A stretch of DNA of 64,000 bases. It comes from an uncultured virus (IMG/VR IMGVR_UViG_3300036045_000006) (Duplodnaviria; Heunggongvirae; Uroviricota; Caudoviricetes). Where the stretch lies: IMG/VR virus record IMGVR_UViG_3300036045_000006. One strand, given 5' to 3'. The notes beneath the pieces were generated by a model. The model had not been told where the DNA came from. It was given only the letters and a program-made list of their open reading frames with translations, and searched no databases. Below are positions 1-64,000 of this stretch, in pieces. Within the stretch, counting starts at the first letter, position 1; every line of letters starts with the position of its first letter. The position numbers and the translations under genes are program-made.

Positions 1-942
1 CGCTGCGCCGCACAGACAGTGCGGATGCGCGGGCGGGATGCGCGCGCTGTCGTAAGGGTAGGGCTCCTTCAGCCGCTCCCGGCCCATGCCGAGCGTTGCC
101 AGATCGTCGCACACATCGCGTTTCGGGTGCGAGGGTGAGAGTAACCAGTCCATGCCGACGGAATACGGGTTGAGAAGCCCGGCGGCAAACGACGCCTGCG
201 CCGCGGCGTGACTGATCTCCGTGCGCGCCAGGCGCATCGCATCGAAACTCGCATCGCGTCCGTAAGGGCGGCGGGTTCGCAGCTGCGCGCGACCGGGGAT
301 CAGAAACCGGCTGACCTGGCGCTCGATGTATTCCGCGCCGCGACCCTGATTGATCAACTCCGTCAGCAGTTGATCCAGCATTCGCCGCGTGCGGTCAGAC
401 GTGTACCAGATACGATCGGACAACCGGTAACCGTTGGCATCAACCCAGGTGTGCATCGGCTCATAACGCGCCAGAGGGTTGGGCATGAACAGCCCCAGCG
501 CGTCGATCCAGGCGCGGGTCCGATCGGTCACTGATTCGGCCACCGTGCCGGTGCGATTGGCATTTCGCAGCCATGTGTAGACCTCATCCGGCGCATGCTG
601 CTGGAGATATTTATGGTGAGCAGCCACGGTGACAATAACCGCACGTGCATAGCTGCGATTAAGAGTCTGCGCAAAGGGCGACCGGGCCGTCACACCGTCC
701 GCGCCAAAAGGGAGGCGGGTGGCCGGATCGACGAACATCCCGTACACCGCGTCTTCCGCTGATCGCCGTAGGCTGGCGATGGCGCGTGAGTCGTTGGGGT
801 TGATGCGTCCGTTATTGGAGACGCGCCGCACCGCCGCGTTGACGGTATCGGCCACGCCGGTAAACTGCGCCTTGATCTCCCGTTCAGCATCTTTTTGCAG
901 TCGGCCCAGGATGCGTCCGGTGTTGATCGGATTTTTAGGCAT
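1..942 (-). CDS. MuF-like minor head (head morphogenesis) protein, truncated at the left window edge
   Basis: Absent from the ORF track because it has no stop inside the window. ATG at 942 overlaps the upstream TGA (TGATG). It translates MPKNPINTGRILG...MRLARTEITHA...WLLSPSHPKRDVCDDLA...IPPAHPHCLC, matching the MuF RxARTE and PxHPxCxC motifs. Confidence 0.85.
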   Translation of the reverse strand, partial: MPKNPINTGRILGRLQKDAEREIKAQFTGVADTVNAAVRRVSNNGRINPNDSRAIASLRRSAEDAVYGMFVDPATRLPFGADGVTARSPFAQTLNRSYARAVIVTVAAHHKYLQQHAPDEVYTWLRNANRTGTVAESVTDRTRAWIDALGLFMPNPLARYEPMHTWVDANGYRLSDRIWYTSDRTRRMLDQLLTELINQGRGAEYIERQVSRFLIPGRAQLRTRRPYGRDASFDAMRLARTEISHAAAQASFAAGLLNPYSVGMDWLLSPSHPKRDVCDDLATLGMGRERLKEPYPYDSARIPPAHPHCLCGAA

Positions 943-3900
943 CAGAAGAATACGCTGTCGCGGATATGGAAACGACGTTCGATCGCGCCGGTGGCCGGAC
1001 CCGTGCCTTCCCAGCGGTAATAATAATCGCCTTCCTGCATTGGAACCAGCAGCATTCGGTAGATGCCCACCGCCACACGAACCAAACTGGGTTCCTGGTC
1101 AAAGGTATACATAAGCGTGACGCCGTCAGGGAATTTCAGTCGCAGTCGTACTGTTTCAGGATCGCGCGCCTGTCCGCGAACGGAAAAAGTCACATGCAGA
1201 TAGATCAAGTCGCCGGGATCGTAGACATTTACCCGCCGCCGGGTGGGCGCGGGCATGGTCTCATCGATACTGTCGGTGGCGCGTATCAATGCCGGACGCC
1301 GCCAGTCGCCAACCTCTGGAATGCCAAAGGCGATCGGTATTTGAAAACCTGGGGGACGGATATCAACCGCTCCCGGAATTAAAGCCGGCACACCCATATG
1401 CAGCAGGCTCAGTCCGACAGGCGCGATCACTACGTTTGACACACCCACCGTGGGCGCGCCCAACGTTATTGGAAGTAACAGTGCAGGAGGGGTAATTTCC
1501 ACAGCGCCGCGCGCAACTGCTGGATTGCCCAAACTGCTGGGCAGGCTGACTCCGACGGGCGTGATTGCCACTTCGCCAGGCTGAACGATCGGGATATTGA
1601 TTGTGATCGGCACATGAATACCACCGGGAGCAATCATTACCGGCCCAGGAGCGATGACGGGTGCGCCCAGCGCGATAGGCACCGCAATCCCGGTCATCTC
1701 CAGCTCCTGCACGCCAGCGACATTCAAGGTTGGCTCGCCAATGACCACCGGGACAGCGATACCAGGCGGCGCGACCTGCACTGCGCCGGGAGTCACCGTC
1801 GGAGTGCCAGGCGTAATCGGAAGGCCCAATCCGCCCACTTCGGTGATGGTGTAACGTGGCGTGAGGACGATCCCTCCTAACGTCACCGGGACAGCGATAC
1901 CAGGCGGCGCGATTTGCACAGCGTCGTACTGGGTTGTGAAATTCCCGAACGCGACAGGGATACCAACCCCCGTGGGCGTCATGGAAACAGCGCCAACCGT
2001 GACGGAAGGCGACCCCAGCGCCATCGGCACGCTGATCGATGAGGGCATGACGGTCACGTTCCCCGTTGTGACGACAGGTGTGCCCATCGCAATCGAGACG
2101 GGAAGTCCGGCCGGAGCAACGGTCACTGCGCCAACAGTCACTGTCGGTGTGCCCATCGTCAGAATGCTGCCCAGCGACGGCGGGGAGATCGAGGTGGTAT
2201 TAGGCACAACCTCGATCGTGCCCAGCGCGATAGGCGTCGCAATGCCGGGCGGTGCGACGGGGATATCACCCGGTGTGAGGTTAGGTGTACCGAACATGAC
2301 AGGCACAGCCAGACCTGACGGAGCAATGGTCGCTGCACCCACATTCACGGTAGGCGCGCCGAGAGTGATAGCAGTAGCGATGCCGGGAGGTGAGAGCGCA
2401 ACAGCGCCCCGTGTCACGGTAGGCGCGCCGAGAGTGATAGCAGTAGCGATGCCGGGAGGTTGAATGACCGCCGACGTTTGAATGGTAGGCGCGCCCATGG
2501 CAATGGACACAGCAATTCCAGACGGAGACAGCACACGTTCGCCAGGGACAATCGTCGCTGCACCTAAGCCGATCGGCACGACGATCCCGGATGGCGCAAC
2601 ATTTACCGCGCCAACCGTGAGCGCGGGTGCGCCAACAGTTACGGATACGGCGATCCCGGATGGCGAAAGGGTCTGTCCTCCGGAGATCGTCCACGTCCAT
2701 TCCAGCGTGTTTGCCACATTGGGATAATCAGCGTTATAGACGTAAACGACCGTGCTGTACGAATCCTCGGCCTCCATCGAGACCGTGCCTGTGATGTCGC
2801 CGGTTGAGTCGTCGATATCCAGACCCAGCGGCAAACCCTGAGCCCTGAAGATCAGTCCGGCGCCCGGATCGGTTGCTGAGACAGGCAGGTCGATCACTGC
2901 ACCGCGATTGCTGGTTTGATTGCCTGGACTGGTCGCTACCGGCCCGACGTACCACGCCTCGATACCGGAGACATACGGATCGCCTGTGACACGATCTAGC
3001 AGCACAGTCAACGGACTATCAGCCGTCACCGTATAGTATTTGGCGCAGGCCCGCAAAGTGCCGCCCGCGAAGCTGGCCGGGTCAAAGTTGCTTTCCACCG
3101 TTGCGCCTTCGATCAGAATGTTAAAAACGCGCGACCCCGCCGACTCATTTGCCATCCAGTACAGGCAGATTTCCCACCTGCCTGACGGATACCCGTCTGT
3201 CGCAAATGGGAACGTCCACGTCAGGTCATCCGGGCTGCTGACATTCCGGCGTGATCGAAACAGCGCCATCGGTGTGCGACTGCGCACACTCGAATGAATC
3301 TGACTGATGGTATAGCTGTTATCCCCGTTAAAGGTTCCCGCCGGACTGTGAAGGTTTGAAGGAGACGAACCGTCAGCCGCAAAGTTCTGCGCGCCGTCCA
3401 CCTGTAACAGCGCGGCGGAGGCGGATCCACCCGCGTTGACGCGATACCCGACCGAGTTTGCACGCCACTGAATGGACTTCCAGCGCGTGCTGTCAAGATC
3501 GGCTGCCACGCCGAGCAGTTCGTATCCATCCAGTTCCTGACTGTCGTTTGACCGCAGCGAGGTGATGGTGCGGTTGGCGTCATTCCAGCGATACCGGCTC
3601 TGCCCGGTCTGCCCGGAGACCACGCGGTAGATATTGCGGTTAAATACATTGTTGTGCGTAGCCCAGAAATTGGCGTTGTCAAAATCTGTCACCACGCCTG
3701 ACGCACCAGCGGAACCCTTGTAAATAATCACGTTGTCCGTGATCGTATTGTTCTTTCCTGTCCAGACCCCGTAAGCGCCAGAGCCGCGATTTTGATTGAC
3801 CACGCCGATGCCGTTGCCGCCATCGGAATCCACGACGCAGAGATTCCGCCGCACGATGCAGCCCTGACCGGAGTGCATCAGGATCTGCGATCCCCACAGC

Positions 3901-5687
3901 CAATTATCGTAACCTTTCCCGTTTCTTAAGAGAATATTATCTTCGATATAAGTAGTGCCGTAGCTGATCTCGTACTGAATGCCCGGCGACGAGCAATCGG
4001 TGATCAGATTCCGACGAATCATCCCATTTCGGTTATCAATGTCGTACCAAATGCCCTTTGCGCCGGTATGATGCACGTAACAGTCTTCGACGACGGCGTT
4101 GTTGGAGTATTTGATCTTCGAGCCGCCCGCTTCCCAGCCTGCATCATATCTGGCGTAGTTGTGCCAGGAGACTTCAGAGCGCCGAATAATGAAATCGTCC
4201 CCGGTGCCGCCAAAGCCCATCTGCCCGCACTCGGTAATGAGTGAGTCCTCGATCACCATCGACGGGCCGATGTTTACCCCCGTCCCGTGAACATGCCGGA
4301 TGATGCAATTGCGAATGATCCACGCGGACGTGTTATCCCCGTGGATACCGCCGCGCTGTTCGCGCACGGCCACTTTTTCGACGGTCAGATTTTCGATGGT
4401 CACCCCCGTGGCCGAACCACGGATCAAGCCCTCACTTGAGGAATTGACCACCGAGGTCTCGACGAGGTGACCGCTCGGATCATCTTTGATATAGATGCGA
4501 TCGGCCGTGTAGTCAAAGTACCATCCGCCAGTCGCCAGCGCGCTCAGGCTGGTATGGTGACGAAGCGGCACATCATCGAAGAACAGATCCTCTGGCCGTA
4601 TCGCCCGCTCGTAGCCAGCCTGAGCGCGATCCAGCGGATCACCGGAGTAAAAAAAGCCCTCCTGCGTCTGACCGGTCACGTACCAGCGACCCCCGTTGGT
4701 TGACTCGAATATCCAACCCGTAAGGATTTTCGCGCCGGAGAGTGTCACCTCATCGCGGTTCAGGCCAGCGGCTGCGCGCAGGGTATCGCCATTCTTCGGC
4801 TGGATATTCCCGCCCGGCAGACGATACAGTCCCGCATTAAAAATATAGGTCGTTCCCCCGGAGCCAGCATTGATCACAGCCTGGACATCATCACCGGGAT
4901 TAAATGTGTGCGTGTTGGGCGGTGTTGAGCCGGACGCGGCCGCACGACGCGGCGGCTCCATAAGCGCAAACGGATTTTCGTAGGCGGTACGAATTTCATC
5001 GGCCGTGAGCGCCCGCGCCCAGATCGCGGCCAACACCATATATCCCGAGGCGCCCGTTCCGGTCGAACTGTTGGAACGGTTCAGTAGTGTGATCGGTTGC
5101 TGCGCGCCCCAATCCACATCGCCATTGGCTGCGGATTTGGCCGCGCCGTGCTGCGCGCCGTTGCGGTAAAAGATCACCGACGACCCCGACCGGGTGACGG
5201 CATACTGCGTCATCCCATCGTTGACGGAAATAAAGCCACTGTCTGAGGTGGTCAGAATTCGGGAGCTGTTGGCTGCGTACTCAAACGCACCCTGGCTGCC
5301 CGATCCTTCGCGGCCCAGACCGATTGAAACCAGCGGGGTCACCCATGTGCCACTGGCATACGGCACAGTGAGGACACGTCCAGATGAGGTGATGCCCGGC
5401 ATCCAGGCCCACACCAGGATCGTCAGGTCGCGCTTGATCTCCAACAGACGCGGCGAAAAGCTGTAATAACCGCCGCCGGTGGATGTACTGTTGGATCGCA
5501 GCGACGTTCCCATGGCGGTGTGATAGTTGGATGTGATCGAGCCGCTGGCGAGCAGTTGCAGCGGTGCGCGATGCAGAAACTCAAAAACGTGATCCGGCCC
5601 TGGCGCCGCGAACCAAACCAACCCGCGCGCAAGCGGGTGATCGACATTCAGCCTGGCACCGCGCGCGGGCTTGATCCGGGCGATCAT
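942..5687 (-). CDS. ~1581-aa multidomain virion fibre/adhesin: LamG/ConA-like, parallel beta-helix, malectin-like and Ig-like domains, 20 x 23-aa repeats, C-terminal beta-sandwich
   Basis: Likely start is ATG 5687 (TAATG overlap with the upstream gene). LamG-like YAVTRSGSSVIFYRNG...AIWARALTADEI; beta-helix with repeated IxNCxI/IEDN units; malectin-like YRVNAGG...GSRVFNILIEG...YVSGIE; Ig-like FRAQGLPLGLDIDDSTGDITGT. Confidence 0.8.
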   Translation of the reverse strand: MIARIKPARGARLNVDHPLARGLVWFAAPGPDHVFEFLHRAPLQLLASGSITSNYHTAMGTSLRSNSTSTGGGYYSFSPRLLEIKRDLTILVWAWMPGITSSGRVLTVPYASGTWVTPLVSIGLGREGSGSQGAFEYAANSSRILTTSDSGFISVNDGMTQYAVTRSGSSVIFYRNGAQHGAAKSAANGDVDWGAQQPITLLNRSNSSTGTGASGYMVLAAIWARALTADEIRTAYENPFALMEPPRRAAASGSTPPNTHTFNPGDDVQAVINAGSGGTTYIFNAGLYRLPGGNIQPKNGDTLRAAAGLNRDEVTLSGAKILTGWIFESTNGGRWYVTGQTQEGFFYSGDPLDRAQAGYERAIRPEDLFFDDVPLRHHTSLSALATGGWYFDYTADRIYIKDDPSGHLVETSVVNSSSEGLIRGSATGVTIENLTVEKVAVREQRGGIHGDNTSAWIIRNCIIRHVHGTGVNIGPSMVIEDSLITECGQMGFGGTGDDFIIRRSEVSWHNYARYDAGWEAGGSKIKYSNNAVVEDCYVHHTGAKGIWYDIDNRNGMIRRNLITDCSSPGIQYEISYGTTYIEDNILLRNGKGYDNWLWGSQILMHSGQGCIVRRNLCVVDSDGGNGIGVVNQNRGSGAYGVWTGKNNTITDNVIIYKGSAGASGVVTDFDNANFWATHNNVFNRNIYRVVSGQTGQSRYRWNDANRTITSLRSNDSQELDGYELLGVAADLDSTRWKSIQWRANSVGYRVNAGGSASAALLQVDGAQNFAADGSSPSNLHSPAGTFNGDNSYTISQIHSSVRSRTPMALFRSRRNVSSPDDLTWTFPFATDGYPSGRWEICLYWMANESAGSRVFNILIEGATVESNFDPASFAGGTLRACAKYYTVTADSPLTVLLDRVTGDPYVSGIEAWYVGPVATSPGNQTSNRGAVIDLPVSATDPGAGLIFRAQGLPLGLDIDDSTGDITGTVSMEAEDSYSTVVYVYNADYPNVANTLEWTWTISGGQTLSPSGIAVSVTVGAPALTVGAVNVAPSGIVVPIGLGAATIVPGERVLSPSGIAVSIAMGAPTIQTSAVIQPPGIATAITLGAPTVTRGAVALSPPGIATAITLGAPTVNVGAATIAPSGLAVPVMFGTPNLTPGDIPVAPPGIATPIALGTIEVVPNTTSISPPSLGSILTMGTPTVTVGAVTVAPAGLPVSIAMGTPVVTTGNVTVMPSSISVPMALGSPSVTVGAVSMTPTGVGIPVAFGNFTTQYDAVQIAPPGIAVPVTLGGIVLTPRYTITEVGGLGLPITPGTPTVTPGAVQVAPPGIAVPVVIGEPTLNVAGVQELEMTGIAVPIALGAPVIAPGPVMIAPGGIHVPITINIPIVQPGEVAITPVGVSLPSSLGNPAVARGAVEITPPALLLPITLGAPTVGVSNVVIAPVGLSLLHMGVPALIPGAVDIRPPGFQIPIAFGIPEVGDWRRPALIRATDSIDETMPAPTRRRVNVYDPGDLIYLHVTFSVRGQARDPETVRLRLKFPDGVTLMYTFDQEPSLVRVAVGIYRMLLVPMQEGDYYYRWEGTGPATGAIERRFHIRDSVFF
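1310..2675 (-). repeat. Coding tandem repeat, ~20 units of 23 aa (69 nt), consensus about [VI]xPxG[IL]xxP[IV]xxGxPx[VL]xxGxV
   Basis: Units counted in the translation. Exact 47-nt duplication at 2345-2391 and 2414-2460 (period 69); another shared block near 1746 and 1884 (period 138). Confidence 0.9.
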
Positions 5688-6043
5688 TACAGATTGATCC
5701 CGTTCTTGCGATACCGCATATTTGCGGACGTGAGCGTATCCGTCGTGCCGGAGCGTTTGACGCCGACCCGGAACTGATATACCCCCTCCACGATAAACGT
5801 CACCTGGCAAGGATCGATCGTGTTCAGCACGCGCACCGCGATAAACGGTACATCGTCCCAGTTCGTGCCGTCGACGGTTCCGTAAACGCTTACGTCTCCG
5901 TGATCAGTGGGCGTCGACGGAAAATCCACGTCCACCGTCACATGGGCCAACTCTCCTGGATTGAGGATCGGCGTCTGGTTGAATAACTGCTCAGTCGTGA
6001 TACTGGTTAACTGAGTAGCGGTAACCGTACTTCCCCAGGCCAT
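5687..6043 (-). CDS. Small beta-rich virion structural protein (118 aa)
   Basis: Translationally coupled to the adhesin; beta-sandwich-like pattern VSVYGTVDGTNWDD...YQFRVGV. Confidence 0.6.
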   Translation of the reverse strand: MAWGSTVTATQLTSITTEQLFNQTPILNPGELAHVTVDVDFPSTPTDHGDVSVYGTVDGTNWDDVPFIAVRVLNTIDPCQVTFIVEGVYQFRVGVKRSGTTDTLTSANMRYRKNGINL

Positions 6044-6047
6044 TGGA

Positions 6048-6458
6048 CTAACCGATCTTCAGGATACGGTTTGTGCCGTTGTCCCAGGTGACGGTGATAT
6101 TGCCACCGTTGGGCAGCACCGGCAGTCCGGTAGCGGTGTCGAAATAGCAGATCAGTCGGCTGGTGCCTTCTGTGCCCGTGTGGATATAGAGCACCACAGC
6201 CTCTGACTGCGGTCCGGACACGCTGGAAAACGTCACATCGTTGGCATCAAAAACGCCATTCGTAACGGTGATGCCGCCAAGCGTGCCGCTTACCGCAGTA
6301 CGCGCGCCGACCGGAATATCATCCAGGAAATCATGGGTGGTCAGATTGACCGTGTACTGACCATTATCGACCAGAATCGCCCGGATATCAGCGACATCGA
6401 AATCGATATCGCCTTTCAGCAGCGCTTCTGCAAATTTCACATACGTTCCGTTGGCCAT
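6048..6458 (-). CDS. Small virion fibre-associated structural protein (136 aa)
   Basis: RBS AGGAGG. MANxxY...DIDFD...FDANDVTF...LPVLPNGGNITVTW resembles small proteins commonly found next to phage fibre genes. Confidence 0.65.
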   Translation of the reverse strand: MANGTYVKFAEALLKGDIDFDVADIRAILVDNGQYTVNLTTHDFLDDIPVGARTAVSGTLGGITVTNGVFDANDVTFSSVSGPQSEAVVLYIHTGTEGTSRLICYFDTATGLPVLPNGGNITVTWDNGTNRILKIG

Positions 6459-6467
6459 AAAGTCCTC

Positions 6468-7928
6468 CTATGCGGCCTGAATTTCCTCGTCCTCTTCCGT
6501 CGCCGTATCATCGGCGTCCGGCTCGATCAACAAATCATCGAGCGCTGTATCGTAGGGATCGCGCAGTTGGGCCGCCTCTTCGTCGGCGGCAGCGATCGCA
6601 TCGCGCGGATTCTTGATGTTGATGGGCAGTTTTTCCAGCAGCGTTTCACGGTCAATCGCCTGCTCTTCGCGGGCCAGACGCAGCGCGTTGAGGATCAATT
6701 CGCCGTTGTCTTTGGTCAACGTTTCCCACTCTATGGATGGGCGATCCGTCTCCCGAACACGGCGATCCACGGCGGCATACAGCGCCACCACCAACCCGAT
6801 CAGTTCCGTTACCCAGCCGGCAGCCTGGGCGCGATGCATCTCGATCACCCGTTCAAAAACCGGCAGCTGCGTCTCAGCCGAGGCTTTGCTGGAGGCAATG
6901 GCATTACCCATCACAAATTCCGGAATCTCGGCATGTTCGATGTAGAGGTAGAAGTACAATCCGAGCAGCCGTTCCGTTTCGGTGATAAAAGGCTGCGGCG
7001 ACTCCCATTTGAAATCGGCTTCGCCCGCCAGCGTGACCAGCCGATCGGCGTCAAACTCGATCTCTGTCCATTGCTCAACCGTGCCATCCGCGTTGGTACG
7101 CGATCGGGAATGGCCAAATTCCTCCATGAACTTTTTTACCGCCTGGAGGTTGCCCATTTTTTTCATGACCGGCGTGGATCGGCCCTGCCGGATATTGCCC
7201 GACGTAGCCGAGGACAGCACTTCGTTGTAGTTGTACAGCGCGGGCAGCAGCGGTTCGCCGATCGAGCGACCAAACAGTTCGTTGTCGTCGCAGTTGGCTG
7301 CGATGTGAACCACCGGGACGCGGCCCAACGGGTTGGGGTATATCGTCGTCACCGGTCGCGCGGTGTTGGTGCGCACGGTGCGGACCCGCTCGGTGGCGGT
7401 ATAACGATCGGTAATGGTCTGCGTCTGCGCCGGTTCGGTCGGGTGAGGGTACACTTCGGTAAATTCCCAGCCGATGATCCGTCCAAAATCCGACGCATCC
7501 ACCAGCGGGCGGGCGACTTCCGGCTGCATCACGGTGATCGTAAAGTCGCCGTTGAGGATCAGGTAGCGATCGCCTTCCTTGTGCGCATTCATATAGGCGC
7601 GCACGATCTGATCGTGACTGCCCGACCACCACTGGTTGACCAGCTCCTGAGTGTAGGCGTTCTCAAACGCCAGTCGCGGCGCGCGGCCCAGCACCCACGA
7701 GGCGAGCTTTGACGCGAGGGGTTTGAGCAGCAGTCCCGAAAGCTCCAGCCCCTTGGCCTTGCCCAGGAACGCGCGCCGCCAAAACAGATAGTCGGTCGTC
7801 CCGACATCGCGCGTGGGTGTCGTCTGGTTCCGGAGATCGGCGCGCAACCGGTTGCGCTGCACGCTGCCGACCATGTCGCGGAGCGTGTTTCTGACCCGCC
7901 GGGTAGCGGTGATCAGCCGGTTGGGCAC
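6468..7928 (-). CDS. Portal protein
   Basis: Directly downstream of TerL, ~490 aa, SPP1-like PNPLGRVPVVHIA...FGRS motif, acidic C-terminal tail. GTG 7928 chosen because a promoter lies at about 7962-7988 (the track gives 7988). Confidence 0.85.
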   Translation of the reverse strand: MPNRLITATRRVRNTLRDMVGSVQRNRLRADLRNQTTPTRDVGTTDYLFWRRAFLGKAKGLELSGLLLKPLASKLASWVLGRAPRLAFENAYTQELVNQWWSGSHDQIVRAYMNAHKEGDRYLILNGDFTITVMQPEVARPLVDASDFGRIIGWEFTEVYPHPTEPAQTQTITDRYTATERVRTVRTNTARPVTTIYPNPLGRVPVVHIAANCDDNELFGRSIGEPLLPALYNYNEVLSSATSGNIRQGRSTPVMKKMGNLQAVKKFMEEFGHSRSRTNADGTVEQWTEIEFDADRLVTLAGEADFKWESPQPFITETERLLGLYFYLYIEHAEIPEFVMGNAIASSKASAETQLPVFERVIEMHRAQAAGWVTELIGLVVALYAAVDRRVRETDRPSIEWETLTKDNGELILNALRLAREEQAIDRETLLEKLPINIKNPRDAIAAADEEAAQLRDPYDTALDDLLIEPDADDTATEEDEEIQAA

Positions 7929-7948
7929 CAGCGGATCGGGGGAAAATC

Positions 7949-7970
7949 GAACATCTGCTCTAGTATAACA
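7949..7970 (-). promoter_or_regulatory. Extended -10 promoter with LexA-type box upstream of portal
   Basis: TGtTATACT on the - strand (-10 at 7962-7967); GAACATCTGCTC at 7949-7960 (1 mismatch to GAAC-N4-GTTC). Confidence 0.6.
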
Positions 7971-7996
7971 CAATTGCGGCAGGATCAAGATCGCGT

Positions 7997-9421
7997 TTAG
8001 CGACCCTTGACCTTAGCCTGAAACATCACGCTCATGCTCTGGATGGCAAACGTCGCCCGGTTGGCCAGCGCCCACGCATCGGCGCAGTCGTCCATCTGAC
8101 CCGACGGCGCGCGCAGGCTCGACCCCTCAAGCGATAGAAGCTGCTCATACAGCGTATCGGTATGAATGACCGTGTTGCCATCGCGCAGCGCTTCAGCCGC
8201 CGCATCGTATAACAGTGTTTTCCCCTTGCTGTTGCTGAGCCATCCCGGCTTGTCGTCATAGCCATCGGCCAGCAGCAGGCGGGTATTGTCCTGAAGCCAG
8301 GCAATCACCGCATGACCGTGATTGTTGCGCTCGACCAGGATGGTCGCCTCGTTGTAAAACTCCGCCAGCAGCTGAATATATCCGGCAAACACCCCCGGCT
8401 CGAACTTGCCCGCCAGGAGTGCCACCTCCTCGCCGGTGAGCGTGTCCAGCACCACCGCCGCGCTGTCGTCGGACGTCGGATTGCCTTCGGCCGGATCGGC
8501 GCCCAGCGCGTAGGTGCGGCCGTGTTCCGGCAGCGCATACACCCGCAGGCCGGGGATCGCAGGCCCGGCATATTCAAGAGAAAGTCTCGGCTCGTAGCAC
8601 GTCATCACCCACGTCGGCGCGAAGCGTTTATCCAGCGCGCGCGGTGCGAGCGCCTCTTCGACCGTGGCCGGATACTGCTCGTAGACATCGTCCATCGATC
8701 CGGTGCGCGCCAGGATGTCGGATGCGATCGCTTTGTACCAGACTTCATCGCGTTCCGGTCGAACGTACCACGGCAGGAAAATACCCGTCCAGCCATTTTC
8801 CTGTTTCACCGCGCCACGAAAAATCCGTTTGAACTCGGACTGCGGCTTACTCTTGTCCACACGAGAGATCAGGATCAGCTTGCCACCAGCGTCGATGGTG
8901 GGCTTAACGCTGCGCATCAGGCGGTTGAGATCGGGCACGAGATCGGCCTCATCGACCATCACGATGGTGGCGGTATACGAGTCGCCGCCGGTGGTGGGAA
9001 AAGCCCGCGCCGTCGATCCATTGGAGAGGGCGAACTGCTTGGCGGCATCGACCGTCACCTGTCGGGCTTTCATCCAGTCCGGTAGACGCCGGTACATGCC
9101 GCGCAGGCGTTCGTCGGAGAGCATATAGATCGCCTCGTCATCGCGCTTGCTGAAGATCAGCGCGGTGGCGATCGGCGCGTAGATCATCTGCCAGGCAATA
9201 TAACCCAGCACCAGCCAGGACATCCCCAGCTGGCGCGCCTTCACGACCACCGTCTGCTGGTTCTCGTGCATAGCCTGAAGCGCGTCAATCTGCTCCGGCC
9301 ACAGCGTAAACGGAATCCAATCGAGCCGCTGCGGATCATAAATCTGCGTGTACGTCTCGATAAAATAACGCGGCGACGCGGCGCAGCGCAGCAGTTCATC
9401 TCTAATCCACGGGTCGCTCAT
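7997..9421 (-). CDS. terL: Terminase large subunit
   Basis: Walker A VVVKARQLGMSW, Walker B IVMVDEAD, RNase H-like nuclease motifs LGADPAEG...DDSA and MDDCADA. Confidence 0.95.
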   Translation of the reverse strand: MSDPWIRDELLRCAASPRYFIETYTQIYDPQRLDWIPFTLWPEQIDALQAMHENQQTVVVKARQLGMSWLVLGYIAWQMIYAPIATALIFSKRDDEAIYMLSDERLRGMYRRLPDWMKARQVTVDAAKQFALSNGSTARAFPTTGGDSYTATIVMVDEADLVPDLNRLMRSVKPTIDAGGKLILISRVDKSKPQSEFKRIFRGAVKQENGWTGIFLPWYVRPERDEVWYKAIASDILARTGSMDDVYEQYPATVEEALAPRALDKRFAPTWVMTCYEPRLSLEYAGPAIPGLRVYALPEHGRTYALGADPAEGNPTSDDSAAVVLDTLTGEEVALLAGKFEPGVFAGYIQLLAEFYNEATILVERNNHGHAVIAWLQDNTRLLLADGYDDKPGWLSNSKGKTLLYDAAAEALRDGNTVIHTDTLYEQLLSLEGSSLRAPSGQMDDCADAWALANRATFAIQSMSVMFQAKVKGR

Positions 9422-10016
9422 CGCCGCTCCAGCGCAACCCGTCCTCACCAGCATCCGGCTGAAGACCTTTGGCTTCCAGCTTACGCATCTGCTGAAAGAC
9501 CGCTGTCAGATCGTCGACCGAAGGCGCATTCAGGCTCTCGCCTTTACTCTGAATGTCGGTGATCTCGGTCGGATCGCCATACTCTAACCGCGACTCTTTC
9601 ATAACCAGCGACGCGGCATAGGCCAGATGCTGCATATCGCGCGGCGTCAGGGCCTTCTTCGGGTCTTTCTCGACTTTAGAGACCTCGGCCAGCAGGCGCA
9701 TAAACAGCGCGGTCAGCGCATCAATGGTGGTGGATCGCATACTGCGCGCCGCCTCACGCTTGCTGTCGGCCATCAGCTGCGCCTCGCTGCGCAGGGCCTC
9801 GTCGTAGGCCGTCGCCCGTTCGCGCCAACGGAACTTCTGAGCATATTCACGGTATGACGGCGGCACGCTGCTCAGTGGCGGATCGCCCACTTTGGCGCGT
9901 TCCTCGTTGTAAATCGCATTCAGTGACCGGCTCGATCCCATCAGCCTGAAGCGGTCGAACCGATCGAACCACATATCGGGTTCGTCCGGCAGTTGATCCC
10001 AGGGACGTTTGCTCAT
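9402..10016 (-). CDS. terS: Terminase small subunit (putative)
   Basis: Overlaps the TerL start; helical, with PWDQLPDE...FRWRERATAYD N-terminus typical of TerS-position proteins. Confidence 0.7.
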   Translation of the reverse strand: MSKRPWDQLPDEPDMWFDRFDRFRLMGSSRSLNAIYNEERAKVGDPPLSSVPPSYREYAQKFRWRERATAYDEALRSEAQLMADSKREAARSMRSTTIDALTALFMRLLAEVSKVEKDPKKALTPRDMQHLAYAASLVMKESRLEYGDPTEITDIQSKGESLNAPSVDDLTAVFQQMRKLEAKGLQPDAGEDGLRWSGDERPVD

Positions 10017-11353
10017 GCGGAATCCTCTCTAATCGGTTCAAGACCCAGTTGTGATAGACGATCCAGCGTCGCGGCCAGATGCGCCGGGACAAGTTCGATG
10101 CCGTATCCGGTGCGGCCCATCTGCTCGCACGCGACGATCGTCGTGCCGCTGCCCGCAAACGGATCTAGGATGCCATCGCCCGGCGACGTAAATGTGGACA
10201 AGGCCCAGACCGGCAGTTCATCCGGCATGGTGGCCGCGATCAGTTCCGGGTACGGATTGTGACGCTGCGGCGCAATATCCACCACATTGGATACCGTGCC
10301 GCGAAACGGTTTGTTGCCAAACGCGCGGGACGGATGCTCGCGGCGGCTGAACATCAGCAGGTATTCATAATCGCTGTTCATCACCCGCTCAGCCATGGCC
10401 GGCTGTGACGCGCCTTTGTCCCAGATGGCGATGTCGGCCAGCCGGTGGCGAAAGGCGAACAAGTATTCCACCAGCGCGATTTTATTACCCGCCAGCATCT
10501 GGAGGTTGACGAGCGCCCAGTCGCTCACGTCCAGCGCGCATTGGGTAAAGGCCGACAGCAGACCCAGATAATCACTCACATTAAGATCGTCGCCCGCGCC
10601 CAGCACATACTTACTGTCGGTAGTATGGCTGTTATTCGACAACGTTTCGCTCGTCCCGGCATTGTAAGGCGGCGAGGTAAAGGTCAGCGTTACCCGATCA
10701 CGGCCCAGCAGACGCGCGTAGGCCGCTGGCTCGGTCGCATCGGCGCAGATCAGCCGGTGCGTCTGGCCGTGCTTCCCGGCGACCGACCACACATCCCCCG
10801 GCTGTACCGGAAAGGCCGCGAGCAGTTCGGCGGCCCGGCGCTGGCTGGTTTCGCCCGGCGTCTGCTGGGCGCGCTGCGCGTCCGCGGCCTGGTCGACCAA
10901 CCGCCGCAGGTCGTCAATGGCCTGATCATTCAGGCCCGTGGCTGCGATCAGCGTCGGATCGATCCGAATCTCGTCCAGATGCGCCAGCAGTTTCTCATGC
11001 TCGATACTGGCCCGGCGCGCATACTCGTTATCGGCGATGGCAAAGGCCGTCGCTTCGAGAGGCGACAGATGCGCGATGTCCACACACTCGACATACCAGT
11101 CATCATCACGCACCACGACATTGGCGGGCGGCCATGCCAGGTCTATCTCTGGACGCGGCCCCTGCGCTTTGACCAGACGCAGGGCCAGGACGCTGTGATT
11201 GCCACCGCGTACCTGGCCTTCACGCCACACACGCGGCGCATTGTTGAACCCGTACCGGCGGATGCTGCGGGCAATCCCTTCGACATCGCCCCGGTTGTAA
11301 TTGTCATCCCAAATCCGTAACGCGGATAAGGGCCGATAGGAGTCTTGTGTCAT
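10013..11353 (-). CDS. ParB-like N-terminal domain fused to a beta-class DNA amino-methyltransferase (probably m4C)
   Basis: N-terminal IARSIRRYGFNN...GGNH...AFAIADN; motif IV FTSPPY precedes motif I ILDPFAGSGTT. Confidence 0.9.
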   Translation of the reverse strand: MTQDSYRPLSALRIWDDNYNRGDVEGIARSIRRYGFNNAPRVWREGQVRGGNHSVLALRLVKAQGPRPEIDLAWPPANVVVRDDDWYVECVDIAHLSPLEATAFAIADNEYARRASIEHEKLLAHLDEIRIDPTLIAATGLNDQAIDDLRRLVDQAADAQRAQQTPGETSQRRAAELLAAFPVQPGDVWSVAGKHGQTHRLICADATEPAAYARLLGRDRVTLTFTSPPYNAGTSETLSNNSHTTDSKYVLGAGDDLNVSDYLGLLSAFTQCALDVSDWALVNLQMLAGNKIALVEYLFAFRHRLADIAIWDKGASQPAMAERVMNSDYEYLLMFSRREHPSRAFGNKPFRGTVSNVVDIAPQRHNPYPELIAATMPDELPVWALSTFTSPGDGILDPFAGSGTTIVACEQMGRTGYGIELVPAHLAATLDRLSQLGLEPIREDSA

Positions 11354-11937
11354 CGCATGGCCTCAACGCTGCTATCATTCAGGCTCTATTATAGAGAACA
11401 TTTGACCTATATCCAAAGCGATTAAAATATCCCAAAATCATTTCGTATAATTCGCATTGTGCGAAGTAATCCGTATACACATGGTTTATAACGTTGTGTT
11501 ACGCAAATCAGCGAATGAAGAAACGTCCCAGAACGCGCAAATTTCGATAGCGCGTAGGATGATACGTCTTGCAAAAATAAATCGCGTGGCGCGTTTCCTG
11601 GCGCGTCGGGTGCGATACTTTGTGATCAATCAACGCATTTTACTAGAACATAAATTCTGTAAAAACCGAACGTCCGTTCTTGCAGGAATCGCGTCCTGGC
11701 GCGTCCTGGCTCATGAACAGATGTTCTAAAGAATTGCCCAATCAGGTAAGCGCATTCTCTATAGAATTTGTGAGCGTGTTGACTGTTCGGTTATAGAACT
11801 CGGCCTCGTCAGAAAGCGTTAACATAATGGGTTATCTCAATGAATTGTCAACGATCTGAGGGGAAGTACAACCTCGATTAACTCTCACATCGGCCTTAAT
11901 GCTTTTCCTCGCATAAACTATAGTAATATGGTACAAT
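11354..11937. promoter_or_regulatory. AT-rich divergent control region between late (packaging) and early genes, with four LexA-type boxes
   Basis: TATAAT on - at 11388-11393. Boxes at 11396-11407 (GAACATTTGACC, 2 mismatches), 11646-11657 (GAACATAAATTC), 11668-11679 (GAACGTCCGTTC, perfect) and 11715-11726 (GAACAGATGTTC, perfect). Confidence 0.75.
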
Positions 11938-12005
11938 TTAATTGTCAGTGGATCACTGACCGGCGCGCGCGGCGCAATTCCCGCGTATGCAAGGAGTCTT
12001 GTATC

Positions 12006-12584
12006 ATGTCCAACGTCCCTACCCTGAAGGCACTTTTTAATCGGATCGGAATCGCAGTGGCAGCGGCGGAGGAAAGCGAGGACGTCATACGCGCCGTCCT
12101 CACTCCGGTTCAGTTCACCAAAATGCGGGCGATGATCAAAAGCGCCCGGCTGATCGATATTGACGGGGCCAAAGTGATCGCCTACTGCGATCCGGCGGAA
12201 TTAAAGACGCTGGCGGCAGCCGGTCTTAAAGCGCCTCGCAGCGCAATCGAGGCCGACATTACCAGCCGAACGATTTACACCATCGATGCGCCCAACGCCA
12301 CCAACCTGATCACCGGCGCAACCTGGGATAGCAGCGCCAACGCCGGGCGTGGTGCGGGCCAGATTTACATCAACACCGGGGCCGTCACCATCCAGGTGGG
12401 ACGGGCCGAGGAATTTTACGAAATCAAGCCGGATGGCGACCCGGATCGACCGGTCTACTTCGTTGATGTGCTGCTGGCGGCAGATGATGAACGCGATCAG
12501 GAAGCGCTGGTGGTCTCAGCCTACGGCCTGACAAACCTGTTTCGTCGTCTGACTTCACTGCGCCGGACGATCATCGTCCAGTAG
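12006..12584 (+). CDS. Hypothetical early protein
   Basis: RBS AAGGAG before ATG 12006; followed by a GC hairpin at about 12592-12620. Confidence 0.65.
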   Translation: MSNVPTLKALFNRIGIAVAAAEESEDVIRAVLTPVQFTKMRAMIKSARLIDIDGAKVIAYCDPAELKTLAAAGLKAPRSAIEADITSRTIYTIDAPNATNLITGATWDSSANAGRGAGQIYINTGAVTIQVGRAEEFYEIKPDGDPDRPVYFVDVLLAADDERDQEALVVSAYGLTNLFRRLTSLRRTIIVQ

Positions 12585-12883
12585 ACAAAATGGGGGCGGG
12601 GCCTCATCTGCCCTGCCCCCTTGATGGACAACGAAACAACAACCGCATCAGATCGTATCCGCCGGGGCTGGCAGCCGTCAACCCCGGCTTTAACGATCAG
12701 CACGCAGAAGGTCGCGTGCGAAAACCGGCCCATCCAGCCGCGCGCATCCGCGTTATTCCGCATATCTTTCAAATCGCATTACACCTCACAGCCTGAAATC
12801 CTGTGCTTATCCCAGACCCGCCGCCCCGAAATCCCGCGCTATCGCACACACGTTCCAAAATCCCGCCGTCGCGCGCCGTTGGC

Positions 12884-12912
12884 TTGACTTATCTATAGTA
12901 ATATAGTACACT
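12884..12912 (+). promoter_or_regulatory. Sigma70 promoter with CTATAG-AATAT operator (family A)
   Basis: TTGACT-17-TACACT; the spacer motif is shared with 11918-11937 and 14380-14399. Confidence 0.8.
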
Positions 12913-12953
12913 TCTCGCGTCACATCAAATCACACGAAGGAGCGTCCATCTCC

Positions 12954-13856
12954 ATGGCGCCATTCCGCTTCGAGAATTACACCACCGGCGACGGCCTGCC
13001 GGCGTTGTCCAGCGAACTCCATATCCGCGACATGCCGGCCACCCGCGTCGACTTTCCTGAGGACCTGCGCAACCGGGCACAGCGCGCGTCACGCATCATC
13101 GCCGACAGCCTCAGTGAGCTGGTCGAGCGGATCCGCCTGGTGCGCGATCTGCCGGTCGGCGCAAGTCTGGACCCGCGCAAACGGCACGCCGTCGGCATCG
13201 GTCTGCGCCAGGGGTCGATTGATGTCGAGGTGATCCGGCCTTACCAGCGCAAAACGCTGAGCCTCGACCTGCCGCGCGTTGGCATCGTGGCATCTGCCGG
13301 TGTCAACGAGGTCAACAGTGATCCGGGCTTCATCGCGCGGATCACGATGCTGACGATCGCCGTCACCTGGGCGTGCGAGATCATCGGCGCGGAAGTCACC
13401 GCCGCGCTGACAGAGGGGCATATCCGGCAGGGGCAGAAACCCATGTGGAACCGGTTCGCGCTTCGATCAGCAAGCGTGCAGCGCGCGCAGCTGGCCTTCA
13501 TCCTGCACGAGCCGGGGCAGTTCACGCCGCTCCAGTGTTACGCGGTCGCCCTGGACCGTGATGAATTTTACAGCAGCGGTTTTGCCGGAGCCTACCGCCG
13601 CGACCCACGCGCTGCCGAAGTCATGGGCAGTCTGCAGGGCCAGCGCCGGGCGCGCTGGGAATCGGCGCATCTCAGTGTGGACGGCGGACACGCGGTCGAC
13701 TGGGCGCGCAGCCGGTGGGACTGCGACCTGGTCGTCGCCATCGGCAAGGTGGCCGATCCGAGCGCCGCCGACATCGTTTTGGAGAACGATTTTACTGTCG
13801 AGCAGGCCTGCACCTCGATCGCGCAGCAGGCTGCTGGCATGATGCAGCGCACCTGA
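12954..13856 (+). CDS. Putative vWA-like partner of the MoxR-type ATPase
   Basis: RBS GAAGGAG; GASLDP...PYQRK followed by a beta-alpha pattern as in CobT/vWA-type proteins; no clear MIDAS motif. Confidence 0.45.
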   Translation: MAPFRFENYTTGDGLPALSSELHIRDMPATRVDFPEDLRNRAQRASRIIADSLSELVERIRLVRDLPVGASLDPRKRHAVGIGLRQGSIDVEVIRPYQRKTLSLDLPRVGIVASAGVNEVNSDPGFIARITMLTIAVTWACEIIGAEVTAALTEGHIRQGQKPMWNRFALRSASVQRAQLAFILHEPGQFTPLQCYAVALDRDEFYSSGFAGAYRRDPRAAEVMGSLQGQRRARWESAHLSVDGGHAVDWARSRWDCDLVVAIGKVADPSAADIVLENDFTVEQACTSIAQQAAGMMQRT

Positions 13857-13874
13857 AAAAAAAAGAGAGGTCAA

Positions 13875-14102
13875 ATGAAAACACTGTACAGCGCCCAGGA
13901 AGCGATCCGCTATCTGGGCACGTCTCAGGGAACGTTCTATAAATGGCTGAACGATGAATCGATGCCCCTGTACGGGGAAATCGTCACCAACAGCCGCATC
14001 TTCCGACGTGAAGAGCTGGACGCCTTTATCGCGTTCCGGGAGGCCAATCCGGATCGCTTCGGAAGCGGTCGCCGGAGCCGCGCCCAGAAGGCCGGCGAGT
14101 AA
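13875..14102 (+). CDS. Small helix-turn-helix protein (excisionase/MerR-like)
   Basis: LYSAQEAIRYLGTSQGTFYKW...RIFRREELDAF. Confidence 0.8.
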   Translation: MKTLYSAQEAIRYLGTSQGTFYKWLNDESMPLYGEIVTNSRIFRREELDAFIAFREANPDRFGSGRRSRAQKAGE

Positions 14103-14370
14103 GCGTCTCGACATCGACGACGGTTACCGACTCATAGCGAATGCCGCCCTGCTCGCAGTCCAGGCGCGCGATCGACACGATCCACTGACCCGCATCGTCG
14201 TGGAGGCGTACCCACTCGATCGCCCCGAACTGCTGCTCGGCGGCGGCTTCCGCGTCCTCCACAAAATCATAGTGCTCCGAAAAGCCTTCCCAGTCGCCGT
14301 CAGGCGTCTGGCCGCAGTAAGCCAGCTGCACCGGATTAAAATTCGGCTCCATCCAGTTTTCCTTTCAGGC

Positions 14371-14399
14371 TTGACACATCTATAGCAATATGCTATACT
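14371..14399 (+). promoter_or_regulatory. Sigma70 promoter with palindromic operator TATAGCA-ATA-TGCTATA (family A)
   Basis: TTGACA 14371-14376, 17-nt spacer, TATACT 14394-14399. Confidence 0.85.
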
Positions 14400-14441
14400 T
14401 CTTTATGTCGCACGAAATCACACACAGGAAAGGTCATCCCC

Positions 14442-14729
14442 ATGATCGCCAATGCTGCTCTGAACGTCAAGTCTCTGTCTGTCGAAGACCTCGACGCTAT
14501 GGACGCCGACGCCCTGCTGTCCTCTCTGCGCCAGGTCGCCATCTATTACCAGGAGGGTCAGGCCGTGCCCGCAAACGCCTGGTACATTCGCGGCGACCTC
14601 TACATCCGCGTGGACATCACCCATCGTCTTACGGTCTGGTACACCTTTATCGACCTGGGAACGCTGGAACACTTCAGCGAAACCCGGCTCGATCGTGCGG
14701 CGCGCATCCTGCGTCTGGCGCTGGATTGA
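14442..14729 (+). CDS. Hypothetical protein
   Basis: Follows the promoter and an AGGAAAGG RBS. Confidence 0.6.
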   Translation: MIANAALNVKSLSVEDLDAMDADALLSSLRQVAIYYQEGQAVPANAWYIRGDLYIRVDITHRLTVWYTFIDLGTLEHFSETRLDRAARILRLALD

Positions 14730-14754
14730 CAAAATAATTATTTACTGACATAAT
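14726..14754 (+). promoter_or_regulatory. Sigma70 promoter with AAATAATTATTT operator (family B)
   Basis: TTGACA-17-CATAAT; the same core recurs at 38503-38531. Confidence 0.8.
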
Positions 14755-14772
14755 GTTTGCTAGGAGCAGAAT

Positions 14773-15933
14773 ATGGCGATCATTGCACACCAAATCGGCA
14801 AAAACTGGGTCATTCCGGCCAACGACCACACCTACGCGCACCGTCAGACGCTGGCGCAGTATGGCGGTCGCTACTCGAAGGCCACTAAGTCCTGGACGTT
14901 CTACGTGAGTCTGCCGGAGCAGGTGCGCGATCTTTGCACAAGCATTGAGACTGCCAGTTTTGAGACTGCCAGCAACAAGCAGTCGATCGACGACCTGATC
15001 GACGCGTTCATGAGCCAGAACAACGTGGACGAGGTGCTCACGATCCAGGTGTCCGACATCGCGCCCAAAGCGCCGATCTACATCGTCGATATGGACGCGC
15101 TTCCTAAATGGTTCAGCCCTCACTCCTGGTGGGATCGGCTCAACCTGTACATCGCCCGACGCCCGTCAACCTCGATTGTCGGCCCAACCGGTAACGGCAA
15201 AACCACCATGGCCGAAATGGCGCTGCGGGCGCAGGCCTTTGACTACGAGATGATTTCCTGCACGGATCAGACCACCGTCACCGACCTGGTCGGCGGACTG
15301 ATCCTTCGCGCCAGCGGCGAGGAATGGATCGACGGCATCATCACCCGCTGCTTCCGGGCGGGCAAGGGCATCATCCTCGACGAAGCCGATGCGCTTGACC
15401 CGCGCGTCGGCCTGGCGATGCAGAACGCGCTGCAGGATCCCGGGCCGGACGGCCGAGGGCGCTATGTGTCCCTGCCCACCGGTGAACGGGTCTACCCGAC
15501 CGGGAAATGCCCGATCGTCCAGACCTGGAACACGTTCGGCACCGGCGCCACACGCCAGTACGTCGGCCGCAACAAGCTGGATGCCGCCTCGGTGGATCGC
15601 ACCAGCATTTTGTTCACCCGGTACGAGAACGAGGACTCGATCCTCACCGGGCGCGGTGTGTCCGCCGACCTCACCCACCGGCTCGTGACCTGGGCGCAGG
15701 CCGTCCGCGCCAAAATCGACGCCGCCGGGCTGCCGATCTCCCTCAGCCCGCGCACGCTGCTGCGCATCGCCGAAGGCGTTCAGGATTTTGACTGGACGCT
15801 GCCGATGGCCTGCGAATTTGAATTTTACGAACGGATCAGTCCCGACCAGGTCGGCGAGATTCGCGTTGACCCCGTGTCCACAGAACGCGGGACGGCTTCG
15901 GATATTCATTCATCCTTTTCCTGGAAGAAGTAA
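14773..15933 (+). CDS. MoxR/CbbQ/CobS-type AAA+ ATPase
   Basis: Walker A IVGPTGNGKTT, Walker B IILDEAD, YVGRNKLDAASVDR, sensor ISLSPRTL. Confidence 0.9.
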   Translation: MAIIAHQIGKNWVIPANDHTYAHRQTLAQYGGRYSKATKSWTFYVSLPEQVRDLCTSIETASFETASNKQSIDDLIDAFMSQNNVDEVLTIQVSDIAPKAPIYIVDMDALPKWFSPHSWWDRLNLYIARRPSTSIVGPTGNGKTTMAEMALRAQAFDYEMISCTDQTTVTDLVGGLILRASGEEWIDGIITRCFRAGKGIILDEADALDPRVGLAMQNALQDPGPDGRGRYVSLPTGERVYPTGKCPIVQTWNTFGTGATRQYVGRNKLDAASVDRTSILFTRYENEDSILTGRGVSADLTHRLVTWAQAVRAKIDAAGLPISLSPRTLLRIAEGVQDFDWTLPMACEFEFYERISPDQVGEIRVDPVSTERGTASDIHSSFSWKK

Positions 15934-15944
15934 GGAGTTTGCAG

Positions 15945-16637
15945 ATGACCGCGCTTGAAGTTCTCTACCAAAAGGCCGTGAACCACATCCAGGCCAAAAC
16001 CCTGCTCCGGATGGCCCTGTTTAACGCCACCCGCGACCTCGAACACGCCCGTAGCGGCGAACGCCTGGCCCGCACCGACCTGAAGGCCATCGATGAGATG
16101 GAAGGCGACGTTCGCGAAGGCGCCAACTGGGCGACAGCCAGACAGGACACCGTCCAGGCGCTGAACGCGATCCAGGATCAAATTCGCGCGCTGGAAGCGC
16201 AGATCCGCCAGCTCGAAAACAAGCTGGCGGAGGGCGATTTGCTCTCAAGCCGGCTGGTCGAAACCATCCTCATGCGCCGGGCGCAGATCGCAGCCGATCA
16301 CGCCGAGACCGCCAAACGCTGGAAGAAGGAGGCCAACAAGGCCGATCTGCCCGGCTGGCTGAAGGGCAAAATCATCAAGGCCGCCGCCCAACTCCGCGAC
16401 GAGGCGGAAACGGCGAAGAAGGCGATCGCCGCGCAGCACGCGGTCTCGATCGAATTACACGGCAAGATCGTCAAAAACAACGTCAAGCTGATCAGCCAGA
16501 GCAAAAACAGCGCGCAGATCGTGATCTGCGTTAACGGCAAGTCCTACACACGACACGTCCGGGTCGAAGCCGGCAAATACGTCGGCAACGGCATCCTGGC
16601 CGGGCTGGGCCGCGTCGAATACGGGGTGGCAGGCTGA
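15945..16637 (+). CDS. Coiled-coil hypothetical protein
   Basis: RBS TAAGGAG; heptad-rich sequence. Confidence 0.65.
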   Translation: MTALEVLYQKAVNHIQAKTLLRMALFNATRDLEHARSGERLARTDLKAIDEMEGDVREGANWATARQDTVQALNAIQDQIRALEAQIRQLENKLAEGDLLSSRLVETILMRRAQIAADHAETAKRWKKEANKADLPGWLKGKIIKAAAQLRDEAETAKKAIAAQHAVSIELHGKIVKNNVKLISQSKNSAQIVICVNGKSYTRHVRVEAGKYVGNGILAGLGRVEYGVAG

Positions 16638-16924
16638 TGGCAAGCTATACCATCAAAGTGCAGGATGATCTCCTTTCCCTGGCTGATGTGCGCCGCAAGC
16701 TCGAAGCCTTCGCCGAATTGTACGGGTCTTCGGAGATCGTCATTCGCGGGAAATGCCTGCAAGCGGAACGAGGCCAGGTATTTCCGTTCAATGGCGTTGC
16801 TGTTGCCGCCATCGGACGGAAATACCTACACATCATCGTAGACGGCGAATCGGATCGTATAGCGTTTGACTTCAACCCCGATCACGGCGTCGAGGAAATC
16901 ACCTTTATTAGTAAGGAGGCATGA
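16637..16924 (+). CDS. Hypothetical protein
   Basis: TGATG coupling to the upstream gene. Confidence 0.6.
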   Translation: MASYTIKVQDDLLSLADVRRKLEAFAELYGSSEIVIRGKCLQAERGQVFPFNGVAVAAIGRKYLHIIVDGESDRIAFDFNPDHGVEEITFISKEA

Positions 16925-17319
16925 TGAGCATTTCGAGCTTTCAACGTTACAAAGGGGACGTTTTACTCGAAAAACGTGACGAAACGAGGGAGGTCACTTT
17001 CCAGATTGACGAATGGACAGTGATTATCAATCAAAACATCCGCCGGGAATATGTTAACGGTAGACAGGAGAGCCAGAAGACCGCTGGGCTGAACATCACC
17101 CTATTTAAAGATGACTACCATTTGAAGGGTTACCTGGAGTTTGATGACAAGCGGTCTTACAGGCCCCGCTTTTGGTGGAAAATCAATCCGGTTAAGCGTC
17201 GGCAATACGATCCGGCCAAAATCTCCGACCTGCTCGATAAGGTCTGGGCCTTTTGGCAAAGCCCGGAATGTCAGCGCATGATGCTGAAACAGACCATTGA
17301 AAAGCTGAAGGCGAAATGA
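16921..17319 (+). CDS. Hypothetical protein (lower GC)
   Basis: RBS AAGGAGG; ATGA overlap. Confidence 0.6.
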   Translation: MMSISSFQRYKGDVLLEKRDETREVTFQIDEWTVIINQNIRREYVNGRQESQKTAGLNITLFKDDYHLKGYLEFDDKRSYRPRFWWKINPVKRRQYDPAKISDLLDKVWAFWQSPECQRMMLKQTIEKLKAK

Positions 17320-17572
17320 GGTCGCTCCGGGAACAACTGAACCTGCTTTTCGATTGGCAAGCCCTTCTAAAGGTCGAACTGGCGGCACTCGCGGAGACCA
17401 CTCCATGACCCGCAAACAGCGCAACTACGAGGCGCGACAGAAACGCCGCGCTGCCAACGCGCAGGGCTACCCGAAAACTCCGACCCTGTCGCTGCGTCCG
17501 GGAACGGTCGCCCAGACCGCACTCTGGGCGCGCGCCATGCGCTTCATGGCGAATGATTAGGAGGATCGTGCC

Positions 17573-18118
17573 TTGAATCTCAATGACTATCAGATGGAGG
17601 CGGGTAAAACCGCCATCTACCCGGAAGAGGGCGAAGGCTCACCGGCTGCCCTCGCCTATACCGCCCTTGGCCTGACCGGTGAAGCCGGCGAGGTCGCCAA
17701 CAAGGTCAAAAAGCTCCTGCGCGATGGCGACCAGCCCGAACTGCGCCAGGCCATCATCGACGAACTGGGTGACGTGCTGTGGTACGTCGCCATGACCGCG
17801 CACGAACTCGCGATCCCACTGGATGAGGTCGCGGCGCGCAACCTGGACAAGCTCCAGCAGCGCCAGCAGACCGGGACGATCGGCGGCAGCGGCGATCAGC
17901 GCGAAGTCCCAGCTGCCAAAAGCCTGCACGCATTCAAGGTCGGCGACCGGGTACGTGTAGAGATTTACAGCCATCGGCACGCCAACCGCACGGGCACGAA
18001 TATTGACGTCAGCAGCGTCTATCCAGGCGCGTGGCGGGTTCAGTTCGATGACGATGGCTCGTGGTTAAGTTTTTACAGCCACGAGATCACTGCCCTTGGC
18101 GCTGAGGCTGATGCCTAA
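17573..18118 (+). CDS. MazG-like NTP pyrophosphohydrolase with a C-terminal SH3/KOW-like domain
   Basis: LGLTGEAGEVANKVKK...DELGDVLWYV...NLDKL; tail FKVGDRVRV. Confidence 0.9.
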   Translation: MNLNDYQMEAGKTAIYPEEGEGSPAALAYTALGLTGEAGEVANKVKKLLRDGDQPELRQAIIDELGDVLWYVAMTAHELAIPLDEVAARNLDKLQQRQQTGTIGGSGDQREVPAAKSLHAFKVGDRVRVEIYSHRHANRTGTNIDVSSVYPGAWRVQFDDDGSWLSFYSHEITALGAEADA

Positions 18119-18431
18119 CATCATCCCCTACATCAAGCGCCAACCCGGCGACCCGGCCCTGGTGGAGAAAATCCACCGGGCGACGGGCGGGGTAACAGGG
18201 GTGTGGCGTGTATACCTCGAATATCTCAGCGAACAAAGGACGTTCGTCCTCAAATATGCGCAGCAGGAAGGCAAGCGCCGCGTATACGATCACTTCCTGC
18301 TGGAAGAAACCGAGGCGCGGGAACTGACACCCCACGCCATCACCCACCGCTACGTCAACAAGGTGTACGGGATCACCAGCGGCGATCCCGAGTTCGACGC
18401 CGAAACCGAATGGGAGGAGATACCATTTTGA
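18111..18431 (+). CDS. Hypothetical protein with SSB-like acidic tail
   Basis: Ends ...DAETEWEEIPF. Confidence 0.6.
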   Translation: MPNIIPYIKRQPGDPALVEKIHRATGGVTGVWRVYLEYLSEQRTFVLKYAQQEGKRRVYDHFLLEETEARELTPHAITHRYVNKVYGITSGDPEFDAETEWEEIPF

Positions 18432-18793
18432 ATACCGACTCAACTAAAAAGCTCTCCGACCTGATCGAGAGCGCCATCCCGCACGCGCATTCGCTTGAAC
18501 TGGCGATCGCGCCCGGCACGTTTGTCGATTACGACGACGACGGTAAACCCTGCTCGGTGTGCCTAATGACGGCCTGCGCCGTCGCTCTGGGCGAACCCAT
18601 CCACGACGACGAGGATCACATCCACTCCTGGGTGCCGTACACCCTGCTTAAGCACGGGTACAACATCCTGGTCACGGTCAATGTGCCTGGCGTGCGGGCG
18701 ATGTGGTTGTTTGACGCGGTGCTGCACCTGTATGACACCCGCGGCTACTCGCCGGAGGACGTGATCGCCTGGCTGCGGGAGCGCGGGCTGTGA
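18428..18793 (+). CDS. Hypothetical protein
   Basis: TTG start overlapping the upstream TGA; RBS GGAGGAG. Confidence 0.55.
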   Translation: MNTDSTKKLSDLIESAIPHAHSLELAIAPGTFVDYDDDGKPCSVCLMTACAVALGEPIHDDEDHIHSWVPYTLLKHGYNILVTVNVPGVRAMWLFDAVLHLYDTRGYSPEDVIAWLRERGL

Positions 18794-19001
18794 CCGCCCC
18801 TACCGAGCAGATGATTCGCCAGGTCGAAGCCCTGATCCGCGGCGAGGAGGCCGATTTCGCGCCTCTGGTCCTGGCCGACTTCGATGAAGGCCGGGAAGAC
18901 CTGGACGAGCAGAACACCGTCCGCTACTGCATGCGGTGGCTGCACCTCTATGGCCGTGTCCCGCGCAACGCCGACATCGCGCCGGTGCAGTGGGCCTGCT
19001 G

Positions 19002-19259
19002 ATGCCGAACCTCAGCCGCACCGAACAGCGCCTGATCTGGCACGTCCTGTACATGCAGGAAGCCCACGGCCAGCACGTCACCCAGGCCGCCATCGCGCGC
19101 TATCTGCGCGTCACCCGGCCCACGGCGCATTACTACGTCCACAAGCTGGCAGGGCGCGGACTGCTGACTATCCAGCATGTGCCCGGTCATCGTCCCGTCA
19201 TCGAGATTAACCCTACGGGCTTCAAAAACGAAAGGCTTGCGAATTTATGCACACGCTGA
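19002..19259 (+). CDS. Winged HTH protein resembling the LexA DNA-binding domain, without a peptidase domain
   Basis: LSRTEQRLIWHV...HGQHVTQAAIARYLRVTRPTAHYYVHKLAGRGLL. Confidence 0.7.
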   Translation: MPNLSRTEQRLIWHVLYMQEAHGQHVTQAAIARYLRVTRPTAHYYVHKLAGRGLLTIQHVPGHRPVIEINPTGFKNERLANLCTR

Positions 19260-19503
19260 ATGATCTGATCTGGTCGAGCGACACCAATGAAGTGCGCGCC
19301 GGGCTGCTGATCGCGCACGCGATCAACAAAAAGCGCGCCCGGGAAACTACAGTGGTCAAGGACGTGGCTGCTTATACCAAGCGCGCCGCCAATGCCATTG
19401 GTGCGCTGGAAGGCGAGTATGAGGATCGTAACGTCGTCCTCGAAGACCTGCGCGAAATCTTCGGCATGCGCATGAAACGCGCCCCCCACACTGGAAGAAA
19501 GTA

Positions 19504-19521
19504 GAACAGGTGTGCTAAAAT
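19504..19521 (+). promoter_or_regulatory. LexA-type box abutting a -10 element
   Basis: GAACAGGTGTGC 19504-19515, then TAAAAT 19516-19521. Confidence 0.6.
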
Positions 19522-19527
19522 TGACGA

Positions 19528-19681
19528 TGTGTGTACCCTTCAGCCCGGCGGTTTACCTCCCCGCCGGGCACCGCGACAACCAACAGCAGGGACGGCGCTC
19601 CTCCGCTTTCCACCCGATCCACCTCTGCCAGACCTCCATGTGCGTTTCCCTTGATTGCCCATCGCCGTCCCTGTTTGTTTC
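19528..19681 (+). ncRNA. Candidate small RNA with two stems and CU-rich anti-SD loops
   Basis: Stem 19543-19551/19561-19569 with loop TTTACCTCC; stem ~19582-19597/19663-19679 enclosing a 65-nt pyrimidine-rich loop; T-rich end. Confidence 0.5.
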
Positions 19682-20376
19682 AGGAATGATCCCGTGACCA
19701 GATCGACCAGCGAATTCAACCGAAAATCCTGGCGCGAACTGGAACCCAGCCAGAGGCTGATCATCCGCCTTCAGATCGCAGCGGGCCGCGCCATGCTGCG
19801 GATGCTCAGGCCCCTGCTCAACAATTTATACAACAAGCTATCCAGCCTTAAGGAGTACCCTATGCCCGGTCCGGTATCAGACAGCCACGACCCCGAATTC
19901 GGCACAAACGCCAACGCAGCCGCAATCGCCGATGGCATCGAAGAAGTGATCGAGCGGATCAGCCAGCATCTCGGCAGCGAACTCAAGGACATCGTGGAGG
20001 TGGCCCTCGGCGACGATGGACCGGAATGCACACTCACACTCACAGAGCGCCAGCTCCGGCTGATCCGCTTCGGTCTGCGCCGCGCGCTGGAAAGTCTTTA
20101 ACATGAACCAGACTGACATCATGCACACTCTGCTGCTGGCCCTGGCACGATGACCGACACGGATCCCGAGACGGACATGGACACCCGCCGCGCCGCGGGC
20201 CGCTTCGTGGATAGCGTCATCAAAAGTATTGGCGACGACGAAGGCTTTCAAGGCCGGATTAAACTTCTGTCGCTGATCAAGGGGGATACCTCGTTCGAGG
20301 TCATCATCAAAATCCGCGTTATCGACGCCGCCGAGCAGATGCCCGGTAGCCTTCAGGTACAGTAGGAGACTATCGC

Positions 20377-20823
20377 ATGGGACTCTTGGATCAAATCACA
20401 AAGCTTTACGATGAGCTTAAACAAGCCATCACCACGGACGAAGAACTGAACGCCCGCATGGCCTTGTTTTTTGGAAGCGCCGATTTCGAACCCGGTCGGT
20501 CCGATGACCTGCTGTATAGGTTTTACCACCTCCTGGGCCTGATCGTGCAGCAGAATCAGCCTCCAAAGCCAGGCCCCGCGCTTCCTAAGCCCGAAAGAAA
20601 ACTGGTCGAGGTGCTTGACACGCTGAAGCTGCCGATGACTACAAAGCTGATGTTAGGCGCCTACTTTCCCGGCGCAATCGAGTGGCTGAAGGAAGTCGCT
20701 GGAGAATTCGGCCAGGTTATAGACACCACTCAAGGCCCGTACATCATGATCCTCAACCTCGAGCTGGGGTACGACGCCAATCAGGTGATCCAGTACCTGA
20801 CCAGCTACACGGAGCCGTCATGA
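20377..20823 (+). CDS. Hypothetical protein
   Basis: RBS AGGAG; last large ORF in a run of small genes before the terminator. Confidence 0.6.
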   Translation: MGLLDQITKLYDELKQAITTDEELNARMALFFGSADFEPGRSDDLLYRFYHLLGLIVQQNQPPKPGPALPKPERKLVEVLDTLKLPMTTKLMLGAYFPGAIEWLKEVAGEFGQVIDTTQGPYIMILNLELGYDANQVIQYLTSYTEPS

Positions 20824-20925
20824 CGCCATGCACCTGCGGCCACCCGTTCGCCAGATTCGACCCGGCCATCGATGACTACGTGTGCGAAAAATGCGGCGAA
20901 TGCGCCGGAACCGGGTACATCGTAT

Positions 20926-20959
20926 AAAAGCCTCCCCCCCTGTTATTGGGGGGATTTTC
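20926..20959 (+). terminator. Intrinsic terminator
   Basis: C-run/G-run stem followed by TTTT. Confidence 0.55.
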
Positions 20960-20973
20960 ATAAGCCCTATCGC

Positions 20974-21019
20974 TTGACAACTAAATTTAGTTGAGGTACA
21001 CTGTAACTAAGTTTAGTTA
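20974..21019 (+). promoter_or_regulatory. Sigma70 promoter with two palindromic operators (family C)
   Basis: TTGACA-17-TACACT; CAACTAAATTTAGTTG 20978-20993 and TAACTAAGTTTAGTTA 21004-21019. Confidence 0.85.
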
Positions 21020-21035
21020 ACACGAGGTCACACAC

Positions 21036-21743
21036 ATGAACACAGAGGCCGTCCGCACCGAAATCAAAAGCATCATCAGCGCGCTGCACAAGCAGCTTGG
21101 CAAGTTTGCGCGGAAGCAGTATCCGGTTGCTAAGTGGCAGGTCGAACGCCTCACGGCGCTTGGCATTATCGACCTGATGCCGAGTGGCTACGGCCATTCT
21201 GACGCTGCCCAAATCATCAAAGCAGCGGAAGACGCTGCTCGTCGAATTTGGGATGGCGGCGATGAATTTGGCGATTACGAAAATTATCCGGGATCGTCAC
21301 TCTGGCAGCTGCTCAACCAGCCTGTCGCGTCCGAACCGACCCCGGAAGCTGTTGCTGAACTGCCCGGCGCGGACGCGGCGCCATTCCCGGCAGCACACCA
21401 GGCGCACAGCGAATTCTGGCCGTATGGTGGCCACCGCTTTGATGCGTCGTGGGTAGCGCAGTCCCGCGCTGCACGCGAGCGACGTGAGCGCGAAGCCAAT
21501 GAGCGCCGGTGGCCGGTGCTGCGCCTGGCGCGCGAACTGGCCGAAGCCACCGGCGCGGATCAGGAAACGCACACTCGCTACCAAGTAGCGGTGGCGCTGC
21601 TGGACGATGCGCGGCACGGCGGCCTCTCGCCGGAAGGACGTCAGGCATATCTACAGGTCAGCGATGCGCTGAAAACCACACCAGCCGACTTGACTGAACT
21701 GCGCGCTCTGGTTGTCCGGATCGCAGACGAAGCGGGGGTCTAA
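21036..21743 (+). CDS. Hypothetical protein
   Basis: First gene after the family C promoter. Confidence 0.65.
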   Translation: MNTEAVRTEIKSIISALHKQLGKFARKQYPVAKWQVERLTALGIIDLMPSGYGHSDAAQIIKAAEDAARRIWDGGDEFGDYENYPGSSLWQLLNQPVASEPTPEAVAELPGADAAPFPAAHQAHSEFWPYGGHRFDASWVAQSRAARERREREANERRWPVLRLARELAEATGADQETHTRYQVAVALLDDARHGGLSPEGRQAYLQVSDALKTTPADLTELRALVVRIADEAGV

Positions 21744-21744
21744 G

Positions 21745-22725
21745 ATGTACGCATACGTGGCATCGTTCAGCGAATTCAGCGAGATGATCACTTCCACCGG
21801 TCTGGTCATTCGCGAGATCGAGCAGCCGGGCGGCACGACCACCTACACAGTGGTTGACCGCGACATCGCCAATGTCGATTATTGGATCGAGGACAACTGG
21901 GGCGACGCTGACAACACCGAAGTCAGCGACGAGGAGCTGGCGCGCTGGCTCCGTGAAGTCGGCGAGGAACTGCCCGCGGTCCCGGTGCTCCCGGCCAATT
22001 TGATCTTCATCAACCGCGACGAGCGGTATGGGGACGCCGTGCCGGGTACGCTGGAGCAGTACCAGACGTTGAACCCCGACGGTCAGTTTGACGCCCGTGC
22101 CGACGGGCTGTATGAAAAAGTAGGCGGTCGCTGGACCATGATCGCGGACGCGATCGACCGCCCGACGGACGGCCAGCTGGTCGAGGCCTGGATGCGTCAG
22201 TCTCCGCCACGGAGCCTGACTGAGGACGACGTGACCTATGCCCGGATGGCGGAAAACGTCATGTCGAACTACTTCAATCACGGTAGCGATTTTGAACTGG
22301 ACGAGGTGATTGGCTACCTCGCTGATGTCCATAAAAGCTACAATGCGCTTCTTGGACAGGTGAAACGGGGCTTTGCCGTGCTGGCCGGCTTCCTGCTTGT
22401 GCGTGGCGATCGCCAGTCAACCTGGAACGGATTCGATGTCCCGCAGGAAGCCGTCATCTGGAAGATTTATCCTGCGGGCTATAAGGCCACTGCCGAGCAG
22501 CACCAACTCTACTATCTAGTGAAGCCGGGTGATCTGATCACAGTCACCGAAGCGGCTAACCGGGTGTTCGGCAGCAGCGAACAGAAGCATATCGTTCGCA
22601 TGAGCCAGTTTATCCGCGATGGCCGCGTGCAGGTCTTCATCGACCGCGCCGAGCGCAATAGCCAGCGCAACAAACGTCTCAGCGCGATCGAAGTCGATCG
22701 CCTTCGCAAGTGGTACTACGCCTAA
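21745..22725 (+). CDS. Hypothetical protein with a probable C-terminal HTH
   Basis: C-terminal LITVTEAANRVFG...MSQFIRDGRV. Confidence 0.6.
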   Translation: MYAYVASFSEFSEMITSTGLVIREIEQPGGTTTYTVVDRDIANVDYWIEDNWGDADNTEVSDEELARWLREVGEELPAVPVLPANLIFINRDERYGDAVPGTLEQYQTLNPDGQFDARADGLYEKVGGRWTMIADAIDRPTDGQLVEAWMRQSPPRSLTEDDVTYARMAENVMSNYFNHGSDFELDEVIGYLADVHKSYNALLGQVKRGFAVLAGFLLVRGDRQSTWNGFDVPQEAVIWKIYPAGYKATAEQHQLYYLVKPGDLITVTEAANRVFGSSEQKHIVRMSQFIRDGRVQVFIDRAERNSQRNKRLSAIEVDRLRKWYYA

Positions 22726-22727
22726 TC

Positions 22728-23888
22728 ATGAGCATCCTCGACGACTTCGCCAACCCAGCGCTGACCGCCGACCAAGCGGTCGCGCTGGTCTATCACCAGC
22801 CCGCTTTGTGCTGGACCGCAGAGACCGCGTGGATCGCGTCTCGCACCGGGCACACGATTGTGATGGGCGGCATGGGCATCCAGGACATGATCCTGGACGT
22901 TCGGCATCCCGGTATGCGCAACCTGATCGAGGCGGTCAGGATCGCCCGCGAGATGCCGCCCAAAACCTGGCGCGGCCTGGATGTGCGTCACGTGCAGGAT
23001 GGTGCGTTTGAAGCCCTCGCTTCTCTGGATGCCGCCTCCGGTCTGCTCAGCCAGGAGGTATTCGACTTCCTGACGTTTCGGGATCGCCCCGGCGCGAAGT
23101 GCGACGTTGGCGTGCCCCTGGGCTTGGTACACATCAAACCGGACAACACGGTTTCGATCAGCGTCGATCGAATGCTGGGGCTGGATGTCGAGCAGTCCCG
23201 GCTGGCGCTGGCATTCGCAGACACGCTGGTGCAGGAAGCGGAGCCGCACCGCCACCGGCTGCCAATCGGCACGTACATCATGGAGCCGGTCCGGATCGAC
23301 GCCATCGACCGGGACCTGATCTGGGACGCGCTCCGGATCGTCCTGTCGCCTACTGGCATTCTCGCGTCATTTGTCAGCGAGAGCGAAGGATTTTACGCGC
23401 CCGTCTTCTGGACGCCGGAAGGTGTCACCACCGCGCAGGTCCACACCAGCGCGACGGCGGCCATCGCCATTACGGTGATGCTCTCGGCGCTTTGGCGCGA
23501 CGCCTGTGTCGTCAAAGAAGAATGGCGCGAACAGCAGGCACGCCGCCCGCTGGAGATGAAACGCGCATCATCCAGCGGCAAACCTAAACCGGGCGCGCTC
23601 GTCCTGCCTCGCAAAATTGTTCACATCCGATGGTCGCAGCGCGCCGAGCGGGAGTATATCGAACGCCGGGCGCATGGCGTTCGCGGATTTTATAGAGCGC
23701 TCACAGTCTCGGAGACTGCGCCTGCTGAAGCAGCCGATCGCGCGCAGCAGTTCGGTTACCCGCCGCCGCCGATCGGATACACATTCGTGCGTCCGCATAC
23801 GCGGGGACGCGGTGACGGCGACCATGAACCCGTGCGGCGGATCGTCTGCCGCGGCCTGCAAAGCCTGAAAATTGCTTTAGGGATATAA
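22728..23888 (+). CDS. Phage hypothetical protein with C-terminal HxVRG motif
   Basis: HGVRGFYR...FVRPHTRG, a motif I recall from uncharacterised phage proteins. Confidence 0.6.
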   Translation: MSILDDFANPALTADQAVALVYHQPALCWTAETAWIASRTGHTIVMGGMGIQDMILDVRHPGMRNLIEAVRIAREMPPKTWRGLDVRHVQDGAFEALASLDAASGLLSQEVFDFLTFRDRPGAKCDVGVPLGLVHIKPDNTVSISVDRMLGLDVEQSRLALAFADTLVQEAEPHRHRLPIGTYIMEPVRIDAIDRDLIWDALRIVLSPTGILASFVSESEGFYAPVFWTPEGVTTAQVHTSATAAIAITVMLSALWRDACVVKEEWREQQARRPLEMKRASSSGKPKPGALVLPRKIVHIRWSQRAEREYIERRAHGVRGFYRALTVSETAPAEAADRAQQFGYPPPPIGYTFVRPHTRGRGDGDHEPVRRIVCRGLQSLKIALGI

Positions 23889-23905
23889 TACGTTCAGGAG
23901 GCCCT

Positions 23906-24268
23906 ATGAAGCCACGAACCCTGATACTCCTGGCCATTACCCTGATCGCCGCGCTGGCCGCGTTTGCCATCGGCATGTCGCAGTCCCAGCAGAGCGCGAT
24001 CCCCACGCTGGCTGATCTCGAAGCGCTCACCGCACCGACCGACACCCTCACACCCACGCTGACGCTGACCGCCAGCCCCATGCCCAGCCGAACACCAACC
24101 GAAGCGCCCAGGCCAACACGGCGGCCGCAGGTGTCGTCCTGTCCATCCAGCAGCCCGACCTGCGGATCGCTCTCGTCGTGCAGTCAGGCCCGCGCCTGTT
24201 TGGCTGCTGGTCATCGCCATCTCGATCGCGATCGGGATGGTATTCCTTGCGAAAGCCTGTGCGGATAA
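23906..24268 (+). CDS. Exported Excalibur calcium-binding domain protein
   Basis: Signal/TM segment, Pro/Thr linker, TCGSLSSCSQARAC...LDRDRDGIPCESLC. Confidence 0.85.
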   Translation: MKPRTLILLAITLIAALAAFAIGMSQSQQSAIPTLADLEALTAPTDTLTPTLTLTASPMPSRTPTEAPRPTRRPQVSSCPSSSPTCGSLSSCSQARACLAAGHRHLDRDRDGIPCESLCG

Positions 24269-24299
24269 AAAAAGCCCCGACATCAGCCGGGGCTTCTTA
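24266..24299. terminator. Bidirectional terminator between convergent genes
   Basis: AAGCCCCG 24272-24279 / CGGGGCTT 24288-24295, flanked by A- and T-rich tracts. Confidence 0.8.
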
Positions 24300-25844
24300 T
24301 CCCATCCTCTTCATCGTGTCGATCAGCCGATCAACATCCAGGTCGGGGAACTTCTTCTGCAGAACGTGACGGCCGACAAGGCTGTACGTCCACTTGCCAT
24401 ACACATTTTGGTATTCGATCAGGCCCAGCTCGGCCAGGTTTTTCGGTCGATGCTTCGCCAGCGTCGTGCTGCTCACCCCAATAAAACGTGCCATTTCATT
24501 CTCGTTGAATGTGCTGGTCGGATGCTTCGCCAGCAGCGCCAGAACGCGACGGTGAGAGGGCGGCGTCCCGCGCACCGTCGCCATCAGTCCATCAAACACC
24601 TTCTGCTGATGACGACGCGCCCGCTCGTCTGCGATCGGGGTCCGATACGGCGCCTCCGGATCAACGGGTGCAGCGACAGGCGCTGCACTTGCCTGCGCGT
24701 GGGCACTGTTGACCGGCGCAGCCACGGGTGCAGATGCAGACGACGGTAGAGAGGTCACCAGCTGCGCAGCCTCGATGCGTTCTGTCTGGAGTATCGTCGG
24801 CAGCTGCATCTCGACCGAGAGCTTGAACGCGCTGAGCATCTCGATCTGAGACCGCATCTGCTCGGCCTGGGCTTCCAGTTCAGCCACCCGCGCGGCGTGC
24901 GCCTCGCGTTCTCTGGCCTGCGCTTCCTGGAGCTGCCGGATCTGCTGGCGCAGCTGATCCGCCTCGCTGATGGGAGCGCTCGACATCTTCAGCGCCTCGA
25001 ACATCGCCGGGTCGATCGGGCGCAGCGGCGATGACCGGATCACCGGCTGCGCGTTTTCAGACGACGTGAATGCCGGACGGATCTGCACGGTCAGATATTC
25101 CTCGCCACCGATCCACTCCTCTGTGCCGATTACCAGCGCCTGACCGCGCGGCGCTTTCTTCACTTTGGAAAGCAGTTCCTTATCGCTGAAGGGCGTCATC
25201 TTCGCAAATGGTGCCACGTCGTGCGTCGCCCAAACGCTATGAAGGACAAAAGCGCTCGTTTGGTTAAACACGTCCTTGGTCAGGCTGGCCGGACGCTGCG
25301 TCGCCACCAGCAGGCTCAGGCCGGTGAAGCGTCCGCGTTTGGCGATATCGATCAGCAGTTCGCTGGTCGGCGTCACGGTCGTCTGCGGCGCGAATTCGTG
25401 CGCCTCGTCGATCAGCAGCACGTATGGCTGCGCCGGCTCCGTCCTGAACTGGACATCCCACAGCGCGTCAAGATAGGCGGCCAGCACCGTCTGACGCTCC
25501 GGGTTCGTGTCCGTGTCCTTGTACCAGGACAGATCGAGCACGGCGCACAGCCGGTCGCGCGCGCAGAGGCGGCCCAGCTCGGCAGCATTGTCGACGGTGA
25601 TCTCGAAGTGGGACAGCGCCCGGCGTCCGACGTGAAGCACGGGCAGATCATCCTTGAGGCGATCAGCCTGCCGGTTCGGGTCGATGAATGTGAAGGGGAT
25701 GCCCGCGGCCGCCAGTTCCTGCGCGATCACCAGCAGCGTGTTGGTCTTGCCACTGCCACTGCGTCCGATAATCGTCAGGCGTTGGCCCTCCTTCTGGAAG
25801 ACCTCGGCGGTTGGGCAGAACGTGCCGTTCAGATCAAGGTGCAT
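24297..25844 (-). CDS. HerA/FtsK-superfamily ATPase with coiled coil and C-terminal HTH
   Basis: IIGRSGSGKT, LLIDEAHEFAPQ, IAKRGRFTGLSLLVATQRPA. Confidence 0.88.
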   Translation of the reverse strand: MHLDLNGTFCPTAEVFQKEGQRLTIIGRSGSGKTNTLLVIAQELAAAGIPFTFIDPNRQADRLKDDLPVLHVGRRALSHFEITVDNAAELGRLCARDRLCAVLDLSWYKDTDTNPERQTVLAAYLDALWDVQFRTEPAQPYVLLIDEAHEFAPQTTVTPTSELLIDIAKRGRFTGLSLLVATQRPASLTKDVFNQTSAFVLHSVWATHDVAPFAKMTPFSDKELLSKVKKAPRGQALVIGTEEWIGGEEYLTVQIRPAFTSSENAQPVIRSSPLRPIDPAMFEALKMSSAPISEADQLRQQIRQLQEAQAREREAHAARVAELEAQAEQMRSQIEMLSAFKLSVEMQLPTILQTERIEAAQLVTSLPSSASAPVAAPVNSAHAQASAAPVAAPVDPEAPYRTPIADERARRHQQKVFDGLMATVRGTPPSHRRVLALLAKHPTSTFNENEMARFIGVSSTTLAKHRPKNLAELGLIEYQNVYGKWTYSLVGRHVLQKKFPDLDVDRLIDTMKRMG

Positions 25845-25851
25845 TCGTCTA

Positions 25852-26472
25852 TTATACTCGAACAGCTTCCCGCTTGCCGGTCACCGGGTTGATCCAGATG
25901 AGATGGTTCTTTGTTGTCCATTCAATCGTGAAGTCGCCGCGTCGATAGACGCCACGATGTCCGGCAATCTCAGCCTGTGGGACAAACACGATGGGCAAAT
26001 CCCAGACATCGAGCTTATCGATCGGTCGCCCCTGCGTGATGCGCGGGGGCACCGTGCGAAGATTGAACGGCGTCCTGACGGTCATCAGATCGATCAGGAG
26101 GCCCGCCGAGATCATCAGCTGGTCATCTCGCTTGGTCGCGAAGGGCGGTGAATTCTGCCAGACGTGCCGATTGACAAACTGTATCAGCGTATCCAGTTTC
26201 CGTCGCACAAACCTGGCAGGCACGACATCCCAGTCCAGCGCCGGGTCGTCGCGTCTCTTAAATCTCCTCCAAATGATGAAAGAGTCCTCGCCGTTAGCCT
26301 CCAGCCAGGACTGTGGAAACGTATGGGCAAAGTGAATTACATCAAGGAAGTTGTAGGTTCTGTTATATATGCCGTAGCCGATCACTTTGATCGGGTCGCC
26401 ATCCGGCATGTCATAGGTCACCCATACGGGGTCTGCTGATAACTTTGGATCAGGGTTGTTCATCGCGGTCAT
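25852..26472 (-). CDS. Hypothetical protein
   Basis: ATG 26472 preceded by a purine-rich RBS. Confidence 0.6.
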   Translation of the reverse strand: MTAMNNPDPKLSADPVWVTYDMPDGDPIKVIGYGIYNRTYNFLDVIHFAHTFPQSWLEANGEDSFIIWRRFKRRDDPALDWDVVPARFVRRKLDTLIQFVNRHVWQNSPPFATKRDDQLMISAGLLIDLMTVRTPFNLRTVPPRITQGRPIDKLDVWDLPIVFVPQAEIAGHRGVYRRGDFTIEWTTKNHLIWINPVTGKREAVRV

Positions 26473-26608
26473 AAGCCCTCTTTGGGATAAAGCCCCCTGC
26501 CCCACTCCCGATCGGGGCCTCGTAATGCTGCGCGGCTTCCCTCAGAAGTGCGCAAAAAACGATCGGCCCGTGACAGAGTAGGGCAGGGGAGGGGTACGTT
26601 TGGGATAT

Positions 26609-27712
26609 TTATTTGCTTCTGGCAGCACGAACCATCTTCACCCACTGCTCGATAGCATCCAAATCGGCATCCTTGATCCTGGCGATGTCGTCGCTCTGAA
26701 CACGCCGAAATGTCGCCGCAAAACGTTTCTTCACACGCGGATCGGCGAGCGGCGGGTTCCAGATGTCACGAGCAGCCGGGCGCTCTGGCTGCTGTTGGCG
26801 CGTTATGTTCGGTGCATCGAACATATCTTTTTGTTTGTTGAGTGCTCGGCCTAATGACCACCGCTGATCGTCTGCCATGTTCCACGCCTCTGGCGGAAGT
26901 TGCAGCACCTCCCGATAGTCGGAGAGCATCGAGCGCGCCGTCAACCCCATCGCACTCAGCAGCATGTCGCCCTTGCCTCTGGGCACACGCAGGTCAAGCG
27001 CCTGCGCATAAAACGCCTGGTCGCTGGCGCACTGGTCGTAAGGGGTGAAAGGCCGGTCAGGGTGCAGCGCCATCATCAGGATCGCATACTGTCGAGCCCG
27101 GCCAATGGCTGACAGATCGGCGCGCGCATTGTTCTCAGCCGCCTGCCGCCACACATCCAGCTCGCTCATCACACGCGCGGGGATATGTCGCCATTTGGCA
27201 TCGGGCAGCATCTGATACAGTAAATGATAGGCCAGCCACCGACGCTCACCGGTCTCCAGTTGATAGCGCTTATTGCCCAGGTTGATCACAGTGATCGGGT
27301 TGGTCAAACCATCGCGGCGAATGCTGGCAGCCAATGCTGCCAGCTCTATCAGCGCCTGGAGCGCCGGGTTGTTGTTCACGACCAGCGCCTCAGTATCGCC
27401 ATCGCCGTTCACGATAGCTACCAGCACATCCCGGACATCTGGCAGGTCGACAGCGGCGGCATTGACTAACGCGCCGAACACGTCCTCCATCGAGGCATAG
27501 TCGCTGTACCGACCCAGGTCACTGGGCAGGATACGCCGCGGCTGCGCGGGATCCGGGGAGATGCTGAAGATATCGATCACATCGGCGGTGATCCGCTGGT
27601 TGCCCGGCAGGTGGGAGTTAAGCGCCGCCAGCGTGGGCGCGGGCGCCGTGCCGGAGCCGCCGAAGTGACTACCTGCGGTCTGCTGGTTAATCACGTTAGG
27701 CTTCCTGCTCAT
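26609..27712 (-). CDS. parB: ParB-family partition protein
   Basis: ISPDPAQPRR, GLTNPITV, LETGERRWLA (GxRR box), AENNARADL. Confidence 0.9.
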   Translation of the reverse strand: MSRKPNVINQQTAGSHFGGSGTAPAPTLAALNSHLPGNQRITADVIDIFSISPDPAQPRRILPSDLGRYSDYASMEDVFGALVNAAAVDLPDVRDVLVAIVNGDGDTEALVVNNNPALQALIELAALAASIRRDGLTNPITVINLGNKRYQLETGERRWLAYHLLYQMLPDAKWRHIPARVMSELDVWRQAAENNARADLSAIGRARQYAILMMALHPDRPFTPYDQCASDQAFYAQALDLRVPRGKGDMLLSAMGLTARSMLSDYREVLQLPPEAWNMADDQRWSLGRALNKQKDMFDAPNITRQQQPERPAARDIWNPPLADPRVKKRFAATFRRVQSDDIARIKDADLDAIEQWVKMVRAARSK

Positions 27713-28557
27713 GACATAACCGCCTCAGGATTTTCCTCCGGCTTCGGCGGGGTCAGCGCGGCAATCAGGCGATCCACGATGGCCAGCATTTCGGCCTCTT
27801 CCGGGCCGCCATGCAGGTAGCTGTACATCAGCTGTCCGTACTTGGTCGCCGTGCTCCAGGCTTCGCGCTGGGTGAGCATCGGCCACACCAGGCCCTCGAA
27901 GTAGCGACCCAGGTCCTGGATGTTGTCCCGTTGATTGTTGGTGCTGTGACGGTACTTGTTCGGGATGATGCCGAGCATCTCCGTGGCAGGCAGCTTCATG
28001 CGGACCTTCTCGCGATTGATCGCCTCGATCTCCGTCAGCGACTCGTTGAGGCCGTCGAAGCTGAGGCTTGCGCATTCGGTCACGTACACGAAACCGTCAG
28101 CCGCCACGTTCACCGAACCGTCAAACATCGACGCAGTCGGGCCGGTATCAATCACCACCAGATCGAGATTGAGCATGGCGATCATATCGTCGATGACGTT
28201 GCTGAAGCGAAACGGGTTCTGTTGCTCATATGGGATTAGCGCGGTGCGCTTGTCGCCCGGCAGCAGGTACAGTGCGCTTTCGAGCGGCGCGCCCGGTGGG
28301 GTGAAGCGCATCGGGTCCACCACATAAATCATTTCCGCCAGCGATGCGTCAGCGCACATCACATTGTACAGGCCGTCCATCTTCGGTAGCCCGACGAGGA
28401 GTGCATCATGGCCCTGAGCATCGGTATCGACCAGCGCCACGCGATACCCGCGCAGCGCGATCCCGGCAGCGATATGCGTGGCGACGGTCGTCTTGCCGAC
28501 ACCGCCCTTGCGGTTGGCGATCACGATGCGCTTTTTCGTGAATTCCTGCTTATCCAT
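27709..28557 (-). CDS. parA: ParA-family partition ATPase
   Basis: Deviant Walker A ANRKGGVGKTT, LVDTDAQG, VVIDTGP; coupled to parB. Confidence 0.95.
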   Translation of the reverse strand: MDKQEFTKKRIVIANRKGGVGKTTVATHIAAGIALRGYRVALVDTDAQGHDALLVGLPKMDGLYNVMCADASLAEMIYVVDPMRFTPPGAPLESALYLLPGDKRTALIPYEQQNPFRFSNVIDDMIAMLNLDLVVIDTGPTASMFDGSVNVAADGFVYVTECASLSFDGLNESLTEIEAINREKVRMKLPATEMLGIIPNKYRHSTNNQRDNIQDLGRYFEGLVWPMLTQREAWSTATKYGQLMYSYLHGGPEEAEMLAIVDRLIAALTPPKPEENPEAVMS

Positions 28558-29090
28558 TATCCTGTCTCCCTTCGGTTTGAATGTGTTATACTTGCGTGTG
28601 TGCGGGGTTGGTCTCCCTTCCTCCGCGTAAGCCAGCCCGCCCACCGGGCTGTTCTTATTTTAGTCGAACGATAAGCTCCAGGTCATCCAGACGCTGCGTC
28701 AGTTCCTGAATGCGCTGCGCCTGCTGGTCCAGACGATCCTGGAGGGGTTTGGTACGCGCCTCGATCGCGGCATTTACCGCCTCAGCCTGCTGGCGGGCGA
28801 TGGCCTGGATCAACTCGCGGTCACGGCTTGGGTCTGGCCCCATCACTTGTCTTGTCCTTGATAAACGTCAGCAGGGTATAACCGCGCTGAAGACCGCGGC
28901 CGCGTTCGTCCTGCTGCTTGTCGAGCCGGAAGCCCTTGGACATCCACTTCTCAATCGCCTTTTTGATTCGGCGGTTGTCCGGGTTGCCGAAGATGCCATG
29001 CCCGACGCGAACGAGTTTGACATTGCCTTTGCGTGCCATGCGATGATGCTCCTGATGCAGTTCCGCGACACGCCCGATTGTATACGGCGC

Positions 29091-29936
29091 TTACACTTTG
29101 CGCTCTAATGAGAGATAGATCACCTCGCCGGCCGCCAGGTCAAAGTTCCCGCGCGCCAGCTTCAGCGTGACCGTATCGCCGTCGGCATCATCCACCACCA
29201 CCGCTTTCCAGCGCCCCATGATCGACACGAAACTGGACTGCTTCGCCTCATAGGCGACCTGGTTCAGATGTTCGCGCAGATCGCGCCCGCGCAGTTCCTC
29301 GACCGGAACAACCTGCGTGCCCTGCAGGTGACCGGTATGTACGATCACCTCCAGTTGATCCGGGTCGCGCCGTGCCAGCTCGTCCAGCACCAGCGCCGCC
29401 TCCGGATCACTCACCCGGGTTTCGGCCAGTGTGCGCACCTGCTCGGACTGGATGCGGGGAAGGGCGGCGATCAGACCTTCCGCCTGCGGGGTCGTCAGTT
29501 CACGCCGGACCACCCGGTCCCGGATAGCGGGCGGCGCATCACGCAGGACCGTGGCCGTGCGCTGATCCACCATCTGCGTGGACGACAGCGCGCTGGCTGC
29601 CTGGATCGCGTCGGCCGACGTTGACTTGGCCGTCAGCGCGTACAGCGCCGTCTTCGTAAAATTCGCAAGGTTTGCGGATTCAGGATCGAACCGCCGGGCG
29701 ATCGCCATCAGATAATTTGCCATCCGGGTCTGACCCCGAAAATCGGTTCGTTCACTCCGCAGTCCCACCTGATCGCGCAGATATGCGCCCCAGGCGATGT
29801 CCTGCGCCTTGCATAGGGTTTTGGCCTCCAGGAGATTCCGGCCTGCCTCATACAGATCGCGGATGCTCCGATCCAGCCGCTGCCGGGTGTCCTCAGCCAG
29901 CCAAGCCAGCCGAGCCGTTTCGATGTCGGCGCTCAC
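29091..29936 (-). CDS. DUF3102-like hypothetical protein
   Basis: YEAGRNLLEAK...WGAYL...MANYLMAIARRF...TALYALT pattern. Confidence 0.55.
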   Translation of the reverse strand: MSADIETARLAWLAEDTRQRLDRSIRDLYEAGRNLLEAKTLCKAQDIAWGAYLRDQVGLRSERTDFRGQTRMANYLMAIARRFDPESANLANFTKTALYALTAKSTSADAIQAASALSSTQMVDQRTATVLRDAPPAIRDRVVRRELTTPQAEGLIAALPRIQSEQVRTLAETRVSDPEAALVLDELARRDPDQLEVIVHTGHLQGTQVVPVEELRGRDLREHLNQVAYEAKQSSFVSIMGRWKAVVVDDADGDTVTLKLARGNFDLAAGEVIYLSLERKV

Positions 29937-30136
29937 TCTGAAGCCGCCGACTGCCGCTTCTGGATAATTTCCTCAGCAGCCTTTACCAAATTGGAATCAT
30001 GCGTCTCAGCGAAGCGCCGCAGCGCCTCGCTCATCGACCGCACGCCATACCGACGGCGGAGGATGTTGAGCATTTCGCGAGTGTCTTCCGACAGCTGCAC
30101 GTTGATGTGGCGGTAAGGGCCTTCCTTGTGCGCCAT
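29933..30136 (-). CDS. Small ribbon-helix-helix-type regulator
   Basis: HINVQLSEDTREMLNIL...SMSEALRR. Confidence 0.6.
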   Translation of the reverse strand: MAHKEGPYRHINVQLSEDTREMLNILRRRYGVRSMSEALRRFAETHDSNLVKAAEEIIQKRQSAASE

Positions 30137-30361
30137 CTATCTGTCCTTTGTCTTCAGCTCAGCCAGGATTGAAGCCTGTTGAGACTGATACTCGCGCAGC
30201 TTGTCAGTGACCTCGGCAATATTGGGATGCAGCGTGATCAGCGCTTGGCGCAGCGTATCGGACACGTTTGCGGTGCCGTACATGGCCTTCAGCGTCATGA
30301 TCCACTCTCTGACATCGTCGTCAATTCGGACGGGCATTGTCCCCTCGCGTCGGCTTGACAT
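30137..30361 (-). CDS. Small ribbon-helix-helix-type regulator
   Basis: MPVRIDDDVREWIMTL...NVSDTLRQAL. Confidence 0.6.
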   Translation of the reverse strand: MSSRREGTMPVRIDDDVREWIMTLKAMYGTANVSDTLRQALITLHPNIAEVTDKLREYQSQQASILAELKTKDR

Positions 30362-30950
30362 TTGACGATCTCCATTCTACAATCTTCATTGTAAGTAGTC
30401 AACTCTACGCTTCTACCCGTAGAGCAGCTTAGAGGAACGCACAGATACGATGATACTACAGCGCTATGACGCTGCAAAAAGGGGATCGTTTTTTGCGAGG
30501 TCATCGCATTATATGATCGATTAACGCATTTCAAACTATATTGTGCATAAAATCAAACTCGCTTTCCAAGAGAATTTACGACATTCATAATCTTATACAT
30601 GGAGACATAATATCGCTGTGACAAGATTGTGACCATTTGGTATTAATTCTGCCGATAATAAAAACGAAACTTGCATGAAAAGCGCTTACGTCTCTATAGA
30701 CTTTATGGTATATTTTCTCAAAATTAACTTAACGTTTTTCATAATGACTTAATAAATTGATGCGGATGGGGACATCCGACCTAGCAGGTCGGGGTACAGG
30801 CGAGGGGCACATCAGCAGGCGCCAGGTGGGACGATGTGCGGATGGGCGGCGCGGCAAGGAGGGCACACACACACAGGAGGTTGCAGACAATCCGCAATCG
30901 TTAGATCATCTGTTCTGGACAACTCTGGGGTGATAGAATCAAAGAGGTTG
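30362..30950. promoter_or_regulatory. Divergent control region between maintenance and replication operons
   Basis: AT-rich; TCTAC/GTAGA repeats at about 30376-30424; LexA-type box GATCATCTGTTC 30904-30915 upstream of extended -10 TGaTAGAAT 30931-30939. Confidence 0.6.
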
Positions 30951-31186
30951 GCAATGCAGACAGAGACGGAAGAAACCCAACCCGCGCGCACGACGCAGTT
31001 CATGAGTCTGGCTGCAACCAGCAGCGCGGAATACGAGGCCGCCGAAACCACCATCGCCGAGATGGTCGACAGCGGCGCTTTTATCCTGTACCAGCGCGAC
31101 ATCACCATGGTGACCTACACCCGGCTGGATGGCGAGCTGGTCTCCACCGAAACGCGAACCATCGAGGTGCTGTTCGAGATCGAATC

Positions 31187-32581
31187 ATGACCGAGATCCA
31201 AGCCAACAACCTGGCCATTACCGCCGCGAACGTGCAGGACATGCGCGTTTTTGTGCCCGCGCTGCCGACAGTCGCGGACATCATGGCGCTCACCGAAATG
31301 GCCAAAGCCGTAGCCCTGTCGGGCTTTCTGAAGTCCAACAGCAGCGACATCCGCCAGCGGGTAGCCGATGCTTTCTTTGTCATGAAGTATGGCCACGAGC
31401 TGGGCATCCCGCCAATGGCGGCGCTTAACACCATCTATGTGCTCGACGGGAAACCATCGACATCCGGACAGGCGATGCTGGCGCTCCTGCGCAAAGCCAG
31501 CATCGACATCGAGCTGCCCAACCCGGGCCGGATCACCGACGCCGCCACCGTGCGCATCCGCCGTCCGGGCGGCCAGTGGCGCGAATACACCTACACCGTA
31601 GAGATGGCGAAGAAGGCCGGTTTAATCGGCAAGAAAAACTGGGAGAAGCACCGCGCCGAGATGCTGATGTGGCGTGCCGTCTCCACGTCCGCCCGGTTCG
31701 AGGCGCCGGACGTGATCCTGGGCCTGTACACGATCGAAGAGATTGCGCCCGATCTGGAGCTCGACGACCAGGGCACGCCCATCAACTACTTGGAGACAGT
31801 CACGGTTCAGGGCGGCGACTCTCCGTCCGAAAGCACGTCACCCCGCGATGTGCTCAACCGGACCGCACCCAACCGGATCGACACCACCGAACCACCGCCC
31901 GCGCCGGAGTGGCCCTCGCAGCCGGCGGTCGATGAACTGCTCAAACGGATCCGCACCGGCTTGATCCCCGACATCACCGACGGCGAGATTGCGCGGCTGG
32001 CCAACATCTCCTCGGTGAACGACCTGAGCCCGTCAGGATGGGGCAAGTACAGCAGCCGCGCCGCCGCCGCCACCGCGGTCAAGTCTGCGTTTGAATACGA
32101 AGCGCAGAACGGCAAGTCCAACAAGCAGACCTCCTCGGTCACCAAAGAGGACGCACCGTTCACCTGGAACGACTTCGACGAACACGCGATCGAGGACTGG
32201 CTCCACAAATATTTTGTGAGCCTGCGCCTGGATAACCTCGGCGAGGAGATCGGTAAGCCGTTGCGGGAGTGGAAAAACCCCGACGCGCTGAAGCAGGCCG
32301 TGACCAACATCGCGATCGCCAAGAAGCTGCAGCTTCGCGCCACCGGCGTGAAGTCCTACGATGGTAAGGCCATCGTGCTGGACACCGTGCCCGAGGTGCG
32401 GCTCTACGGCCGCGACAGCCTGCGCGCGCTGGGTGAGCACTGGAAAGCGCATGTCGATGCCTGGGAGGCGGGCAAGCCCGTCACGTTGTACTGCCCGGTC
32501 TGGGTGATGAGTTTCGAGCCCGGCGCTAACGGCACGTATTTCATGGCCAAGGCGGTCGCCAGCGAGGACATTCCGTTCTGA
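31187..32581 (+). CDS. recT: RecT-family single-strand annealing protein
   Basis: GHELGIPPMAALNTIYVLDGKP...AKKAGL...NWEKHRAEMLMWRA...PDVILGLYTIEEI; C-terminal EDIPF. Confidence 0.85.
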   Translation: MTEIQANNLAITAANVQDMRVFVPALPTVADIMALTEMAKAVALSGFLKSNSSDIRQRVADAFFVMKYGHELGIPPMAALNTIYVLDGKPSTSGQAMLALLRKASIDIELPNPGRITDAATVRIRRPGGQWREYTYTVEMAKKAGLIGKKNWEKHRAEMLMWRAVSTSARFEAPDVILGLYTIEEIAPDLELDDQGTPINYLETVTVQGGDSPSESTSPRDVLNRTAPNRIDTTEPPPAPEWPSQPAVDELLKRIRTGLIPDITDGEIARLANISSVNDLSPSGWGKYSSRAAAATAVKSAFEYEAQNGKSNKQTSSVTKEDAPFTWNDFDEHAIEDWLHKYFVSLRLDNLGEEIGKPLREWKNPDALKQAVTNIAIAKKLQLRATGVKSYDGKAIVLDTVPEVRLYGRDSLRALGEHWKAHVDAWEAGKPVTLYCPVWVMSFEPGANGTYFMAKAVASEDIPF

Positions 32582-33102
32582 TGAACGCGGAACTCCAACT
32601 GCTGGCCGAGCGCCTGGCCGTCGCCAGACAGGCGCATGAATACGCGGAACACCTGTACAAACAGGCTGAAGCGGAGTGGAAAGCCAGCGCGCCGATCGCC
32701 GCCATTCAGATGGCGCGAACCATCGCGTCCGACCAGAAGAAGATGATCGAAAAGCAGGCCCGCGAACAGATCGCGGAGGCCGCCGAGCGGGGTGACGATC
32801 TGGGCATGTACTTCGGCGTGCAGCGCCGGGTCACCGCCATCGTCCCGGATGAGGCGGCACTGATCGGTTGGCTGATCCGTGAGGCGCCGGTCATCGCGCG
32901 GCAGGTGCTGAGCATCGACATGGACGCGCTCTATAAACTCCTGGTCAATAACCAGGTCGAGCGCGACGGCACGAAGCAGATCGCACCGGCACTGGCGGAG
33001 ATGCCTGCCAGGATCGGCGAGCAGCTGACGCCGGTGATCCATTGGTCGAAACTTCCGGAACCCGCACCGGAATCAGACGTCAAAACAAACTCTGCGTCGT
33101 AA
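32581..33102 (+). CDS. Helical recombination-module protein (Gam/Gp157-like, tentative)
   Basis: Coupled to recT; coiled-coil N-terminus followed by a beta-rich part. Confidence 0.4.
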   Translation: MNAELQLLAERLAVARQAHEYAEHLYKQAEAEWKASAPIAAIQMARTIASDQKKMIEKQAREQIAEAAERGDDLGMYFGVQRRVTAIVPDEAALIGWLIREAPVIARQVLSIDMDALYKLLVNNQVERDGTKQIAPALAEMPARIGEQLTPVIHWSKLPEPAPESDVKTNSAS

Positions 33103-33159
33103 AGGCTTGCGCAACATGAGTCGATCGGTTATGCTAGGAGGTGCTTATGGCCCTATAAG

Positions 33160-33246
33160 CAGAAAAAGCCACGATAGGCTTTTAACTGCTTGTCACATTT
33201 TTTTTCACACATGGTTGGGGCACGTCCCCACGCGCCCGACCAACTA
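33160..33246 (-). ncRNA. Candidate antisense RNA to the rep leader
   Basis: - strand promoter TTGACA (33275-33280)-17-TAGACT (33252-33257); internal hairpin ~33213-33242; terminator 33164-33183. Confidence 0.6.
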
Positions 33247-33329
33247 TGCTCAGTCTACCGCAGCGGTGGAGTGCTGTCAAGTATTCCCCGCTGCCGGTCA
33301 CATGAGCGTTCTGTAAAGGCATGGAGGCA

Positions 33330-33413
33330 ATGAACACTGAACATCGCGACCAGCGCCCGGCGGAGGGCGGTTTAAAAATCATCCGTCTTGTTCCCTGGTG
33401 GACGCAGCCATGA
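33330..33413 (+). CDS. 27-aa leader peptide coupled to the replication initiator
   Basis: RBS GGAGG; MNTEHRDQRPAEGGLKIIRLVPWWTQP*; its TGA overlaps rep ATG 33410 (ATGA). Confidence 0.55.
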   Translation: MNTEHRDQRPAEGGLKIIRLVPWWTQP

Positions 33414-34612
33414 ATGCGGCAGCTGTCCAGGGGATGAAACCCAAACCTGTCATCGTCCCGAATTCATTCCAGACGCCGAACGCGCACGTCGATGACGTGA
33501 TGCAGTATCTCACCGGCGACGAGTTCAAGGTACTCAATTTCGCCACCCGGCACATCCTCGGATGGCAGGATTCGCTCAAGAAGAAAAGCCACTGCATCAG
33601 CCTGACGATGTTCGAGCACGGCTTTCTGACGCAGGACGGCCGGCACTTTGGCGGCACCGGACTGAGCCGTCCCACCATCGTCAAATGCCTGGCGCAGCTG
33701 GTGACCTATGGGCTGCTGGTAGCCATTGGGGATCCCGGCCCCGACGGGCAGTGTTACGGGCTGGGCGAGTCGCCCGACGTGGCTGCGCTCCAGAGCCGCA
33801 AAGCGGGGAAGAAGTCCAACGCGCGTCAGAAGATGGCGCCGGTGCGCGCCAGACGTCAGGTCGCCGCTGCTGGTCAATCCCATTTACCAGTTAATGACAT
33901 TAACCACCCATCCGATCCGGTTAATGCCATTAACCAGAAGGAGTTAATGCCATTAACCGATCCTGGTCAATGGCATTTACTGAATCAAACACACATAAAC
34001 ACACTAGAAACACACTCTTCTTTTGCGCCTGACGGCGCGCACACAAACGCGGATCCCCAACCTCCCGCGATCGCCGCGGAATCGTCGGACGCCTCTGGGT
34101 CTTCCATCATCCGGGAAGAATCGATCCCGGACGTGTCTGCTGCGCAGACACCTGTATTACCCGACGCCTCAGCGCCAGCCGACGAACCGCCCGCCTACGA
34201 CGTGTCGCACCAGGACATGATGAATGCCATCGTGTCGGCCTTCGAGTGGGAGCCTGAGGATATTGCCAAAGGCAAGTGGGGGGAGATCGCGAAAGCCTCG
34301 AAGGATTTGCGGAAGCTGAGGGTGGCGCTGGACGAAGTGGCGATCCTGCATACGTACTGCGCGCGCAAGTTCGACTCCTTTGGCCCGAACGCGCTCGCGA
34401 AGTGGACCGCGGACTGCCGGCGCGACCTGCGCAACGGGACCTTTAATCCTTACGAGGATGAAAATGAGGATGCCAGCGCGCCGTGGCATGAAGTATTCCG
34501 TCCGGACGCCGACGAAGAGACCGGGCCGGGCCAATACTACGACGCGGTGCAGCGCAACATGCAGTTCCTGCTGGCGCGAATGTCACCGGGAAAGGATCAC
34601 GGTCATGGATAA
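33410..34612 (+). CDS. Phage replication initiator (N-terminal wHTH, internal iterons)
   Basis: PNSFQTPN...YLTGDEFKVL...RHILGWQ...TGLSRPTIVKCL; directly upstream of DnaB. Confidence 0.85.
   Translation: MNAAAVQGMKPKPVIVPNSFQTPNAHVDDVMQYLTGDEFKVLNFATRHILGWQDSLKKKSHCISLTMFEHGFLTQDGRHFGGTGLSRPTIVKCLAQLVTYGLLVAIGDPGPDGQCYGLGESPDVAALQSRKAGKKSNARQKMAPVRARRQVAAAGQSHLPVNDINHPSDPVNAINQKELMPLTDPGQWHLLNQTHINTLETHSSFAPDGAHTNADPQPPAIAAESSDASGSSIIREESIPDVSAAQTPVLPDASAPADEPPAYDVSHQDMMNAIVSAFEWEPEDIAKGKWGEIAKASKDLRKLRVALDEVAILHTYCARKFDSFGPNALAKWTADCRRDLRNGTFNPYEDENEDASAPWHEVFRPDADEETGPGQYYDAVQRNMQFLLARMSPGKDHGHG
33872..33981. repeat. Five 17-bp palindromic iterons (GGTTAATG-N-CATTAACC), probable replication origin
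   Basis: Copies start at 33872, 33889, 33919, 33942 and 33965; an A/C-rich tract follows. Confidence 0.85.
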
Positions 34613-36041
34613 TCAAACTGCGCCTTACAGTCAGGAGTCAGAGGAAGCGGTGCTGGGCGCGATCCTGGTTAATCCCAGGGCGCTTATCCCGATTCGCGCC
34701 TGGCTGACCAGCGAGCATTTCTTTTTCGTCCGTCACCGCTATATCTATGACGCGCTGCTCGCGTTGCATGATGCGGCGGCGGCGATTGATTACGTCACCG
34801 TGGTAGATCGGCTACAATCCGTCGGACAACTCGATGCGATCGGCGGCCCGGCCTATATCACGCAGTTGATCAGTTTTACGCCTACGTCCATCCACGCCGA
34901 ACATTACGCTCGGATCGTCGAGCGGACCGCCGTCCGGCGTCAACTCATGGAGCAGGCCGAAAAAATTCGCGCGCTGGCCGCCGACCAGAGTAAAACCCTG
35001 CCGGACGTTGTGGACGAAGCCACCGCGCTTTTCACCAGCGCGACCGCGCCAACGGCCGCTGCCAACATCCTGACGCTCGAAGAAGGCCTTCAGCAGAATT
35101 TCGCGGAGGTCGAGCGCGCCTATCAGGAGTATGTCGCCAACCCGACCGATAACGACATCCTGGGATACCCCTGCGGGATTGCCAATGTCGATGCATTTTT
35201 CAAAGGGTTTCGCAAAGGCGAAGTCTATCTCTGGGCAGGTCGCACCCACATGGGTAAGACCGGCGCGATGCTCACCGTCGCGCTGGGAGCAGCGCGCATG
35301 GGCGCGCGCGTAGCCTTTATCAACGTCTCCGACGGCGATGAAGCCTCCATCATCAACCGGCTGATCTCGATGGAGATCAATATGCCGGCGGACCATATCC
35401 AGCATGGTCGCTTCAAAACGCCGGAGCAGTACCGGCTCTATGTCGAGGCGATCGGACGCCTCAGCAACCTCAAACTCTATGTCTACCACGAACTGAACAT
35501 CCCGATCGCCAAGCTGCGCAATAAGGTGCGCGCGCTTCAGCACGAGCACGGTCTGGATATGGTCTGCATCGACTACATGCAGCGCATCGCCGCGCCGGAG
35601 ATTCACGGAGACACCTTCAAGGAAATCAATTACGTTTCCAAGAAACTGAAGGAGCTGGCCAGCAGCAAGGAAGCCAATGTCAGCCTGCATGTTGGCGCGC
35701 AGCTCAACCGCGCGACCGGAACGGGTCGGCCCGGTCTAGAACATCTGAAAGGATCGGGCAACCTGGAAGAAGACGCGTCAGCGGTGGTGCTGCTGCACCG
35801 GCCCGGCTTCTATCAGAAGAACGCCGACAACCCCAACAAGACCGAGGCGATCGTGCCCAAGAACCGCGCCAACTACCGGCTCGGAACCGTGCTGCTCGAC
35901 TTCAATCCCATTTCGGGCGGCTTCCGCGACGGCAGCCATTACATCGAGGAAGAGGAGACCAAGCCCAGGGCGGCGCGCAAGATCATCCCGCTCAACCAGG
36001 ACGGCCGCCGGCGCGCGTCCGGCGAACGTGATGACGATTAA
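34605..36041 (+). CDS. dnaB: DnaB-like replicative helicase
   Basis: PYSQESEEAVLGAIL, Walker A AGRTHMGKT, CIDYMQ, AQLNR, LKGSGNLEEDA, KNR. Confidence 0.95.
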   Translation: MDNQTAPYSQESEEAVLGAILVNPRALIPIRAWLTSEHFFFVRHRYIYDALLALHDAAAAIDYVTVVDRLQSVGQLDAIGGPAYITQLISFTPTSIHAEHYARIVERTAVRRQLMEQAEKIRALAADQSKTLPDVVDEATALFTSATAPTAAANILTLEEGLQQNFAEVERAYQEYVANPTDNDILGYPCGIANVDAFFKGFRKGEVYLWAGRTHMGKTGAMLTVALGAARMGARVAFINVSDGDEASIINRLISMEINMPADHIQHGRFKTPEQYRLYVEAIGRLSNLKLYVYHELNIPIAKLRNKVRALQHEHGLDMVCIDYMQRIAAPEIHGDTFKEINYVSKKLKELASSKEANVSLHVGAQLNRATGTGRPGLEHLKGSGNLEEDASAVVLLHRPGFYQKNADNPNKTEAIVPKNRANYRLGTVLLDFNPISGGFRDGSHYIEEEETKPRAARKIIPLNQDGRRRASGERDDD

Positions 36042-36058
36042 GGATGTTATAACCCTTA

Positions 36059-36568
36059 ATGTCTTGCCATATTGACCAGATAATTAGCCTCTGTGATAAT
36101 GTGTCACAGAGAAAAGGGGCGCCTGTGTTACAACAGAATATGAGGTATATTATCGTGGGGCGGCAGCACAACATGCGTTATTCAGGGCGGTTTGTGGAGG
36201 CCGTCGACACGGTCCTGAAGGCTATCGAGTACCAGCCCAAAGCCAAAAATCACAGCGGCTACAGCGACGCGGTCCAGGCAGCCGTCGAGGAGTGGCTGAC
36301 CGACATCCGGAACGGTTTCCCGCCGACACGGCGGGAGGTGGAGAGGTTATACACCTACTATCGTAAGGCTTCGGCCGACGTGAAGAAAAACGTGTACTAC
36401 AACGACAAAATCCTGAACGGCCTGATGGAGATTGGGGAAGATCTCCGTAAGTACAATCAGGATGTCTTCACAAACCAGGACTTCACCGCGAAGTCCGGTC
36501 TCAATTTTTCGATGGTGGCCTACATGGCGGTCTGCAGGATGGCCGACAAAATCGAGGCGCGCGGGTGA
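36059..36568 (+). CDS. Hypothetical protein, possible regulator (start uncertain, possibly GTG 36155)
   Basis: ORF track; GAGG RBS before 36155; overlaps the methyltransferase start. Confidence 0.5.
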   Translation: MSCHIDQIISLCDNVSQRKGAPVLQQNMRYIIVGRQHNMRYSGRFVEAVDTVLKAIEYQPKAKNHSGYSDAVQAAVEEWLTDIRNGFPPTRREVERLYTYYRKASADVKKNVYYNDKILNGLMEIGEDLRKYNQDVFTNQDFTAKSGLNFSMVAYMAVCRMADKIEARG

Positions 36569-38484
36569 ACCGGTTCGCCGGTCCGATGCTGCGCAAGCTG
36601 GCCGAGACTTACCGGAAGGACGCCGCCCACAAGCTGCGTCCCTTCGGCCAGCAGTCGGAGAAAGTCGCGCACCTGGCCAACACTCTGGCTGACCTCTGGG
36701 ACCAGGATGCCGTTCCCGACGCGCTGAGAAAAATCGGCACGAAGGCGCAGCTGGAGGCGGTGCTCCGCCCGGTGCGCACCACCACGATCGAAACGGTCGG
36801 CGATCCGGATCAGGTCTGGGCGGCGGTGGCCGCGCTCGATCTGCCATCGGGCGATCTCACCGAAGCGGATCAAATCGATCTGCTGCGACGTGAAATTCTC
36901 CTCAAGCCCATCCCCGGGTTTTTCCCCACGCCGCCGATTCTCATCGACCGCATGTTTGTCCTGGCCGACATCCGGGACGGCGATCGAGTGCTGGAACCCA
37001 GCGCCGGACGCGGCGATATCGCGGCTGCCGTGCGCGCTATCCGTAAGCAGGTCACGCTGGATGTGATCGAGATTAACGTGTCCTTACGGCGCATCCTCGA
37101 AGCCCAGGGCTACACCATCGTCGCTACCGACTTCATGACCTTCTACGAAAGACGCTACGACGTCATCCTGATGAACCCGCCGTTCGAGAACGGTCAGGCG
37201 ATGGCGCATGTCCGCCATGCATATGACCTGCTCGAACCGGGCGGGCGGCTGGTGGCCATCCTGCCAAGCGGTGATCTGACGATGACCGTCGGCAAACGCA
37301 AGGCGTTTCAGGACTGGCTCGTCTCGCTGGAGACCGATCACGTCATGAACTACATGAATGACCGCGATGCGTTCCGGGACAGCGAAAAGCCCACTGCTGT
37401 GGCTACCCATACACTGCTGATTCGCAAGGCTTGCATATCGTCGGAGGCAAGTTTTGACGAAAGCGATCCGGTCGATTTCCTTCTGCGCGAAGGCACGCAC
37501 CTGGGCCGGAGTGGGGAGTTCGTCCATCTGGGCGCATACAATCCGGTATCGAGCTTATGGAAAGTCAGGCCCTATACTGCCGGAGCGAATGGCGATCCCA
37601 GCTACGGTAAACTGTTTTTCGCTACCAGCGCCCAGGTCATCGACTGGTTCCGTGAAGAGCCGACTGTCGCACTCACACCGGATCCCGAGCCGAAACCGCG
37701 CGCGACGGCGATCGATCCCTCGCTGCTGACGCTGCCAAGTGACTTCGCCGACATCCTCGACCAGGCTGCGATCGCTGATGAGATGATCGCGCAGCGGATG
37801 CCCGTGCAGGGCGAAAAGAAGGACCTTCTGTACGGCTCCTTCATGACGCTCAGACCCGCCATGCCGATGCCTGACCGCCTGTACCGGGCCCACTGCGCCG
37901 AACTGCTGGACCGGGTAGTGAGCGGCGAGGACTATCAGCGTCCGACACGCGCCGAACTGCTGGCCGCGATCCAGAAAATTTCGCTGGTCGTTCCCACCCA
38001 GGATAAGGCGGCGGCGCTGTACGCTCGGCTGTTCATCGAGTTGTTTCCTGATCTGGCCTTCCCGGAACTGGACATGCTGAAGGAACGCTTCCCCGGCGAA
38101 ACTGACGCGCTGCGCGAAGAACTCATGACCGAAGTTGGCAAAAAGATCGACCGCGACAAACCGGAGCCGCGCGCGCCCGGCAGCCCGCGTCCTCGCGATA
38201 CCGACGAGAGTAAGCCTGACGTATCGATCCGCGAGGACGTATCGCTGCATGAGGCGATAGAGAAGGCCGTCCACTTCGAGCGCATCTGCTACAGAGATAG
38301 CGATCACGATACCCGCTACGCGGCGGCGCTGGCCGAAGCGTACTACCAGCGTATCGCGCACCTGACGCGGCGTGTGCCTTATGTCAACCGGCTTGACATT
38401 ACCGCGACGGAACCGGAACCAACCCCGGCGCTAACCTCTGAGCCGTGGACGCCGCGCACGCAGCAGATGAGACTGCCATGGTGA
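36565..38484 (+). CDS. DNA adenine methyltransferase (NPPF type) with a large C-terminal extension
   Basis: FFPTP, VLEPSAGRGDIA, ILMNPPF, LEPGGRLVAIL. Confidence 0.9.
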   Translation: MNRFAGPMLRKLAETYRKDAAHKLRPFGQQSEKVAHLANTLADLWDQDAVPDALRKIGTKAQLEAVLRPVRTTTIETVGDPDQVWAAVAALDLPSGDLTEADQIDLLRREILLKPIPGFFPTPPILIDRMFVLADIRDGDRVLEPSAGRGDIAAAVRAIRKQVTLDVIEINVSLRRILEAQGYTIVATDFMTFYERRYDVILMNPPFENGQAMAHVRHAYDLLEPGGRLVAILPSGDLTMTVGKRKAFQDWLVSLETDHVMNYMNDRDAFRDSEKPTAVATHTLLIRKACISSEASFDESDPVDFLLREGTHLGRSGEFVHLGAYNPVSSLWKVRPYTAGANGDPSYGKLFFATSAQVIDWFREEPTVALTPDPEPKPRATAIDPSLLTLPSDFADILDQAAIADEMIAQRMPVQGEKKDLLYGSFMTLRPAMPMPDRLYRAHCAELLDRVVSGEDYQRPTRAELLAAIQKISLVVPTQDKAAALYARLFIELFPDLAFPELDMLKERFPGETDALREELMTEVGKKIDRDKPEPRAPGSPRPRDTDESKPDVSIREDVSLHEAIEKAVHFERICYRDSDHDTRYAAALAEAYYQRIAHLTRRVPYVNRLDITATEPEPTPALTSEPWTPRTQQMRLPW

Positions 38485-38502
38485 AATCTCAAGCGTAACG
38501 GC

Positions 38503-38531
38503 TTGACAAAATAATTATTTTGCGCGATAAT
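38503..38531 (+). promoter_or_regulatory. Sigma70 promoter with perfect palindrome CAAAATAATTATTTTG (family B)
   Basis: TTGACA-17-GATAAT; palindrome at 38507-38522. Confidence 0.85.
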
Positions 38532-38609
38532 CTCAATGTCGCATCTGTAACAGGGCAGGGGGAGCTTAGTCCCTCCCCCCGCCCGCAGCACGAGCTATGG
38601 AGGTAGCCC

Positions 38610-38816
38610 ATGCCAAGCAAGCATTATATCTGCCCACACTGCAACCGCGTACTGGAAGTGTTTGTCCAGGAGGCTGTGACCTTCGACCTGCACCAGGTGA
38701 CCTGCACGTGCGAGCCGAGCGGTCGGACGACCGTGACCGTCCGCAAGGAATACGTCAGCACCAACGAAGCGGCCCGCCGCCGCGAAGCATGGAAACTGAA
38801 ACTTGCCCGGTCCTGA
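38610..38816 (+). CDS. Small Zn-ribbon protein
   Basis: CPHC...CTC; RBS GGAGG. Confidence 0.6.
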   Translation: MPSKHYICPHCNRVLEVFVQEAVTFDLHQVTCTCEPSGRTTVTVRKEYVSTNEAARRREAWKLKLARS

Positions 38817-39618
38817 TGTGACCTGGCTGATCCCGGACGGCGACGACGATGTTGACCTGCTGGCCGGGATGTTTGATTTCGACTCGCCGACCGAACTGTT
38901 CTTAACCCCTATTCCCCTGGAGGATGCCTTGACCGAACCGACCAAGACCAACTGGCGTGACCAGCTCAATGCTGCACGTCAGGTGCGCGAGACAGAAGAA
39001 GAGGCGCGGCGACAGCATGACGCCGCGCGCGGAGCCCAATACGCACGCCAGCGCGGTCAATATGTTTCCCGCCTGTTGCAGGCTGCCGGGCTGCCGGTCG
39101 AAGACCCGGGCGACGATAAAGTGATGCTGGGCAGCTATACCTTCTCGAAGAAAACCCGCGATTACCGTGACGCGCTGCGAATTTCGCGCGCTGTGCCTGA
39201 CGCAATTGCCATTGAGACTCTACCGGATGGCGTAGACCTGTTTCAGTATCGCCATGAGGTCGAACATTATATCTGGATCGACGGACCGGTTTTAGACCCG
39301 TTGATCCTGGCTAATACGCTGGACGAACTGGACGATTGGGCAGAGCACGCACGAGCGCGCAACAGTGACGTGATGCAGGCCCATCTGTCAGGCTCAACGG
39401 TCGAGGCTCTGAACGATATTGAACCTCCCCGTGAGGCCCCGATCGAAGCGGATCCGGATCACGTCCTGGTCGTTTGGGATCCTAATCGGGAGATCGTGCA
39501 GGATAAACTTAACGCGGCTTATGCGCAGGGCTGGCGACTGTTCAGCGTTTTTGACAATGAGGGTTATATCACCGCCATCCTGACGCGCGATGGCGCAAGA
39601 ACGGTGCTGGCCGAGTGA
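38803..39618 (+). CDS. Hypothetical protein (start uncertain)
   Basis: ORF track; consistent with operon direction. Confidence 0.55.
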   Translation: MPGPDVTWLIPDGDDDVDLLAGMFDFDSPTELFLTPIPLEDALTEPTKTNWRDQLNAARQVRETEEEARRQHDAARGAQYARQRGQYVSRLLQAAGLPVEDPGDDKVMLGSYTFSKKTRDYRDALRISRAVPDAIAIETLPDGVDLFQYRHEVEHYIWIDGPVLDPLILANTLDELDDWAEHARARNSDVMQAHLSGSTVEALNDIEPPREAPIEADPDHVLVVWDPNREIVQDKLNAAYAQGWRLFSVFDNEGYITAILTRDGARTVLAE

Positions 39619-39999
39619 ATAATCTGGATCGGCACGCTGCTGCTGTCACAATCAGCGTCAGCAGCAGCTATCAACCTAGCAATTGACCGCCGGAATGCCT
39701 GGCACGAAAACTACGAGAAACGTCATGAATAACATCAAACCGTATGAAGCTGAACCCCTCGGCACGAAATTCAAAAGCGGTCAGGGGGAACTGGCTCAAC
39801 TCAAGAAACAGATCCAGTTGGCCCACGCCGCGCTCGACATGTACGGGATCGCGCCGTCCAACAATCTGCGCGACCGGATCGCCCGGCTGGCGCAGCGCCA
39901 AAGCGATTACGCGGCCTGGGGCATGGACAAAATGCAGGAGCGTCACGCGGCGCTCAAGATCGCCAAGCAGGCCATCCAGTTTAAGTTCCCGGTGACGCG

Positions 40000-40443
40000 A
40001 TGACGGTCAGCGACAAGCTGCGCGGCAGCTTCCTGAACCTGGTGCGCCAGTCCAATGGTGATTTCCAGATCGGTGTAACGGCCTCACTGGTAGCTCACAA
40101 CTGGCAGATCGACGCGCTGCTGGACGCGCTTGCGCATCTCAGTCCGCGAATGCGACGGAACGCTTTTGCGGTCGTCACCGCTTATATGCAAATACATGAA
40201 GAGGATGAGGGCACGTCGCGGCTGTTCATCCGAATGCAGGACCTGTGCGCCGAACGGCTCAACATCGAGCCGGATACCCGGATGCAGGAACATCTGCTGC
40301 TATACGTCATTCCGGCTGTATTCGATAACGAGGCCAGCGCTGTGGCCGCTTTGTCAGCGTATCTGGTCAGCAGCCGCGCCAACACGGCGCGGTATCAGAA
40401 AATCTGGACGTTCCTCCGGGACGAGGACTGGTCGCCGGATTGA
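40000..40443 (+). CDS. Hypothetical protein
   Basis: ATGA coupling. Confidence 0.55.
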   Translation: MTVSDKLRGSFLNLVRQSNGDFQIGVTASLVAHNWQIDALLDALAHLSPRMRRNAFAVVTAYMQIHEEDEGTSRLFIRMQDLCAERLNIEPDTRMQEHLLLYVIPAVFDNEASAVAALSAYLVSSRANTARYQKIWTFLRDEDWSPD

Positions 40444-40487
40444 TGTTTGCACGATCGGCAAATACCTGTTAATGCAAGGAGACCTCA

Positions 40488-40964
40488 ATGACTGGACAAC
40501 CGAAACTTGAAACCGGCAGTGTCGTGCGCGTCCGAGAGAACGCCCGCGCCTTGCATATGCCGCATCATTTGAGCAGCGGCTATGACGGCATGACCGGCGT
40601 CGCGTCGCTTTTTGACAAAGAAGTCGGGAATGCCAGTGTCGCACTTGAAGGACATGCTGGCCGCGTATTTCGGATTGAAGACCTCGAAGTGATCGGCGAG
40701 CCGTATCCGTTCTGCGTTGGGGACTGGGTAAAGCTGCTGGAATCAGGCAGCGCTTCTGATCCTTTGGAGGTGATGCAGGTGCTGGAAGTGTTTCAAGGTG
40801 ACAATGGCGAGCGGTATCTGCGCACGCTGTGTATCGACGGTGTGCAGCGCGAATGGCCCGCCTGCCTGTTTCGTCCGGCCAAATCGGACGAACTGTTCGC
40901 CGAGAAAAATCGGCTTATGGACCTCAGTTATCAGATGACTTTATTTGCCTTCAGTAAAATCTGA
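40488..40964 (+). CDS. Tandem SH3/KOW-like hypothetical protein
   Basis: LETGSVVRV and FCVGDWVKL units; RBS AAGGAG. Confidence 0.55.
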   Translation: MTGQPKLETGSVVRVRENARALHMPHHLSSGYDGMTGVASLFDKEVGNASVALEGHAGRVFRIEDLEVIGEPYPFCVGDWVKLLESGSASDPLEVMQVLEVFQGDNGERYLRTLCIDGVQREWPACLFRPAKSDELFAEKNRLMDLSYQMTLFAFSKI

Positions 40965-41479
40965 TGCCTGAGACAATTATCACTCTTATAATCCCGGAGG
41001 ATTATGAGACCAACACCGAGCGCCATGTCGTCATCCGGCGCGGGGACCTCGCGACGACGATGACTTTTCGGCAAGTGGGCACGCCCGACTATCTGACGAT
41101 ATTCCAGGAAGCCGATGCGCGCCTGAGCGCACTGGAAGCCGCGCCGCCGCCGGAGATCACCATCTCCGAACCGACCCGCGCCGCGTCGGCTGCCAAATCC
41201 ACACCTGACCCCAGGCCCGCGCCGCCGCCCAAGCCTCAGCCGTGGCTGCTGGATGTCGCCGGAAAAAAGGTGAAGGTCGCGCCCGAGGCGCTGGCATTCA
41301 CCGGCGATACCCCGGCGCTGGAGCTGGCCGCCCGATTGATCGAAGCGCGGCTTTGGGACGGCGTCACCCCCATTCGGATCGACCCGGCGGCGCTAACGGA
41401 AAAGATCGGGGACAAAACCCCGAAGCAGATCGGACTCTTATATAAGCTCGATGCTCTCGCAGAAAGGATCGTTCCATGA
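40964..41479 (+). CDS. Protein coupled to the ubiquitin-like gene (PRTRC protein E-like position)
   Basis: Small N-terminal domain plus Pro/Ala linker; ATGA overlap with the Ubl gene. Assignment is positional. Confidence 0.45.
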   Translation: MPETIITLIIPEDYETNTERHVVIRRGDLATTMTFRQVGTPDYLTIFQEADARLSALEAAPPPEITISEPTRAASAAKSTPDPRPAPPPKPQPWLLDVAGKKVKVAPEALAFTGDTPALELAARLIEARLWDGVTPIRIDPAALTEKIGDKTPKQIGLLYKLDALAERIVP

Positions 41480-41718
41480 CCGACATGCAGGACGTCAACG
41501 GCGCTGAAGAGACCGCGCCTGTCCCCACCACCCGCATTTTCAAGATCGGCTCCGCGCGTATCGTCGAGGACGAGTCGCTGCGCGGCCTGTCGATTGATGA
41601 CGCAAAGGCGCGGCTGAAGGCGGCTTACCCGGAAATTGCCAACGCCACCCACCGCGAAAAGACCGAAGGCGAGCACACTCTCGTCGAGTTCCTCCCTCAG
41701 CCGGGGCGCAAAGGCTGA
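41476..41718 (+). CDS. Prokaryotic ubiquitin-like protein (PRTRC protein C type)
   Basis: RIFKIG...LSIDDAKARLKAAYPEIANA...VEFLPQPGRKG; YPE-ANA motif and terminal GxKG. Confidence 0.85.
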   Translation: MTDMQDVNGAEETAPVPTTRIFKIGSARIVEDESLRGLSIDDAKARLKAAYPEIANATHREKTEGEHTLVEFLPQPGRKG

Positions 41719-41723
41719 ACGCC

Positions 41724-42143
41724 GTGCAGGGCACACTGAAAGAAAAGATGGTGCTGGTTGCGCAGCCGGAATATCAGGCGCTGCGTGTGTTCTTCAGCCT
41801 CATCGTTGACCATCACCTGCTGACCGACTCGATGGAGCAGCTTCGCACCAGTGAGCAGGATTATCAGGTGATCGCCTACCACCAGCTGCGCGCAGTAATC
41901 GAGGACCTGGACCAGCGATACAGCGGCAGGCCGTACGCGGTCCCGGATGGGGTGACCCTGATCGCGGAACGAAACGCGGCGATGCGGCTGCTGGACGCGC
42001 AGAGCTTCGATATGGATGCGCTGCAAATTCGCTTTAACAACCTGACATCAGCAGTCCGGGATTACCTGGACAACGCCGATGGCCCTTACGCGCCGAAAGC
42101 GCGTGCCGCGCTGCGGGCTGCCTTCGAGGTGGTGGCTCGATGA
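41724..42143 (+). CDS. Hypothetical protein
   Basis: ORF track; within the operon. Confidence 0.55.
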   Translation: MQGTLKEKMVLVAQPEYQALRVFFSLIVDHHLLTDSMEQLRTSEQDYQVIAYHQLRAVIEDLDQRYSGRPYAVPDGVTLIAERNAAMRLLDAQSFDMDALQIRFNNLTSAVRDYLDNADGPYAPKARAALRAAFEVVAR

Positions 42144-42604
42144 TCAAGACGAGCTACCTGCAAGCGGGTCTTCAGGACCCGACCCAGCTCCTGAAGGAAA
42201 GCTGGCAGACCGCTTCGATGCGGGACTTCGCCTACCGCATGGCGATGTTCGAGCAGAACGTGTATGACCTCGATCAGCTGGGTGACGATTACCGCGAATG
42301 GGGAATGCTGCCCAGCCGGGCAACCTCCGCGCCCGCGCGCATCGTCGATCTGCGCCAGACATGCGGCGCGTTTCCGTCGCAGTGGGAGGGGCAGCTGGCC
42401 GATGGCCGTGAGCTTTATATCCGCTATCGCGGTGGCGTGCTGCGTTTGCATTTCAGTACGCCGGAGGAGCCGGACGCCGTCGCTGCGCCGCCGGTCTGGG
42501 TGGTGGCGGTCGGTCACCCCAACGATGGCCTCATGGAAGAGGATGAGATGCTCGCCCGGCTCGCGGCGTTCATCACCCTCGAAGGTGAGGCGATCGATGC
42601 CTGA
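42140..42604 (+). CDS. Hypothetical protein with TCxAxPSQWEG motif
   Basis: QTCGAFPSQWEGQLADGRELYIRYRGG. Confidence 0.6.
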   Translation: MIKTSYLQAGLQDPTQLLKESWQTASMRDFAYRMAMFEQNVYDLDQLGDDYREWGMLPSRATSAPARIVDLRQTCGAFPSQWEGQLADGRELYIRYRGGVLRLHFSTPEEPDAVAAPPVWVVAVGHPNDGLMEEDEMLARLAAFITLEGEAIDA

Positions 42605-42947
42605 GCGCATGATCCTCGAAGTGACGGAGATGCCGACGATCTACGTCGATGATCGGGATCCCTTTTACGGCATGGCGGATTGGGACCTCACCGAGATCAG
42701 CGTCATCTGCGCCCGTACAGCCGCGGCGCTGGACGCCTGGTCGGTTGCTTATGCGAACCAGATTGCGATGCTTGCCCCGGAGCTGATCGCCGCGCTGGAC
42801 GCAATCCGGGCCATCATGGAGGATCACGGATGATGATCTACCTGGTGGTTATCCTGCTGGCCCTGATCGCGGCATTGGCTTATCAGAACCGCTGCCTGCA
42901 TGAACAGGTCGCGTATCTCTCCCGCGTGGTCGATATGGAGCAAAACG

Positions 42948-43688
42948 ATGGTTAACCCGTTTCAGTTTAAGGACGATGTGGATTTTCTGGCGCTGGCGAC
43001 CGTCCAGCCGGAGCCCCTACTTGAGTCAGAAGACGCCACCGATCAGACGTATTACCATCGCCAGGAAATGACCTGGGCCTATGTGTTTGAGGTCGGGGAG
43101 GGTGACGCCCGCCGACGGGTTGCTGCCTCGTCGGATGGATACGCGCTGCATGTGGTCTGCAATCCAAAGACCTATACCACGCTTCCGGATGGCACGCAGG
43201 CCATCCAGCTGCCGCATTCCTGGCCGTGGGATGAGGGGATGATTTATCGGCGCGAACAGATTCGGGAACGGGTGGAAATGTATCTGAACTGGCATGACGA
43301 TGCGCACCAGGTCGTCACCCTGAAAATGAAAGCCGAGGCGCTGGATACCGTGCTGGAGAAGATTGACGGTCAATACTGCATTCTGGATGTGCGTAACAAC
43401 CGGCCTCACTTTTATGCGGGCGGGACGACCTACATTCCTGACGGCTGGACTGTCACCGGGTCCGGCATAACCGGCTTCACATCATCCTTTCTTCGTCGTC
43501 TTCGGGCTGCGTACTACTTTCAGCCTGTGATCCAGCTGAGCTTTGTGCCAGCAGTTGACCTGGCGCATGAAAAAGGCGCGGCCATTTTGGTGGGTAACCG
43601 CGACAGCCGTTACGCGCTAATCGCACCTGTCTATCTGCTGATGCTTGCCGAGGATGTCAAGAAACTTCGATCGGTGGTGCCCGAATGA
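42948..43688 (+). CDS. Divergent sliding-clamp (DnaN)-like protein, tentative
   Basis: VAASSDGYALH resembles xATDGHRL; RYALIAPV resembles the clamp C-terminal YxxMPx. Confidence 0.4.
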   Translation: MVNPFQFKDDVDFLALATVQPEPLLESEDATDQTYYHRQEMTWAYVFEVGEGDARRRVAASSDGYALHVVCNPKTYTTLPDGTQAIQLPHSWPWDEGMIYRREQIRERVEMYLNWHDDAHQVVTLKMKAEALDTVLEKIDGQYCILDVRNNRPHFYAGGTTYIPDGWTVTGSGITGFTSSFLRRLRAAYYFQPVIQLSFVPAVDLAHEKGAAILVGNRDSRYALIAPVYLLMLAEDVKKLRSVVPE

Positions 43689-43902
43689 CCCCCGAACAAC
43701 TCGCAATCCTCATCGCCGCGGTCGAGCCTGTCAGCCTGGCCGCGGTGCGGCTGCTGGGCACCGTGTACACCGTAGACGACGCTCGCAAAGCGACGGTTGA
43801 ACTGCTCGACTACGGCGAGCGGTGCGCAGACATGGCCAACCTGATGAGCAACCTGGCCGCCGTGCCTGTGATGGATCCCCGCATGGTCGAGGCGTTCGCG
43901 CT

Positions 43903-45087
43903 GTGAGCGATCCGCTGTCTCTCGAAGTGGCCCGGCGCGAAATGCTGTACGCGCTTGCGCCGTGCGCGCCGCTTCAGGCAATCCTGCAGGCGATGGCGCT
44001 GTTTGACCCGGTGGCGGTCATGGGTCAATTGGATATGGACGACCCCGCCGACCTACTGTTGTCCATCGTCCGCGATTACCTGAGGTCTGAGTACGGCCAG
44101 ATCGCCTGGCGCATGGTGCATGAACGCATCGACCAGGACGAGATCGGGCGTGAGTTAGTGGCCGCCATCAACGAAATCTTCCACACCGAATACGATCTCG
44201 ATGATATTGACTTTGTCGCGTTCGGTGTTCCGCATCCCACGTTTGGGATCGGCTGGACGTTCGGGCTAAAAGAGGATTACGGCGTTGGCGCCATCGCCCG
44301 CGACGGCATCCGCGATGTGATCGACCTGTTCGACGGCGATATCGACGAGGGCGAATTCAATCACGAGTTGGTCGATCGGTTCATGAAGCAGCTGCGCCCC
44401 CGCTTCAATGATGATGTGTACAGCGAAACCTGGGCGTTTATCGGCTGGGTGTTTGCGATGTCGGGTAACACGCTGCTGGATTCGACGCAGGAAGAGCTGG
44501 CCGAACTTGGCGTGTATGAAAGATGGAGCCGGGACGCGGTGGCCAACATGCTCGCCATTATCGAAGAGGCCGAAGAGATGCACGCCCAGGCGCTGAAGGC
44601 CTGCGGCTGGATGGAAAACAATGAGGCTTACGCCGCATGGCTGCGCGGCGCTGTGGAGGAGATACGCAATGGTTGCGAATTTGGCTGGCCCGACATCGGC
44701 AGCCTTTTCCCCGACGAACGACGCGCTGCGGCTGGCGATGGCCCTTCAGCCGCTGCTCATCCTGACGATTTACGAACACGCCGCCATTGTCCGGCGGCCC
44801 GCCGAGTCGGCCAACGTCGAGTACGCGGTCGATCCCAAGGACGTGATCGCCGCGCTGTCAGGCGACATGGAAATGTCCACCGGATTGCTGGGCGGCAATA
44901 CGCTGTTGGTGTCGCAGCGCGGCGCCCGTCAGCGCGTGGTCGAGTTTCGTCCCGCCCAGGTCACCGGCCTGTGGCTGGAAGGATCGGAAACGCCTATCCG
45001 CGTCCCGCTTCCGCCGCTCATCATGGAGCGCGTGGTCACCGGCGGCACACCGTCCTATCGAGTCTTCGCCATCAAGCGGCGGCCTGA
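43903..45087 (+). CDS. Acidic protein upstream of E2 (PRTRC protein F-like position)
   Basis: GTG overlaps the upstream TGA; WVFAMSGNTLLD...WSRDAV; frame stays open 419 nt into the E2 gene. Confidence 0.6.
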   Translation: MSDPLSLEVARREMLYALAPCAPLQAILQAMALFDPVAVMGQLDMDDPADLLLSIVRDYLRSEYGQIAWRMVHERIDQDEIGRELVAAINEIFHTEYDLDDIDFVAFGVPHPTFGIGWTFGLKEDYGVGAIARDGIRDVIDLFDGDIDEGEFNHELVDRFMKQLRPRFNDDVYSETWAFIGWVFAMSGNTLLDSTQEELAELGVYERWSRDAVANMLAIIEEAEEMHAQALKACGWMENNEAYAAWLRGAVEEIRNGCEFGWPDIGSLFPDERRAAAGDGPSAAAHPDDLRTRRHCPAARRVGQRRVRGRSQGRDRRAVRRHGNVHRIAGRQYAVGVAARRPSARGRVSSRPGHRPVAGRIGNAYPRPASAAHHGARGHRRHTVLSSLRHQAAA

Positions 45088-45403
45088 ACTCACGGACAGA
45101 CGGGTCGGCAGTGATCCGCTGTTCAACGCGCCGCTTCCGAATGTCGGCCACGGTGGCGTGTGCTGGGGGACGGTCGCCAAACCGTCCGACGCGCACCTGA
45201 AGGGGACAAGCCTGGCACGTGACTGGGAGCTGCTTCTCGGCAGCGAGTTCGGCAGCCACAACGTTGGCTACAAAAGCCTGAAGTACGGGACGGACATCCG
45301 CCAGATGTACGTATCGCTTGAAGGAAAAACCCGTTACCCGGTCAGCGATCTGGTGTCTGCCAACATGACCGTGGCCAAACTGCTTCAGATGGAGGAGTCA
45401 TGA
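44669..45403 (+). CDS. Prokaryotic E2 family D (PRTRC protein B type)
   Basis: RBS GGAGGAG before ATG 44669; VPLPPLI, YRVFAIK, PLFNAPLPNVGHGGVCWG (candidate catalytic Cys), SEFGSH. Confidence 0.85.
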   Translation: MVANLAGPTSAAFSPTNDALRLAMALQPLLILTIYEHAAIVRRPAESANVEYAVDPKDVIAALSGDMEMSTGLLGGNTLLVSQRGARQRVVEFRPAQVTGLWLEGSETPIRVPLPPLIMERVVTGGTPSYRVFAIKRRPELTDRRVGSDPLFNAPLPNVGHGGVCWGTVAKPSDAHLKGTSLARDWELLLGSEFGSHNVGYKSLKYGTDIRQMYVSLEGKTRYPVSDLVSANMTVAKLLQMEES

Positions 45404-46155
45404 CCTGGACCTTTGAATACAGTCAACGGATCGACTCGATCATGGTCGTCGGACTGGGCGGCACCGGCTCTCAGGTCGGACGGTCGCTGGCGCGGCTGCT
45501 GTATGACATGAAGTCGCGCGGCCTGCACATTCCGTCGCTGCACTTCGTGGACCCTGACCGGGTCGAAGCCAAGAACGTAGGACGCCAGATGTTCACGCCG
45601 GCAGATGTCGGACGGTATAAGGCCGAAGTGCTGGCGAACCGCTTCTCACTGGCGCTGGGCCTGCCGATTCGTTTCTCCAATGTAGCCTTCCACGGCGCGC
45701 AGTATCGCACTCTCGTGATCGGGTGTGTGGATAACCACGAGGCGCGCAAGGCGATTCACGATAAGCTATCCATCATGAACCTGCCGTGGATTGACTGCGG
45801 CAACCACTTCGCCAGCGGGCAGGTAATCCTCGGAACGACGGCGCGCGCGGAGTCGGTGCAGCCCAAAGACGGCAAGTTCTTTAATCTGCCGTATGCGCCG
45901 CTGGTCTTCCCTCAATTGCTGGAGCCGGAACCACCGCGCGCGGTAGAACTGTCGTGCGCGGACCTGGTCGCTCAGGGCGATCAGCATTTGTTCATCAACG
46001 ATATGATCGCCACGGTCGCCATGCAGTACGTATACAAGCTGCTGCTGCGCCAGCCGATTACCAGCTTCATGACGTTCGTTGACCTCGACACCGTCACGGT
46101 CAAAAGCGTCACCCTCAGTCCGTCCGACCTGGGCGCTTATCTGCCCGCCGCGTGA
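45400..46155 (+). CDS. ThiF/E1-like adenylyltransferase (PRTRC ThiF type)
   Basis: VVGLGGTGS, DPDRVEAKNVGRQMF, VIGCVDN, WIDCGN, LSCAD...QHLFIN. Confidence 0.93.
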   Translation: MTWTFEYSQRIDSIMVVGLGGTGSQVGRSLARLLYDMKSRGLHIPSLHFVDPDRVEAKNVGRQMFTPADVGRYKAEVLANRFSLALGLPIRFSNVAFHGAQYRTLVIGCVDNHEARKAIHDKLSIMNLPWIDCGNHFASGQVILGTTARAESVQPKDGKFFNLPYAPLVFPQLLEPEPPRAVELSCADLVAQGDQHLFINDMIATVAMQYVYKLLLRQPITSFMTFVDLDTVTVKSVTLSPSDLGAYLPAA

Positions 46156-46772
46156 AATCGTGGCGGGTTGTCCGCGACGATGGCGACCGGGTGAAGCAGG
46201 TCATCGTCGAAGATCATTACCTCCAGCGTTGGCCGGACGCGCGCAGTCTGCCGTTCGCCTATCGGCTCATCCCGACACTAGAAGGGTTAGGGCACTGCGC
46301 GGAAGACGGCCGCCCGTTCGGGGTGGTGGTGTTTAAAAAACCACAGCATCAGCAGCAGCGCGGGTTGTTCGGGTATTCAGGGTTGCCCACGTCTTGGCAG
46401 GTTCTCGATCTGGCGCGGGTGTGGGTGCATCCAACGTTGCAGCGCAAACGCGAGGATGGTCATGCCGCCTGCACCTTTTCGCAGATGGTCGGCCTCGCCA
46501 TCCGCCGCGTGCAGCAGGATTGGCTCATCCATCATCCGCCGCGTTACCCCGAACTGCCGTATCACATCGAGGTCATTGTGAGCTACTGCGATTTGCAGCA
46601 TCACGATGGCACGGCCTACCGCGCCAGCGGATTCCGCTGGATCGGTTACACCACCGACCGCAAGAAAGAGGTCTACGCGCGCAATCTTCTGCCACCGCTC
46701 AAGCGTTGGCGGATGCCGGGCGATGTGCAGATCCCGCTGCCCGGCTTCGGCGCGCCTTTGAAATATGATTAG
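46152..46772 (+). CDS. Mom-family (GNAT-fold) DNA modification protein
   Basis: VLDLARVWV...VIVSYCD...HDGTAYRASGFRWIG, matching the Mom-type SYAD...HxGxxYxA motif. Confidence 0.75.
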   Translation: MKSWRVVRDDGDRVKQVIVEDHYLQRWPDARSLPFAYRLIPTLEGLGHCAEDGRPFGVVVFKKPQHQQQRGLFGYSGLPTSWQVLDLARVWVHPTLQRKREDGHAACTFSQMVGLAIRRVQQDWLIHHPPRYPELPYHIEVIVSYCDLQHHDGTAYRASGFRWIGYTTDRKKEVYARNLLPPLKRWRMPGDVQIPLPGFGAPLKYD

Positions 46773-46779
46773 GAGACCT

Positions 46780-47382
46780 ATGTCTACAGCACAAGTTGAA
46801 GCCGCTCGCTGGGCGTATGACCTGATACACAGCCGGTTCACCATTCTCGATACCGAAACCACCGGCCTTGATCCCAGCGTCGATCAGGCCGTGGAGATCG
46901 CCGTCATCGACCAGGACGGTAACACGCTGTTCAATCGGCGGGTGAAGCCCACCTGCGCGATTGGCGAAAAGGCGATCGCCATCCACCGCATTGACGCCCA
47001 GGCGCTGACCAACGCGCCGGGCTTTGGCGCGGTCGCGGACGACTTTACCCGCGCGATCGCCGGTCGCACGCTGGTGATTTACAACGCCAGCTATGATACG
47101 TGGGTGATCCGCAATACATTCCGGGGCGCAGGCCTGGCCGCGCCGCGCCTGGACCCGATGTGCGCGATGCTTCAGTACGCGCGCTTCCACGGGGACTGGA
47201 ACGGCTATCACCAGTCCTACCGCTGGCAGCGTTTGACGGACGCGATCGCGCAGTGCGACCTACCCATCAAGGACGCCCACAGCGCCCTGGGGGATTGCCG
47301 CATGACGCTGGCGGTCATTCGCCATATGGCAGTGTGGTATGATCAACACGTAAAAAACGCAGGTCAGGCGAGGGGAGAGTGA
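46780..47382 (+). CDS. DEDDh 3'-5' exonuclease (DnaQ-like)
   Basis: ILDTETTGL, IYNASYD, AHSALGDC. Confidence 0.93.
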   Translation: MSTAQVEAARWAYDLIHSRFTILDTETTGLDPSVDQAVEIAVIDQDGNTLFNRRVKPTCAIGEKAIAIHRIDAQALTNAPGFGAVADDFTRAIAGRTLVIYNASYDTWVIRNTFRGAGLAAPRLDPMCAMLQYARFHGDWNGYHQSYRWQRLTDAIAQCDLPIKDAHSALGDCRMTLAVIRHMAVWYDQHVKNAGQARGE

Positions 47383-47645
47383 TGGACGAAGCACTAAGCA
47401 ACGAGGAAATTAACGCTGCGATTGAAGCGCTTGGGCTACCGGCTGCAAACTACGCTGGGGAGATTGAAGCCGCCTTGCGACTGATTGAAGCAAACGGTGA
47501 AATCCTCACGCTGCGGAAATTGTTCATCGGGTGGCACGCTACGCTGGATGATCCGTACATGGACGATAGCACGGCCGGGTACGACTCGGACATGACGCGG
47601 GCGGTGGCATTGGCGTATCTCAATTATCGACGCGCGCGGGGGTGA
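47379..47645 (+). CDS. Small phage protein (ABA-sandwich-like, tentative)
   Basis: NYAGEIEAALRLIE...RAVALAYL. Confidence 0.45.
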   Translation: MMDEALSNEEINAAIEALGLPAANYAGEIEAALRLIEANGEILTLRKLFIGWHATLDDPYMDDSTAGYDSDMTRAVALAYLNYRRARG

Positions 47646-49505
47646 GTGATGGACTTATGGCAATCATCAATATTGTGGCAATTCACTGTGATGTTTGTGG
47701 TGATATGTCTGATCCCAGAGCAACCAGTGCGGAAGCCCGCACTGTAGCGGACGCAGACGGATGGACGCAGTATGAACACCGGAGCGGATTATACGATCTG
47801 TGTCCGGCCTGCTCCAGCAATCCAGTCGCCGCCATTACGGGCGATTGGCCGCCTGCGTCCACGTTGCTGACGGTGATAGCGACTATCACATCACATGAAA
47901 TTCGACCGACATTTACGGTTGACCTGGATGACGTTCATGATTAACTCGTTCATCCAAATCGCGCCACTTTCCACGTCAATCTGTAGTTGTCTATGCGCCG
48001 GAGATCGACAGGCTGTTTGTTCATGAATCCATCGAGGACAGACTATGGCTGAAAACCAGACACTCGACACGGCCACCCACAAACGCATGGCCCAGCGCGC
48101 ACAACAGGCGATCGATCACATTGCTGACATCGCCGTTGGCCGTGCAAAATTTCGGATGCGTATCCCGGTGCAGCAGGACGACAGCGACATACTCTTGGCG
48201 GAGCAGGCCGAAAACGTGCTGCTGCTTCTGCGTCAGGCGACGCTGTACAGCGCGGAGTGTGCCGACCTGGAAGGCCAGAAGGACGGGATCGTGGGCCTGT
48301 TCTGGACGCTCGAAGAAGCGCAGGCCGCGTGCGATGAAGATGCAGATTTTCAGCTTGAATGGGAGCAGGAGCCAGACGATCCGCATTGGGTAGGTCGCAG
48401 CCGGGAAAGTTCACGAACCTACTATATTGAAGTCCGAGTTGTGGGTCAGGCGCGAAGCGATTTTGAGAGCGAGTCCTAGAAGGCGACTTATGAGCAAACT
48501 GACGGTCTACGTCTCTCAGTGCTTTTACTGGGACGAAAGGTCAGACGACCCGATCGTACTGCACGAAAGTTTTGACGACGCGGCGGCATTCTCCCAGACG
48601 CAGGCTGACGAAGTTCTGTCCTGGGAACTTCAGAAGGATGGCATGTGGAAGGCGCGCAACTGGAAGCACAACCGAATATTTTTTATCTATCGCTGGCGCG
48701 TCGGCGAAGAGTTGACGGTTTAGAGTGAGGAGGGAAGCGATGAGCAAGGCATGGACTGAGCAGGATTACGAAGACCTTAAGGAAAAATACAGGTTACTGC
48801 ATACGCCGGAAGCGGTCGTGGACATTATCAAGAGTCGGCTAGCGACCGGCAATCACGCGCCGAACGGCACGGAGGAGTTACTGGCGTGGATACTCAATCT
48901 CGTTGACGCCAAACCCAAACTGAAGGAATCCGCAAAGCTGAAGTTCAAGCCCAGGGATCGGGTGCGGATCACCACAACTCCGGAGAATGTACAAGGCGTC
49001 ATTGACAGGGTTGATTCATCGGATGAGGACGGCACCTGGTATCGTGTTCAGGTCTCCGCTGGCTGGTCCACATGGCGGAGAGAAGCGGAATTAGAGAGGG
49101 TGGAGTGATGGATCAGCGGTTTGAACTGTCAGCGGATTATCAAGCTGAGGAGGACAGATGAGTTTGCCAACCCCTGACGATCTGGAAATCTCGCTTTTGG
49201 CGAATATTACGTCAGAAGAAATCGCGATCTGGGAACGTGACACCATGGCGCGCATTGGCATCTGGCTGGAAAATAACGCGAAGAGGTGGCGAAAGAACCC
49301 TAACGAAGTGCTGCGTTACAACTACAAGGTGCCGTACTCATTCTGGCAAAACGACATCGACCAGAAACGCAAATACAAACTCTGGCAGATACATCGGTCA
49401 ACGATCGCCAGTCACCTGCGTGAAGCGGGATGGGACGTAAAGATCGGTGATGCGTCTTATAGCACAACCCTTCACATTCGTCCCTCTAAGAACCTCCCCA
49501 CCTGA
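47642..49505 (+). other. Run of small hypothetical genes (47642-47944 with CxxC motifs, 48045-48479, ~48490-48723, ~48740-49108, 49158-49505)
   Basis: Co-oriented short ORFs, several with RBS, ending at the terminator. Confidence 0.55.
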
Positions 49506-49507
49506 AT

Positions 49508-49540
49508 CAAAACGTCCCCATCATCGGGGACGTTTCATTT
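49508..49540. terminator. Bidirectional terminator
   Basis: AAACGTCCCC 49510-49519 / GGGGACGTTT 49526-49535 between convergent operons. Confidence 0.85.
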
Positions 49541-49551
49541 ACGTGCAGCGT

Positions 49552-50040
49552 CTAGCCCTGTGGCTCGTCGTCATCGTTCCAGGAGATCGGCGTATCCGTC
49601 CGGGCAGGTGTCGATGCAGCCACGGGAGCAGGTGGCTGCTTCTGACGTTCCAGATACGCGAGGAACTCCTGATACTGGTCGCGCAGCTGCTGGCTGCGTT
49701 TATCGTCCAGTGTGCCCGGTGTGAGGCGCGTAAACTGCTGGTACAGGTCGAGCGCCGGATCGACGACCGGCATTAACGACGGAATAAGTTTTTCCATCTT
49801 GTCTGCCGGAATGCTGCTGTGCAGCAGCCATGCGACCAATGCCACCAGTCCGAACACGGCCAGGTCCGTCAGACGCAGCGGCTCCGCCTCTTCGTCAACC
49901 GTGACGACGATCGGGGCAGGGGATGGACTGACCGGCGCCGCGACCTCGGTCGCTTCAGCGGTGGCTTCCTGGGCAAAGGCCAGGCCGGGGATGAGCAGAG
50001 CCAGCAGCACCAGCGCCAGCGCGAACAATAGTCGGTTCAT
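49552..50040 (-). CDS. Membrane protein with signal peptide (lysis-module position, holin-like)
   Basis: N-terminal signal ending AFA, second TM helix, TPGTLDD motif; RBS GGAGGA. Confidence 0.55.
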   Translation of the reverse strand: MNRLLFALALVLLALLIPGLAFAQEATAEATEVAAPVSPSPAPIVVTVDEEAEPLRLTDLAVFGLVALVAWLLHSSIPADKMEKLIPSLMPVVDPALDLYQQFTRLTPGTLDDKRSQQLRDQYQEFLAYLERQKQPPAPVAASTPARTDTPISWNDDDEPQG

Positions 50041-50049
50041 AGAGTCCTC

Positions 50050-50850
50050 CTAATCCAGAAAAAACTGACGGACAAACTCGATAATGCCTGGCAGGTTGAT
50101 ACTGAGTAGGGTCAGCAGACCGATCAGCAGGCCCACCAGCAGCGCCTCACCAAAACGAGTGTTCAGCAGAAACCCGCCCAGCAATGACCAGCGTCGCCGC
50201 CGCGCTTCCTGTTTGCGCTGTTCGGCACGCATAAACTCAAACACGGTCATGAGAAGTTCCCTCTGCTGAGCGATGTCGGCTTTCACTTCTTCCTTGCTGA
50301 GCGCAATGGCGGTGCGGATGCCAGGACGTGATTTATCGGTTGCGTCACCCTTAAATTCATCCTCAAATATCTTCAGGCGACCGTTGAAATTCTCGATCAT
50401 GGCGGCGGCTTGAATTTGATTATCTGTCAGTATTGTCAGCCGGTAGCGAATATCGCTTTCGATGTCGCCAATCCGGCGGGTGTGATCCCGCACCAGTTCA
50501 TCGCGGGCCTCGATGCTGTCATCGAGACCCGTTAACTGCGAACTGATGCCCTTGACTTTGACCTCAATCTGACCCAGCCCTTCGGCCAGCTGCTGTACTG
50601 ACGGATTCAGCGTTGCCAACTGCGTCTGGATCGCAGCGAATTTACTGACCACCGCTGCGACCTGTTCGTTTATGGCGTTGATCTGCTGGTCACGCTGATC
50701 CAATGCCGACCGCAGATCGGCCTGCGTCACAAAATGACGGCTGTCCAGAATGCGGTGAATCTGCGTGTCCATCTCTTCCGCAACGATGCGGCGAATATTC
50801 GCCAGCAGCGGTTCTTCGGACGACAGCGGCCCGGTATCCGGTACAGTCAC
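50050..50850 (-). CDS. Coiled-coil protein with C-terminal membrane anchor
   Basis: Long heptad region, RRRRW then hydrophobic helices; GTG 50850 overlaps the upstream stop. Confidence 0.6.
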   Translation of the reverse strand: MTVPDTGPLSSEEPLLANIRRIVAEEMDTQIHRILDSRHFVTQADLRSALDQRDQQINAINEQVAAVVSKFAAIQTQLATLNPSVQQLAEGLGQIEVKVKGISSQLTGLDDSIEARDELVRDHTRRIGDIESDIRYRLTILTDNQIQAAAMIENFNGRLKIFEDEFKGDATDKSRPGIRTAIALSKEEVKADIAQQRELLMTVFEFMRAEQRKQEARRRRWSLLGGFLLNTRFGEALLVGLLIGLLTLLSINLPGIIEFVRQFFLD

Positions 50851-51041
50851 AAGGTCTGCGCCTTCAGTTTCTGGTAGAGCGCTTCCACCAGATTGAGCCG
50901 CGTGCGCAGCATGGCGATCAGGTAATCCTTCTCGGCTTCCGTCAGTCGGTCGACCGTCATCAGCCTGAGCAGGCGGTAGAGCATCGTGAACGTCAGCGTT
51001 GCGAGCCACAGGCCTACGATGGAGTCCCACCGCCGCCACAC
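50847..51041 (-). CDS. Small membrane protein
   Basis: One TM helix followed by an amphipathic tail. Confidence 0.5.
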   Translation of the reverse strand: MWRRWDSIVGLWLATLTFTMLYRLLRLMTVDRLTEAEKDYLIAMLRTRLNLVEALYQKLKAQTL

Positions 51042-51044
51042 GGC

Positions 51045-51836
51045 CTAATGGCCCTGAAGTCCATCCGCCAGCGCGTTCGCCAGCAGCCGCAGCATACTCG
51101 CTGCTTCGGTCATCGAGCCGATGTTGTAAATGCCAAGAGTGCCCATCAGGTTTCCACGCCAGAGAATCGTGACGGTGATCTGCGGGTTCTCATCCGGTTC
51201 CGGTTCGGGGTCAGGGTCTGGCAGTGGATTGGGAGTTGGCTCTGGCAACGGATCGGGATCAAGTGCAGGTGTTGGCGCAGCGTTTTTCTTGAGGATCAGC
51301 GCCGGTGCGCCGTAACTGGGCGCGACCTTCTCGATCGTCACACGCAGCACATCCACAAAGCCGTCGTTGGATTTCCACAATGAGTCAAACATCAACCCAA
51401 AATCAATGATGACCGGCTCTGGCCCCACAACCTGGATCACTGCCAGCGATTCCTCGCCCTCGCTGTTGCGCGCGAACCGGGCGTCTGCTCCGGTGTGGCT
51501 GTAGCGCTGGCCCTCATGCGTGATTTCAAAGCCCCACCCCAGATCGGGGATCGGCCCGGCGGTCTGACGAGCAATCCGCGCCGCCAGCACATAACGGCCA
51601 GCAGGCAGGCTGATATTGCGCTGAAGATACCCAGCGCGCTCAAACTGCCGGTAAGCCACATGGAAGCGACTGCCGGACGGGGTCAGGTTGAACGCTTCCG
51701 GTGGCGGATTGTCCTCTGCCGCGTTGTCCTGCGTGATGATGTCCCATCCGGGTGGAAATGCCTGGTTACGCCCGAAGGGCGACTGCTCGCGTTCTACCCC
51801 GGCGAGCGTCGGGTTGGTGACAAAGGTCTCAGCCAT
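51045..51836 (-). CDS. Beta-sandwich (CBM-like) protein with Pro-rich linker; first gene of the lysis-position operon
   Basis: RBS AGGAG; NPTL...PPGW...AGYLQRNISLPAGRY; (PD/PE)n linker; no hydrolase motif recognised. Confidence 0.55.
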   Translation of the reverse strand: MAETFVTNPTLAGVEREQSPFGRNQAFPPGWDIITQDNAAEDNPPPEAFNLTPSGSRFHVAYRQFERAGYLQRNISLPAGRYVLAARIARQTAGPIPDLGWGFEITHEGQRYSHTGADARFARNSEGEESLAVIQVVGPEPVIIDFGLMFDSLWKSNDGFVDVLRVTIEKVAPSYGAPALILKKNAAPTPALDPDPLPEPTPNPLPDPDPEPEPDENPQITVTILWRGNLMGTLGIYNIGSMTEAASMLRLLANALADGLQGH

Positions 51837-51851
51837 TTTCTCCTGCTAACG

Positions 51852-51885
51852 GAACAGATGTTCCACTTACTCGTCTATTGTATCA
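51852..51885 (-). promoter_or_regulatory. Extended -10 promoter with perfect LexA-type box
   Basis: TGaTACAAT (51877-51885 on -); GAACAGATGTTC at 51852-51863, between promoter and RBS. Confidence 0.75.
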
Positions 51886-51891
51886 TTGACT

Positions 51892-52218
51892 TCAGACATG
51901 ATCCATCGATCCAAGGCTTGCAATCAGCGCGTTGATCTCACATTGCCACCAATATCCACGACCACCGGCGACGATGCGTCCATCATCAATACGATTCATT
52001 AAACAGAATTGACGCGACCATCGTTGACTGGCATTTTCCAGTCTGTGAAATTCTCCACTGATCAAACAACCGCCATCTCGAATGAGATAGACATCGGTTG
52101 TCACGAGTTCATATGGATACCTTCCATCACAAGTGTGCAATTGCCGATTGACTTCAATCGATATTAGCAATAGGCATAAACTGAGAAAGATCAGCACTAT
52201 CTTTGCGCAGCGAGACAT
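51892..52218 (-). CDS. Small AT-rich membrane-anchored Cys-containing protein
   Basis: N-terminal TM IVLIFLSLCLLLISI; lower GC than flanks. Confidence 0.45.
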   Translation of the reverse strand: MSRCAKIVLIFLSLCLLLISIEVNRQLHTCDGRYPYELVTTDVYLIRDGGCLISGEFHRLENASQRWSRQFCLMNRIDDGRIVAGGRGYWWQCEINALIASLGSMDHV

Positions 52219-53972
52219 GAACCACGCACCCGGACATTCAATTCGATAATTCCCTGAGATCCCCAAGCCTGGATCATAGATTGATTAATACCGACCTCTG
52301 CATTACGTTGACCACAGCGAAACTCAATTGAATGATCCCGGTAGATACTACCGGTTTGTTCAAACAAAATATCAGTAATGTCACATTCCACATTGATCGA
52401 CTGATTAACGCCACTTGCCCACGGCCCGCCAAGTCGATTTGTATATTCTATTCCGTTGATGAATAACCTGAGATCAGACGGATACTCCGTGTGAATATTG
52501 CAGCGCCAGTAACCCGCGACATAAGATATCCCAGGCGGCGGAACCTCGACAAATGATAAAAAGTTTGATGTGTTGTCCAATGGTCGCGTCTTAAATCTGA
52601 TCCTCACCCGATCAATTTCGGTGATCTCTTCGTCAATTTCTAACTTAAAGACAGCCCATTTGTGATCAGAAAAAGCAAAGTTCCCATCGTTCATAATGGT
52701 ATCTGTCCAGGTGTTCTCGCTCCATATAGCCGTGTTCTTCGGTTCGCGGTGGATCAGTCTTACATCCTCCATCGTCTGCACCACGGCGCTCATGGTGTCC
52801 TGGTGCGGACGATCCACGTTGCTGATCTCCAGATCCAGCGACAGCCCGTCTGGTGACAGACGCTCGCTTGCTGAGGTGATATAGAACATCCCGCTGACGG
52901 TCTCGTCAGCGAATACGTCGTCATATGCACTGCGTACATCGCCGTGATACCACAACCGGATCATGTCGCCGGTACGCACCGTCCTGGCGCACTTGGTGAC
53001 GGATACCCGGTAGGTGGTTTGTTCAACAGCGGCCCGTGCCATCCATTCCCTGCCAGCCTGCAAAAGCGCATTGGATGATCGTCGTTTGCCCTCGACGGAG
53101 TTGTTGATCTGCGTGATCTCTTTGAATGTGACAGCCATCTCCCGGCGTCCGTAGCGCGCAATGCTGGCCGCGTCCTCGATGTAATAGTAGGTCTTGCCGT
53201 CATCTTCCACGCGGCTTTTCACGTCGGGGTCGTCGCTGTATTTCAACGTCAGCGCTGCTGTACCCTCCCCATTGCCAAACACAAACGCCGCATTGGTCAC
53301 GTCTTCGCTGTCGGCCAAAATTTGCATCGAGGTGATAAACGCCACGTCCGCATTATCGTTCTGGTATGGCACAGCAGAATTGATGTTCATGAGTGTGAGA
53401 TTGATGTCGGTGGCAAACCGGCCCATCTCAAGCACCGGCGCGCCCAGCATCGGCTGGGGCAGCTTCTCTCGAAGGTGCAGCCCTAACTGCTTCGCCATCG
53501 TCTGAAGAATTTTCAGGCTGGATGCGCCGGTGTAACGCCCGTCGATCGTGACGTTTTCCAGACCCGCTTCCAGTTCCACCCGCCAGCCAGCGCGGGCCGC
53601 GACCTGGTTGGCCGCAACGTTAAGGAGCGTATCGTCAAAGACTGCAAAGCTCACGACATGTTTCAGATCGGCCAGCGCATCCGTGCCTGTGCCGCTGCGC
53701 GTCTTGCCGCCGGTGGAGACATTCTTGCGCAGCTTCTGAATAGTGCCCCGGCAGAATTCGCGGTACTGGCCGTTCTGCTCGACCTTAATCTGCACGCGCG
53801 TTTCGGTTGTAAAAAACCGCATCGTGCGCTCATCCCCGACCGGCACGTCGATCTGAATCGTGCCCGCACCGTCCAGCTTGCGGTTGACGCTGGCCGAGAG
53901 AATCTTGATCGGCCCTTCCGCGTCCGGGTGCTTCACCCATCCAGGTGTATATACATCCGCCAGGATATTCAT
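52197..53972 (-). CDS. Tail tip/baseplate hub (Tal-like) protein
   Basis: VNRKLDGAGTIQI N-terminus, YIEDAASIARYGRRE, VRTGDMIRL...ITS; siphovirus tail position. Confidence 0.75.
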   Translation of the reverse strand: MNILADVYTPGWVKHPDAEGPIKILSASVNRKLDGAGTIQIDVPVGDERTMRFFTTETRVQIKVEQNGQYREFCRGTIQKLRKNVSTGGKTRSGTGTDALADLKHVVSFAVFDDTLLNVAANQVAARAGWRVELEAGLENVTIDGRYTGASSLKILQTMAKQLGLHLREKLPQPMLGAPVLEMGRFATDINLTLMNINSAVPYQNDNADVAFITSMQILADSEDVTNAAFVFGNGEGTAALTLKYSDDPDVKSRVEDDGKTYYYIEDAASIARYGRREMAVTFKEITQINNSVEGKRRSSNALLQAGREWMARAAVEQTTYRVSVTKCARTVRTGDMIRLWYHGDVRSAYDDVFADETVSGMFYITSASERLSPDGLSLDLEISNVDRPHQDTMSAVVQTMEDVRLIHREPKNTAIWSENTWTDTIMNDGNFAFSDHKWAVFKLEIDEEITEIDRVRIRFKTRPLDNTSNFLSFVEVPPPGISYVAGYWRCNIHTEYPSDLRLFINGIEYTNRLGGPWASGVNQSINVECDITDILFEQTGSIYRDHSIEFRCGQRNAEVGINQSMIQAWGSQGIIELNVRVRGSCLAAQR

Positions 53973-55156
53973 CAGTCGCTTTCCACCATCATGGTGCGGA
54001 TCAATATGGATTTGGCAACTGCCGCCTGTGTATAGGCGATCACCACCAGCGACAGGTTATCCGTCGCGGCGGGCAGGGTGGCGGACAGCGACGTCTCGGT
54101 ACTGTCGTTGACGCTAAAATAAGCCTGCCCCATACTGGCGTCGTACCGCACGCGCAGCAGGTATCTCGTGTTGGTTGCAATCGATCCAATCGGCGCGCCC
54201 AGGGTTTGCGCCACGCCGGTGCAGGTGACTGGCCGCCAGCCGGCGTCGCCAGCCGTTGTCGAATAACGGAAACCGAGGTAAGGATTTGACAACGTATCGC
54301 TGTTGGCAACGGTTGTATTAAACAGGCCGACATAAATGCGAACTGCTGAAATGTCCGCCCCGGTGCGAATCACAGCTTCGAATGTAGGGCTGTGACCAAT
54401 GCGAACCGCTTGCAGCGTATTCAGCACAAATGCCAGGCCGCCAGCCGATGCAGGGGTTGCATAGGCTGTGTAGTGGCTGTCGGACTGATGAGATGATGTG
54501 GCTGTGCCTCCTATCGTTGCGCCCTCCGCACCCAGAGGGACGACACCGGCATTGGACGACTGATACCCCCACCACCGGCGTCGCGCGAAACCCGGCAGCA
54601 CGTCCAGCCGCCGCGTGCTGCCGACCGTCACCAGGCTGCGCGACGGAACGACGAGATCAGTGATGCTGGTATTTGCGGCCGGGATTTGCGTCACTAGGCG
54701 GAACGACATGTCCTGCGCGATGCCGACCACATTCGCAAGTCCTGCGAATTTGTAAAGCGCCAGGACTTTGTTCGTGTCGTTGAGGACATAATCCTGCTGG
54801 TTTTGCAGGTAGATATTGCCCCCGACGGCCAGGTGCTTCACGGTGATAACGCGCGCATTATTCTTGATGCGAATGTAGATCACCTGGCCGTCAACCATGC
54901 TGTTGATGGCAACCAGATCGTCGGATCCGACCAGGCCAAATGTGTCCAGAATGTGCTGGCTCAGCGTCGCGGTAAACGCGCCGTTGACATCCAGCGTGAC
55001 TTCGGTCCCGGCCTGGGACGGCCCGTTGACCAGGCGCCTCGTCGGGATAACGCCCGTCTGCATGTTCTTGATCGCAGTTTCCAGACCCGCAAAATTGGTA
55101 TTGAGCGGGTCGTTATCGGCGATCCCATCCGGGATTACGGTATAGTAGTCAGGCAT
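53972..55156 (-). CDS. Minor tail protein / putative receptor-binding protein
   Basis: Between Dit and hub; lectin-like C-terminal beta-sandwich. Confidence 0.65.
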   Translation of the reverse strand: MPDYYTVIPDGIADNDPLNTNFAGLETAIKNMQTGVIPTRRLVNGPSQAGTEVTLDVNGAFTATLSQHILDTFGLVGSDDLVAINSMVDGQVIYIRIKNNARVITVKHLAVGGNIYLQNQQDYVLNDTNKVLALYKFAGLANVVGIAQDMSFRLVTQIPAANTSITDLVVPSRSLVTVGSTRRLDVLPGFARRRWWGYQSSNAGVVPLGAEGATIGGTATSSHQSDSHYTAYATPASAGGLAFVLNTLQAVRIGHSPTFEAVIRTGADISAVRIYVGLFNTTVANSDTLSNPYLGFRYSTTAGDAGWRPVTCTGVAQTLGAPIGSIATNTRYLLRVRYDASMGQAYFSVNDSTETSLSATLPAATDNLSLVVIAYTQAAVAKSILIRTMMVESD

Positions 55157-55159
55157 TTT

Positions 55160-56023
55160 TTAACTCCATGCGTCATAAAAACCGACGCGGATTGCAGCGG
55201 GTGCGGCCAGCGTGCCATTCAGCTGAAGGGTGTTTGCGCCCGGCTCCAGGCGCAGGTATCCGGTTCCAGCAATGACATCGGTCAGGTGGTAGGCGCTAAC
55301 CAGTCCAGTACTGGTGAACTGAGTGATACTCAGATCCCAGCCGTTGATGATCAATTTATCCCCGGCCGCCAGGCTGCTGCGCCAGAAGAAGCCATCGACC
55401 TCACGTCCGTTTTCTATGCGCGCGATCCGAATGTTGCTGGACGTACCGGTCGCCGTCAGTGTCAGATGAATCGGCGTATCGGTATCGCCGTTGTTGGTCA
55501 GCGTCCAGGTATCGCCGTCGCCTCCCGTGGTGCTGAGTTGCGGTGCGGCCCAGTTGTTTTCACCCCACAGCGTGCCGTCGCCCCACTCCCACCCTGATCG
55601 GCTGTACCAGCGGGGATCCTCCGCGCTGAAATTGATGCGCACCGGCTGGATCAGATCGGTGTGTTTGTGCAACTGCTCGTTCATGCCGATATTGGCGACC
55701 TTGCACACGCAGAAGCGCGCCGGACGGGTGGCGTGCGCGGGCTTCATCCAGAGCGTGCCGCGTCCCCAACGTTCCATACGTTTCACATCGCGGCGGAGAT
55801 CGTCCATGCCGTCGCGTAAATACGCCCGCAGATTAAAGTCCAGCGAGATCGATCCGATTTCTTTGCGATAAGGCCGATCCTGTTCCTGATCCACGCCGCC
55901 ATCCATGCCAACGGCGCGCTGCATCCGCTGAAGCACCTGCGTGAAATTGGTCGTCAGCGCTTCCTGATAGATCGGAAACGTGTACTGGTTGCCCTTTGCG
56001 CGGAAATACAGAATCTGCGTCAT
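55160..56023 (-). CDS. Distal tail protein (Dit)
   Basis: Follows TMP; FSAEDPRWY, TNNGDTDTP, LRLEPGANTL...FYDAW. Confidence 0.85.
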   Translation of the reverse strand: MTQILYFRAKGNQYTFPIYQEALTTNFTQVLQRMQRAVGMDGGVDQEQDRPYRKEIGSISLDFNLRAYLRDGMDDLRRDVKRMERWGRGTLWMKPAHATRPARFCVCKVANIGMNEQLHKHTDLIQPVRINFSAEDPRWYSRSGWEWGDGTLWGENNWAAPQLSTTGGDGDTWTLTNNGDTDTPIHLTLTATGTSSNIRIARIENGREVDGFFWRSSLAAGDKLIINGWDLSITQFTSTGLVSAYHLTDVIAGTGYLRLEPGANTLQLNGTLAAPAAIRVGFYDAWS

Positions 56024-59000
56024 CCCTGCGCTCTCCTTAACTGCTCGATTTGATCCCACGCGCCGCGTCCGGCCGCCTGACCTTCCTCATAGGAGTTGGC
56101 GTAGACGTTCATCGAACCCACCAACGGCGACTGCTGCTGGCTGCCCGCTGCAATGGCGCTCAACACCCGGTCAAAGTTGGGAATAAACTGACCGTTTGTC
56201 GAGGGAACAAAGAGTTCGGGCTGTGCCCCAGCCCCAATCATATACGCCTGACCGGCCCATCCCGGACCGCCGCTGTCTCTGAAGATGCCAGAGATACCGC
56301 GCCCGACATCACGCAGGAAACCGCCCGTGTTGTCTATGCCGCGCAGCACGCCCGTTCCGCTCCGGAACGGACTGGCCGCTTCAACCGCATTGATCGCGCC
56401 GCCGACGGTGCTGCTAATTCCATTCACGACATCACCCACTGTGCCTGCCACCCGCTGCACCACCTCGACGATCGACTCGATCAGGTCGATCACGGGCTGA
56501 ATAATATTGGTACTGACAAAATTGAAAACCGCCGACAGCGAATCCCGGAACAGATTAATGCCGACAGACACCGCTGACCAGATACCAGCGAGGATGTCGA
56601 TCAGTCCTTGGATTGCCGGTGTGATGACCCCGGTGATCACGCCTTCGATGATCGGCCAGCCGGTGGTGGTGAACCAATCGATCAGACCCTGGATGACCGG
56701 GCTGACCAGGTTCCAGATGTCCTGCAGGATTCCGATGAAGGTCTGAATAATGGGAATAGCGACGTTGTTAATAAAGTCCAGCGCCAGCGGCAGTCCGGTC
56801 GTAATAAACCAGTCGACCAGGAAGGTGATGATCGGACCGACCACCTCCCAGATGCCGCGCAGGACGTTGATGAACTGGCCGATCGCGGGAATGACCGTGC
56901 CGGAAATAAAGTTGAGGATCGCCGGCAGCGCGTCCTGGAGGAACCAGGTAGCCAGTGCTGCTAACGCGGGGGCGACGACCGCCCACAGTCCGGCCAGCGT
57001 GTTGATGACCGTCTGAATAAGGGGCAGCAGTTGATCCCGGATCACCGCCACGATCGCGGGCACGGCTTCGGTCAGGAACCAGTTGGCGATCTGCACCAGC
57101 GCGGGAGCGACCACCGCCCAGGCATTCGCCAGGAACTGGAAGAAGGATTGAATCGCGGGGATGACTGTCCCGGTGATGAACGCGGCGATCGCGGGCAGCG
57201 CATCGACCACGAACCAGGTATACATCGCTTCCAGCCCAGGCCGGATCACCGTCTCCCAGGCCGTCCCCAGCCACTCGAAGAAACTGCGGATAGCAGGCAG
57301 CGCCACGTCGATTACAAAATTTACAATCGCGGGCAGACCTTCAGACACAAACCAGCTGACCAGTGCCTGAAAGCCAGGGATCACGATTTGTGTGATGAAC
57401 GTCGCCAATGTCTCAAAGACGCCGCGCACAGTGTTGACCACCCGTTGCGTCGCCTGATATAAGCTCTGCACGACTGCGATCGCCCGATCGCGTGCCATGC
57501 CGAAGCTGACCAGCACGCCCTCCAGCGTGCTTTGCATGGTCTCGTCCATTGTGCCTTCGCCAAAAATTCCTAAGATGGCTTCATGCAATCCGAAATCTCT
57601 GAGGTAGGCGAAAAACGTGTCAATCGCAAATACAAGCCGCTCGAATCCCCTGGATAACGTGTCAATCACCGGCTGCACCAGGTCTCTGATGCCGCCCAGG
57701 TTAGATTGAAATGCAGCGTACAATCCTGCTATCGCGCCGACGATCAGCCCGATCGGACTGAACAGCAAACCAAAAGCCGCGCCCAGCCCGCCTATGGCTG
57801 TGCCCACCGCCGTAACGAACCCGCCGATACCGATCAGGATCGGACCCAGCACGCCCAGCGCCGCGACGACCACGCCGATCGTGCGCGCCAGGCCGGGGTT
57901 CTCCTGCACCCATCCCGTGATGGCGCGGATGACTGGACGCACCGCGCCAACAATATCGTTCAGCACGGGCAGCATGGCCTGACCAATCTCAATCGCCAGT
58001 CCGCTGATGCTGGACTTCAGCAGGTCAAACTGCGCGGCGGCGCTCTCCATCTGAATTTCGCGGGCCGCCGTCGTCGCGCCGTCGATGCCATCAACGTAAG
58101 TTTCAGAAAATTCTGTGAAATTCTCCGAGGCCAGCGCTGTGACGCCGCGCAGGGCTTCCACCGAGCCGACCATCGGCGCGATCGCGTCCTGACCGAATTC
58201 ACCGGCCAGCGCCTGGTACGCGCCGACCAGCCCCAGCTGCTCGACTGCCGCGCGTCCACTGGCGAAGCCCAGGCGCTGCAACCCGGCCCGCATTCGCTCG
58301 TTGGGGTTCAGCAGCGCGGACATCATCGCGCCTAACTGCGTGGTGGCCTGAGATGCGGTATTGCCCTGCGTGGTGAGGTAGGCCGCCGATGCGCCCAAAT
58401 CCTCAAGCCTGATCCCCATGGAATTGGCCAGCCCGGTAACCTGCGGCAGCGCGGAGGCGAACTGATCCATCGTGCCGACACCCATCCCAACCGTTCGGGT
58501 CAGCACGTCGGAAGCAAACGCTGCCTGATCCGCGCTGTACCCGTAACTGTTCATGATGGAGATCATGGCGTTGGTGGCGCCGCCGAGGTTGGCGTTACCC
58601 GCTTCGGCCAGCGCGATCGCGTTGGTCAGGATGTCCATGTGGGTGGAAGCATCCGCGACGCCGCCGACCACATCGTACATCGCGTCCGCGACCGACTGAG
58701 GCCCGAAACGACTTTCCTCGCCCATCCGTTGCAGTTCGTTGGACATGGCCTGCATTTCGGACAGCGGACGGCCCATCACCGCGGCAATGTTGGCGATCGA
58801 TTCCTCGAAGTTCACCGCGCTTCGAGTGGCTACGCCCAGACCCGCCGCGAACGGCGTAAACGTCTGGGTCAGCTGCGATCCCAACCCACTTAACTGCTGA
58901 CCGACACCGCGCAGACCGTCGCCAATCCCGGACAGGCCAGCGGAAAACGCGCGCCGGGCTTCGTCCATCCCCGCGCGTACACCGCTGGCATCAATGACCA

Positions 59001-59046
59001 CACGCCCGTAGGCGGTTCCGAGATTCGCGCCGCTGTCCATCGACAT
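56020..59046 (-). CDS. Tape measure protein (1008 aa)
   Basis: NLGTAYGRVVID start, TP901-like core, periodic Trp/Pro amphipathic repeats. Confidence 0.95.
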   Translation of the reverse strand: MSMDSGANLGTAYGRVVIDASGVRAGMDEARRAFSAGLSGIGDGLRGVGQQLSGLGSQLTQTFTPFAAGLGVATRSAVNFEESIANIAAVMGRPLSEMQAMSNELQRMGEESRFGPQSVADAMYDVVGGVADASTHMDILTNAIALAEAGNANLGGATNAMISIMNSYGYSADQAAFASDVLTRTVGMGVGTMDQFASALPQVTGLANSMGIRLEDLGASAAYLTTQGNTASQATTQLGAMMSALLNPNERMRAGLQRLGFASGRAAVEQLGLVGAYQALAGEFGQDAIAPMVGSVEALRGVTALASENFTEFSETYVDGIDGATTAAREIQMESAAAQFDLLKSSISGLAIEIGQAMLPVLNDIVGAVRPVIRAITGWVQENPGLARTIGVVVAALGVLGPILIGIGGFVTAVGTAIGGLGAAFGLLFSPIGLIVGAIAGLYAAFQSNLGGIRDLVQPVIDTLSRGFERLVFAIDTFFAYLRDFGLHEAILGIFGEGTMDETMQSTLEGVLVSFGMARDRAIAVVQSLYQATQRVVNTVRGVFETLATFITQIVIPGFQALVSWFVSEGLPAIVNFVIDVALPAIRSFFEWLGTAWETVIRPGLEAMYTWFVVDALPAIAAFITGTVIPAIQSFFQFLANAWAVVAPALVQIANWFLTEAVPAIVAVIRDQLLPLIQTVINTLAGLWAVVAPALAALATWFLQDALPAILNFISGTVIPAIGQFINVLRGIWEVVGPIITFLVDWFITTGLPLALDFINNVAIPIIQTFIGILQDIWNLVSPVIQGLIDWFTTTGWPIIEGVITGVITPAIQGLIDILAGIWSAVSVGINLFRDSLSAVFNFVSTNIIQPVIDLIESIVEVVQRVAGTVGDVVNGISSTVGGAINAVEAASPFRSGTGVLRGIDNTGGFLRDVGRGISGIFRDSGGPGWAGQAYMIGAGAQPELFVPSTNGQFIPNFDRVLSAIAAGSQQQSPLVGSMNVYANSYEEGQAAGRGAWDQIEQLRRAQG

Positions 59047-59063
59047 CGGCCAGTATCCTTAAA

Positions 59064-59098
59064 TAAAAAAGCGCCAAGAGTTGACACACTCTTGGCGC
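59064..59098 (-). terminator. Intrinsic terminator directly upstream of TMP
   Basis: 11-bp stem GCGCCAAGAGT/ACTCTTGGCGC (59071-59081/59088-59098) followed by T6 on the - strand. Confidence 0.75.
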
Positions 59099-59114
59099 GC
59101 TTCAGGTTATCTCA

Positions 59115-59132
59115 ATTATAGCACAGTCGTTC
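59115..59132 (-). promoter_or_regulatory. LexA-type box abutting a -10 element
   Basis: On the - strand GAACGACTGTGC then TATAAT; same layout as 19504-19521. Confidence 0.6.
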
Positions 59133-59166
59133 TATGCACAAACGGCGAAGCGATCCGCTTACGCCG

Positions 59167-59463
59167 TCACATGACAAGTGTGCTTCTGCCCTGCGCCAGC
59201 GCCAGCGCGGTCAGCGAGATCACCCCGCTGCGCGCGCCGATCTGCGCCCGCCCTTCCAGGATGTCTTCCAGGGTAAACATCGGTTTGCCCTGCTTGTCGC
59301 GTTCGTCGAGTTTGTGCTCGACGTAACGGCCATAGACACCCACGGCCCGGTCGACCATAAAGGCCAGCCAGGGATCCTCAATCGCCAGCAGCAGGCTCGG
59401 CCTCGATCCGTAGTCCTTCGCTGTGAGGTGCAGCGTCCACACGGCCAGCTTGTTCTGCAGGAA
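59167..59463 (-). CDS. Tail assembly chaperone, second (T) frame
   Basis: Overlaps the chaperone gene in the +1 frame, open from the TTT-C site: FLQNKLAVWTLHLTAKDYGSRPS. Confidence 0.7.
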   Translation of the reverse strand, partial: FLQNKLAVWTLHLTAKDYGSRPSLLLAIEDPWLAFMVDRAVGVYGRYVEHKLDERDKQGKPMFTLEDILEGRAQIGARSGVISLTALALAQGRSTLVM

Positions 59464-59881
59464 ACGCCTCCGCCGCGTCCCTCCCGCGCGGCATCGACCA
59501 GTTCATCACCCACATTTTGTCCGTCGAGTCGAGGTCGCTGTAGGCGATTTCGCCCGCCTCGTAGTCCGGCTCGCGGCTGGCTGGCGCGATGCGCGGTTCC
59601 ACAAATGCCAGGCGCACCAGCTTTTCCATGAACGTGCCCAGCCCGGCCAGGCGTTTACGATCCTCGCTGTCGTTGCCGGTGAACATCTCCACGTCGCGAT
59701 GCTCGCCGGTGATCTCGCGGGCGACCATACCGGTCAGCCAGTCGGGGACATCGCCGTTATCGGAGGACATCACCAGACCGACGATGTCGGGCTTCTTCAG
59801 CCGCGCGACCTTCCCCGACGGCAGCACTTCCTCAAAGGTGACGGGCTTCCAGAGCGCAGCAGGCGTTACGGCGCGGTTCAT
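59378..59881 (-). CDS. Tail assembly chaperone (G)
   Basis: Between tail tube and TMP; LPSGKVARLKKP, AFVEPRI. Confidence 0.8.
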   Translation of the reverse strand: MNRAVTPAALWKPVTFEEVLPSGKVARLKKPDIVGLVMSSDNGDVPDWLTGMVAREITGEHRDVEMFTGNDSEDRKRLAGLGTFMEKLVRLAFVEPRIAPASREPDYEAGEIAYSDLDSTDKMWVMNWSMPRGRDAAEAFPAEQAGRVDAAPHSEGLRIEAEPAAGD

Positions 59882-59883
59882 GG

Positions 59884-60480
59884 TCAATCCCACAGGTCTT
59901 CCAGATACGACTGGAATGCCAGCTGCGTAGCGGGCAACGCGGCGGCCGTTTCATTGGTGCGCAGCAGGTACAGTTCGCGTTTGATCACGGATGGCGAGAA
60001 GAAGCTGAACGCTGCCTCGCCGCGGCGGAACCGGTTCTGTTCCACATCAAAGGCCGGGTAGGTTTCCAGCAGGCACTTGGGGAAAGCGACGACACAGTTC
60101 GCGCCGTTGAGCGCCGCGTACTCGACAATCATGCCGAAGTAGGGTAGACCCTGGCCGCCGGTTTTCGGCTTGGCGATCGTATAACGATTTGGCGTCGTAC
60201 CATATGTCTGTGCGGTGATGCCCAGCATCGGGACACTGGACCCAGTCAGGTCGAGCGACCCCAGCATCAGCGTGCCTGTGCCCTTCTTGATGATGCTGAT
60301 CGCCTCTACCGTCTGGCCGCCGCTGTTGAGTTCGTCGTTATCGGCCTCAAATTCAAACGAGACGCGGTCGATGTAGTCGACAAAAACGGGCGTGCCGTAA
60401 ACGATGTCGGGGTCGGTCGCGGTGATGGCCGCGACGACCGCCGCTTTGGGGTTGTAAATCACGTCGCCATATTTCGGCAT
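59884..60480 (-). CDS. Major tail (tube) protein
   Basis: Position, 198 aa, beta-rich, YGTPV and VAFPKC motifs. Confidence 0.8.
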   Translation of the reverse strand: MPKYGDVIYNPKAAVVAAITATDPDIVYGTPVFVDYIDRVSFEFEADNDELNSGGQTVEAISIIKKGTGTLMLGSLDLTGSSVPMLGITAQTYGTTPNRYTIAKPKTGGQGLPYFGMIVEYAALNGANCVVAFPKCLLETYPAFDVEQNRFRRGEAAFSFFSPSVIKRELYLLRTNETAAALPATQLAFQSYLEDLWD

Positions 60481-60483
60481 GGA

Positions 60484-60924
60484 TTATGTCCTCACGTGTA
60501 CTACTTGAATGCGGACCATCTGAGTCGGTCGCCCGACTTCCCTGGCGGTAAAGCGGCGGGTTCCGCCGACTTCGATTGTGTGCGCCAGGGCCACGTCGTC
60601 GGTATGCCAGTACTGGTTATCGAGCGCTTTGCCAATCGCTGACGCGCCGGCCTGAAGTGCGCTGATACCCGTCTCGGCATATACGTAAATCTCGATAAAG
60701 CCCTGAAACGCCTGCACGCTCTGGGGCGCCAGACGCGCATACTCGCCGAAATTCATCACCGCATAAGGCAGCAGCGTCACCCCGTCTGATGCACGTGGCG
60801 CAGCGGTCGCGCCGCCGCCGTCGTAAGGGAGTGTATCGTGATCCTTCACACCGCCAGGCAGCGCAGCGATCACCCCTGCATTGGTATTGAGCGCGTTCAA
60901 CAGGGACTCGCGAAACGTCGCCAT
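60484..60924 (-). CDS. Tail terminator protein
   Basis: Neck-module position; LPYAVMNFG...IEIYVY. Confidence 0.65.
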   Translation of the reverse strand: MATFRESLLNALNTNAGVIAALPGGVKDHDTLPYDGGGATAAPRASDGVTLLPYAVMNFGEYARLAPQSVQAFQGFIEIYVYAETGISALQAGASAIGKALDNQYWHTDDVALAHTIEVGGTRRFTAREVGRPTQMVRIQVVHVRT

Positions 60925-61274
60925 CAGACAAAAATCCCGGCCAGCATCTGCGCGATCGCAGTCAGATGCGCTTGAATGGTCGGCCAGACCACAGCGTAGC
61001 GGCCTTCGTTGGCAACTTCGAGATAAATCCCGTAATCAACGCCGTGCGCCAGGTAAAGCGCCACCACGTCCTGGCCCAGCCGCTGCGTAAAGGCATACAG
61101 CGACTGACGCGCGTTGCCGGTACGGTCGGTCCAGGGCGCGTTGGCTTTGGCGTAAGCCTCAAACACCCCGGCGAAATAGGTGGCGACCGCGTCGATCGCG
61201 TCGTACACCCGGCCTTCATAGGTGTGCATGGCGGTGATCATCGCGCTATCGCCACGCCATTCGATGTGACTCAT
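60924..61274 (-). CDS. HK97 gp10-like neck protein
   Basis: AKANAPWTDRTGNARQSL...HGVDYGIYLE. Confidence 0.8.
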   Translation of the reverse strand: MSHIEWRGDSAMITAMHTYEGRVYDAIDAVATYFAGVFEAYAKANAPWTDRTGNARQSLYAFTQRLGQDVVALYLAHGVDYGIYLEVANEGRYAVVWPTIQAHLTAIAQMLAGIFV

Positions 61275-61642
61275 GACAGCGCCTCACAGCGCGCCTGCAC
61301 TTCGCCGGGCTGGGTGACGATGGCGATCACACGGTACTGGATGCCGTTGTGAGCGAAGCGATCGTTAGCCCGGATGTCGGTATCCTCCACGTCGGGATGA
61401 CCCCGCACGCCAAAGATCACCGCTTCCTGCCGACCGGACTGCACCGTACTCTCGCCCTCGACCTGGCGGTGTGTGTTGCTGATCTCGATTCGCACGGTTT
61501 GCGAATTCAGCGCGACGCCGCTGCGCACGAGAACGATGTCCGCCGGGACATCCTGAATGCAGCGCCAGGCGTCACCGGCCTGAGACGCGATCGCTACCGC
61601 GCCGGTGTAGCTGGAGTCGATATAAGCGTCCAGGTCAGGCAT
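61271..61642 (-). CDS. Head closure (stopper) protein
   Basis: DTDIRANDRF...YRVIAI; position. Confidence 0.65.
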   Translation of the reverse strand: MPDLDAYIDSSYTGAVAIASQAGDAWRCIQDVPADIVLVRSGVALNSQTVRIEISNTHRQVEGESTVQSGRQEAVIFGVRGHPDVEDTDIRANDRFAHNGIQYRVIAIVTQPGEVQARCEALS

Positions 61643-62015
61643 CCGGGAATTCCTTTTCCGGGCGGGGGCTGCCGCCCTTCAGGGTGAACCAGCGCGCACC
61701 AGATTCCCCCATCCCCTCGTCTTCCAGGATTTTGTTGAGCCGGGCCTGACGATGGCCGATCAGCTTGCCGAAGTGCGCGAATATCTGGCTGGCTTTACGC
61801 TGCGAATCGTTCTGCGTGTAATCCACGCGGGCTACCGCCTGCGCCTGGAACTGCTCCAGCGCCAGAATGCGCACGTATTCCTCTTGTGCCTTTGCGCTGG
61901 CCGGGTAGTCGGCGGCGGCGCGGACATAGAAATCGTCAATCTCCGCCGCCGATAACGACTCCGGCGAAGCCCCGACATCGGCCCGGACACGGTTACGCTG
62001 TAGCTCGGTGGGCAT
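61635..62015 (-). CDS. Head-tail adaptor protein
   Basis: RVRADVG...LSAAEID; position; ATG 62015. Confidence 0.65.
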   Translation of the reverse strand: MPTELQRNRVRADVGASPESLSAAEIDDFYVRAAADYPASAKAQEEYVRILALEQFQAQAVARVDYTQNDSQRKASQIFAHFGKLIGHRQARLNKILEDEGMGESGARWFTLKGGSPRPEKEFPDA

Positions 62016-63000
62016 GTCGGTCGCACGCCTCCTGATAAATACCGTACACCTGCCGTGCGAAGCGGTCCCAGGTGTACCGGCTGCGCACATACCGGCTGGC
62101 GATGCGTGCCATGAACTGTGCGTGTTCCTGACGTTCGACCATCCGGGTCATCAGTTCAGCGAGGTGATCCTGATCGGGAATCGCCCACTGGCCCATGCCG
62201 CGCCATTCCGGATCGCTCGTCCAGGCATCGCCCAGCGTATACCGGAGCGGCCAGCCCCACAGCATCAGGTCGTCCGCCGTGCCGCCAAAGTCGGTGGCGA
62301 TCACGGGTCCGCCAGTCGCGGCGAATTCGCGCGGCGGAAAGCCGAAGCCTTCGGCGCTGGTGGGGAATACCATGCAGTCGGCGCGCGTGTATAACGCCGC
62401 CATCTGCGCCTCGCTGTAGGTGGCGCGGATGATCTCGATGTTGGCGTTGCGCACGTTGACCGGGAAATGCTGTGCTTTCACGATCAGCCTTACGTCATCC
62501 CGATCGCCGAAAGCCTGCACGAACGCCCACATCGCGACATGCCAGTTTTTGCGTTCGGCCCGATCGCCGATGGCCAGGAACGTGTACGGCTTGCGATGCA
62601 GCGGTCGCTCCACATACTGGAACGTCTCGCTGATGCCGAGCGGCACGCAGTACACCGGCACCGTCACACCCGCCGCGCGAAACACCTCGACATTCCAGCG
62701 GCAGGGGACGATCACCGCGTCCATCTGATTGAGCGTCTCCACCCACCCGGGCGGCAGCACCGTCCCCTCAAACATCGTGATCGCCACACGCGGGCCGGTG
62801 CTGGCAACAAGCGGGCCGAAATGCTCGAAGTGCGAGGGGTAGCCCAGCAGAACCCCACCGGTACAGGGCACGAGATGCGCGCCCTCCTGACCGATGCGAT
62901 TCACATGCAGCCCCATCTGTTCGAGACGGCCCGCCAGTTCCAAAGCGAGGCGGCCGTAGGAGATTTCGATCTCCCAGTTGAACGCCGCGACGTTGATCAC
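61993..63000 (-). CDS. GT4-family (GT-B) glycosyltransferase
   Basis: AITMFE, VIVPCRWN, ERKNW, ADCMVFPTSAEGFGFPPREFAATGGPVIATD. Confidence 0.92.
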   Translation of the reverse strand: MINVAAFNWEIEISYGRLALELAGRLEQMGLHVNRIGQEGAHLVPCTGGVLLGYPSHFEHFGPLVASTGPRVAITMFEGTVLPPGWVETLNQMDAVIVPCRWNVEVFRAAGVTVPVYCVPLGISETFQYVERPLHRKPYTFLAIGDRAERKNWHVAMWAFVQAFGDRDDVRLIVKAQHFPVNVRNANIEIIRATYSEAQMAALYTRADCMVFPTSAEGFGFPPREFAATGGPVIATDFGGTADDLMLWGWPLRYTLGDAWTSDPEWRGMGQWAIPDQDHLAELMTRMVERQEHAQFMARIASRYVRSRYTWDRFARQVYGIYQEACDRHAHRATA

Positions 63001-63003
63001 GGA

Positions 63004-64000
63004 TTAGCTGTTGGCGGTCGCCGTCGCCAGGGTCGGCCAGGTAATCTCTTCGGTGGTCGCCGCGATGTTGGCGTACACGCCAAAGTAGGTGTCCCAGATC
63101 ACCTTGTCGATCACAAACCGGCTCATGTCGCCATCGCCGCGCTGCTCTCGCAAAGGCAGCTTCACCCAACTCTGGAAGTCCGACATGCGCATCGACATAT
63201 CGATCAGATACGCCTTGCCTGCGGTCACGCCAGGATAGTTGCGCACCAGCTTGCCGCGCTGGCTGGCCCACCCGTTATAAACGATGACCCGATCGATCAT
63301 GCTGAGCACATCACCCTGAAGCGTGATGCCCTGCTGCGCCACCGCTGTCAACGCGCGATGCACATTGAAGACATCACTTTGCGAAATCAGCAGCGTGTAC
63401 GGCCCACGGCGCGGATTGGTCGTATCTTCGGTCGCGTTCACCACCGCTTTTTCCAGCAGACGCAGGTAGCGTGCCGGCAGCTCTTCCTTGGAGCTGTACA
63501 CCACATCGGTCGCCGCCGTTTGGTTAGCGGACGTGTAGGTGTAATTGAGGAACGGCGCGAAGTGGTAATGGTTCAGCATCGCGCTGTATGCGATACCGGC
63601 CCACCGTTCAATGAGAGGCAGATTGACATACTCGTTGAACAGAAACAGGTCTTCGGTGTACTCGATGCCCAACCCGAGGTGCATCAGAGAAACCGATTTA
63701 CTGCCGCTGTTGAGCGTGCCCATCTTGACCTCGCCGCCTTCCTGAATCTGTTCAAAGATCAGGCCGCCTTCACGCATCTGGTAAATCGTAACGTTCCGAG
63801 GCAGTCCGGCATCCTGAACGGTCTGGTAGAGGCTGTCGTACAGAATAGGTTCTTCCTGCCTGCCTGCCTCAACCTCATATCGCTGACGGTTAAACCACTC
63901 ATCCGGAAACGTGCCGGTGGAAAGAAATTCCGCCATCATGTTTTCGCCGGAGCGGTAAACACGGAAATGATCGAGCAGGTTGAAGCCCTCGCGGAATTTC
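63004..64000 (-). CDS. Major capsid protein, N-terminus beyond the right edge
   Basis: Frame is open to the edge (KFREGFNLLDHFRVYRSGENMM...); HK97-like EQIQEGGEVKMG...LGLGIEYTED; precedes neck genes. Confidence 0.8.
   Translation of the reverse strand, partial: KFREGFNLLDHFRVYRSGENMMAEFLSTGTFPDEWFNRQRYEVEAGRQEEPILYDSLYQTVQDAGLPRNVTIYQMREGGLIFEQIQEGGEVKMGTLNSGSKSVSLMHLGLGIEYTEDLFLFNEYVNLPLIERWAGIAYSAMLNHYHFAPFLNYTYTSANQTAATDVVYSSKEELPARYLRLLEKAVVNATEDTTNPRRGPYTLLISQSDVFNVHRALTAVAQQGITLQGDVLSMIDRVIVYNGWASQRGKLVRNYPGVTAGKAYLIDMSMRMSDFQSWVKLPLREQRGDGDMSRFVIDKVIWDTYFGVYANIAATTEEITWPTLATATANS

Follow-up and report, generated by a model that had tools for sequence, protein, structure and literature searches.

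Candidate LexA operators on several promoters of a tailed phage with a probable Chloroflexota host

LexA-type boxes in the phage genome

We analyzed a stretch of 64,000 nucleotides from an uncultured virus (hereafter, the window) and found boxes of the GAAC-N4-GTTC class on several of its predicted promoters. These boxes are quite likely operators of the Gram-positive/Chloroflexota class, bound by LexA, the SOS repressor of the host. With an operator on at least five phage promoters, DNA damage would probably switch on the replication, packaging, tail, and lysis-position genes directly. The source phage, represented by a contig of ~67 kb, is tailed and siphovirus-like; ~3.4 kb of the contig lies beyond the window.

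All ten boxes listed in the initial annotation are present with the mismatch counts given there (Table 1). Three are perfect (11668, 11715, and 51852), six carry one mismatch (7949, 11646, 12844, 19504, 30904, and 59121), and the site at 11396, GAACATTTGACC, carries two. The AGAT/ATCT spacer is indeed common to four of them (7949, 11715, 30904, and 51852). The assigned gene contexts, namely the terminase operon, portal, recT operon, tape-measure gene (TMP), and terminal three-gene cassette, were supported by PHROGs and Pfam, and the reported closeness to a -10 element holds for 7949, 19504, 30904, 51852, and 59121. The sites differ in strength: eight score 13.4–18.0 bits, compared with a median of 17.1 bits for the lexA sites from which the scoring matrix was built, but 12844 and 11396 are weak.

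Table 1. Boxes, promoter elements, and genes discussed in the text (window coordinates)
Feature	Position	Strand	Remarks
LexA-type box GAACATCTGCTC	7949..7960	.	16.0 bits; starts 1 nt downstream of -10 hexamer
Extended -10 TGTTATACT	7962..7970	-	Between TerL stop (7997) and portal
TerL	7997-9454	-	PHROGs/Pfam; late operon, among first genes
TerS	9402-10016	-	PHROGs/Pfam; late operon, among first genes
ParB-methylase	10013-11353	-	PHROGs/Pfam; late operon, among first genes
Proximal promoter, ParB-methylase/TerS/TerL operon	11388..11416	-	Predicted; TGGATA-16-TATAAT or TTGGAT-17-TATAAT
Weak box GGTCAAATGTTC (minus strand)	11396-11407	-	7.8 bits; in spacer of promoter 11388..11416
Putative distal leftward promoter	11637..11665	-	-35 TTTTTA 11665-11660; -10 TAAAAT 11642-11637
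LexA-type box GAACATAAATTC	11646..11657	.	15.1 bits
Perfect LexA-type box GAACGTCCGTTC	11668..11679	.	17.0 bits; 22 bp from box 11646
Perfect LexA-type box GAACAGATGTTC	11715..11726	.	18.0 bits; best score in window
Doubtful box GCACACACGTTC	12844..12855	.	12.4 bits; inside ORF 12621-12887
Box GAACAGGTGTGC	19504-19515 (element 19504..19521)	+	15.6 bits; fused to extended -10
Extended -10 TGCTAAAAT	19513-19521	+	Fused to box 19504
ParB	26609-27712	-	PHROGs/Pfam; leftward module without LexA-type box
ParA	27709-28644	-	PHROGs/Pfam; leftward module without LexA-type box
Box GATCATCTGTTC	30904-15 (element 30904..30939)	+	13.4 bits; covers -35 region
Extended -10 promoter TGATAGAAT	30931-39	+	Predicted to drive ORF 30954-31190, RecT, replication O-like gene, DnaB
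RecT	31187-32581	+	Behind promoter 30931-39, after ORF 30954-31190
Replication O-like gene and DnaB		+	Same operon, after RecT
Terminal three-gene cassette	49552..51836	-	Behind box 51852; lysis position
Perfect box GAACAGATGTTC	51852-63 (element 51852..51885)	-	16.1 bits; 13 nt downstream of extended -10
Extended -10 TGATACAAT	51885-51877	-	Upstream of box 51852
Terminator-like hairpin	59071..59098	-	11 pairs, then T-run; between box-bearing promoter and TMP start (59046)
Box GAACGACTGTGC (minus strand), site 59121	in element 59115..59132	-	14.4 bits; upstream of tape-measure gene
Extended -10 TGCTATAAT	59123-59115	-	Fused to box 59121

Most ORFs in the window are orphans (PHROGs/Pfam); an Rfam scan of the window returned no family, and a tRNA search found none. 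The phage encodes ParA and ParB, and no integrase family was detected among the window ORFs by PHROGs/Pfam. On the basis of this ParA/ParB module, which lacks a box, we propose a plasmid-like prophage, and the phage would be temperate. The terminal cassette encodes three proteins: one of 263 aa with no known function, a coiled-coil protein of 329 aa whose C-terminus bears a membrane segment, and one of 162 aa in which a signal peptide is combined with a membrane segment; no endolysin was identified in this cassette.

Statistics of the motif

Over the whole window, three perfect boxes stand against 0.94 expected, a number reached in 4 of 100 shuffles. Allowing up to one mismatch gives 29 boxes where 24.0 are expected, and 15 of 100 shuffles reach 29. 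Because the count of the loose pattern is not above chance, most one-mismatch matches are chance, as the initial annotation had warned. GAAC-N4-GTTC is intergenic in all three occurrences and ties for second place (third as listed) among 1486 4-mer dyads; taken alone, this result is non-significant once corrected for the 1486 dyads.

The initial annotation had proposed comparing intergenic with coding DNA by a weight matrix, and such a scan brings out the listed sites. The matrix was derived from 45 boxes in Chloroflexota lexA promoters; its core columns are circular by construction, while the flank and spacer columns are independent. Ranks 1–7 in the window are 11715, 11668, 51852, 7949, 19504, 11646, and 59121, all of them on the original list, and 30904, 12844, and 11396 follow at ranks 9, 11, and 27. 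Seven matches reach 14 bits where 0.5 are expected, a number attained in none of 300 composition-preserving block shuffles. Six of these seven are intergenic on a mechanical longest-ORF map (binomial p 1e-7) and all seven on a start-adjusted map, in a window that is 5% intergenic and 95% coding; coding DNA contributes only rank 8 and ranks from 10 onward. A match at 50153 (13.8 bits) was rejected as an operator and treated as chance, because it lies in a coding stretch for a membrane segment with no nearby -10. The 12-mer GAACAGATGTTC, with up to two mismatches, has 14 matches (including two reverse-strand self-matches) against 4.0 expected, and none of 100 shuffles reaches 14. The AGAT/ATCT spacer of the four sites exceeds the prediction of the lexA-derived matrix, and this sharing could reflect an extra phage-specific factor.

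Promoter context

Boxes scoring 13 bits or more lie no farther than 30 nt from five of the ten extended -10 elements in the window (7949, 19504, 30904, 51852, and 59121), at about -42 to +18 of the predicted promoter. The placement varies among the -35 region, the spacer, the start site, and the early transcribed region. The five boxed promoters precede the portal gene, a leaderless ORF, the recT/replication operon, the tape-measure gene, and the lysis-position cassette, and the terminase operon is preceded by boxes 11646, 11668, and 11715 together with the weak 11396. The remaining five extended -10 promoters lack a box, and the plus-strand module at 12–24 kb uses a second promoter motif (CTATAG class), also box-free. 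LexA control is thus not genome-wide. The proposal that host LexA governs many lytic modules is supported insofar as the boxes look like operators on several promoters, but half of the extended -10 promoters would escape it.

Box 7949 spans the predicted transcription start 5' of the portal gene; as the longest portal ORF starts at 7988, the site may fall within the first portal codons rather than in a short intergenic gap. The 17-nt spacer of the putative distal promoter contains box 11646, and a resemblance to the layout of host lexA promoters suggests that this promoter points leftward. The small ORFs behind the 11.6-kb cluster have TTG starts alone, without support, and no convincing small ORF was found there. 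Box 12844 lies ~24–29 nt upstream of the -35 of a promoter at 12879-12912. Behind box 19504, an in-frame ATG at 19527 suggests a small leaderless ORF ending at 19697. Gene 51836-51045 (minus strand) has its ATG 16 nt downstream of box 51852. At 19504 and 59121, the box overlaps the TG of the extended -10, with a GTTC-to-GTGC change. Given its position between the promoter at 59121 and the TMP start, the hairpin may act as an attenuator or terminate a very short RNA.

Host phylum, host operators, and relatives

The matches of its proteins indicate that the phage probably infects Chloroflexota. Of 80 TerL-relative loci, 65 are labelled Chloroflexota and 13 are labelled as other phyla, with best TerL identities of ~60%. 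Among the DnaB matches listed, all five that carry an organism name and rank above the Aneurinibacillus match (P0207) are from Chloroflexota. A lexA gene was found in 104 of 121 sampled Chloroflexota genomes, a tally that includes the unpublished genome G043, none of whose loci was used. Upstream of Chloroflexota lexA, a perfect box is present in 20 of 33 regions and a box with at most one mismatch in 29 of 33; these counts leave out L099 and L116 (contig ends without upstream DNA) and the weaker PF01726 paralogue matches L087, L089, L090, and L091. The recA promoters carry a box in four of five genomes, leaving out L128, which has an internal stop. The assignment of the motif to the LexA class of Chloroflexota is supported by these counts. 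In these lexA promoters, TTGACA is followed after 2–3 nt by the box and after another 2–3 nt by TATAAT, often with a second box. For Planctomycetota, the alternative host phylum, the motif was absent from all five lexA promoters, which show a different pattern, and a Planctomycetota-type operator was rejected for the window. The box also serves as a host-prediction clue, fitting Chloroflexota-type and not Planctomycetota-type lexA promoters.

The box also recurs in relatives. Across the 80 TerL-relative loci, 20 of 35 matches of at least 14 bits fall within 1.5 kb before TerL, in ~10% of the DNA, and 22 of 74 loci have such a box within 3 kb upstream of TerL. A relative typically carries one or two boxes, mainly before terS-terL, placed in the promoter spacer or adjoining the -10, including the GTGC-TATA variant of 19504 and 59121. 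The weak box 11396 occupies the same spacer position as perfect boxes before terS-terL in relatives. When 84 window proteins were compared with the 80 loci by tblastn, wide sharing was confined to TerL (80 loci) and TerS (17 loci), so the design is conserved rather than orthologous sites. A look for relatives in IMG/VR yielded a 5.8-kb fragment (L001), which is identical, and nothing else; RecT, gene 51045-51836, and the ParB-methylase have none there. Genome contigs, scanned with TerL as the single query protein, gave no match. Contigs from a second sample are uninformative on site conservation because they are nearly identical (2 differences in 20 kb).

The one or two boxes of most relatives, the chance-level count of boxes with at most one mismatch over the whole window, and the overlap of 19504 and 59121 with the extended -10 TG would fit a narrower reading, in which only the 11646-11726 cluster, perhaps with 51852, functions as a single SOS switch and the other one-mismatch sites are by-products of promoter sequence (e.g., GTGC-TAWAAT, which makes an extended -10). 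We consider this reading unlikely. Matrix ranks 4–7 and 9 all lie at promoters, with coding DNA supplying only 8 and 10 onward, and host lexA promoters (L083, L098), as well as the DNA before TerL in relatives (L054, L073), likewise contain the GTGC/GCAC variant.

Search for a phage-encoded regulator

Pfam and PHROGs revealed no CI, LexA, S24, or HTH repressor family among the 90 window ORFs, and none of these ORFs matched the LexA homologue family PF01726 at E ≤1e-3. Among 33 ORFs near the switch regions, scanned against Pfam at permissive settings, the sole match was a weak ribbon-helix-helix one (E 0.005; 29933-30136). Looking up the 281-aa protein at 29091-29936 in the Atlas gave nothing informative.

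These results weigh on a second alternative, that a phage-encoded regulator, either a repressor or a complex requiring a co-factor, recognizes these boxes, which would resemble the LexA box by coincidence or mimicry; control would then be phage-autonomous and immunity-like. The AGAT/ATCT spacer is kept in four sites despite differing flanks, the mostly orphan ORFs could hide a DNA-binding protein, and GIL01 needs the small phage protein gp7 with LexA, according to PMC4551915. However, apart from the ribbon-helix-helix match, no LexA_DNA_bind, S24, or HTH repressor was detected in the 90 ORFs, and the box, its flank and spacer preferences, and its layout recur on Chloroflexota lexA and recA. 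In several Chloroflexota classes, the box also stands on TerL clusters that are unrelated. The whole pattern matches a conserved host factor, not a phage repressor that diversifies. Control by a phage regulator is accordingly improbable. A product of chance in AT-rich intergenic DNA is very hard to credit: the whole-window counts barely exceed shuffles and the intergenic dyad result does not survive correction, but no block shuffle matches the matrix counts, the intergenic concentration has p ≤1e-7, and no shuffle reaches the 14 near-matches to GAACAGATGTTC.

Proposed mechanism

We infer LexA binding at the boxes from their sequence and placement. The operator consensus would be roughly A/C-GAAC-R-N2-Y-GTTC-G/T, embedded in sigma-70-type phage promoters, and a LexA dimer bound at about -42 to +18 would block RNA polymerase. 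In the undamaged cell, LexA would silence the early recT/replication promoter through box 30904, the start of the late operon through 11646, 11668, 11715, and the weak 11396, the internal late promoters of the portal (7949), tape-measure gene (59121), and terminal cassette (51852), and the small leaderless ORF through 19504. The ParA/ParB module, having no box, would remain active. Upon DNA damage, RecA-stimulated self-cleavage of LexA would free all boxed promoters together. With early and late promoters released at once, temporal order would require some further factor. LexA boxes on internal late promoters bear on lytic timing without a repressor cascade. Several lytic modules are boxed, as originally proposed, but the claim that host LexA replaces a CI cascade is not established.

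Comparison with known systems

The host SOS operators of Chloroflexota, on the autoregulated lexA and the recA promoters, belong to one class with the Cheo box of B. subtilis and M. tuberculosis (PMC3323433). In GIL01, a Bacillus thuringiensis tectivirus, lysogeny is kept by host LexA with gp7 (PMC4551915), and host LexA represses both the early P1 and the late P3 promoters (PMC6182141). The initial annotation correctly cited GIL01 as the precedent. In this type of system, gp7 is a small co-repressor that stabilises LexA on DNA, and gp6 is a phage LexA homologue that activates the late promoter. The present phage most likely represents GIL01-like logic in a new phage type, the strategy having so far been studied mainly in the unrelated GIL01. 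Both have GAAC-N4-GTTC-class boxes inside phage promoters, both have early (here 30904) and late (here 11396-11726, 7949, 59121, and 51852) promoters boxed. A dedicated CI-type repressor is not evident (here among 90 window ORFs, most of them orphans), and the present prophage, with ParA and ParB and no integrase family, may likewise be extrachromosomal. Unlike the 15-kb tectivirus of Bacillus, this phage is ~67 kb, tailed, and probably hosted by Chloroflexota; it has at least five separate boxed promoters, including internal late-operon ones, and no gp6-like LexA homologue among its 90 window ORFs. The genome offers a concrete wiring diagram, with seven to eight predicted operators on named promoters, and would extend GIL01-style use of host LexA from a small Bacillus tectivirus to a large tailed phage in a distant phylum. 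In the titles and abstract openings of the literature retrieved, we found no experimental study of how Chloroflexota phages regulate their genes, no report of LexA boxes upstream of phage terminase operons, and none of phage-like clusters under SOS control in this phylum.

The phage boxes share with the Chloroflexota lexA/recA operators the core, the purine/pyrimidine spacer edges, the A/C and G/T flanks, and the placement between the -35 and the -10, with another box following the -10. They differ in standing on phage promoters, several of them fused to an extended -10 through the GTTC-to-GTGC change. LexA-controlled antirepressor switches are known from coliphage 186 (Tum), N15 (AntC), and the Gifsy phages, which combine one LexA-controlled small gene with a conventional repressor. 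There, as would be the case here, a LexA box and not repressor cleavage conveys the SOS signal to the phage, whereas the boxes of the present phage sit directly on structural, replication, and lysis-position promoters.

A broader scheme is possible, although doubtful as a whole: the phage would have no repressor of its own; host LexA, perhaps with a small AGAT-reading phage factor, would silence a ParAB-partitioned plasmid prophage through at least five promoters; chromosomal TerS-TerL-portal-capsid clusters of Chloroflexota would be domesticated from such phages; and direct SOS wiring of virion genes would be the common phage control of the phylum. Three such chromosomal clusters with a LexA-box promoter were found in Chloroflexota (L041, L023, and L036). 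They resemble the window in their TerL and TerS families and in the LexA-box promoter directly before the packaging genes. The clusters span ~9–10 kb between housekeeping flanks, with no tail, replication, or partition genes detected, whereas the window represents a complete phage genome with many boxes. The comparison links free phages to SOS-controlled, phage-derived packaging/capsid clusters of Chloroflexota chromosomes.

Genome Organization and the Level of Chance

Annotation of 90 ORFs using PHROGs and Pfam identified the window as a complete siphovirus-like phage with a G+C content of ~60%. The TerL cluster of the phage lies on a contig of 67,463 bp, ~3.4 kb of which falls outside the window. 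A nearly identical copy was found in a second sample; the source samples are sediments. The late genes occupy two blocks on the minus strand (1-11353 and 49552-63939). The early module (table) also contains a trio of neighboring genes encoding prokaryotic E2 family D, ThiF/E1-like, and Mom-like proteins (44621-46772), which looks like a DNA-modification or conjugation-like set.

The initial annotation listed ten GAAC-N4-GTTC boxes, and every coordinate was correct upon rechecking. Across the whole window, the loose pattern occurred at the chance level (29 matches vs 24.0 expected; 15 of 100 shuffles reached 29), and the number of perfect boxes was only mildly surprising (3 vs 0.94 expected; 4 of 100 shuffles reached 3). 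Each of the three perfect boxes is intergenic, and GAAC-N4-GTTC tied for second (listed third) among 1486 dyads tested. The 12-mer GAACAGATGTTC, allowing up to two mismatches, yielded 14 matches, two of them self-matches on the opposite strand, against 4.0 expected, with none of 100 shuffles reaching 14.

Boxes ranked by the host-type matrix, and gene modules of the phage
Feature	Position	Strand	Rank; score (bits)	Location or content	Source
Box 11715	11715		1; 18.0	intergenic	
Box 11668	11668		2; 17.0	intergenic	
Box 51852	51852		3; 16.1	intergenic	
Box 7949	7949		4; 16.0	intergenic on adjusted map	
Box 19504	19504		5; 15.6	intergenic	
Box 11646	11646		6; 15.1	intergenic	
Box 59121	59121		7; 14.4	intergenic	
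Site 50153	50153		8; 13.8	coding, membrane segment	
Box 30904	30904		9; 13.4	intergenic on adjusted map	
Box 12844	12844		11; 12.4	within ORF 12621-12887	
Box 11396	11396		27; 7.8	intergenic	
ParB-methylase	10013-11353	minus		late block 1-11353	PHROGs/Pfam
TerS	9402-10016	minus		late block 1-11353	PHROGs/Pfam
TerL	7997-9454	minus		late block 1-11353	PHROGs/Pfam
Portal	6468-7988	minus		late block 1-11353	PHROGs/Pfam
Beta-helix protein, 1622 aa	within 1-11353	minus			PHROGs/Pfam
Head-morphogenesis gene	within 1-11353	minus			PHROGs/Pfam
Capsid-side genes	within 49552-63939	minus			PHROGs/Pfam
Tape measure gene	56020-59046	minus		late block 49552-63939	
Dit and further tail genes	within 49552-63939	minus			PHROGs/Pfam
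Terminal three-gene cassette	49552-51836	minus		late block 49552-63939	
Module with AAA_5 ATPase and MazG	12-24 kb	plus		mostly unknown genes	
Early module	30954-49505	plus		RecT, replication O-like protein, DnaB, methylase, E2/ThiF/Mom-like genes, exonuclease	
Leftward module with ParA and ParB	23894-30534	minus			PHROGs/Pfam

Probable Host Phylum and Its LexA Box

The phage TerL lacks close relatives: its best match other than itself is 61% identical. A profile of 32 TerL sequences, searched against species-representative genomes, retrieved 80 loci, of which 65 were labeled Chloroflexota (spanning Anaerolineae, Caldilineae, Chloroflexia, Ardenticatenaceae, and Aggregatilineales), 13 carried other labels (mostly Gemmataceae/Planctomycetota), and two were unlabeled. 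In the DnaB match table, the five organism-named matches above P0207, an Aneurinibacillus row, were all Chloroflexota (33-37% identity). The host is probably a member of the Chloroflexota, an assignment at the phylum level only.

The GAAC-N4-GTTC motif class has been demonstrated for Dehalococcoides. We detected lexA in all five genomes carrying TerL-relative loci and in 104 of 121 sampled Chloroflexota genomes, a tally that includes the unpublished genome G043, no locus of which entered the promoter analysis. Within 220 bp upstream of lexA (n = 33), a perfect box was present in 20 regions, and 29 had a box with no more than one mismatch; this set of regions excludes two loci at contig ends and four weaker matches to paralogues. 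The promoters share a layout of TTGACA, 2-3 nt, box, 2-3 nt, and TATAAT; a second box frequently follows the -10 element within a few bases. Furthermore, recA promoters in four of five genomes carried a box scoring 14 bits or more. The motif class is also assigned to B. subtilis and M. tuberculosis (PMC3323433).

None of the five Planctomycetota lexA promoters contained GAAC-N4-GTTC. Four of them (L129-L131 and L133, not L132) showed TGTAC, ~20 nt including a TATA-like stretch, and GTTCA, which is possibly the Planctomycetota LexA operator.

Host-Type Matrix Scan of the Window

From 45 lexA-promoter boxes of Chloroflexota, we built a symmetrized 20-nt matrix, in which the core columns are circular by selection and the flank and spacer columns are independent. 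The window contained seven matches of at least 14 bits, compared with 0.5 expected, and none of 300 block shuffles reached seven. The intergenic enrichment for which the initial annotation had proposed such a scan was borne out: six of the seven lie in the 5.1% of intergenic DNA on a mechanical longest-ORF map (p ~1e-7), and all seven are intergenic on a start-adjusted map. The hand scan behind that annotation had overlooked no notable site.

These observations suggest that the window boxes are, fairly probably, operators of the host LexA. That only a core subset of them is functional seems unlikely, and use of the same sites by a phage factor is slightly less likely still. Among the 90 ORFs, PHROGs and Pfam revealed no member of the integrase, CI, LexA, or S24 families. 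A chance origin, in keeping with the loose-pattern count and at odds with the matrix shuffles, is very improbable.

Boxes at Predicted Promoters

All promoters described here are predicted, with the extended -10 element defined as TGnTAnnnT. These elements are concentrated outside genes (9 of 27 in the 5.5% of sequence that is intergenic). Of ten such elements, five lie no more than 30 nt from a box scoring 13 bits or higher; the other five have none, the best score there being 7.8. Box 7949, ahead of the portal gene, begins 1 nt past the -10 element and spans the predicted start site. At 19504 and 59121, box and -10 element are fused through a GTTC-to-GTGC change, which creates the TG motif. 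The former precedes a small, probably leaderless ORF with its ATG at 19527, and the latter precedes the tape measure gene. Box 30904 covers the -35 region ahead of ORF 30954-31190, RecT, and the replication genes, and box 51852 lies at about +7 to +18, 16 nt upstream of the terminal-cassette ATG.

At the start of the late operon, ParB-methylase is directly preceded by a -35/-10 promoter with the weak box 11396 in its spacer, and three strong boxes lie ~250 bp upstream of this promoter. Read on the minus strand, boxes 11668/11646 correspond to the host layout in the series perfect box, GG, TTTTTA, CA, box, TAG, and TAAAAT, with a spacer of 17 nt; we infer a minus-strand orientation for this putative distal promoter. 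The ParA/ParB module has no LexA-type box.

If the boxes are host LexA operators, early, packaging, tail, and lysis-position transcription would be directly SOS-inducible, and the partition module would remain on while the LexA-type promoters are repressed.

Two features adjoin these sites. At 59047-59132, a strong terminator-like hairpin (11 pairs and a T-run, 59098-59071) follows the box-bearing extended -10 promoter within ~10 nt and lies just upstream of the tape measure start codon; it might act as an attenuator that sets the dosage of tail genes, or the region might yield a ~45-nt RNA. A low-GC (~44%) stretch separating the tail genes from box 51852 (51892-52218, minus strand) contains an ORF that, from an internal ATG, encodes ~108 aa, including several cysteines and a hydrophobic, signal-like segment at the N terminus. 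This possible moron has an extended -10-like element (52161-52169) inside the ORF, downstream of the internal ATG.

Boxes in TerL Relatives

The window and its relatives have only TerL (80 of 80 loci) and TerS (17 of 80) in common; thus, no orthologous box can be traced, yet the box design recurs. Across 81 loci, including an identical 5.8-kb IMG/VR fragment (L001), we found 31 perfect boxes in 1.08 Mb, compared with 12.3 expected by composition. Of 35 matrix matches at or above 14 bits, 20 are located in the 1.5 kb preceding TerL (~10% of the DNA), and among the 74 loci whose upstream DNA was long enough, 22 show a match no more than 3 kb upstream of TerL. These boxes occupy the spacer of TTGACA/TATACT promoters or abut TATTCT or TAAATT -10 elements, and the GAAC-N4-GTGC-TATA variant occurs in relatives L054 and L073. 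Members of this TerL family are repeatedly accompanied by a LexA-type box ahead of the packaging operon. In the ~0.97 Mb of the relatives outside the zone upstream of TerL, only 15 matches occur; the window is distinct in having many more boxes at other promoters.

In three Chloroflexota MAGs (L041:9503-18257, L023:4652-15008, and L036:8905-19453), a LexA-box promoter heads a compact ~9-10 kb cluster in the order TerS, TerL, portal, protease/major-capsid fusion, and two to four unknown genes; L023 and L036 also contain an ECF sigma factor. The clusters are bordered on both sides by housekeeping genes, and L023 and locus L076 have the same upstream neighbor, a transketolase-like gene. We detected no genes for tail, integrase, or replication functions within the three clusters, which resemble SOS-controlled, head-only phage derivatives fixed in the chromosome.

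Comparison with GIL01 and Other Motifs

In GIL01, a Bacillus thuringiensis tectivirus, published passages describe repression of the early P1 and late P3 promoters by the host LexA together with the small phage protein gp7 (PMC6182141; PMC4551915). The window phage would likewise have both early and late promoters repressed by LexA. It is not a strict member of the GIL01 system: no homologue of gp6, the phage LexA homologue, was found among the 90 ORFs, and phage type and probable host phylum differ. The proposal in the initial annotation that LexA replaces a CI cascade is unproven. That no repressor was recognizable among orphan ORFs carries little weight, boxes are missing from half of the predicted promoters, and the 12-24 kb module carries a different conserved promoter motif.

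This box-free motif, CTATAGTAATATRGTACA, lies upstream of genes in that plus-strand module at 11918-11935, 12893-12910, and 14380-14397 (two exact copies and one with three mismatches; 3 vs 0.03 expected, and 0 of 100 shuffles reached 3). It points to a distinct class of promoters, possibly recognized by a phage factor. Additionally, the 574-bp regulatory region contains the GC-rich TCCTGGCGCGTC at 11596-11607 and 11692-11711, interspersed with its LexA-type boxes and in one case arranged as the tandem GCGTCCTGGC-GCGTCCTGGC; this motif may be a packaging signal or the site of a second protein.

Follow-up and report, generated by a model that had tools for sequence, protein, structure and literature searches.

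In overall layout, the locus described here is closest, by analogy, to phage promoter-proximal terminated leaders and to Rho-dependent attenuators, and, for a reading in which its RNA acts in trans, to RNAs of the cuckoo and RNAIII types. The lambda PR'-tR' unit, known for its '6S' transcript, is a promoter-proximal terminated leader with Q antitermination. RsaE/RoxS are small RNAs with C-rich loops, and DapZ joins MicL among the small RNAs of the 3'-UTR type. The cuckoo RNAs, RSs0680 (CcsR) and SmelC397 of the Alphaproteobacteria comprise two to four adjacent hairpins of 24-50 nt, each of which carries CCUCCUCCC in a loop of 9-27 nt, and RNAIII of Staphylococcus has UCCC loops (PMC4615179). 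For phage operators, the Bacillus-type LexA box consensus is given as the palindrome GAAC-N4-GTTC (PMC4234289, PMC4551915), and LexA-controlled promoters are described in the plasmid-like prophage GIL01 (PMC4551915, PMC6182141).

The locus occupies positions 19504-19681 of a 64,000-nucleotide stretch of DNA from an uncultured virus (IMG/VR record IMGVR_UViG_3300036045_000006); the whole of this stretch was analysed and is called the window below. This phage-like contig has a G+C content of about 60%; the parts of the locus with its two flanking genes are as follows.

19247-19504, plus strand: orphan 85-aa gene, with a codon score of 0.458 that is typical of real genes
19503-19516, plus strand: operator-like box AGAACAGGTGTGCT, a Cheo/LexA-type palindrome with one mismatch
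19513-19521, plus strand: extended -10 element TGCTAAAAT, with TAAAAT at 19516-21 and TGC directly before it
19527-19529, plus strand: putative transcription start, placed from promoter geometry only, 6-8 nt past the -10
19543-19569, plus strand: hairpin 1, a perfect 9-bp GC-rich stem with arms at 19543-51 and 19561-69
19587-19673, plus strand: long-range helix with perfect 11-nt arms at 19587-97 and 19663-73
19598-19662, plus strand: C-rich, G-poor strand of 65 nt (A8 C29 G9 T19), predicted to be mostly unpaired
19674-19680, plus strand: T-tract TTTGTTT, immediately 3' of the long-range helix
19682-20101, plus strand: 135-aa ORF, with its ribosome-binding site (RBS) AGGAA at 19682-86 and its start GTG at 19694

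Like lambda PR'-tR', this arrangement places a terminator-like helix 50-150 nt past a promoter, ahead of genes that have no other promoter; unlike it, the locus has a 65-nt open strand and a repressor-type palindrome, and the scans recognised neither a Q-, N- or put-like factor nor such an RNA. With Rho-dependent attenuators and their rut sites it shares about 78 nt of C-rich, G-poor sequence, predicted to be unstructured, between promoter and first gene, but here the tract is enclosed in a strong helix, with a T-tract beyond it. Several pyrimidine motifs of anti-Shine-Dalgarno (anti-SD) type, exposed in loops of a short and putatively non-coding transcript, recall the cuckoo RNAs and NfeR1 of the same group (PMC10746234). 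Measured against the cuckoo RNAs, hairpin 1 fits (27 nt, with a 9-nt loop), whereas the second element, of 87 nt with a 65-nt loop that holds three motifs, does not, and CCUCCUCCC is absent here, the closest strings being GCUCCUCCG and ACCUCC. The notion of C-rich loops that pair with ribosome-binding sites is common to RNAIII, yet the motifs here are of the CCUCC type within one CU-rich strand rather than UCCC in separate hairpins, as in RNAIII. A promoter over the end of the upstream gene and a shared terminator are found in 3'-UTR-type small RNAs such as MicL (PMC4102768); the locus differs in that a gene begins 2 nt past the T-tract. GIL01 resembles this phage in having, at phage promoters, 14-bp boxes that approach the Bacillus-type consensus CGAAC-N4-GTTCG, with those here being putative LexA sites, and the present window likewise codes for ParA and ParB and for no recognisable CI-type repressor; it differs in that no gp7-like factor was identified here.

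The leader belongs to no catalogued RNA family. A search of Rfam 15 with 18500-20700 at E values up to 10 returned three chance-level matches, none of them within 19504-19681, and the whole window had no match at gathering thresholds; thus Rfam offered nothing, even at that permissive limit, in answer to the small RNA proposed in a preliminary description of the region.

Beyond the locus, the window codes for structural proteins (a tape-measure protein, a Dit-like protein and a beta-helix tail fibre), for ParA, ParB, DnaB, an O-like initiator, RecT-like and MazG proteins, and for methyltransferases and Mom-like and ThiF-like proteins; helix-turn-helix (HTH) proteins are encoded at 13875-14102, 18990-19259 and 29933-30136. 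Some 90 window ORFs were scanned with Pfam and PHROGs, and among them no repressor, antiterminator, Rho-related factor or LexA-like protein was recognised, nor any repressor of the S24 or CI type. The DnaB protein reached at best 32% identity to deposited phages, a value uninformative for inferring the host. DNA of the window was present in contigs of four DNA runs from two sediment studies, with zero differing letters over the covered parts, two of the runs leaving parts uncovered, and no RNA run was among those listed as containing the sequence; the only match of a metagenome scan (L027) was identical to window positions 16694-23098.

The box overlaps the TAG stop (19502-04) of the upstream 85-aa gene, and the site at 19503 reads AGAACAGGTGTGCTAAAATTGAC. 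No -35 element is recognisable at this promoter, and the -10 at 19513 was absent from the output of the general promoter scan. Evidence that the box belongs to a real family came from its distribution in the window. The 14-mer AGAAC-N4-GTTCT occurs with at most one mismatch at six sites, against 0.77 expected, and none of 100 shuffles reached six; the 12-mer GAAC-N4-GTTC with at most one mismatch was not enriched (29 sites versus 24 expected, with 15 of 100 shuffles reaching 29). When two mismatches were allowed, the 14-mer gave 20 sites, nine of which lie in non-coding DNA, taken as the 9.7% of the window that remains after a crude gene model; the chance that at least eight of the 20 looser sites would fall in non-coding DNA is P 3e-4. 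Four sites are grouped within a large regulatory gap, 11354-12005, and the others are at 19503, 30903, 51851 and 59120.

These last four boxes, at 19503, 30903, 51851(-) and 59120(-), all adjoin TGnTAnnnT elements. The stricter pattern TGNTAWAAT has two copies in the window, at 19513(+) and 59115(-), each fused to a box, and at both 19503 and 59120(-) the single departure from the palindrome supplies the TG of the extended -10. The string TGNTANNNT is depleted window-wide (27 copies versus 45.4 +/- 7; all 100 shuffles had at least 27), and what copies there are lie at probable promoters, among them the ones next to boxes 30903 and 51851. There is thus good internal evidence, drawn from sequence, for a regulated rightward promoter that would fire from about 19527. 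The preliminary description had named a LexA-type box followed by TAAAAT. Both parts are present, at 19503-16 and 19516-21, and the box belongs to an enriched family of repressor type; LexA as its binder is unsupported. GAACAGGTGTGC differs by one mismatch from the Cheo-type GAAC-N4-GTTC, a Bacillus-type consensus that may not be the host's, and the ligand may be either host LexA or a phage repressor.

The second box-fused promoter heads a module built on the same plan, next to the tape-measure gene identified by the Pfam and PHROGs scans.

59062-59133, minus strand: sister module, a box with TGCTATAAT (59133-59115)
56020-59046, minus strand: tape-measure protein gene

On the minus strand the 59120 site reads AGAACGACTGTGCTATAATTGAG. 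It is followed by a canonical terminator hairpin with T6 at 59098-59062 (fold z -3.26), and 3' of this terminator lie the RBS and ATG (59046) of the tape-measure gene. The order promoter, terminator-like hairpin, RBS, gene is therefore common to 19503(+) and 59120(-).

To characterise the RNA that would follow the 19503 promoter, we folded the region computationally. The predicted RNA of 19528-19681 has a minimum free energy of -50.5 kcal/mol and a z of -3.45, with none of 200 shuffles as good, although its ends were picked from the structure, which flatters z; the wider 197 nt of the preliminary description gave z -1.54. The predicted fold reproduced both helices. Hairpin 1 has the perfect 9-bp arms and the loop that had been reported for it, a loop of 9 nt that reads TTTACCTCC as DNA and UUUACCUCC as RNA and has a P(unpaired) of 1.00. 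The earlier stem of 11 or more base pairs around 65 pyrimidine-rich nucleotides, ending in a T-rich tract, was likewise found as described; it grows to 13-16 pairs in predicted folds, with z -2.82 for 19584-19681. On the minus strand, the same region gave a fold z of only -0.52, which 60 of 200 shuffles matched.

Perfect inverted repeats are modestly enriched across the window, both with arms of at least 9 nt and loops of 3-12 nt (11 versus 4.3 +/- 2.6) and with arms of at least 11 nt and spacers of 13-100 nt (13 versus 2.2 +/- 1.9), yet two within one 190-nt gap are unlikely to arise by chance. Neither the window nor 26 related loci contained another pyrimidine-rich loop enclosed by a stem and ending in a T-tail. 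As an intrinsic terminator, the long-range helix has the GC-rich stem and the U-tract (UUUGUUU), and its loop is 65 nt in place of a short one, far above the 3-8 nt of the canonical terminators of this phage. The terminator scan, which covers loops of 3-8 nt only, did not list the helix with its T-tract. Larger loops are expected to weaken intrinsic terminators, and the 65-nt loop fits weak termination.

The enclosed strand is extreme in composition. Its pyrimidine content lies in the top 0.005% of the window, and the 78 nt from 19598, with 35 C and 12 G, lie in the top 0.05%. A length of about 70-80 nt, C well above G and little predicted structure is also the composition expected of a rut site. 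CTCCTCC, ACCTCT, ACCTCCAT and TTTCCC, the pyrimidine motifs previously placed in the long-stem loop, are all inside 19598-19662; as RNA the strand carries CUCCUCC, CCACCUCU, ACCUCCAU and UUUCCC. Mean P(unpaired) over the 65 nt is 0.68, and it is 0.74-1.0 for the CU motifs. Four copies of CCTC[CT] within 154 nt constitute the maximum density of that motif in the window on either strand. Similar C-rich tracts close plus-strand operons at 24012-24120 and 49441-49547.

The genes on either side frame this structure closely. The 85-aa gene upstream matched only itself in the databases. Downstream, the RBS AGGAA begins 2 nt past the T-tract, and a canonical terminator at 20933-54 ends the block of three genes at 19694-20823. 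No promoter of the sigma-70 type was found on the plus strand of 17253-20720, and the plus strand of 14580-26437 contains no extended -10 apart from the candidate at 19513; because no other promoter was found for them, the genes of 19694-20823 would depend on read-through. The C-terminal 79 aa of the 135-aa ORF (ATG 19862, RBS AAGGAG) form a conserved phage protein family, whose homologues of 79-80 aa align solely to the C-terminal 59% of the ORF. The N-terminal extension of the ORF, 56 codons long, has a moderate coding character (GC3 0.77, score 0.145); if it were untranslated, the leader would be 335 nt long and its geometry altered.

The stretch after the promoter itself looks non-coding, as judged from its sequence, in agreement with the earlier statement that it holds no convincing ORF. 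Across the region all three plus-strand frames stay nearly open, since stop codons are scarce in pyrimidine-rich DNA. One frame, of 56 codons, opens at ATG 19527 and ends in a TGA stop (19695-97) that overlaps GTG 19694. Its codon score of -0.125, under a model trained on 25 confident genes, is below that of 97% of real in-frame windows and above that of 79% of off-frame ones. A 61-aa version of the ORF had no homologue among 1.84 billion representative proteins and is not called as a protein there, and Pfam returned no match for the small ORF. Compared in six frames with the related loci, 19505-19861 had no match below E 0.3, and there is therefore no sign of a decayed gene.

Searches for relatives used both DNA and protein. 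Blastn of 18900-20400 against plasmids and phages and megablast of 12000-36900 against phages gave no match; scans of IMG/VR with the 85-aa, 135-aa, 337-aa and MarR-like proteins found no relatives, and neither hairpin 1 nor the promoter module, each used as an exact DNA pattern, had a match in IMG/VR. A profile of the 79-aa family identified 21 viral and five genome loci, the 26 related loci referred to above. In blastn comparisons with these loci the match was confined to the first bases of the gene, the upstream DNA being unrelated, and 12 neighbouring window proteins had no match in them at E up to 0.01 and six matches, all at chance level, at E up to 1. At about 17 of the 26 loci a mechanically called ORF stops no more than 25 nt from the gene of the 79-aa family, so that these loci have no comparable gap.

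Taken together, these data lead us to favour, tentatively and at a confidence somewhat short of even, a model in which the operator-controlled promoter and its non-coding structured leader form a leaky conditional terminator, that is, an attenuator, for the next three genes. Departure of the repressor, whether host LexA or a phage protein, would let transcription begin near 19527. A fraction of the polymerases would halt at the helix and T-tract and release an RNA of about 154 nt, and the remainder would read through to make the sole mRNA for 19694-20823. The open C-rich strand would be the decision element, a landing pad for Rho, a protein or a ribosome, and its ligand would set the ratio of stopping to read-through. 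The terminated RNA of about 154 nt may also act in trans. We favour the attenuator because the RBS and GTG start lie 2 nt past the T-tract and the next three genes are without a promoter. Several observations weigh against it: a plain leaky terminator needs no loop of such extreme composition, the promoter has no -35 and was missed by the general scan, no gene for an antiterminator, a Rho-related factor or a repressor was recognised in the window, and no relative carries the region, which leaves the promoter and helices without support from conservation.

The main rival, possible but on balance unlikely, is a small RNA of about 154 nt dedicated to action in trans, whose CCUCC-type motifs, of which hairpin 1 exposes one and the 65-nt loop three, would pair with SD regions of phage or host mRNAs and silence translation at induction. 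The promoter and operator, supported within the phage, speak for such an RNA, as do the fold (z -3.45 for ends chosen from the structure), the predicted exposure of the motifs (P 0.74-1.0) and the peak density of CCTC[CT]. Phage genes use strong GGAGG/AGGAG ribosome-binding sites, and the CCTCC in the 9-nt loop of hairpin 1, which a random 9-mer contains with P 0.007, is a more independent signal than the motifs of the big loop. The latter number three against 1.12 +/- 0.97 in shuffles (P about 0.09-0.2), so that composition accounts for most of the anti-SD motifs. Seeds of at least 6 nt matched 31 of 84 start regions, compared with 465 of 2123 internal windows, but an anti-SD motif is by its nature complementary to SDs, which makes this enrichment circular, and with longer seeds there is none (at least 7 nt, 8/84 versus 153/2123; at least 8 nt, 3/84 versus 46/2123). 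The complementarity first reported for an RBS at 38597-38604 is genuine: ATGGAGGT at 38597-604 is the RBS of a 68-aa gene with ATG 38610, and ACCUCCAU is complementary to it. The RBSs of the genes at 38610, 42830 and 45400, all candidate targets, have ATGGAGG in common, and among the matches listed one of 11 nt pairs 19604-14 with the SD region of 52197-53972(-); none of these candidates is significant by itself. By RNAduplex energies, however, the 84 start regions were no better partners than internal windows (P 0.84), and the duplexes were weaker than those of 92% of random 65-mers. Target prediction thus gave no discrimination, and the proposal of multivalent anti-SD silencing, with start regions not preferred (P 0.84) and motifs at P 0.09, is unsupported by these tests. 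An independent small RNA also has neither an Rfam match nor any conservation found to recommend it, and it would leave the three downstream genes lacking a promoter. A composite version, which we consider improbable, would have a repressor- or damage-controlled RNA whose helix-held 65-nt strand imitates the mRNA-docking tail of the ribosome, with a fourth motif in the 5' hairpin, masking upon induction the SDs of numerous host or phage messages together, as an RNA-based device for translation shut-off or timing, while also serving as the leader of the next operon.

The remaining explanations dispense with a regulatory RNA on the plus strand or reduce it to a boundary. That the region is an ordinary operon boundary, in which the helices end the upstream block (about 11928-19504), the loop is functionless and the box is weak or serves restart only, seems doubtful to us. 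The helices do follow immediately on the gene that ends a long plus-strand block, with a T-tract after the second helix, in a window generally enriched in inverted repeats and with C-rich tracts at other intergenic or operon-end sites; but the order is promoter, helix, gene and not terminator then promoter, a 65-nt loop of extreme composition is unlike canonical terminators, and the combination of box and -10 is precisely duplicated at 59120(-). A leaderless mRNA from ATG 19527, encoding a 56-aa Cys/Pro/Ser-rich peptide translationally coupled to GTG 19694, would account for the ATG at the inferred start, for the stop/start overlap GTGA and for a GC3 of 0.70 in that frame. It is nevertheless quite unlikely, given the codon score of -0.125, the open frames expected from composition and the failure to find a homologue among 1.84 billion representatives or a Pfam match. 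We assign a similarly low, if anything slightly lower, likelihood to the idea that the repeats act at the DNA level as sites for a dimeric regulator, such as a MarR-like protein, that would form a roadblock past the promoter. A winged-helix gene at 18990-19259, two genes upstream, has a MarR_2 match (E 3.8e-9 for 18936-19259), and the 27-bp palindrome with perfect arms (19543-69) would lie at about +16 to +42 from the inferred start. Set against this, neither palindrome has a second copy by another promoter, the 9-10-mers of the arms recur, among the matches listed, only scattered in coding DNA, the 65-bp spacer of pyrimidines on one strand is left unexplained, and the T-tract and fold asymmetry favour a plus-strand RNA. 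Least probable is a minus-strand RNA, rich in purines and with seven GGA motifs, that would be a sponge titrating ribosomes or a CsrA/RsmA-type protein. The loop's complement does show GGA/GGAGG in a stem-held display, with one GGA in the hairpin loop GGAGGUAAA, but no promoter-like site lies on the minus strand near 19700-19900, no T-tract follows hairpin 1 on that strand, and its fold (z -0.52, equalled by 60 of 200 shuffles) is unexceptional.

Should the attenuator model hold, this phage would place conditional stops directly behind at least two operator-fused promoters, 19503 and 59120(-), one of the stops having the unusual form of a long helix around an open strand that resembles a Rho site, and it would thereby possess a compact, layered control by repressor and attenuation in an unstudied lineage. 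Were the small RNA real instead, the phage would possess an RNA mimic of the ribosome's anti-SD tail. Under either reading, the operator family provides a testable map of the regulatory circuit of the phage.

A longer predicted fold, of 373 nt, showed one further feature of the leader's surroundings. In it, the 5' GUACCCUU also pairs with AAGGAGUAC, the RBS of the conserved 79-aa frame, and this pairing is a possible further contact in cis.

The reading frame downstream of the candidate promoter and putative pyrimidine-rich leader at 19503..19681 (+) encodes a conserved phage protein family of 79 amino acids and unknown function, whose copy in the window lies at 19862-20101. Family members were found on 21 viral and 5 MAG contigs, the MAG labels covering diverse phyla, and the gene context differed in every case. 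The N-terminal motif MPGPVSDS-DPEFGT is invariant, and the C-terminal motif is RF-L-RALE. In the window, an orphan extension of 56 amino acids and the 79-aa protein form an in-frame fusion. The conserved frame is served by the RBS AAGGAGUAC at 19849-19857; in a predicted 373-nt fold, this RBS pairs with GUACCCUU (19533-19540) at the inferred transcript's 5' end, and the pairing is common to the MFE and centroid structures. The 79-aa coding region also contains a perfect 12-nt inverted repeat (19953-19964 / 20059-20070) with a 93-nt spacer.

AGAAC-N4-GTTCT palindromes like that at the candidate leader promoter recur across the window; their sites are listed here together with other features:

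11395, 11645, 11667, 11714, 19503, 30903, 51851 and 59120, possibly also 7948: AGAAC-N4-GTTCT palindromes
12723-12874, 24012-24120 and 49441-49547 (+): additional tracts rich in C and poor in G, with a C/G ratio of 3 or more over 78 nt
38504-38816: near-consensus promoter TTGACA-17-GATAAT and a hairpin, then a gene for a 68-aa CxxC...CxC protein
45400-46772: ThiF-family gene immediately 5' of, and overlapping, a Mom-family gene
59046-59133, - strand: box with perfect extended -10 TGCTATAAT, then a canonical terminator hairpin with T6, then the tape-measure gene with its RBS and ATG

In most transcription units, the -10 element is overlapped or adjoined by such a palindrome. The window encodes ParA/ParB, and none of its genes was recognised as a CI/LexA-like repressor. 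Possibly the phage persists as a plasmid-like prophage under the control of host LexA, in the manner of GIL01, or of an unrecognised repressor.

The extended -10 pattern TGNTANNNT was strongly depleted in the whole window, with 27 occurrences observed versus 45.4 +/- 7 in shuffles and a count of at least 27 in 100 of 100 shuffles. This depletion suggests selection against stray promoters of the extended -10 type. Midway through the tail operon, the module at 59046-59133 (-) has the order promoter then terminator, the hairpin lying approximately 13 nt 3' of the box and extended -10.

The RBS of the 68-aa CxxC...CxC gene is ATGGAGGT, the sequence that the preliminary description, in proposing an anti-Shine-Dalgarno small RNA, had paired with ACCUCCAU. 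Of the three C-rich tracts, that at 12723-12874 is intergenic and the other two lie at + strand operon ends; they are possible zones of Rho-dependent termination. The ThiF-family and Mom-family pair may constitute a DNA-modification module.

Follow-up and report, generated by a model that had tools for sequence, protein, structure and literature searches.

What is the function of the stretch without coding genes that separates the replication initiator gene of a tailed phage from the gene upstream of it? This gap lies in a 64-kb sequence of ~60% GC (hereafter, the window, meaning the whole stretch of DNA that was analysed), which carries terminase, portal, tape measure and other structural genes, and the DNA of which is present in sediment metagenome runs. 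A preliminary description had read the gap as a control device of the kind found in plasmid R1, in which an antisense RNA and a leader peptide would govern the initiator. Here, the gap was analysed together with its neighbouring genes, and the features considered below are collected in Table 1.

Table 1. Positions of genes and predicted elements in and around the gap (SD, Shine–Dalgarno sequence)
Feature	Position	Strand	Remarks
ParB gene	26609-27712	-	leftward operon, after ParA
ParA gene	27709-28644	-	leftward operon, after two small ribbon-helix-helix-like genes
Gene of rightward early operon	30834-31190	+	operon start near 30355
RecT-like gene	31187-32581	+	rightward early operon
173-aa gene	32581..33102	+	no family; last gene before gap; stop TAA 33100-33102
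Gap without coding genes	33103-33409		307 nt, between 173-aa gene and rep
Weak promoter-like site TTGCGC-17-TATGCT	33107..33135	+	7/12 match
SD and mini-ORF	33136..33158	+	AGGAGGT 33136-33142, 4-nt spacer, ATG GCC CTA TAA 33147-33158
Hairpin 1	33157..33191	both	AAGCAG / AAAAGCC, 6-nt loop, GGCTTTT / CTGCTT; 5' arm starts within mini-ORF TAA
Hairpin 1, inner arms AAAAGCC / GGCTTTT	33164-33170 and 33177-33183
T8 run	33198..33205	+	A8 in predicted antisense RNA; 4-6 nt past hairpin 1
Hairpin 2	33212..33242	-	GC-rich; 5' stem-loop of predicted antisense RNA
Predicted antisense RNA	~33245 to 33157	-	~89 nt (~89-96); both ends predicted
Leftward promoter, sigma-70-type, TTGACA-17-TAGACT	33280..33252	-	convergent with rightward early operon
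Hairpin 3	33257..33298	+	~19 pairs; loop contains -35 box of leftward promoter
Short ORF	33321..33413	+	30 codons from ATG 33321 (27 from ATG 33330); stop TGA 33411-33413; ATGA overlap with rep ATG 33410
Replication initiator gene (rep), lambda-O-like	33410..34612	+	GGTGGA 7 nt upstream of start 33410; alternative start ATG 33434
Iterons	33872..33981		five, GGTTAATGNCATTAACC and variants, inside rep; AT-rich stretch after; putative origin
DnaB-type replicative helicase gene	34596..36041	+	overlaps end of rep

The initiator gene and its surroundings

A low-GC control region (~30300-30830) contains two opposed, overlapping promoters, at 30355 on the plus strand and at 30402 on the minus strand. 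In the rightward early operon, the RecT-like gene is followed by the 173-aa gene, the gap, the lambda-O-like initiator gene, the DnaB gene and a methyltransferase gene. The third-position GC content (GC3) of the 173-aa gene is 0.79. Its product was without a match in Pfam, PHROG and NCBIfam; a single distant homologue (43% identity) was detected in a large protein collection, and a single-protein scan of viral contigs gave two loci with 29% identity.

The initiator was matched to phrog_678, 'replication initiation O-like' (E 9.5e-10), its PHROG matches being restricted to O-like families, and it had no match in Pfam or NCBIfam. Among 25 homologues, the top 23 were aligned with the protein of the window, and a common N-terminal domain, PNSFQTPN...RHILGW, was found. 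The closest relatives of Rep are distant, with at most 53% identity across half of the protein. Iteron matches numbered five in the window against 0.10 expected, all of them in the cluster inside rep and none in the gap; iteron-like sites with up to three mismatches were likewise absent from the gap. The gene that overlaps the end of rep encodes a helicase with matches to Pfam DnaB_C (3.2e-45) and DnaB (2.5e-29) and to phrog_19 (1.2e-72). The view of rep as an iteron-containing initiator of the lambdoid type, advanced in the preliminary description, is thus borne out by the phrog_678 match and the five internal iterons.

A plasmid lifestyle, also raised there, may apply to this phage. ParA and ParB are present, and no integrase was matched among the 62 ORFs of the 64-kb window that were scanned against Pfam (the full record has 67,463 bases, ~3.4 kb of which lie outside the window). 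On account of these two observations, a plasmid prophage is plausible, as a candidate only. A 515-aa protein encoded next to parB was considered as a second initiator and rejected, being a HerA/FtsK-like ATPase. Because 12 of the 16 genomes matched by Rep are named as Chloroflexota lineages, the host of the phage is probably a member of the Chloroflexota.

Promoters, hairpins and reading frames in the gap

The promoter and terminator scan used here recovers lambda pO and the canonical tO, which served as positive controls. On the minus strand of the gap, it detected the TTGACA-17-TAGACT promoter that had been proposed previously, with a match to the consensus at 10 of 12 positions. Sites of this quality or better occur nine times in 64 kb, compared with 2.13 +/- 1.35 in 200 simulated sequences. 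The class defined by a perfect TTGACA, a 17-nt spacer and a -10 box of the TAnnnT type is represented by six members in the window against 0.27 expected, and the maximum in any simulation was two. The remaining five members of the class are intergenic and lie ahead of genes on the same strand; compared with these, the promoter at 33280 is weaker in its -10 box, TAGACT, and in its GC-rich spacer. Promoters of the TTGACA-17-TAnnnT class are clearly used by this phage, and the antisense promoter upstream of the iteron-bearing initiator is likely to be real. Since approximately 3 kb downstream of it are without a minus-strand gene, its product should be non-coding or antisense.

The 5' end of the predicted RNA was set at ~33245, ~7 nt past the -10 box. 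At its 5' end, the RNA would carry hairpin 2, which is GC-rich, and at its 3' end hairpin 1, the two stem-loops being joined by an A-rich, single-stranded linker of 20 nt. The segment 33245..33150 folds with -36.2 kcal/mol (z -3.55), and none of 200 shuffled sequences folded equally well. The predicted RNA touches neither the ribosome site of rep nor the 173-aa upstream gene: the left edge of the hairpin, at 33157, is 54 nt past the upstream stop codon, and an overlap with that gene would require read-through. An antisense RNA of ~85 nt ending at this hairpin had been proposed in the preliminary description. The promoter and a folded RNA of similar length are indeed predicted, but hairpin 1 lacks the properties of a canonical terminator, and a discrete ~89-nt product is for this reason not assured.

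The properties of hairpin 1 are as follows. The stem AAAAGCC/GGCTTTT is present where it had been described, and the hairpin folds beyond chance expectation on both strands, with -15.4 kcal/mol on the plus strand (z -4.16) and -16.4 kcal/mol on the minus strand (z -4.75). For its U-tail, the plus strand scores 0.35-0.90 and the minus strand 0.55-1.76, compared with values of 3.3-5.0 at the terminators that the phage itself possesses. The lower minus-strand value, 0.55, belongs to the full stem, which no U-run follows, and the value of 1.76 to the inner stem; the standard scan, which does detect lambda tO, reported no minus-strand terminator at this position. The T8 run of the plus strand lies 4-6 nt away from the stem, the tail scores are 0.66-0.90, and the terminator-like site reported by the standard scan relies on a weaker stem (33173-33194; seven pairs, three of them G-C). 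Based on the low tail scores, the offset T8 and the lack of a minus-strand U-run, hairpin 1 was rejected as a canonical intrinsic terminator in either direction.

The two other hairpins, which likewise exceed chance expectation, differ in the strand that they favour. Hairpin 2 has an energy of -19.7 on the minus strand compared with -16.3 on the plus strand, one G-U pair being formed on the minus strand only. Hairpin 3 has -29.5 on the plus strand (z -6.09) compared with -20.5 on the minus strand (z -3.17), two G-U pairs being formed on the plus strand only. The fold of the entire gap gave z -3.46 for the plus strand and z -1.69 for the minus strand. Hairpin 3 may function as RNA, in the plus-strand leader of rep, or as DNA, in which case it would be an imperfect palindrome and possible operator around the -35 box of the antisense promoter. 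The motif in its arms occurs 45 times in the window, where 44 occurrences are expected, and so shows no enrichment.

The plus-strand promoter TTGCGC...TATGCT of the preliminary description is present as a sequence, but its 7/12 match is below the threshold of the standard scan, which missed it, and is not beyond chance; it was detected only at a relaxed threshold. This site cannot serve the mini-ORF, because its -10 box ends at 33135 and the SD starts at 33136, so that a transcript would begin within or past the SD and thus miss it. No plus-strand promoter with a match of at least 9/12 was found in the gap, where the best is this 7/12 site. Since the gap is without an acceptable plus-strand promoter, rep most likely depends on read-through from upstream.

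The strong SD and the three-codon mini-ORF, as described previously, are both present, and their spacing matches that of genuine gene starts. AGGAGGT occurs six times in the window, both strands included, and only the copy in the gap has an ATG at working distance. The layout of AGGAGG, four to eight nucleotides and a start codon is also found at genuine phage genes (e.g. at 16914, 23896 and 49148), while a frame of three codons is found only here. The translation start of the mini-ORF looks real. Its stop codon TAA (33156-33158) overlaps the foot of hairpin 1, the stem of which starts at 33157. Several other readings of this part of the gap were discarded. A longer gene, with the TAA of the mini-ORF as a sense codon, was rejected because its frame runs into two TAA codons and, still within 52 codons, a TGA, and because its composition is non-coding. 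A 19-codon minus-strand ORF (ATG at 33212) was rejected as a small protein, having no SD and lying partly inside hairpin 2. A possible resemblance of GGCTTTTAAC to a nut/boxA motif was considered and dropped.

Conservation was assessed at the loci of 46 relatives. In 35 of these, a plus-strand ORF of at least 60 codons ends beside the start of rep with no gap, so that the long gap sets this phage apart. None of the 46 has a minus-strand promoter with a match of at least 10/12 in the 500 nt before rep; at 9/12, eight were seen compared with 12.2 expected. Two gap-bearing relatives, L031 and L032, have sense-strand TTGACA-17 promoters instead. Contigs from four DNA runs of two samples were compared over 32300-34700, and those that span the gap are identical to the window, with zero variants available for covariation.

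Database searches with the gap and its surroundings gave the following results. No match was obtained by blastn of 32900-33700 against phages or of 31000-37000 against plasmids, and the best E value of the gap against the loci of the 46 relatives was only 1.3. A single-protein scan of viral contigs with Rep yielded no confirmed relative, and the pattern of hairpin 1 had no match in viral contigs. A 23-nt piece of the gap, searched against metagenome contigs, matched only the phage's own record, and the gap sequence has no second copy within the window. A covariance model of the predicted RNA, run over 404,673 bases, found only itself. Rfam gave no match at the gathering score and three weak, unrelated matches at E <= 10.

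Candidate functions of the gap

Tentatively, we read the gap as a convergent antisense unit resembling lambda pO/oop, which would damp the read-through expression of rep and dnaB; this reading is possible rather than probable. The gap would then be a regulatory spacer with the leftward promoter as its core, firing against the rightward early operon and making a short non-coding RNA from near 33245. The expression of rep and DnaB would be fed by read-through from upstream. The convergent promoter could reduce this read-through via colliding polymerases, as lambda pO does against pR, and the antisense RNA could pair with ~85 nt of the rep leader to give a duplex open to double-strand-specific RNases; polymerase interference and duplex formation might operate either singly or together. 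On the plus strand, hairpin 1 and the offset T8 after the three-codon ORF may add a weak, translation-sensitive pause or attenuator. The strand asymmetry of the folds fits the antisense model, because hairpin 2, which lies inside the predicted RNA, favours the minus strand, and hairpin 3, which lies outside it, favours the plus strand. The sequence itself shows the elements, their statistics and the gene context, whereas the firing of the promoter, the ends of the RNA and any effect on rep are inferred.

The structure that the pO/oop-like model leaves unexplained is hairpin 3, the strongest of the gap. It is given a role in an account in which control is exerted by the sense-strand leader only: ribosomes on the mini-ORF would gate pausing or termination at hairpin 1 and T8, and the minus-strand promoter would be incidental. 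A ribosome stopping at the TAA of the mini-ORF would cover the 5' arm of hairpin 1, and hairpin 3 would be a processing or stabilizing element of the rep leader. This account agrees with the better fold of the gap on the plus strand than on the minus strand, with the plus-strand specificity of hairpin 3 (-29.5 compared with -20.5), with an SD, spacing and ATG like those of genuine gene starts, with the overlap of the stop codon and the first two bases of the stem, and with the plus-strand terminator-like site of the standard scan. We nevertheless consider it unlikely, since T8 is 4-6 nt away from the stem with tail scores far below those of the phage's own terminators, no alternative antiterminator pairing was identified, and a promoter of an enriched class, for which ~0.27 chance matches per window are expected, is left unexplained; the gap is, moreover, not conserved in relatives. 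The poor minus-strand tail of hairpin 1 agrees with a different extension of the antisense idea, in which a long transcript passes hairpin 1 and enters the 173-aa and recT-like genes, e.g. as far as 32777..32759, so that the upstream genes and not rep are the target, in the way that cII is a target of oop. Minus-strand terminator-like sites do exist at 32777..32759 and 32150..32130, and in lambda the overlap of oop with cII, the gene upstream, amounts to 52 nt, as stated in excerpts of PMC5869508. Since these downstream sites are also poor-tailed (0.70 at 32777..32759) and terminator-like matches in the region are no commoner than in shuffled sequences (three compared with 2.3), we regard a long transcript as distinctly unlikely. 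The gap might also have no dedicated function, being a spacer or decayed remnant of mosaic recombination between the recombination and replication modules, with the SD and mini-ORF as the relic of a gene start and no part in regulation for the promoter-like site or the hairpins. Its lack of a counterpart in the 46 relatives and in the phage, plasmid, viral-contig and metagenome collections, its absence from most relatives, and the resemblance of the mini-ORF to a truncated gene start are all in keeping with this. Yet the presence of three hairpins (z -4 to -6) and a promoter of an enriched class within 150 nt would be an unlikely accident, and an idle spacer appears quite unlikely to us.

The model of the preliminary description, in which CopA/CopT- and tap-like control of the R1 type operates, requires that the antisense RNA block a 27-codon leader ORF, the translation of which rep would need via the ATGA overlap. 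The features of R1 used for this comparison, its antisense RNA and its leader ORF, are those given in excerpts of PMC4344636 and PMC12361487. The likeness to R1 (IncFII) consists of an antisense RNA of ~90 nt predicted against the initiator leader and of a short ORF that ends on the initiator start. In agreement with the model, the antisense promoter is present, the short ORF does end in ATGA at the start of rep, the SD and ATG of rep sit within a modest local hairpin (33389-33437), and rep is packed against an upstream ORF in most relatives. In the phage, however, the predicted antisense RNA cannot mask the ribosome site of the short ORF, because its 5' end (~33245) falls short of ATG 33321 by 75 nt and of ATG 33330 by 84 nt. 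Although the frame and the ATGA described previously both exist, SD-like sequences (GGAGG or AAAGG) are only 1-2 nt from either ATG, ORFs inside the gap have a GC3 of 0.53-0.57 compared with ~0.8 in neighbouring genes, and the fold of 33300-33440 is like that of shuffled sequences (z -0.28). The short ORF had no PHROG match, and the 35-residue frame before rep, compared with 39 C-termini of upstream ORFs of relatives, gave zero matches at E <= 100. The ATGA overlap is itself automatic, because the second codon of rep is AAT. The short ORF is without clear signs of translation and is probably not a gene. The phage further differs from R1 in that its initiator belongs to a different family, being O-like and not an IncFII RepA, and in that no CopB-like repressor and no second promoter were identified. 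Taken together, the distance between the antisense RNA and the short ORF and the type of initiator speak against control of the R1 type, which we regard as highly improbable. A two-part device, in which a phage-plasmid of the Chloroflexota type would dose its single initiator for low-copy plasmid and lytic modes through an operator-regulated antisense promoter and a hairpin/T8 attenuator governed by the ribosome that terminates at the three-codon ORF, is very unlikely as well. The proposed operator of such a device would be the 19-bp imperfect palindrome in which the -35 box has a central position. One initiator tuned for both modes would be compatible with ParA/ParB and the absence of a second initiator.

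To return to the pO/oop-like reading, we consider it plausible that the gap holds such an antisense unit, together with two oddities, namely a well-initiated frame of three codons ending at the base of a hairpin, and a strong plus-strand hairpin over the promoter. The antisense unit is a prediction from a single sequence, without conservation, and represents a testable lead, not a discovery. Because the phage carries ParA/ParB and no integrase was found, a control point at this position could matter for copy number in the plasmid state.

Comparison with known systems

In the E. coli rph-pyrE type of control, attenuation is coupled to the end of an upstream ORF. The phage resembles this arrangement in that a frame ends at the foot of a hairpin with a T-run behind it, and a terminating ribosome could, because of this position, prevent the formation of hairpin 1. 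Points of difference are the length of the frame, just three codons, the 4-6 nt that separate the T-run from the stem, and the lack of any apparent connection with a metabolite or signal.

With respect to lifestyle, N15 and P1 are extrachromosomal prophages. Extrachromosomal prophages with parABS are also described for actinobacteriophages, in excerpts of PMC7157519. The phage of the window shares with these the tail, ParA/ParB and the lack of a detected integrase, but differs in its replicon, which is lambda-O-like with DnaB, and in its probable Chloroflexota host.

The closest parallel drawn here is with lambda pO/oop. According to excerpts of PMC3985674, pO is convergent with pR, and its activity reduces transcription from pR and adjusts the replication of lambda. 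The oop RNA pairs with the cII-O transcript; excerpts of PMC5869508 give the 52-nt overlap with cII and cite work on RNase III. Several details separate the phage from lambda. The -10 box of pO lies directly against the start codon of O, whereas the phage promoter lies 130-158 nt upstream of rep; tO has a 12-pair stem and a U-run, whereas hairpin 1 is without a U-tail; and oop overlaps the 3' end of cII, whereas the short phage RNA would stop 54 nt beyond the upstream stop codon. The upstream gene of the phage is not cII-like, its helicase gene encodes DnaB and not a P-type loader, and a blastn-short comparison of oop with the phage RNA gave 6-mers only. The two systems nevertheless share a leftward promoter that lies before an O-type initiator gene with internal iterons and is convergent with a rightward early operon. 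The iterons are inside gene O in lambda and inside rep here, with a helicase gene beside the initiator gene in the phage. Lambda oop folds into two stem-loops, and the same is predicted for the phage RNA. If the leftward promoter is active, the layout of pO/oop would extend to a lineage whose initiator has its relatives mainly in genomes of Chloroflexota, a very long way from the lambdoid phages of enterobacteria.

Genome form and partition genes

We compared the window with L049, a metagenome record of the same phage DNA. Positions 30771-35793 were identical to the 67,463-base L049 record across 5,023 bases, with a coordinate offset of 14,824. With this offset, the 64,000-base window cannot be a linear sub-range of the record; the two are circular permutations of each other, suggesting that the genome is circular or terminally redundant. 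Adjoining ParA and ParB genes were identified in a leftward operon, and no integrase was matched among the 62 window ORFs scanned against Pfam. The phage is a candidate phage-plasmid; relatives of its lambda-O-like initiator gene rep came mostly from Chloroflexota genomes.

Features identified in the window (promoters as −35 box, spacer length in nt, −10 box)
Feature	Position	Strand	Remark
ParA (PF13614, CbiA; phrog_164) and ParB (PF02195)	26609-28644	-	leftward operon
Early control region	30297-30830	both	opposed, overlapping promoters
Rightward early promoter TTGACA-17-TACAAT	30355	+	
Leftward early promoter TTGACT-17-TAGAAT	30402	-	overlaps 30355 (+) promoter
Promoter core TTGACAAAATAATTATTT	14726-14743 and 38503-38520	+	18 nt, identical in both promoters
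Third, similar promoter	36072		reads TTGACCAGATAATTAG
Short motifs GTCACAT/CACACAT	33192-33198, 33206-33212, 33297-33303	+	
Prokaryotic E2-like (PF14460), ThiF/E1-like (PF00899) and Mom-like DNA-modification genes	44621-46772	+	in a row

Promoters and short repeats

Beyond the opposed early promoters lie approximately 430 nt of about 50% GC with several weaker promoter-like sites; no convincing ORF was detected between these promoters and 30834, where the first rightward gene begins. Elsewhere, two window promoters have the core TTGACAAAATAATTATTT in common, for which 0 such matches are expected by chance. The palindrome AAATAATTATTT, located in the promoter spacer, looks like an operator for one regulator common to a set of promoters.

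In the gap before rep, GTCACAT (repeat D8) follows hairpin 1 and recurs after hairpin 3, and CACACAT comes after the T8 run. These repeats may reflect chance or a short protein-binding motif.

Parallels among rep relatives and lambda

L046, a locus from a Faecousia genome bin, encodes a weak relative of Rep. It carries a perfect minus-strand TTGACA-17-TATAAT just within the gene start, approximately 92 nt into the rep-like match, the same position as that of lambda pO, the leftward promoter of oop RNA. In another relative (L002, about 4440-4520), the initiator contains three tandem copies of VVSPTNQQ, which reflect intragenic iterons. Iterons within the initiator gene are found in lambda and in the window, and likewise in this relative.
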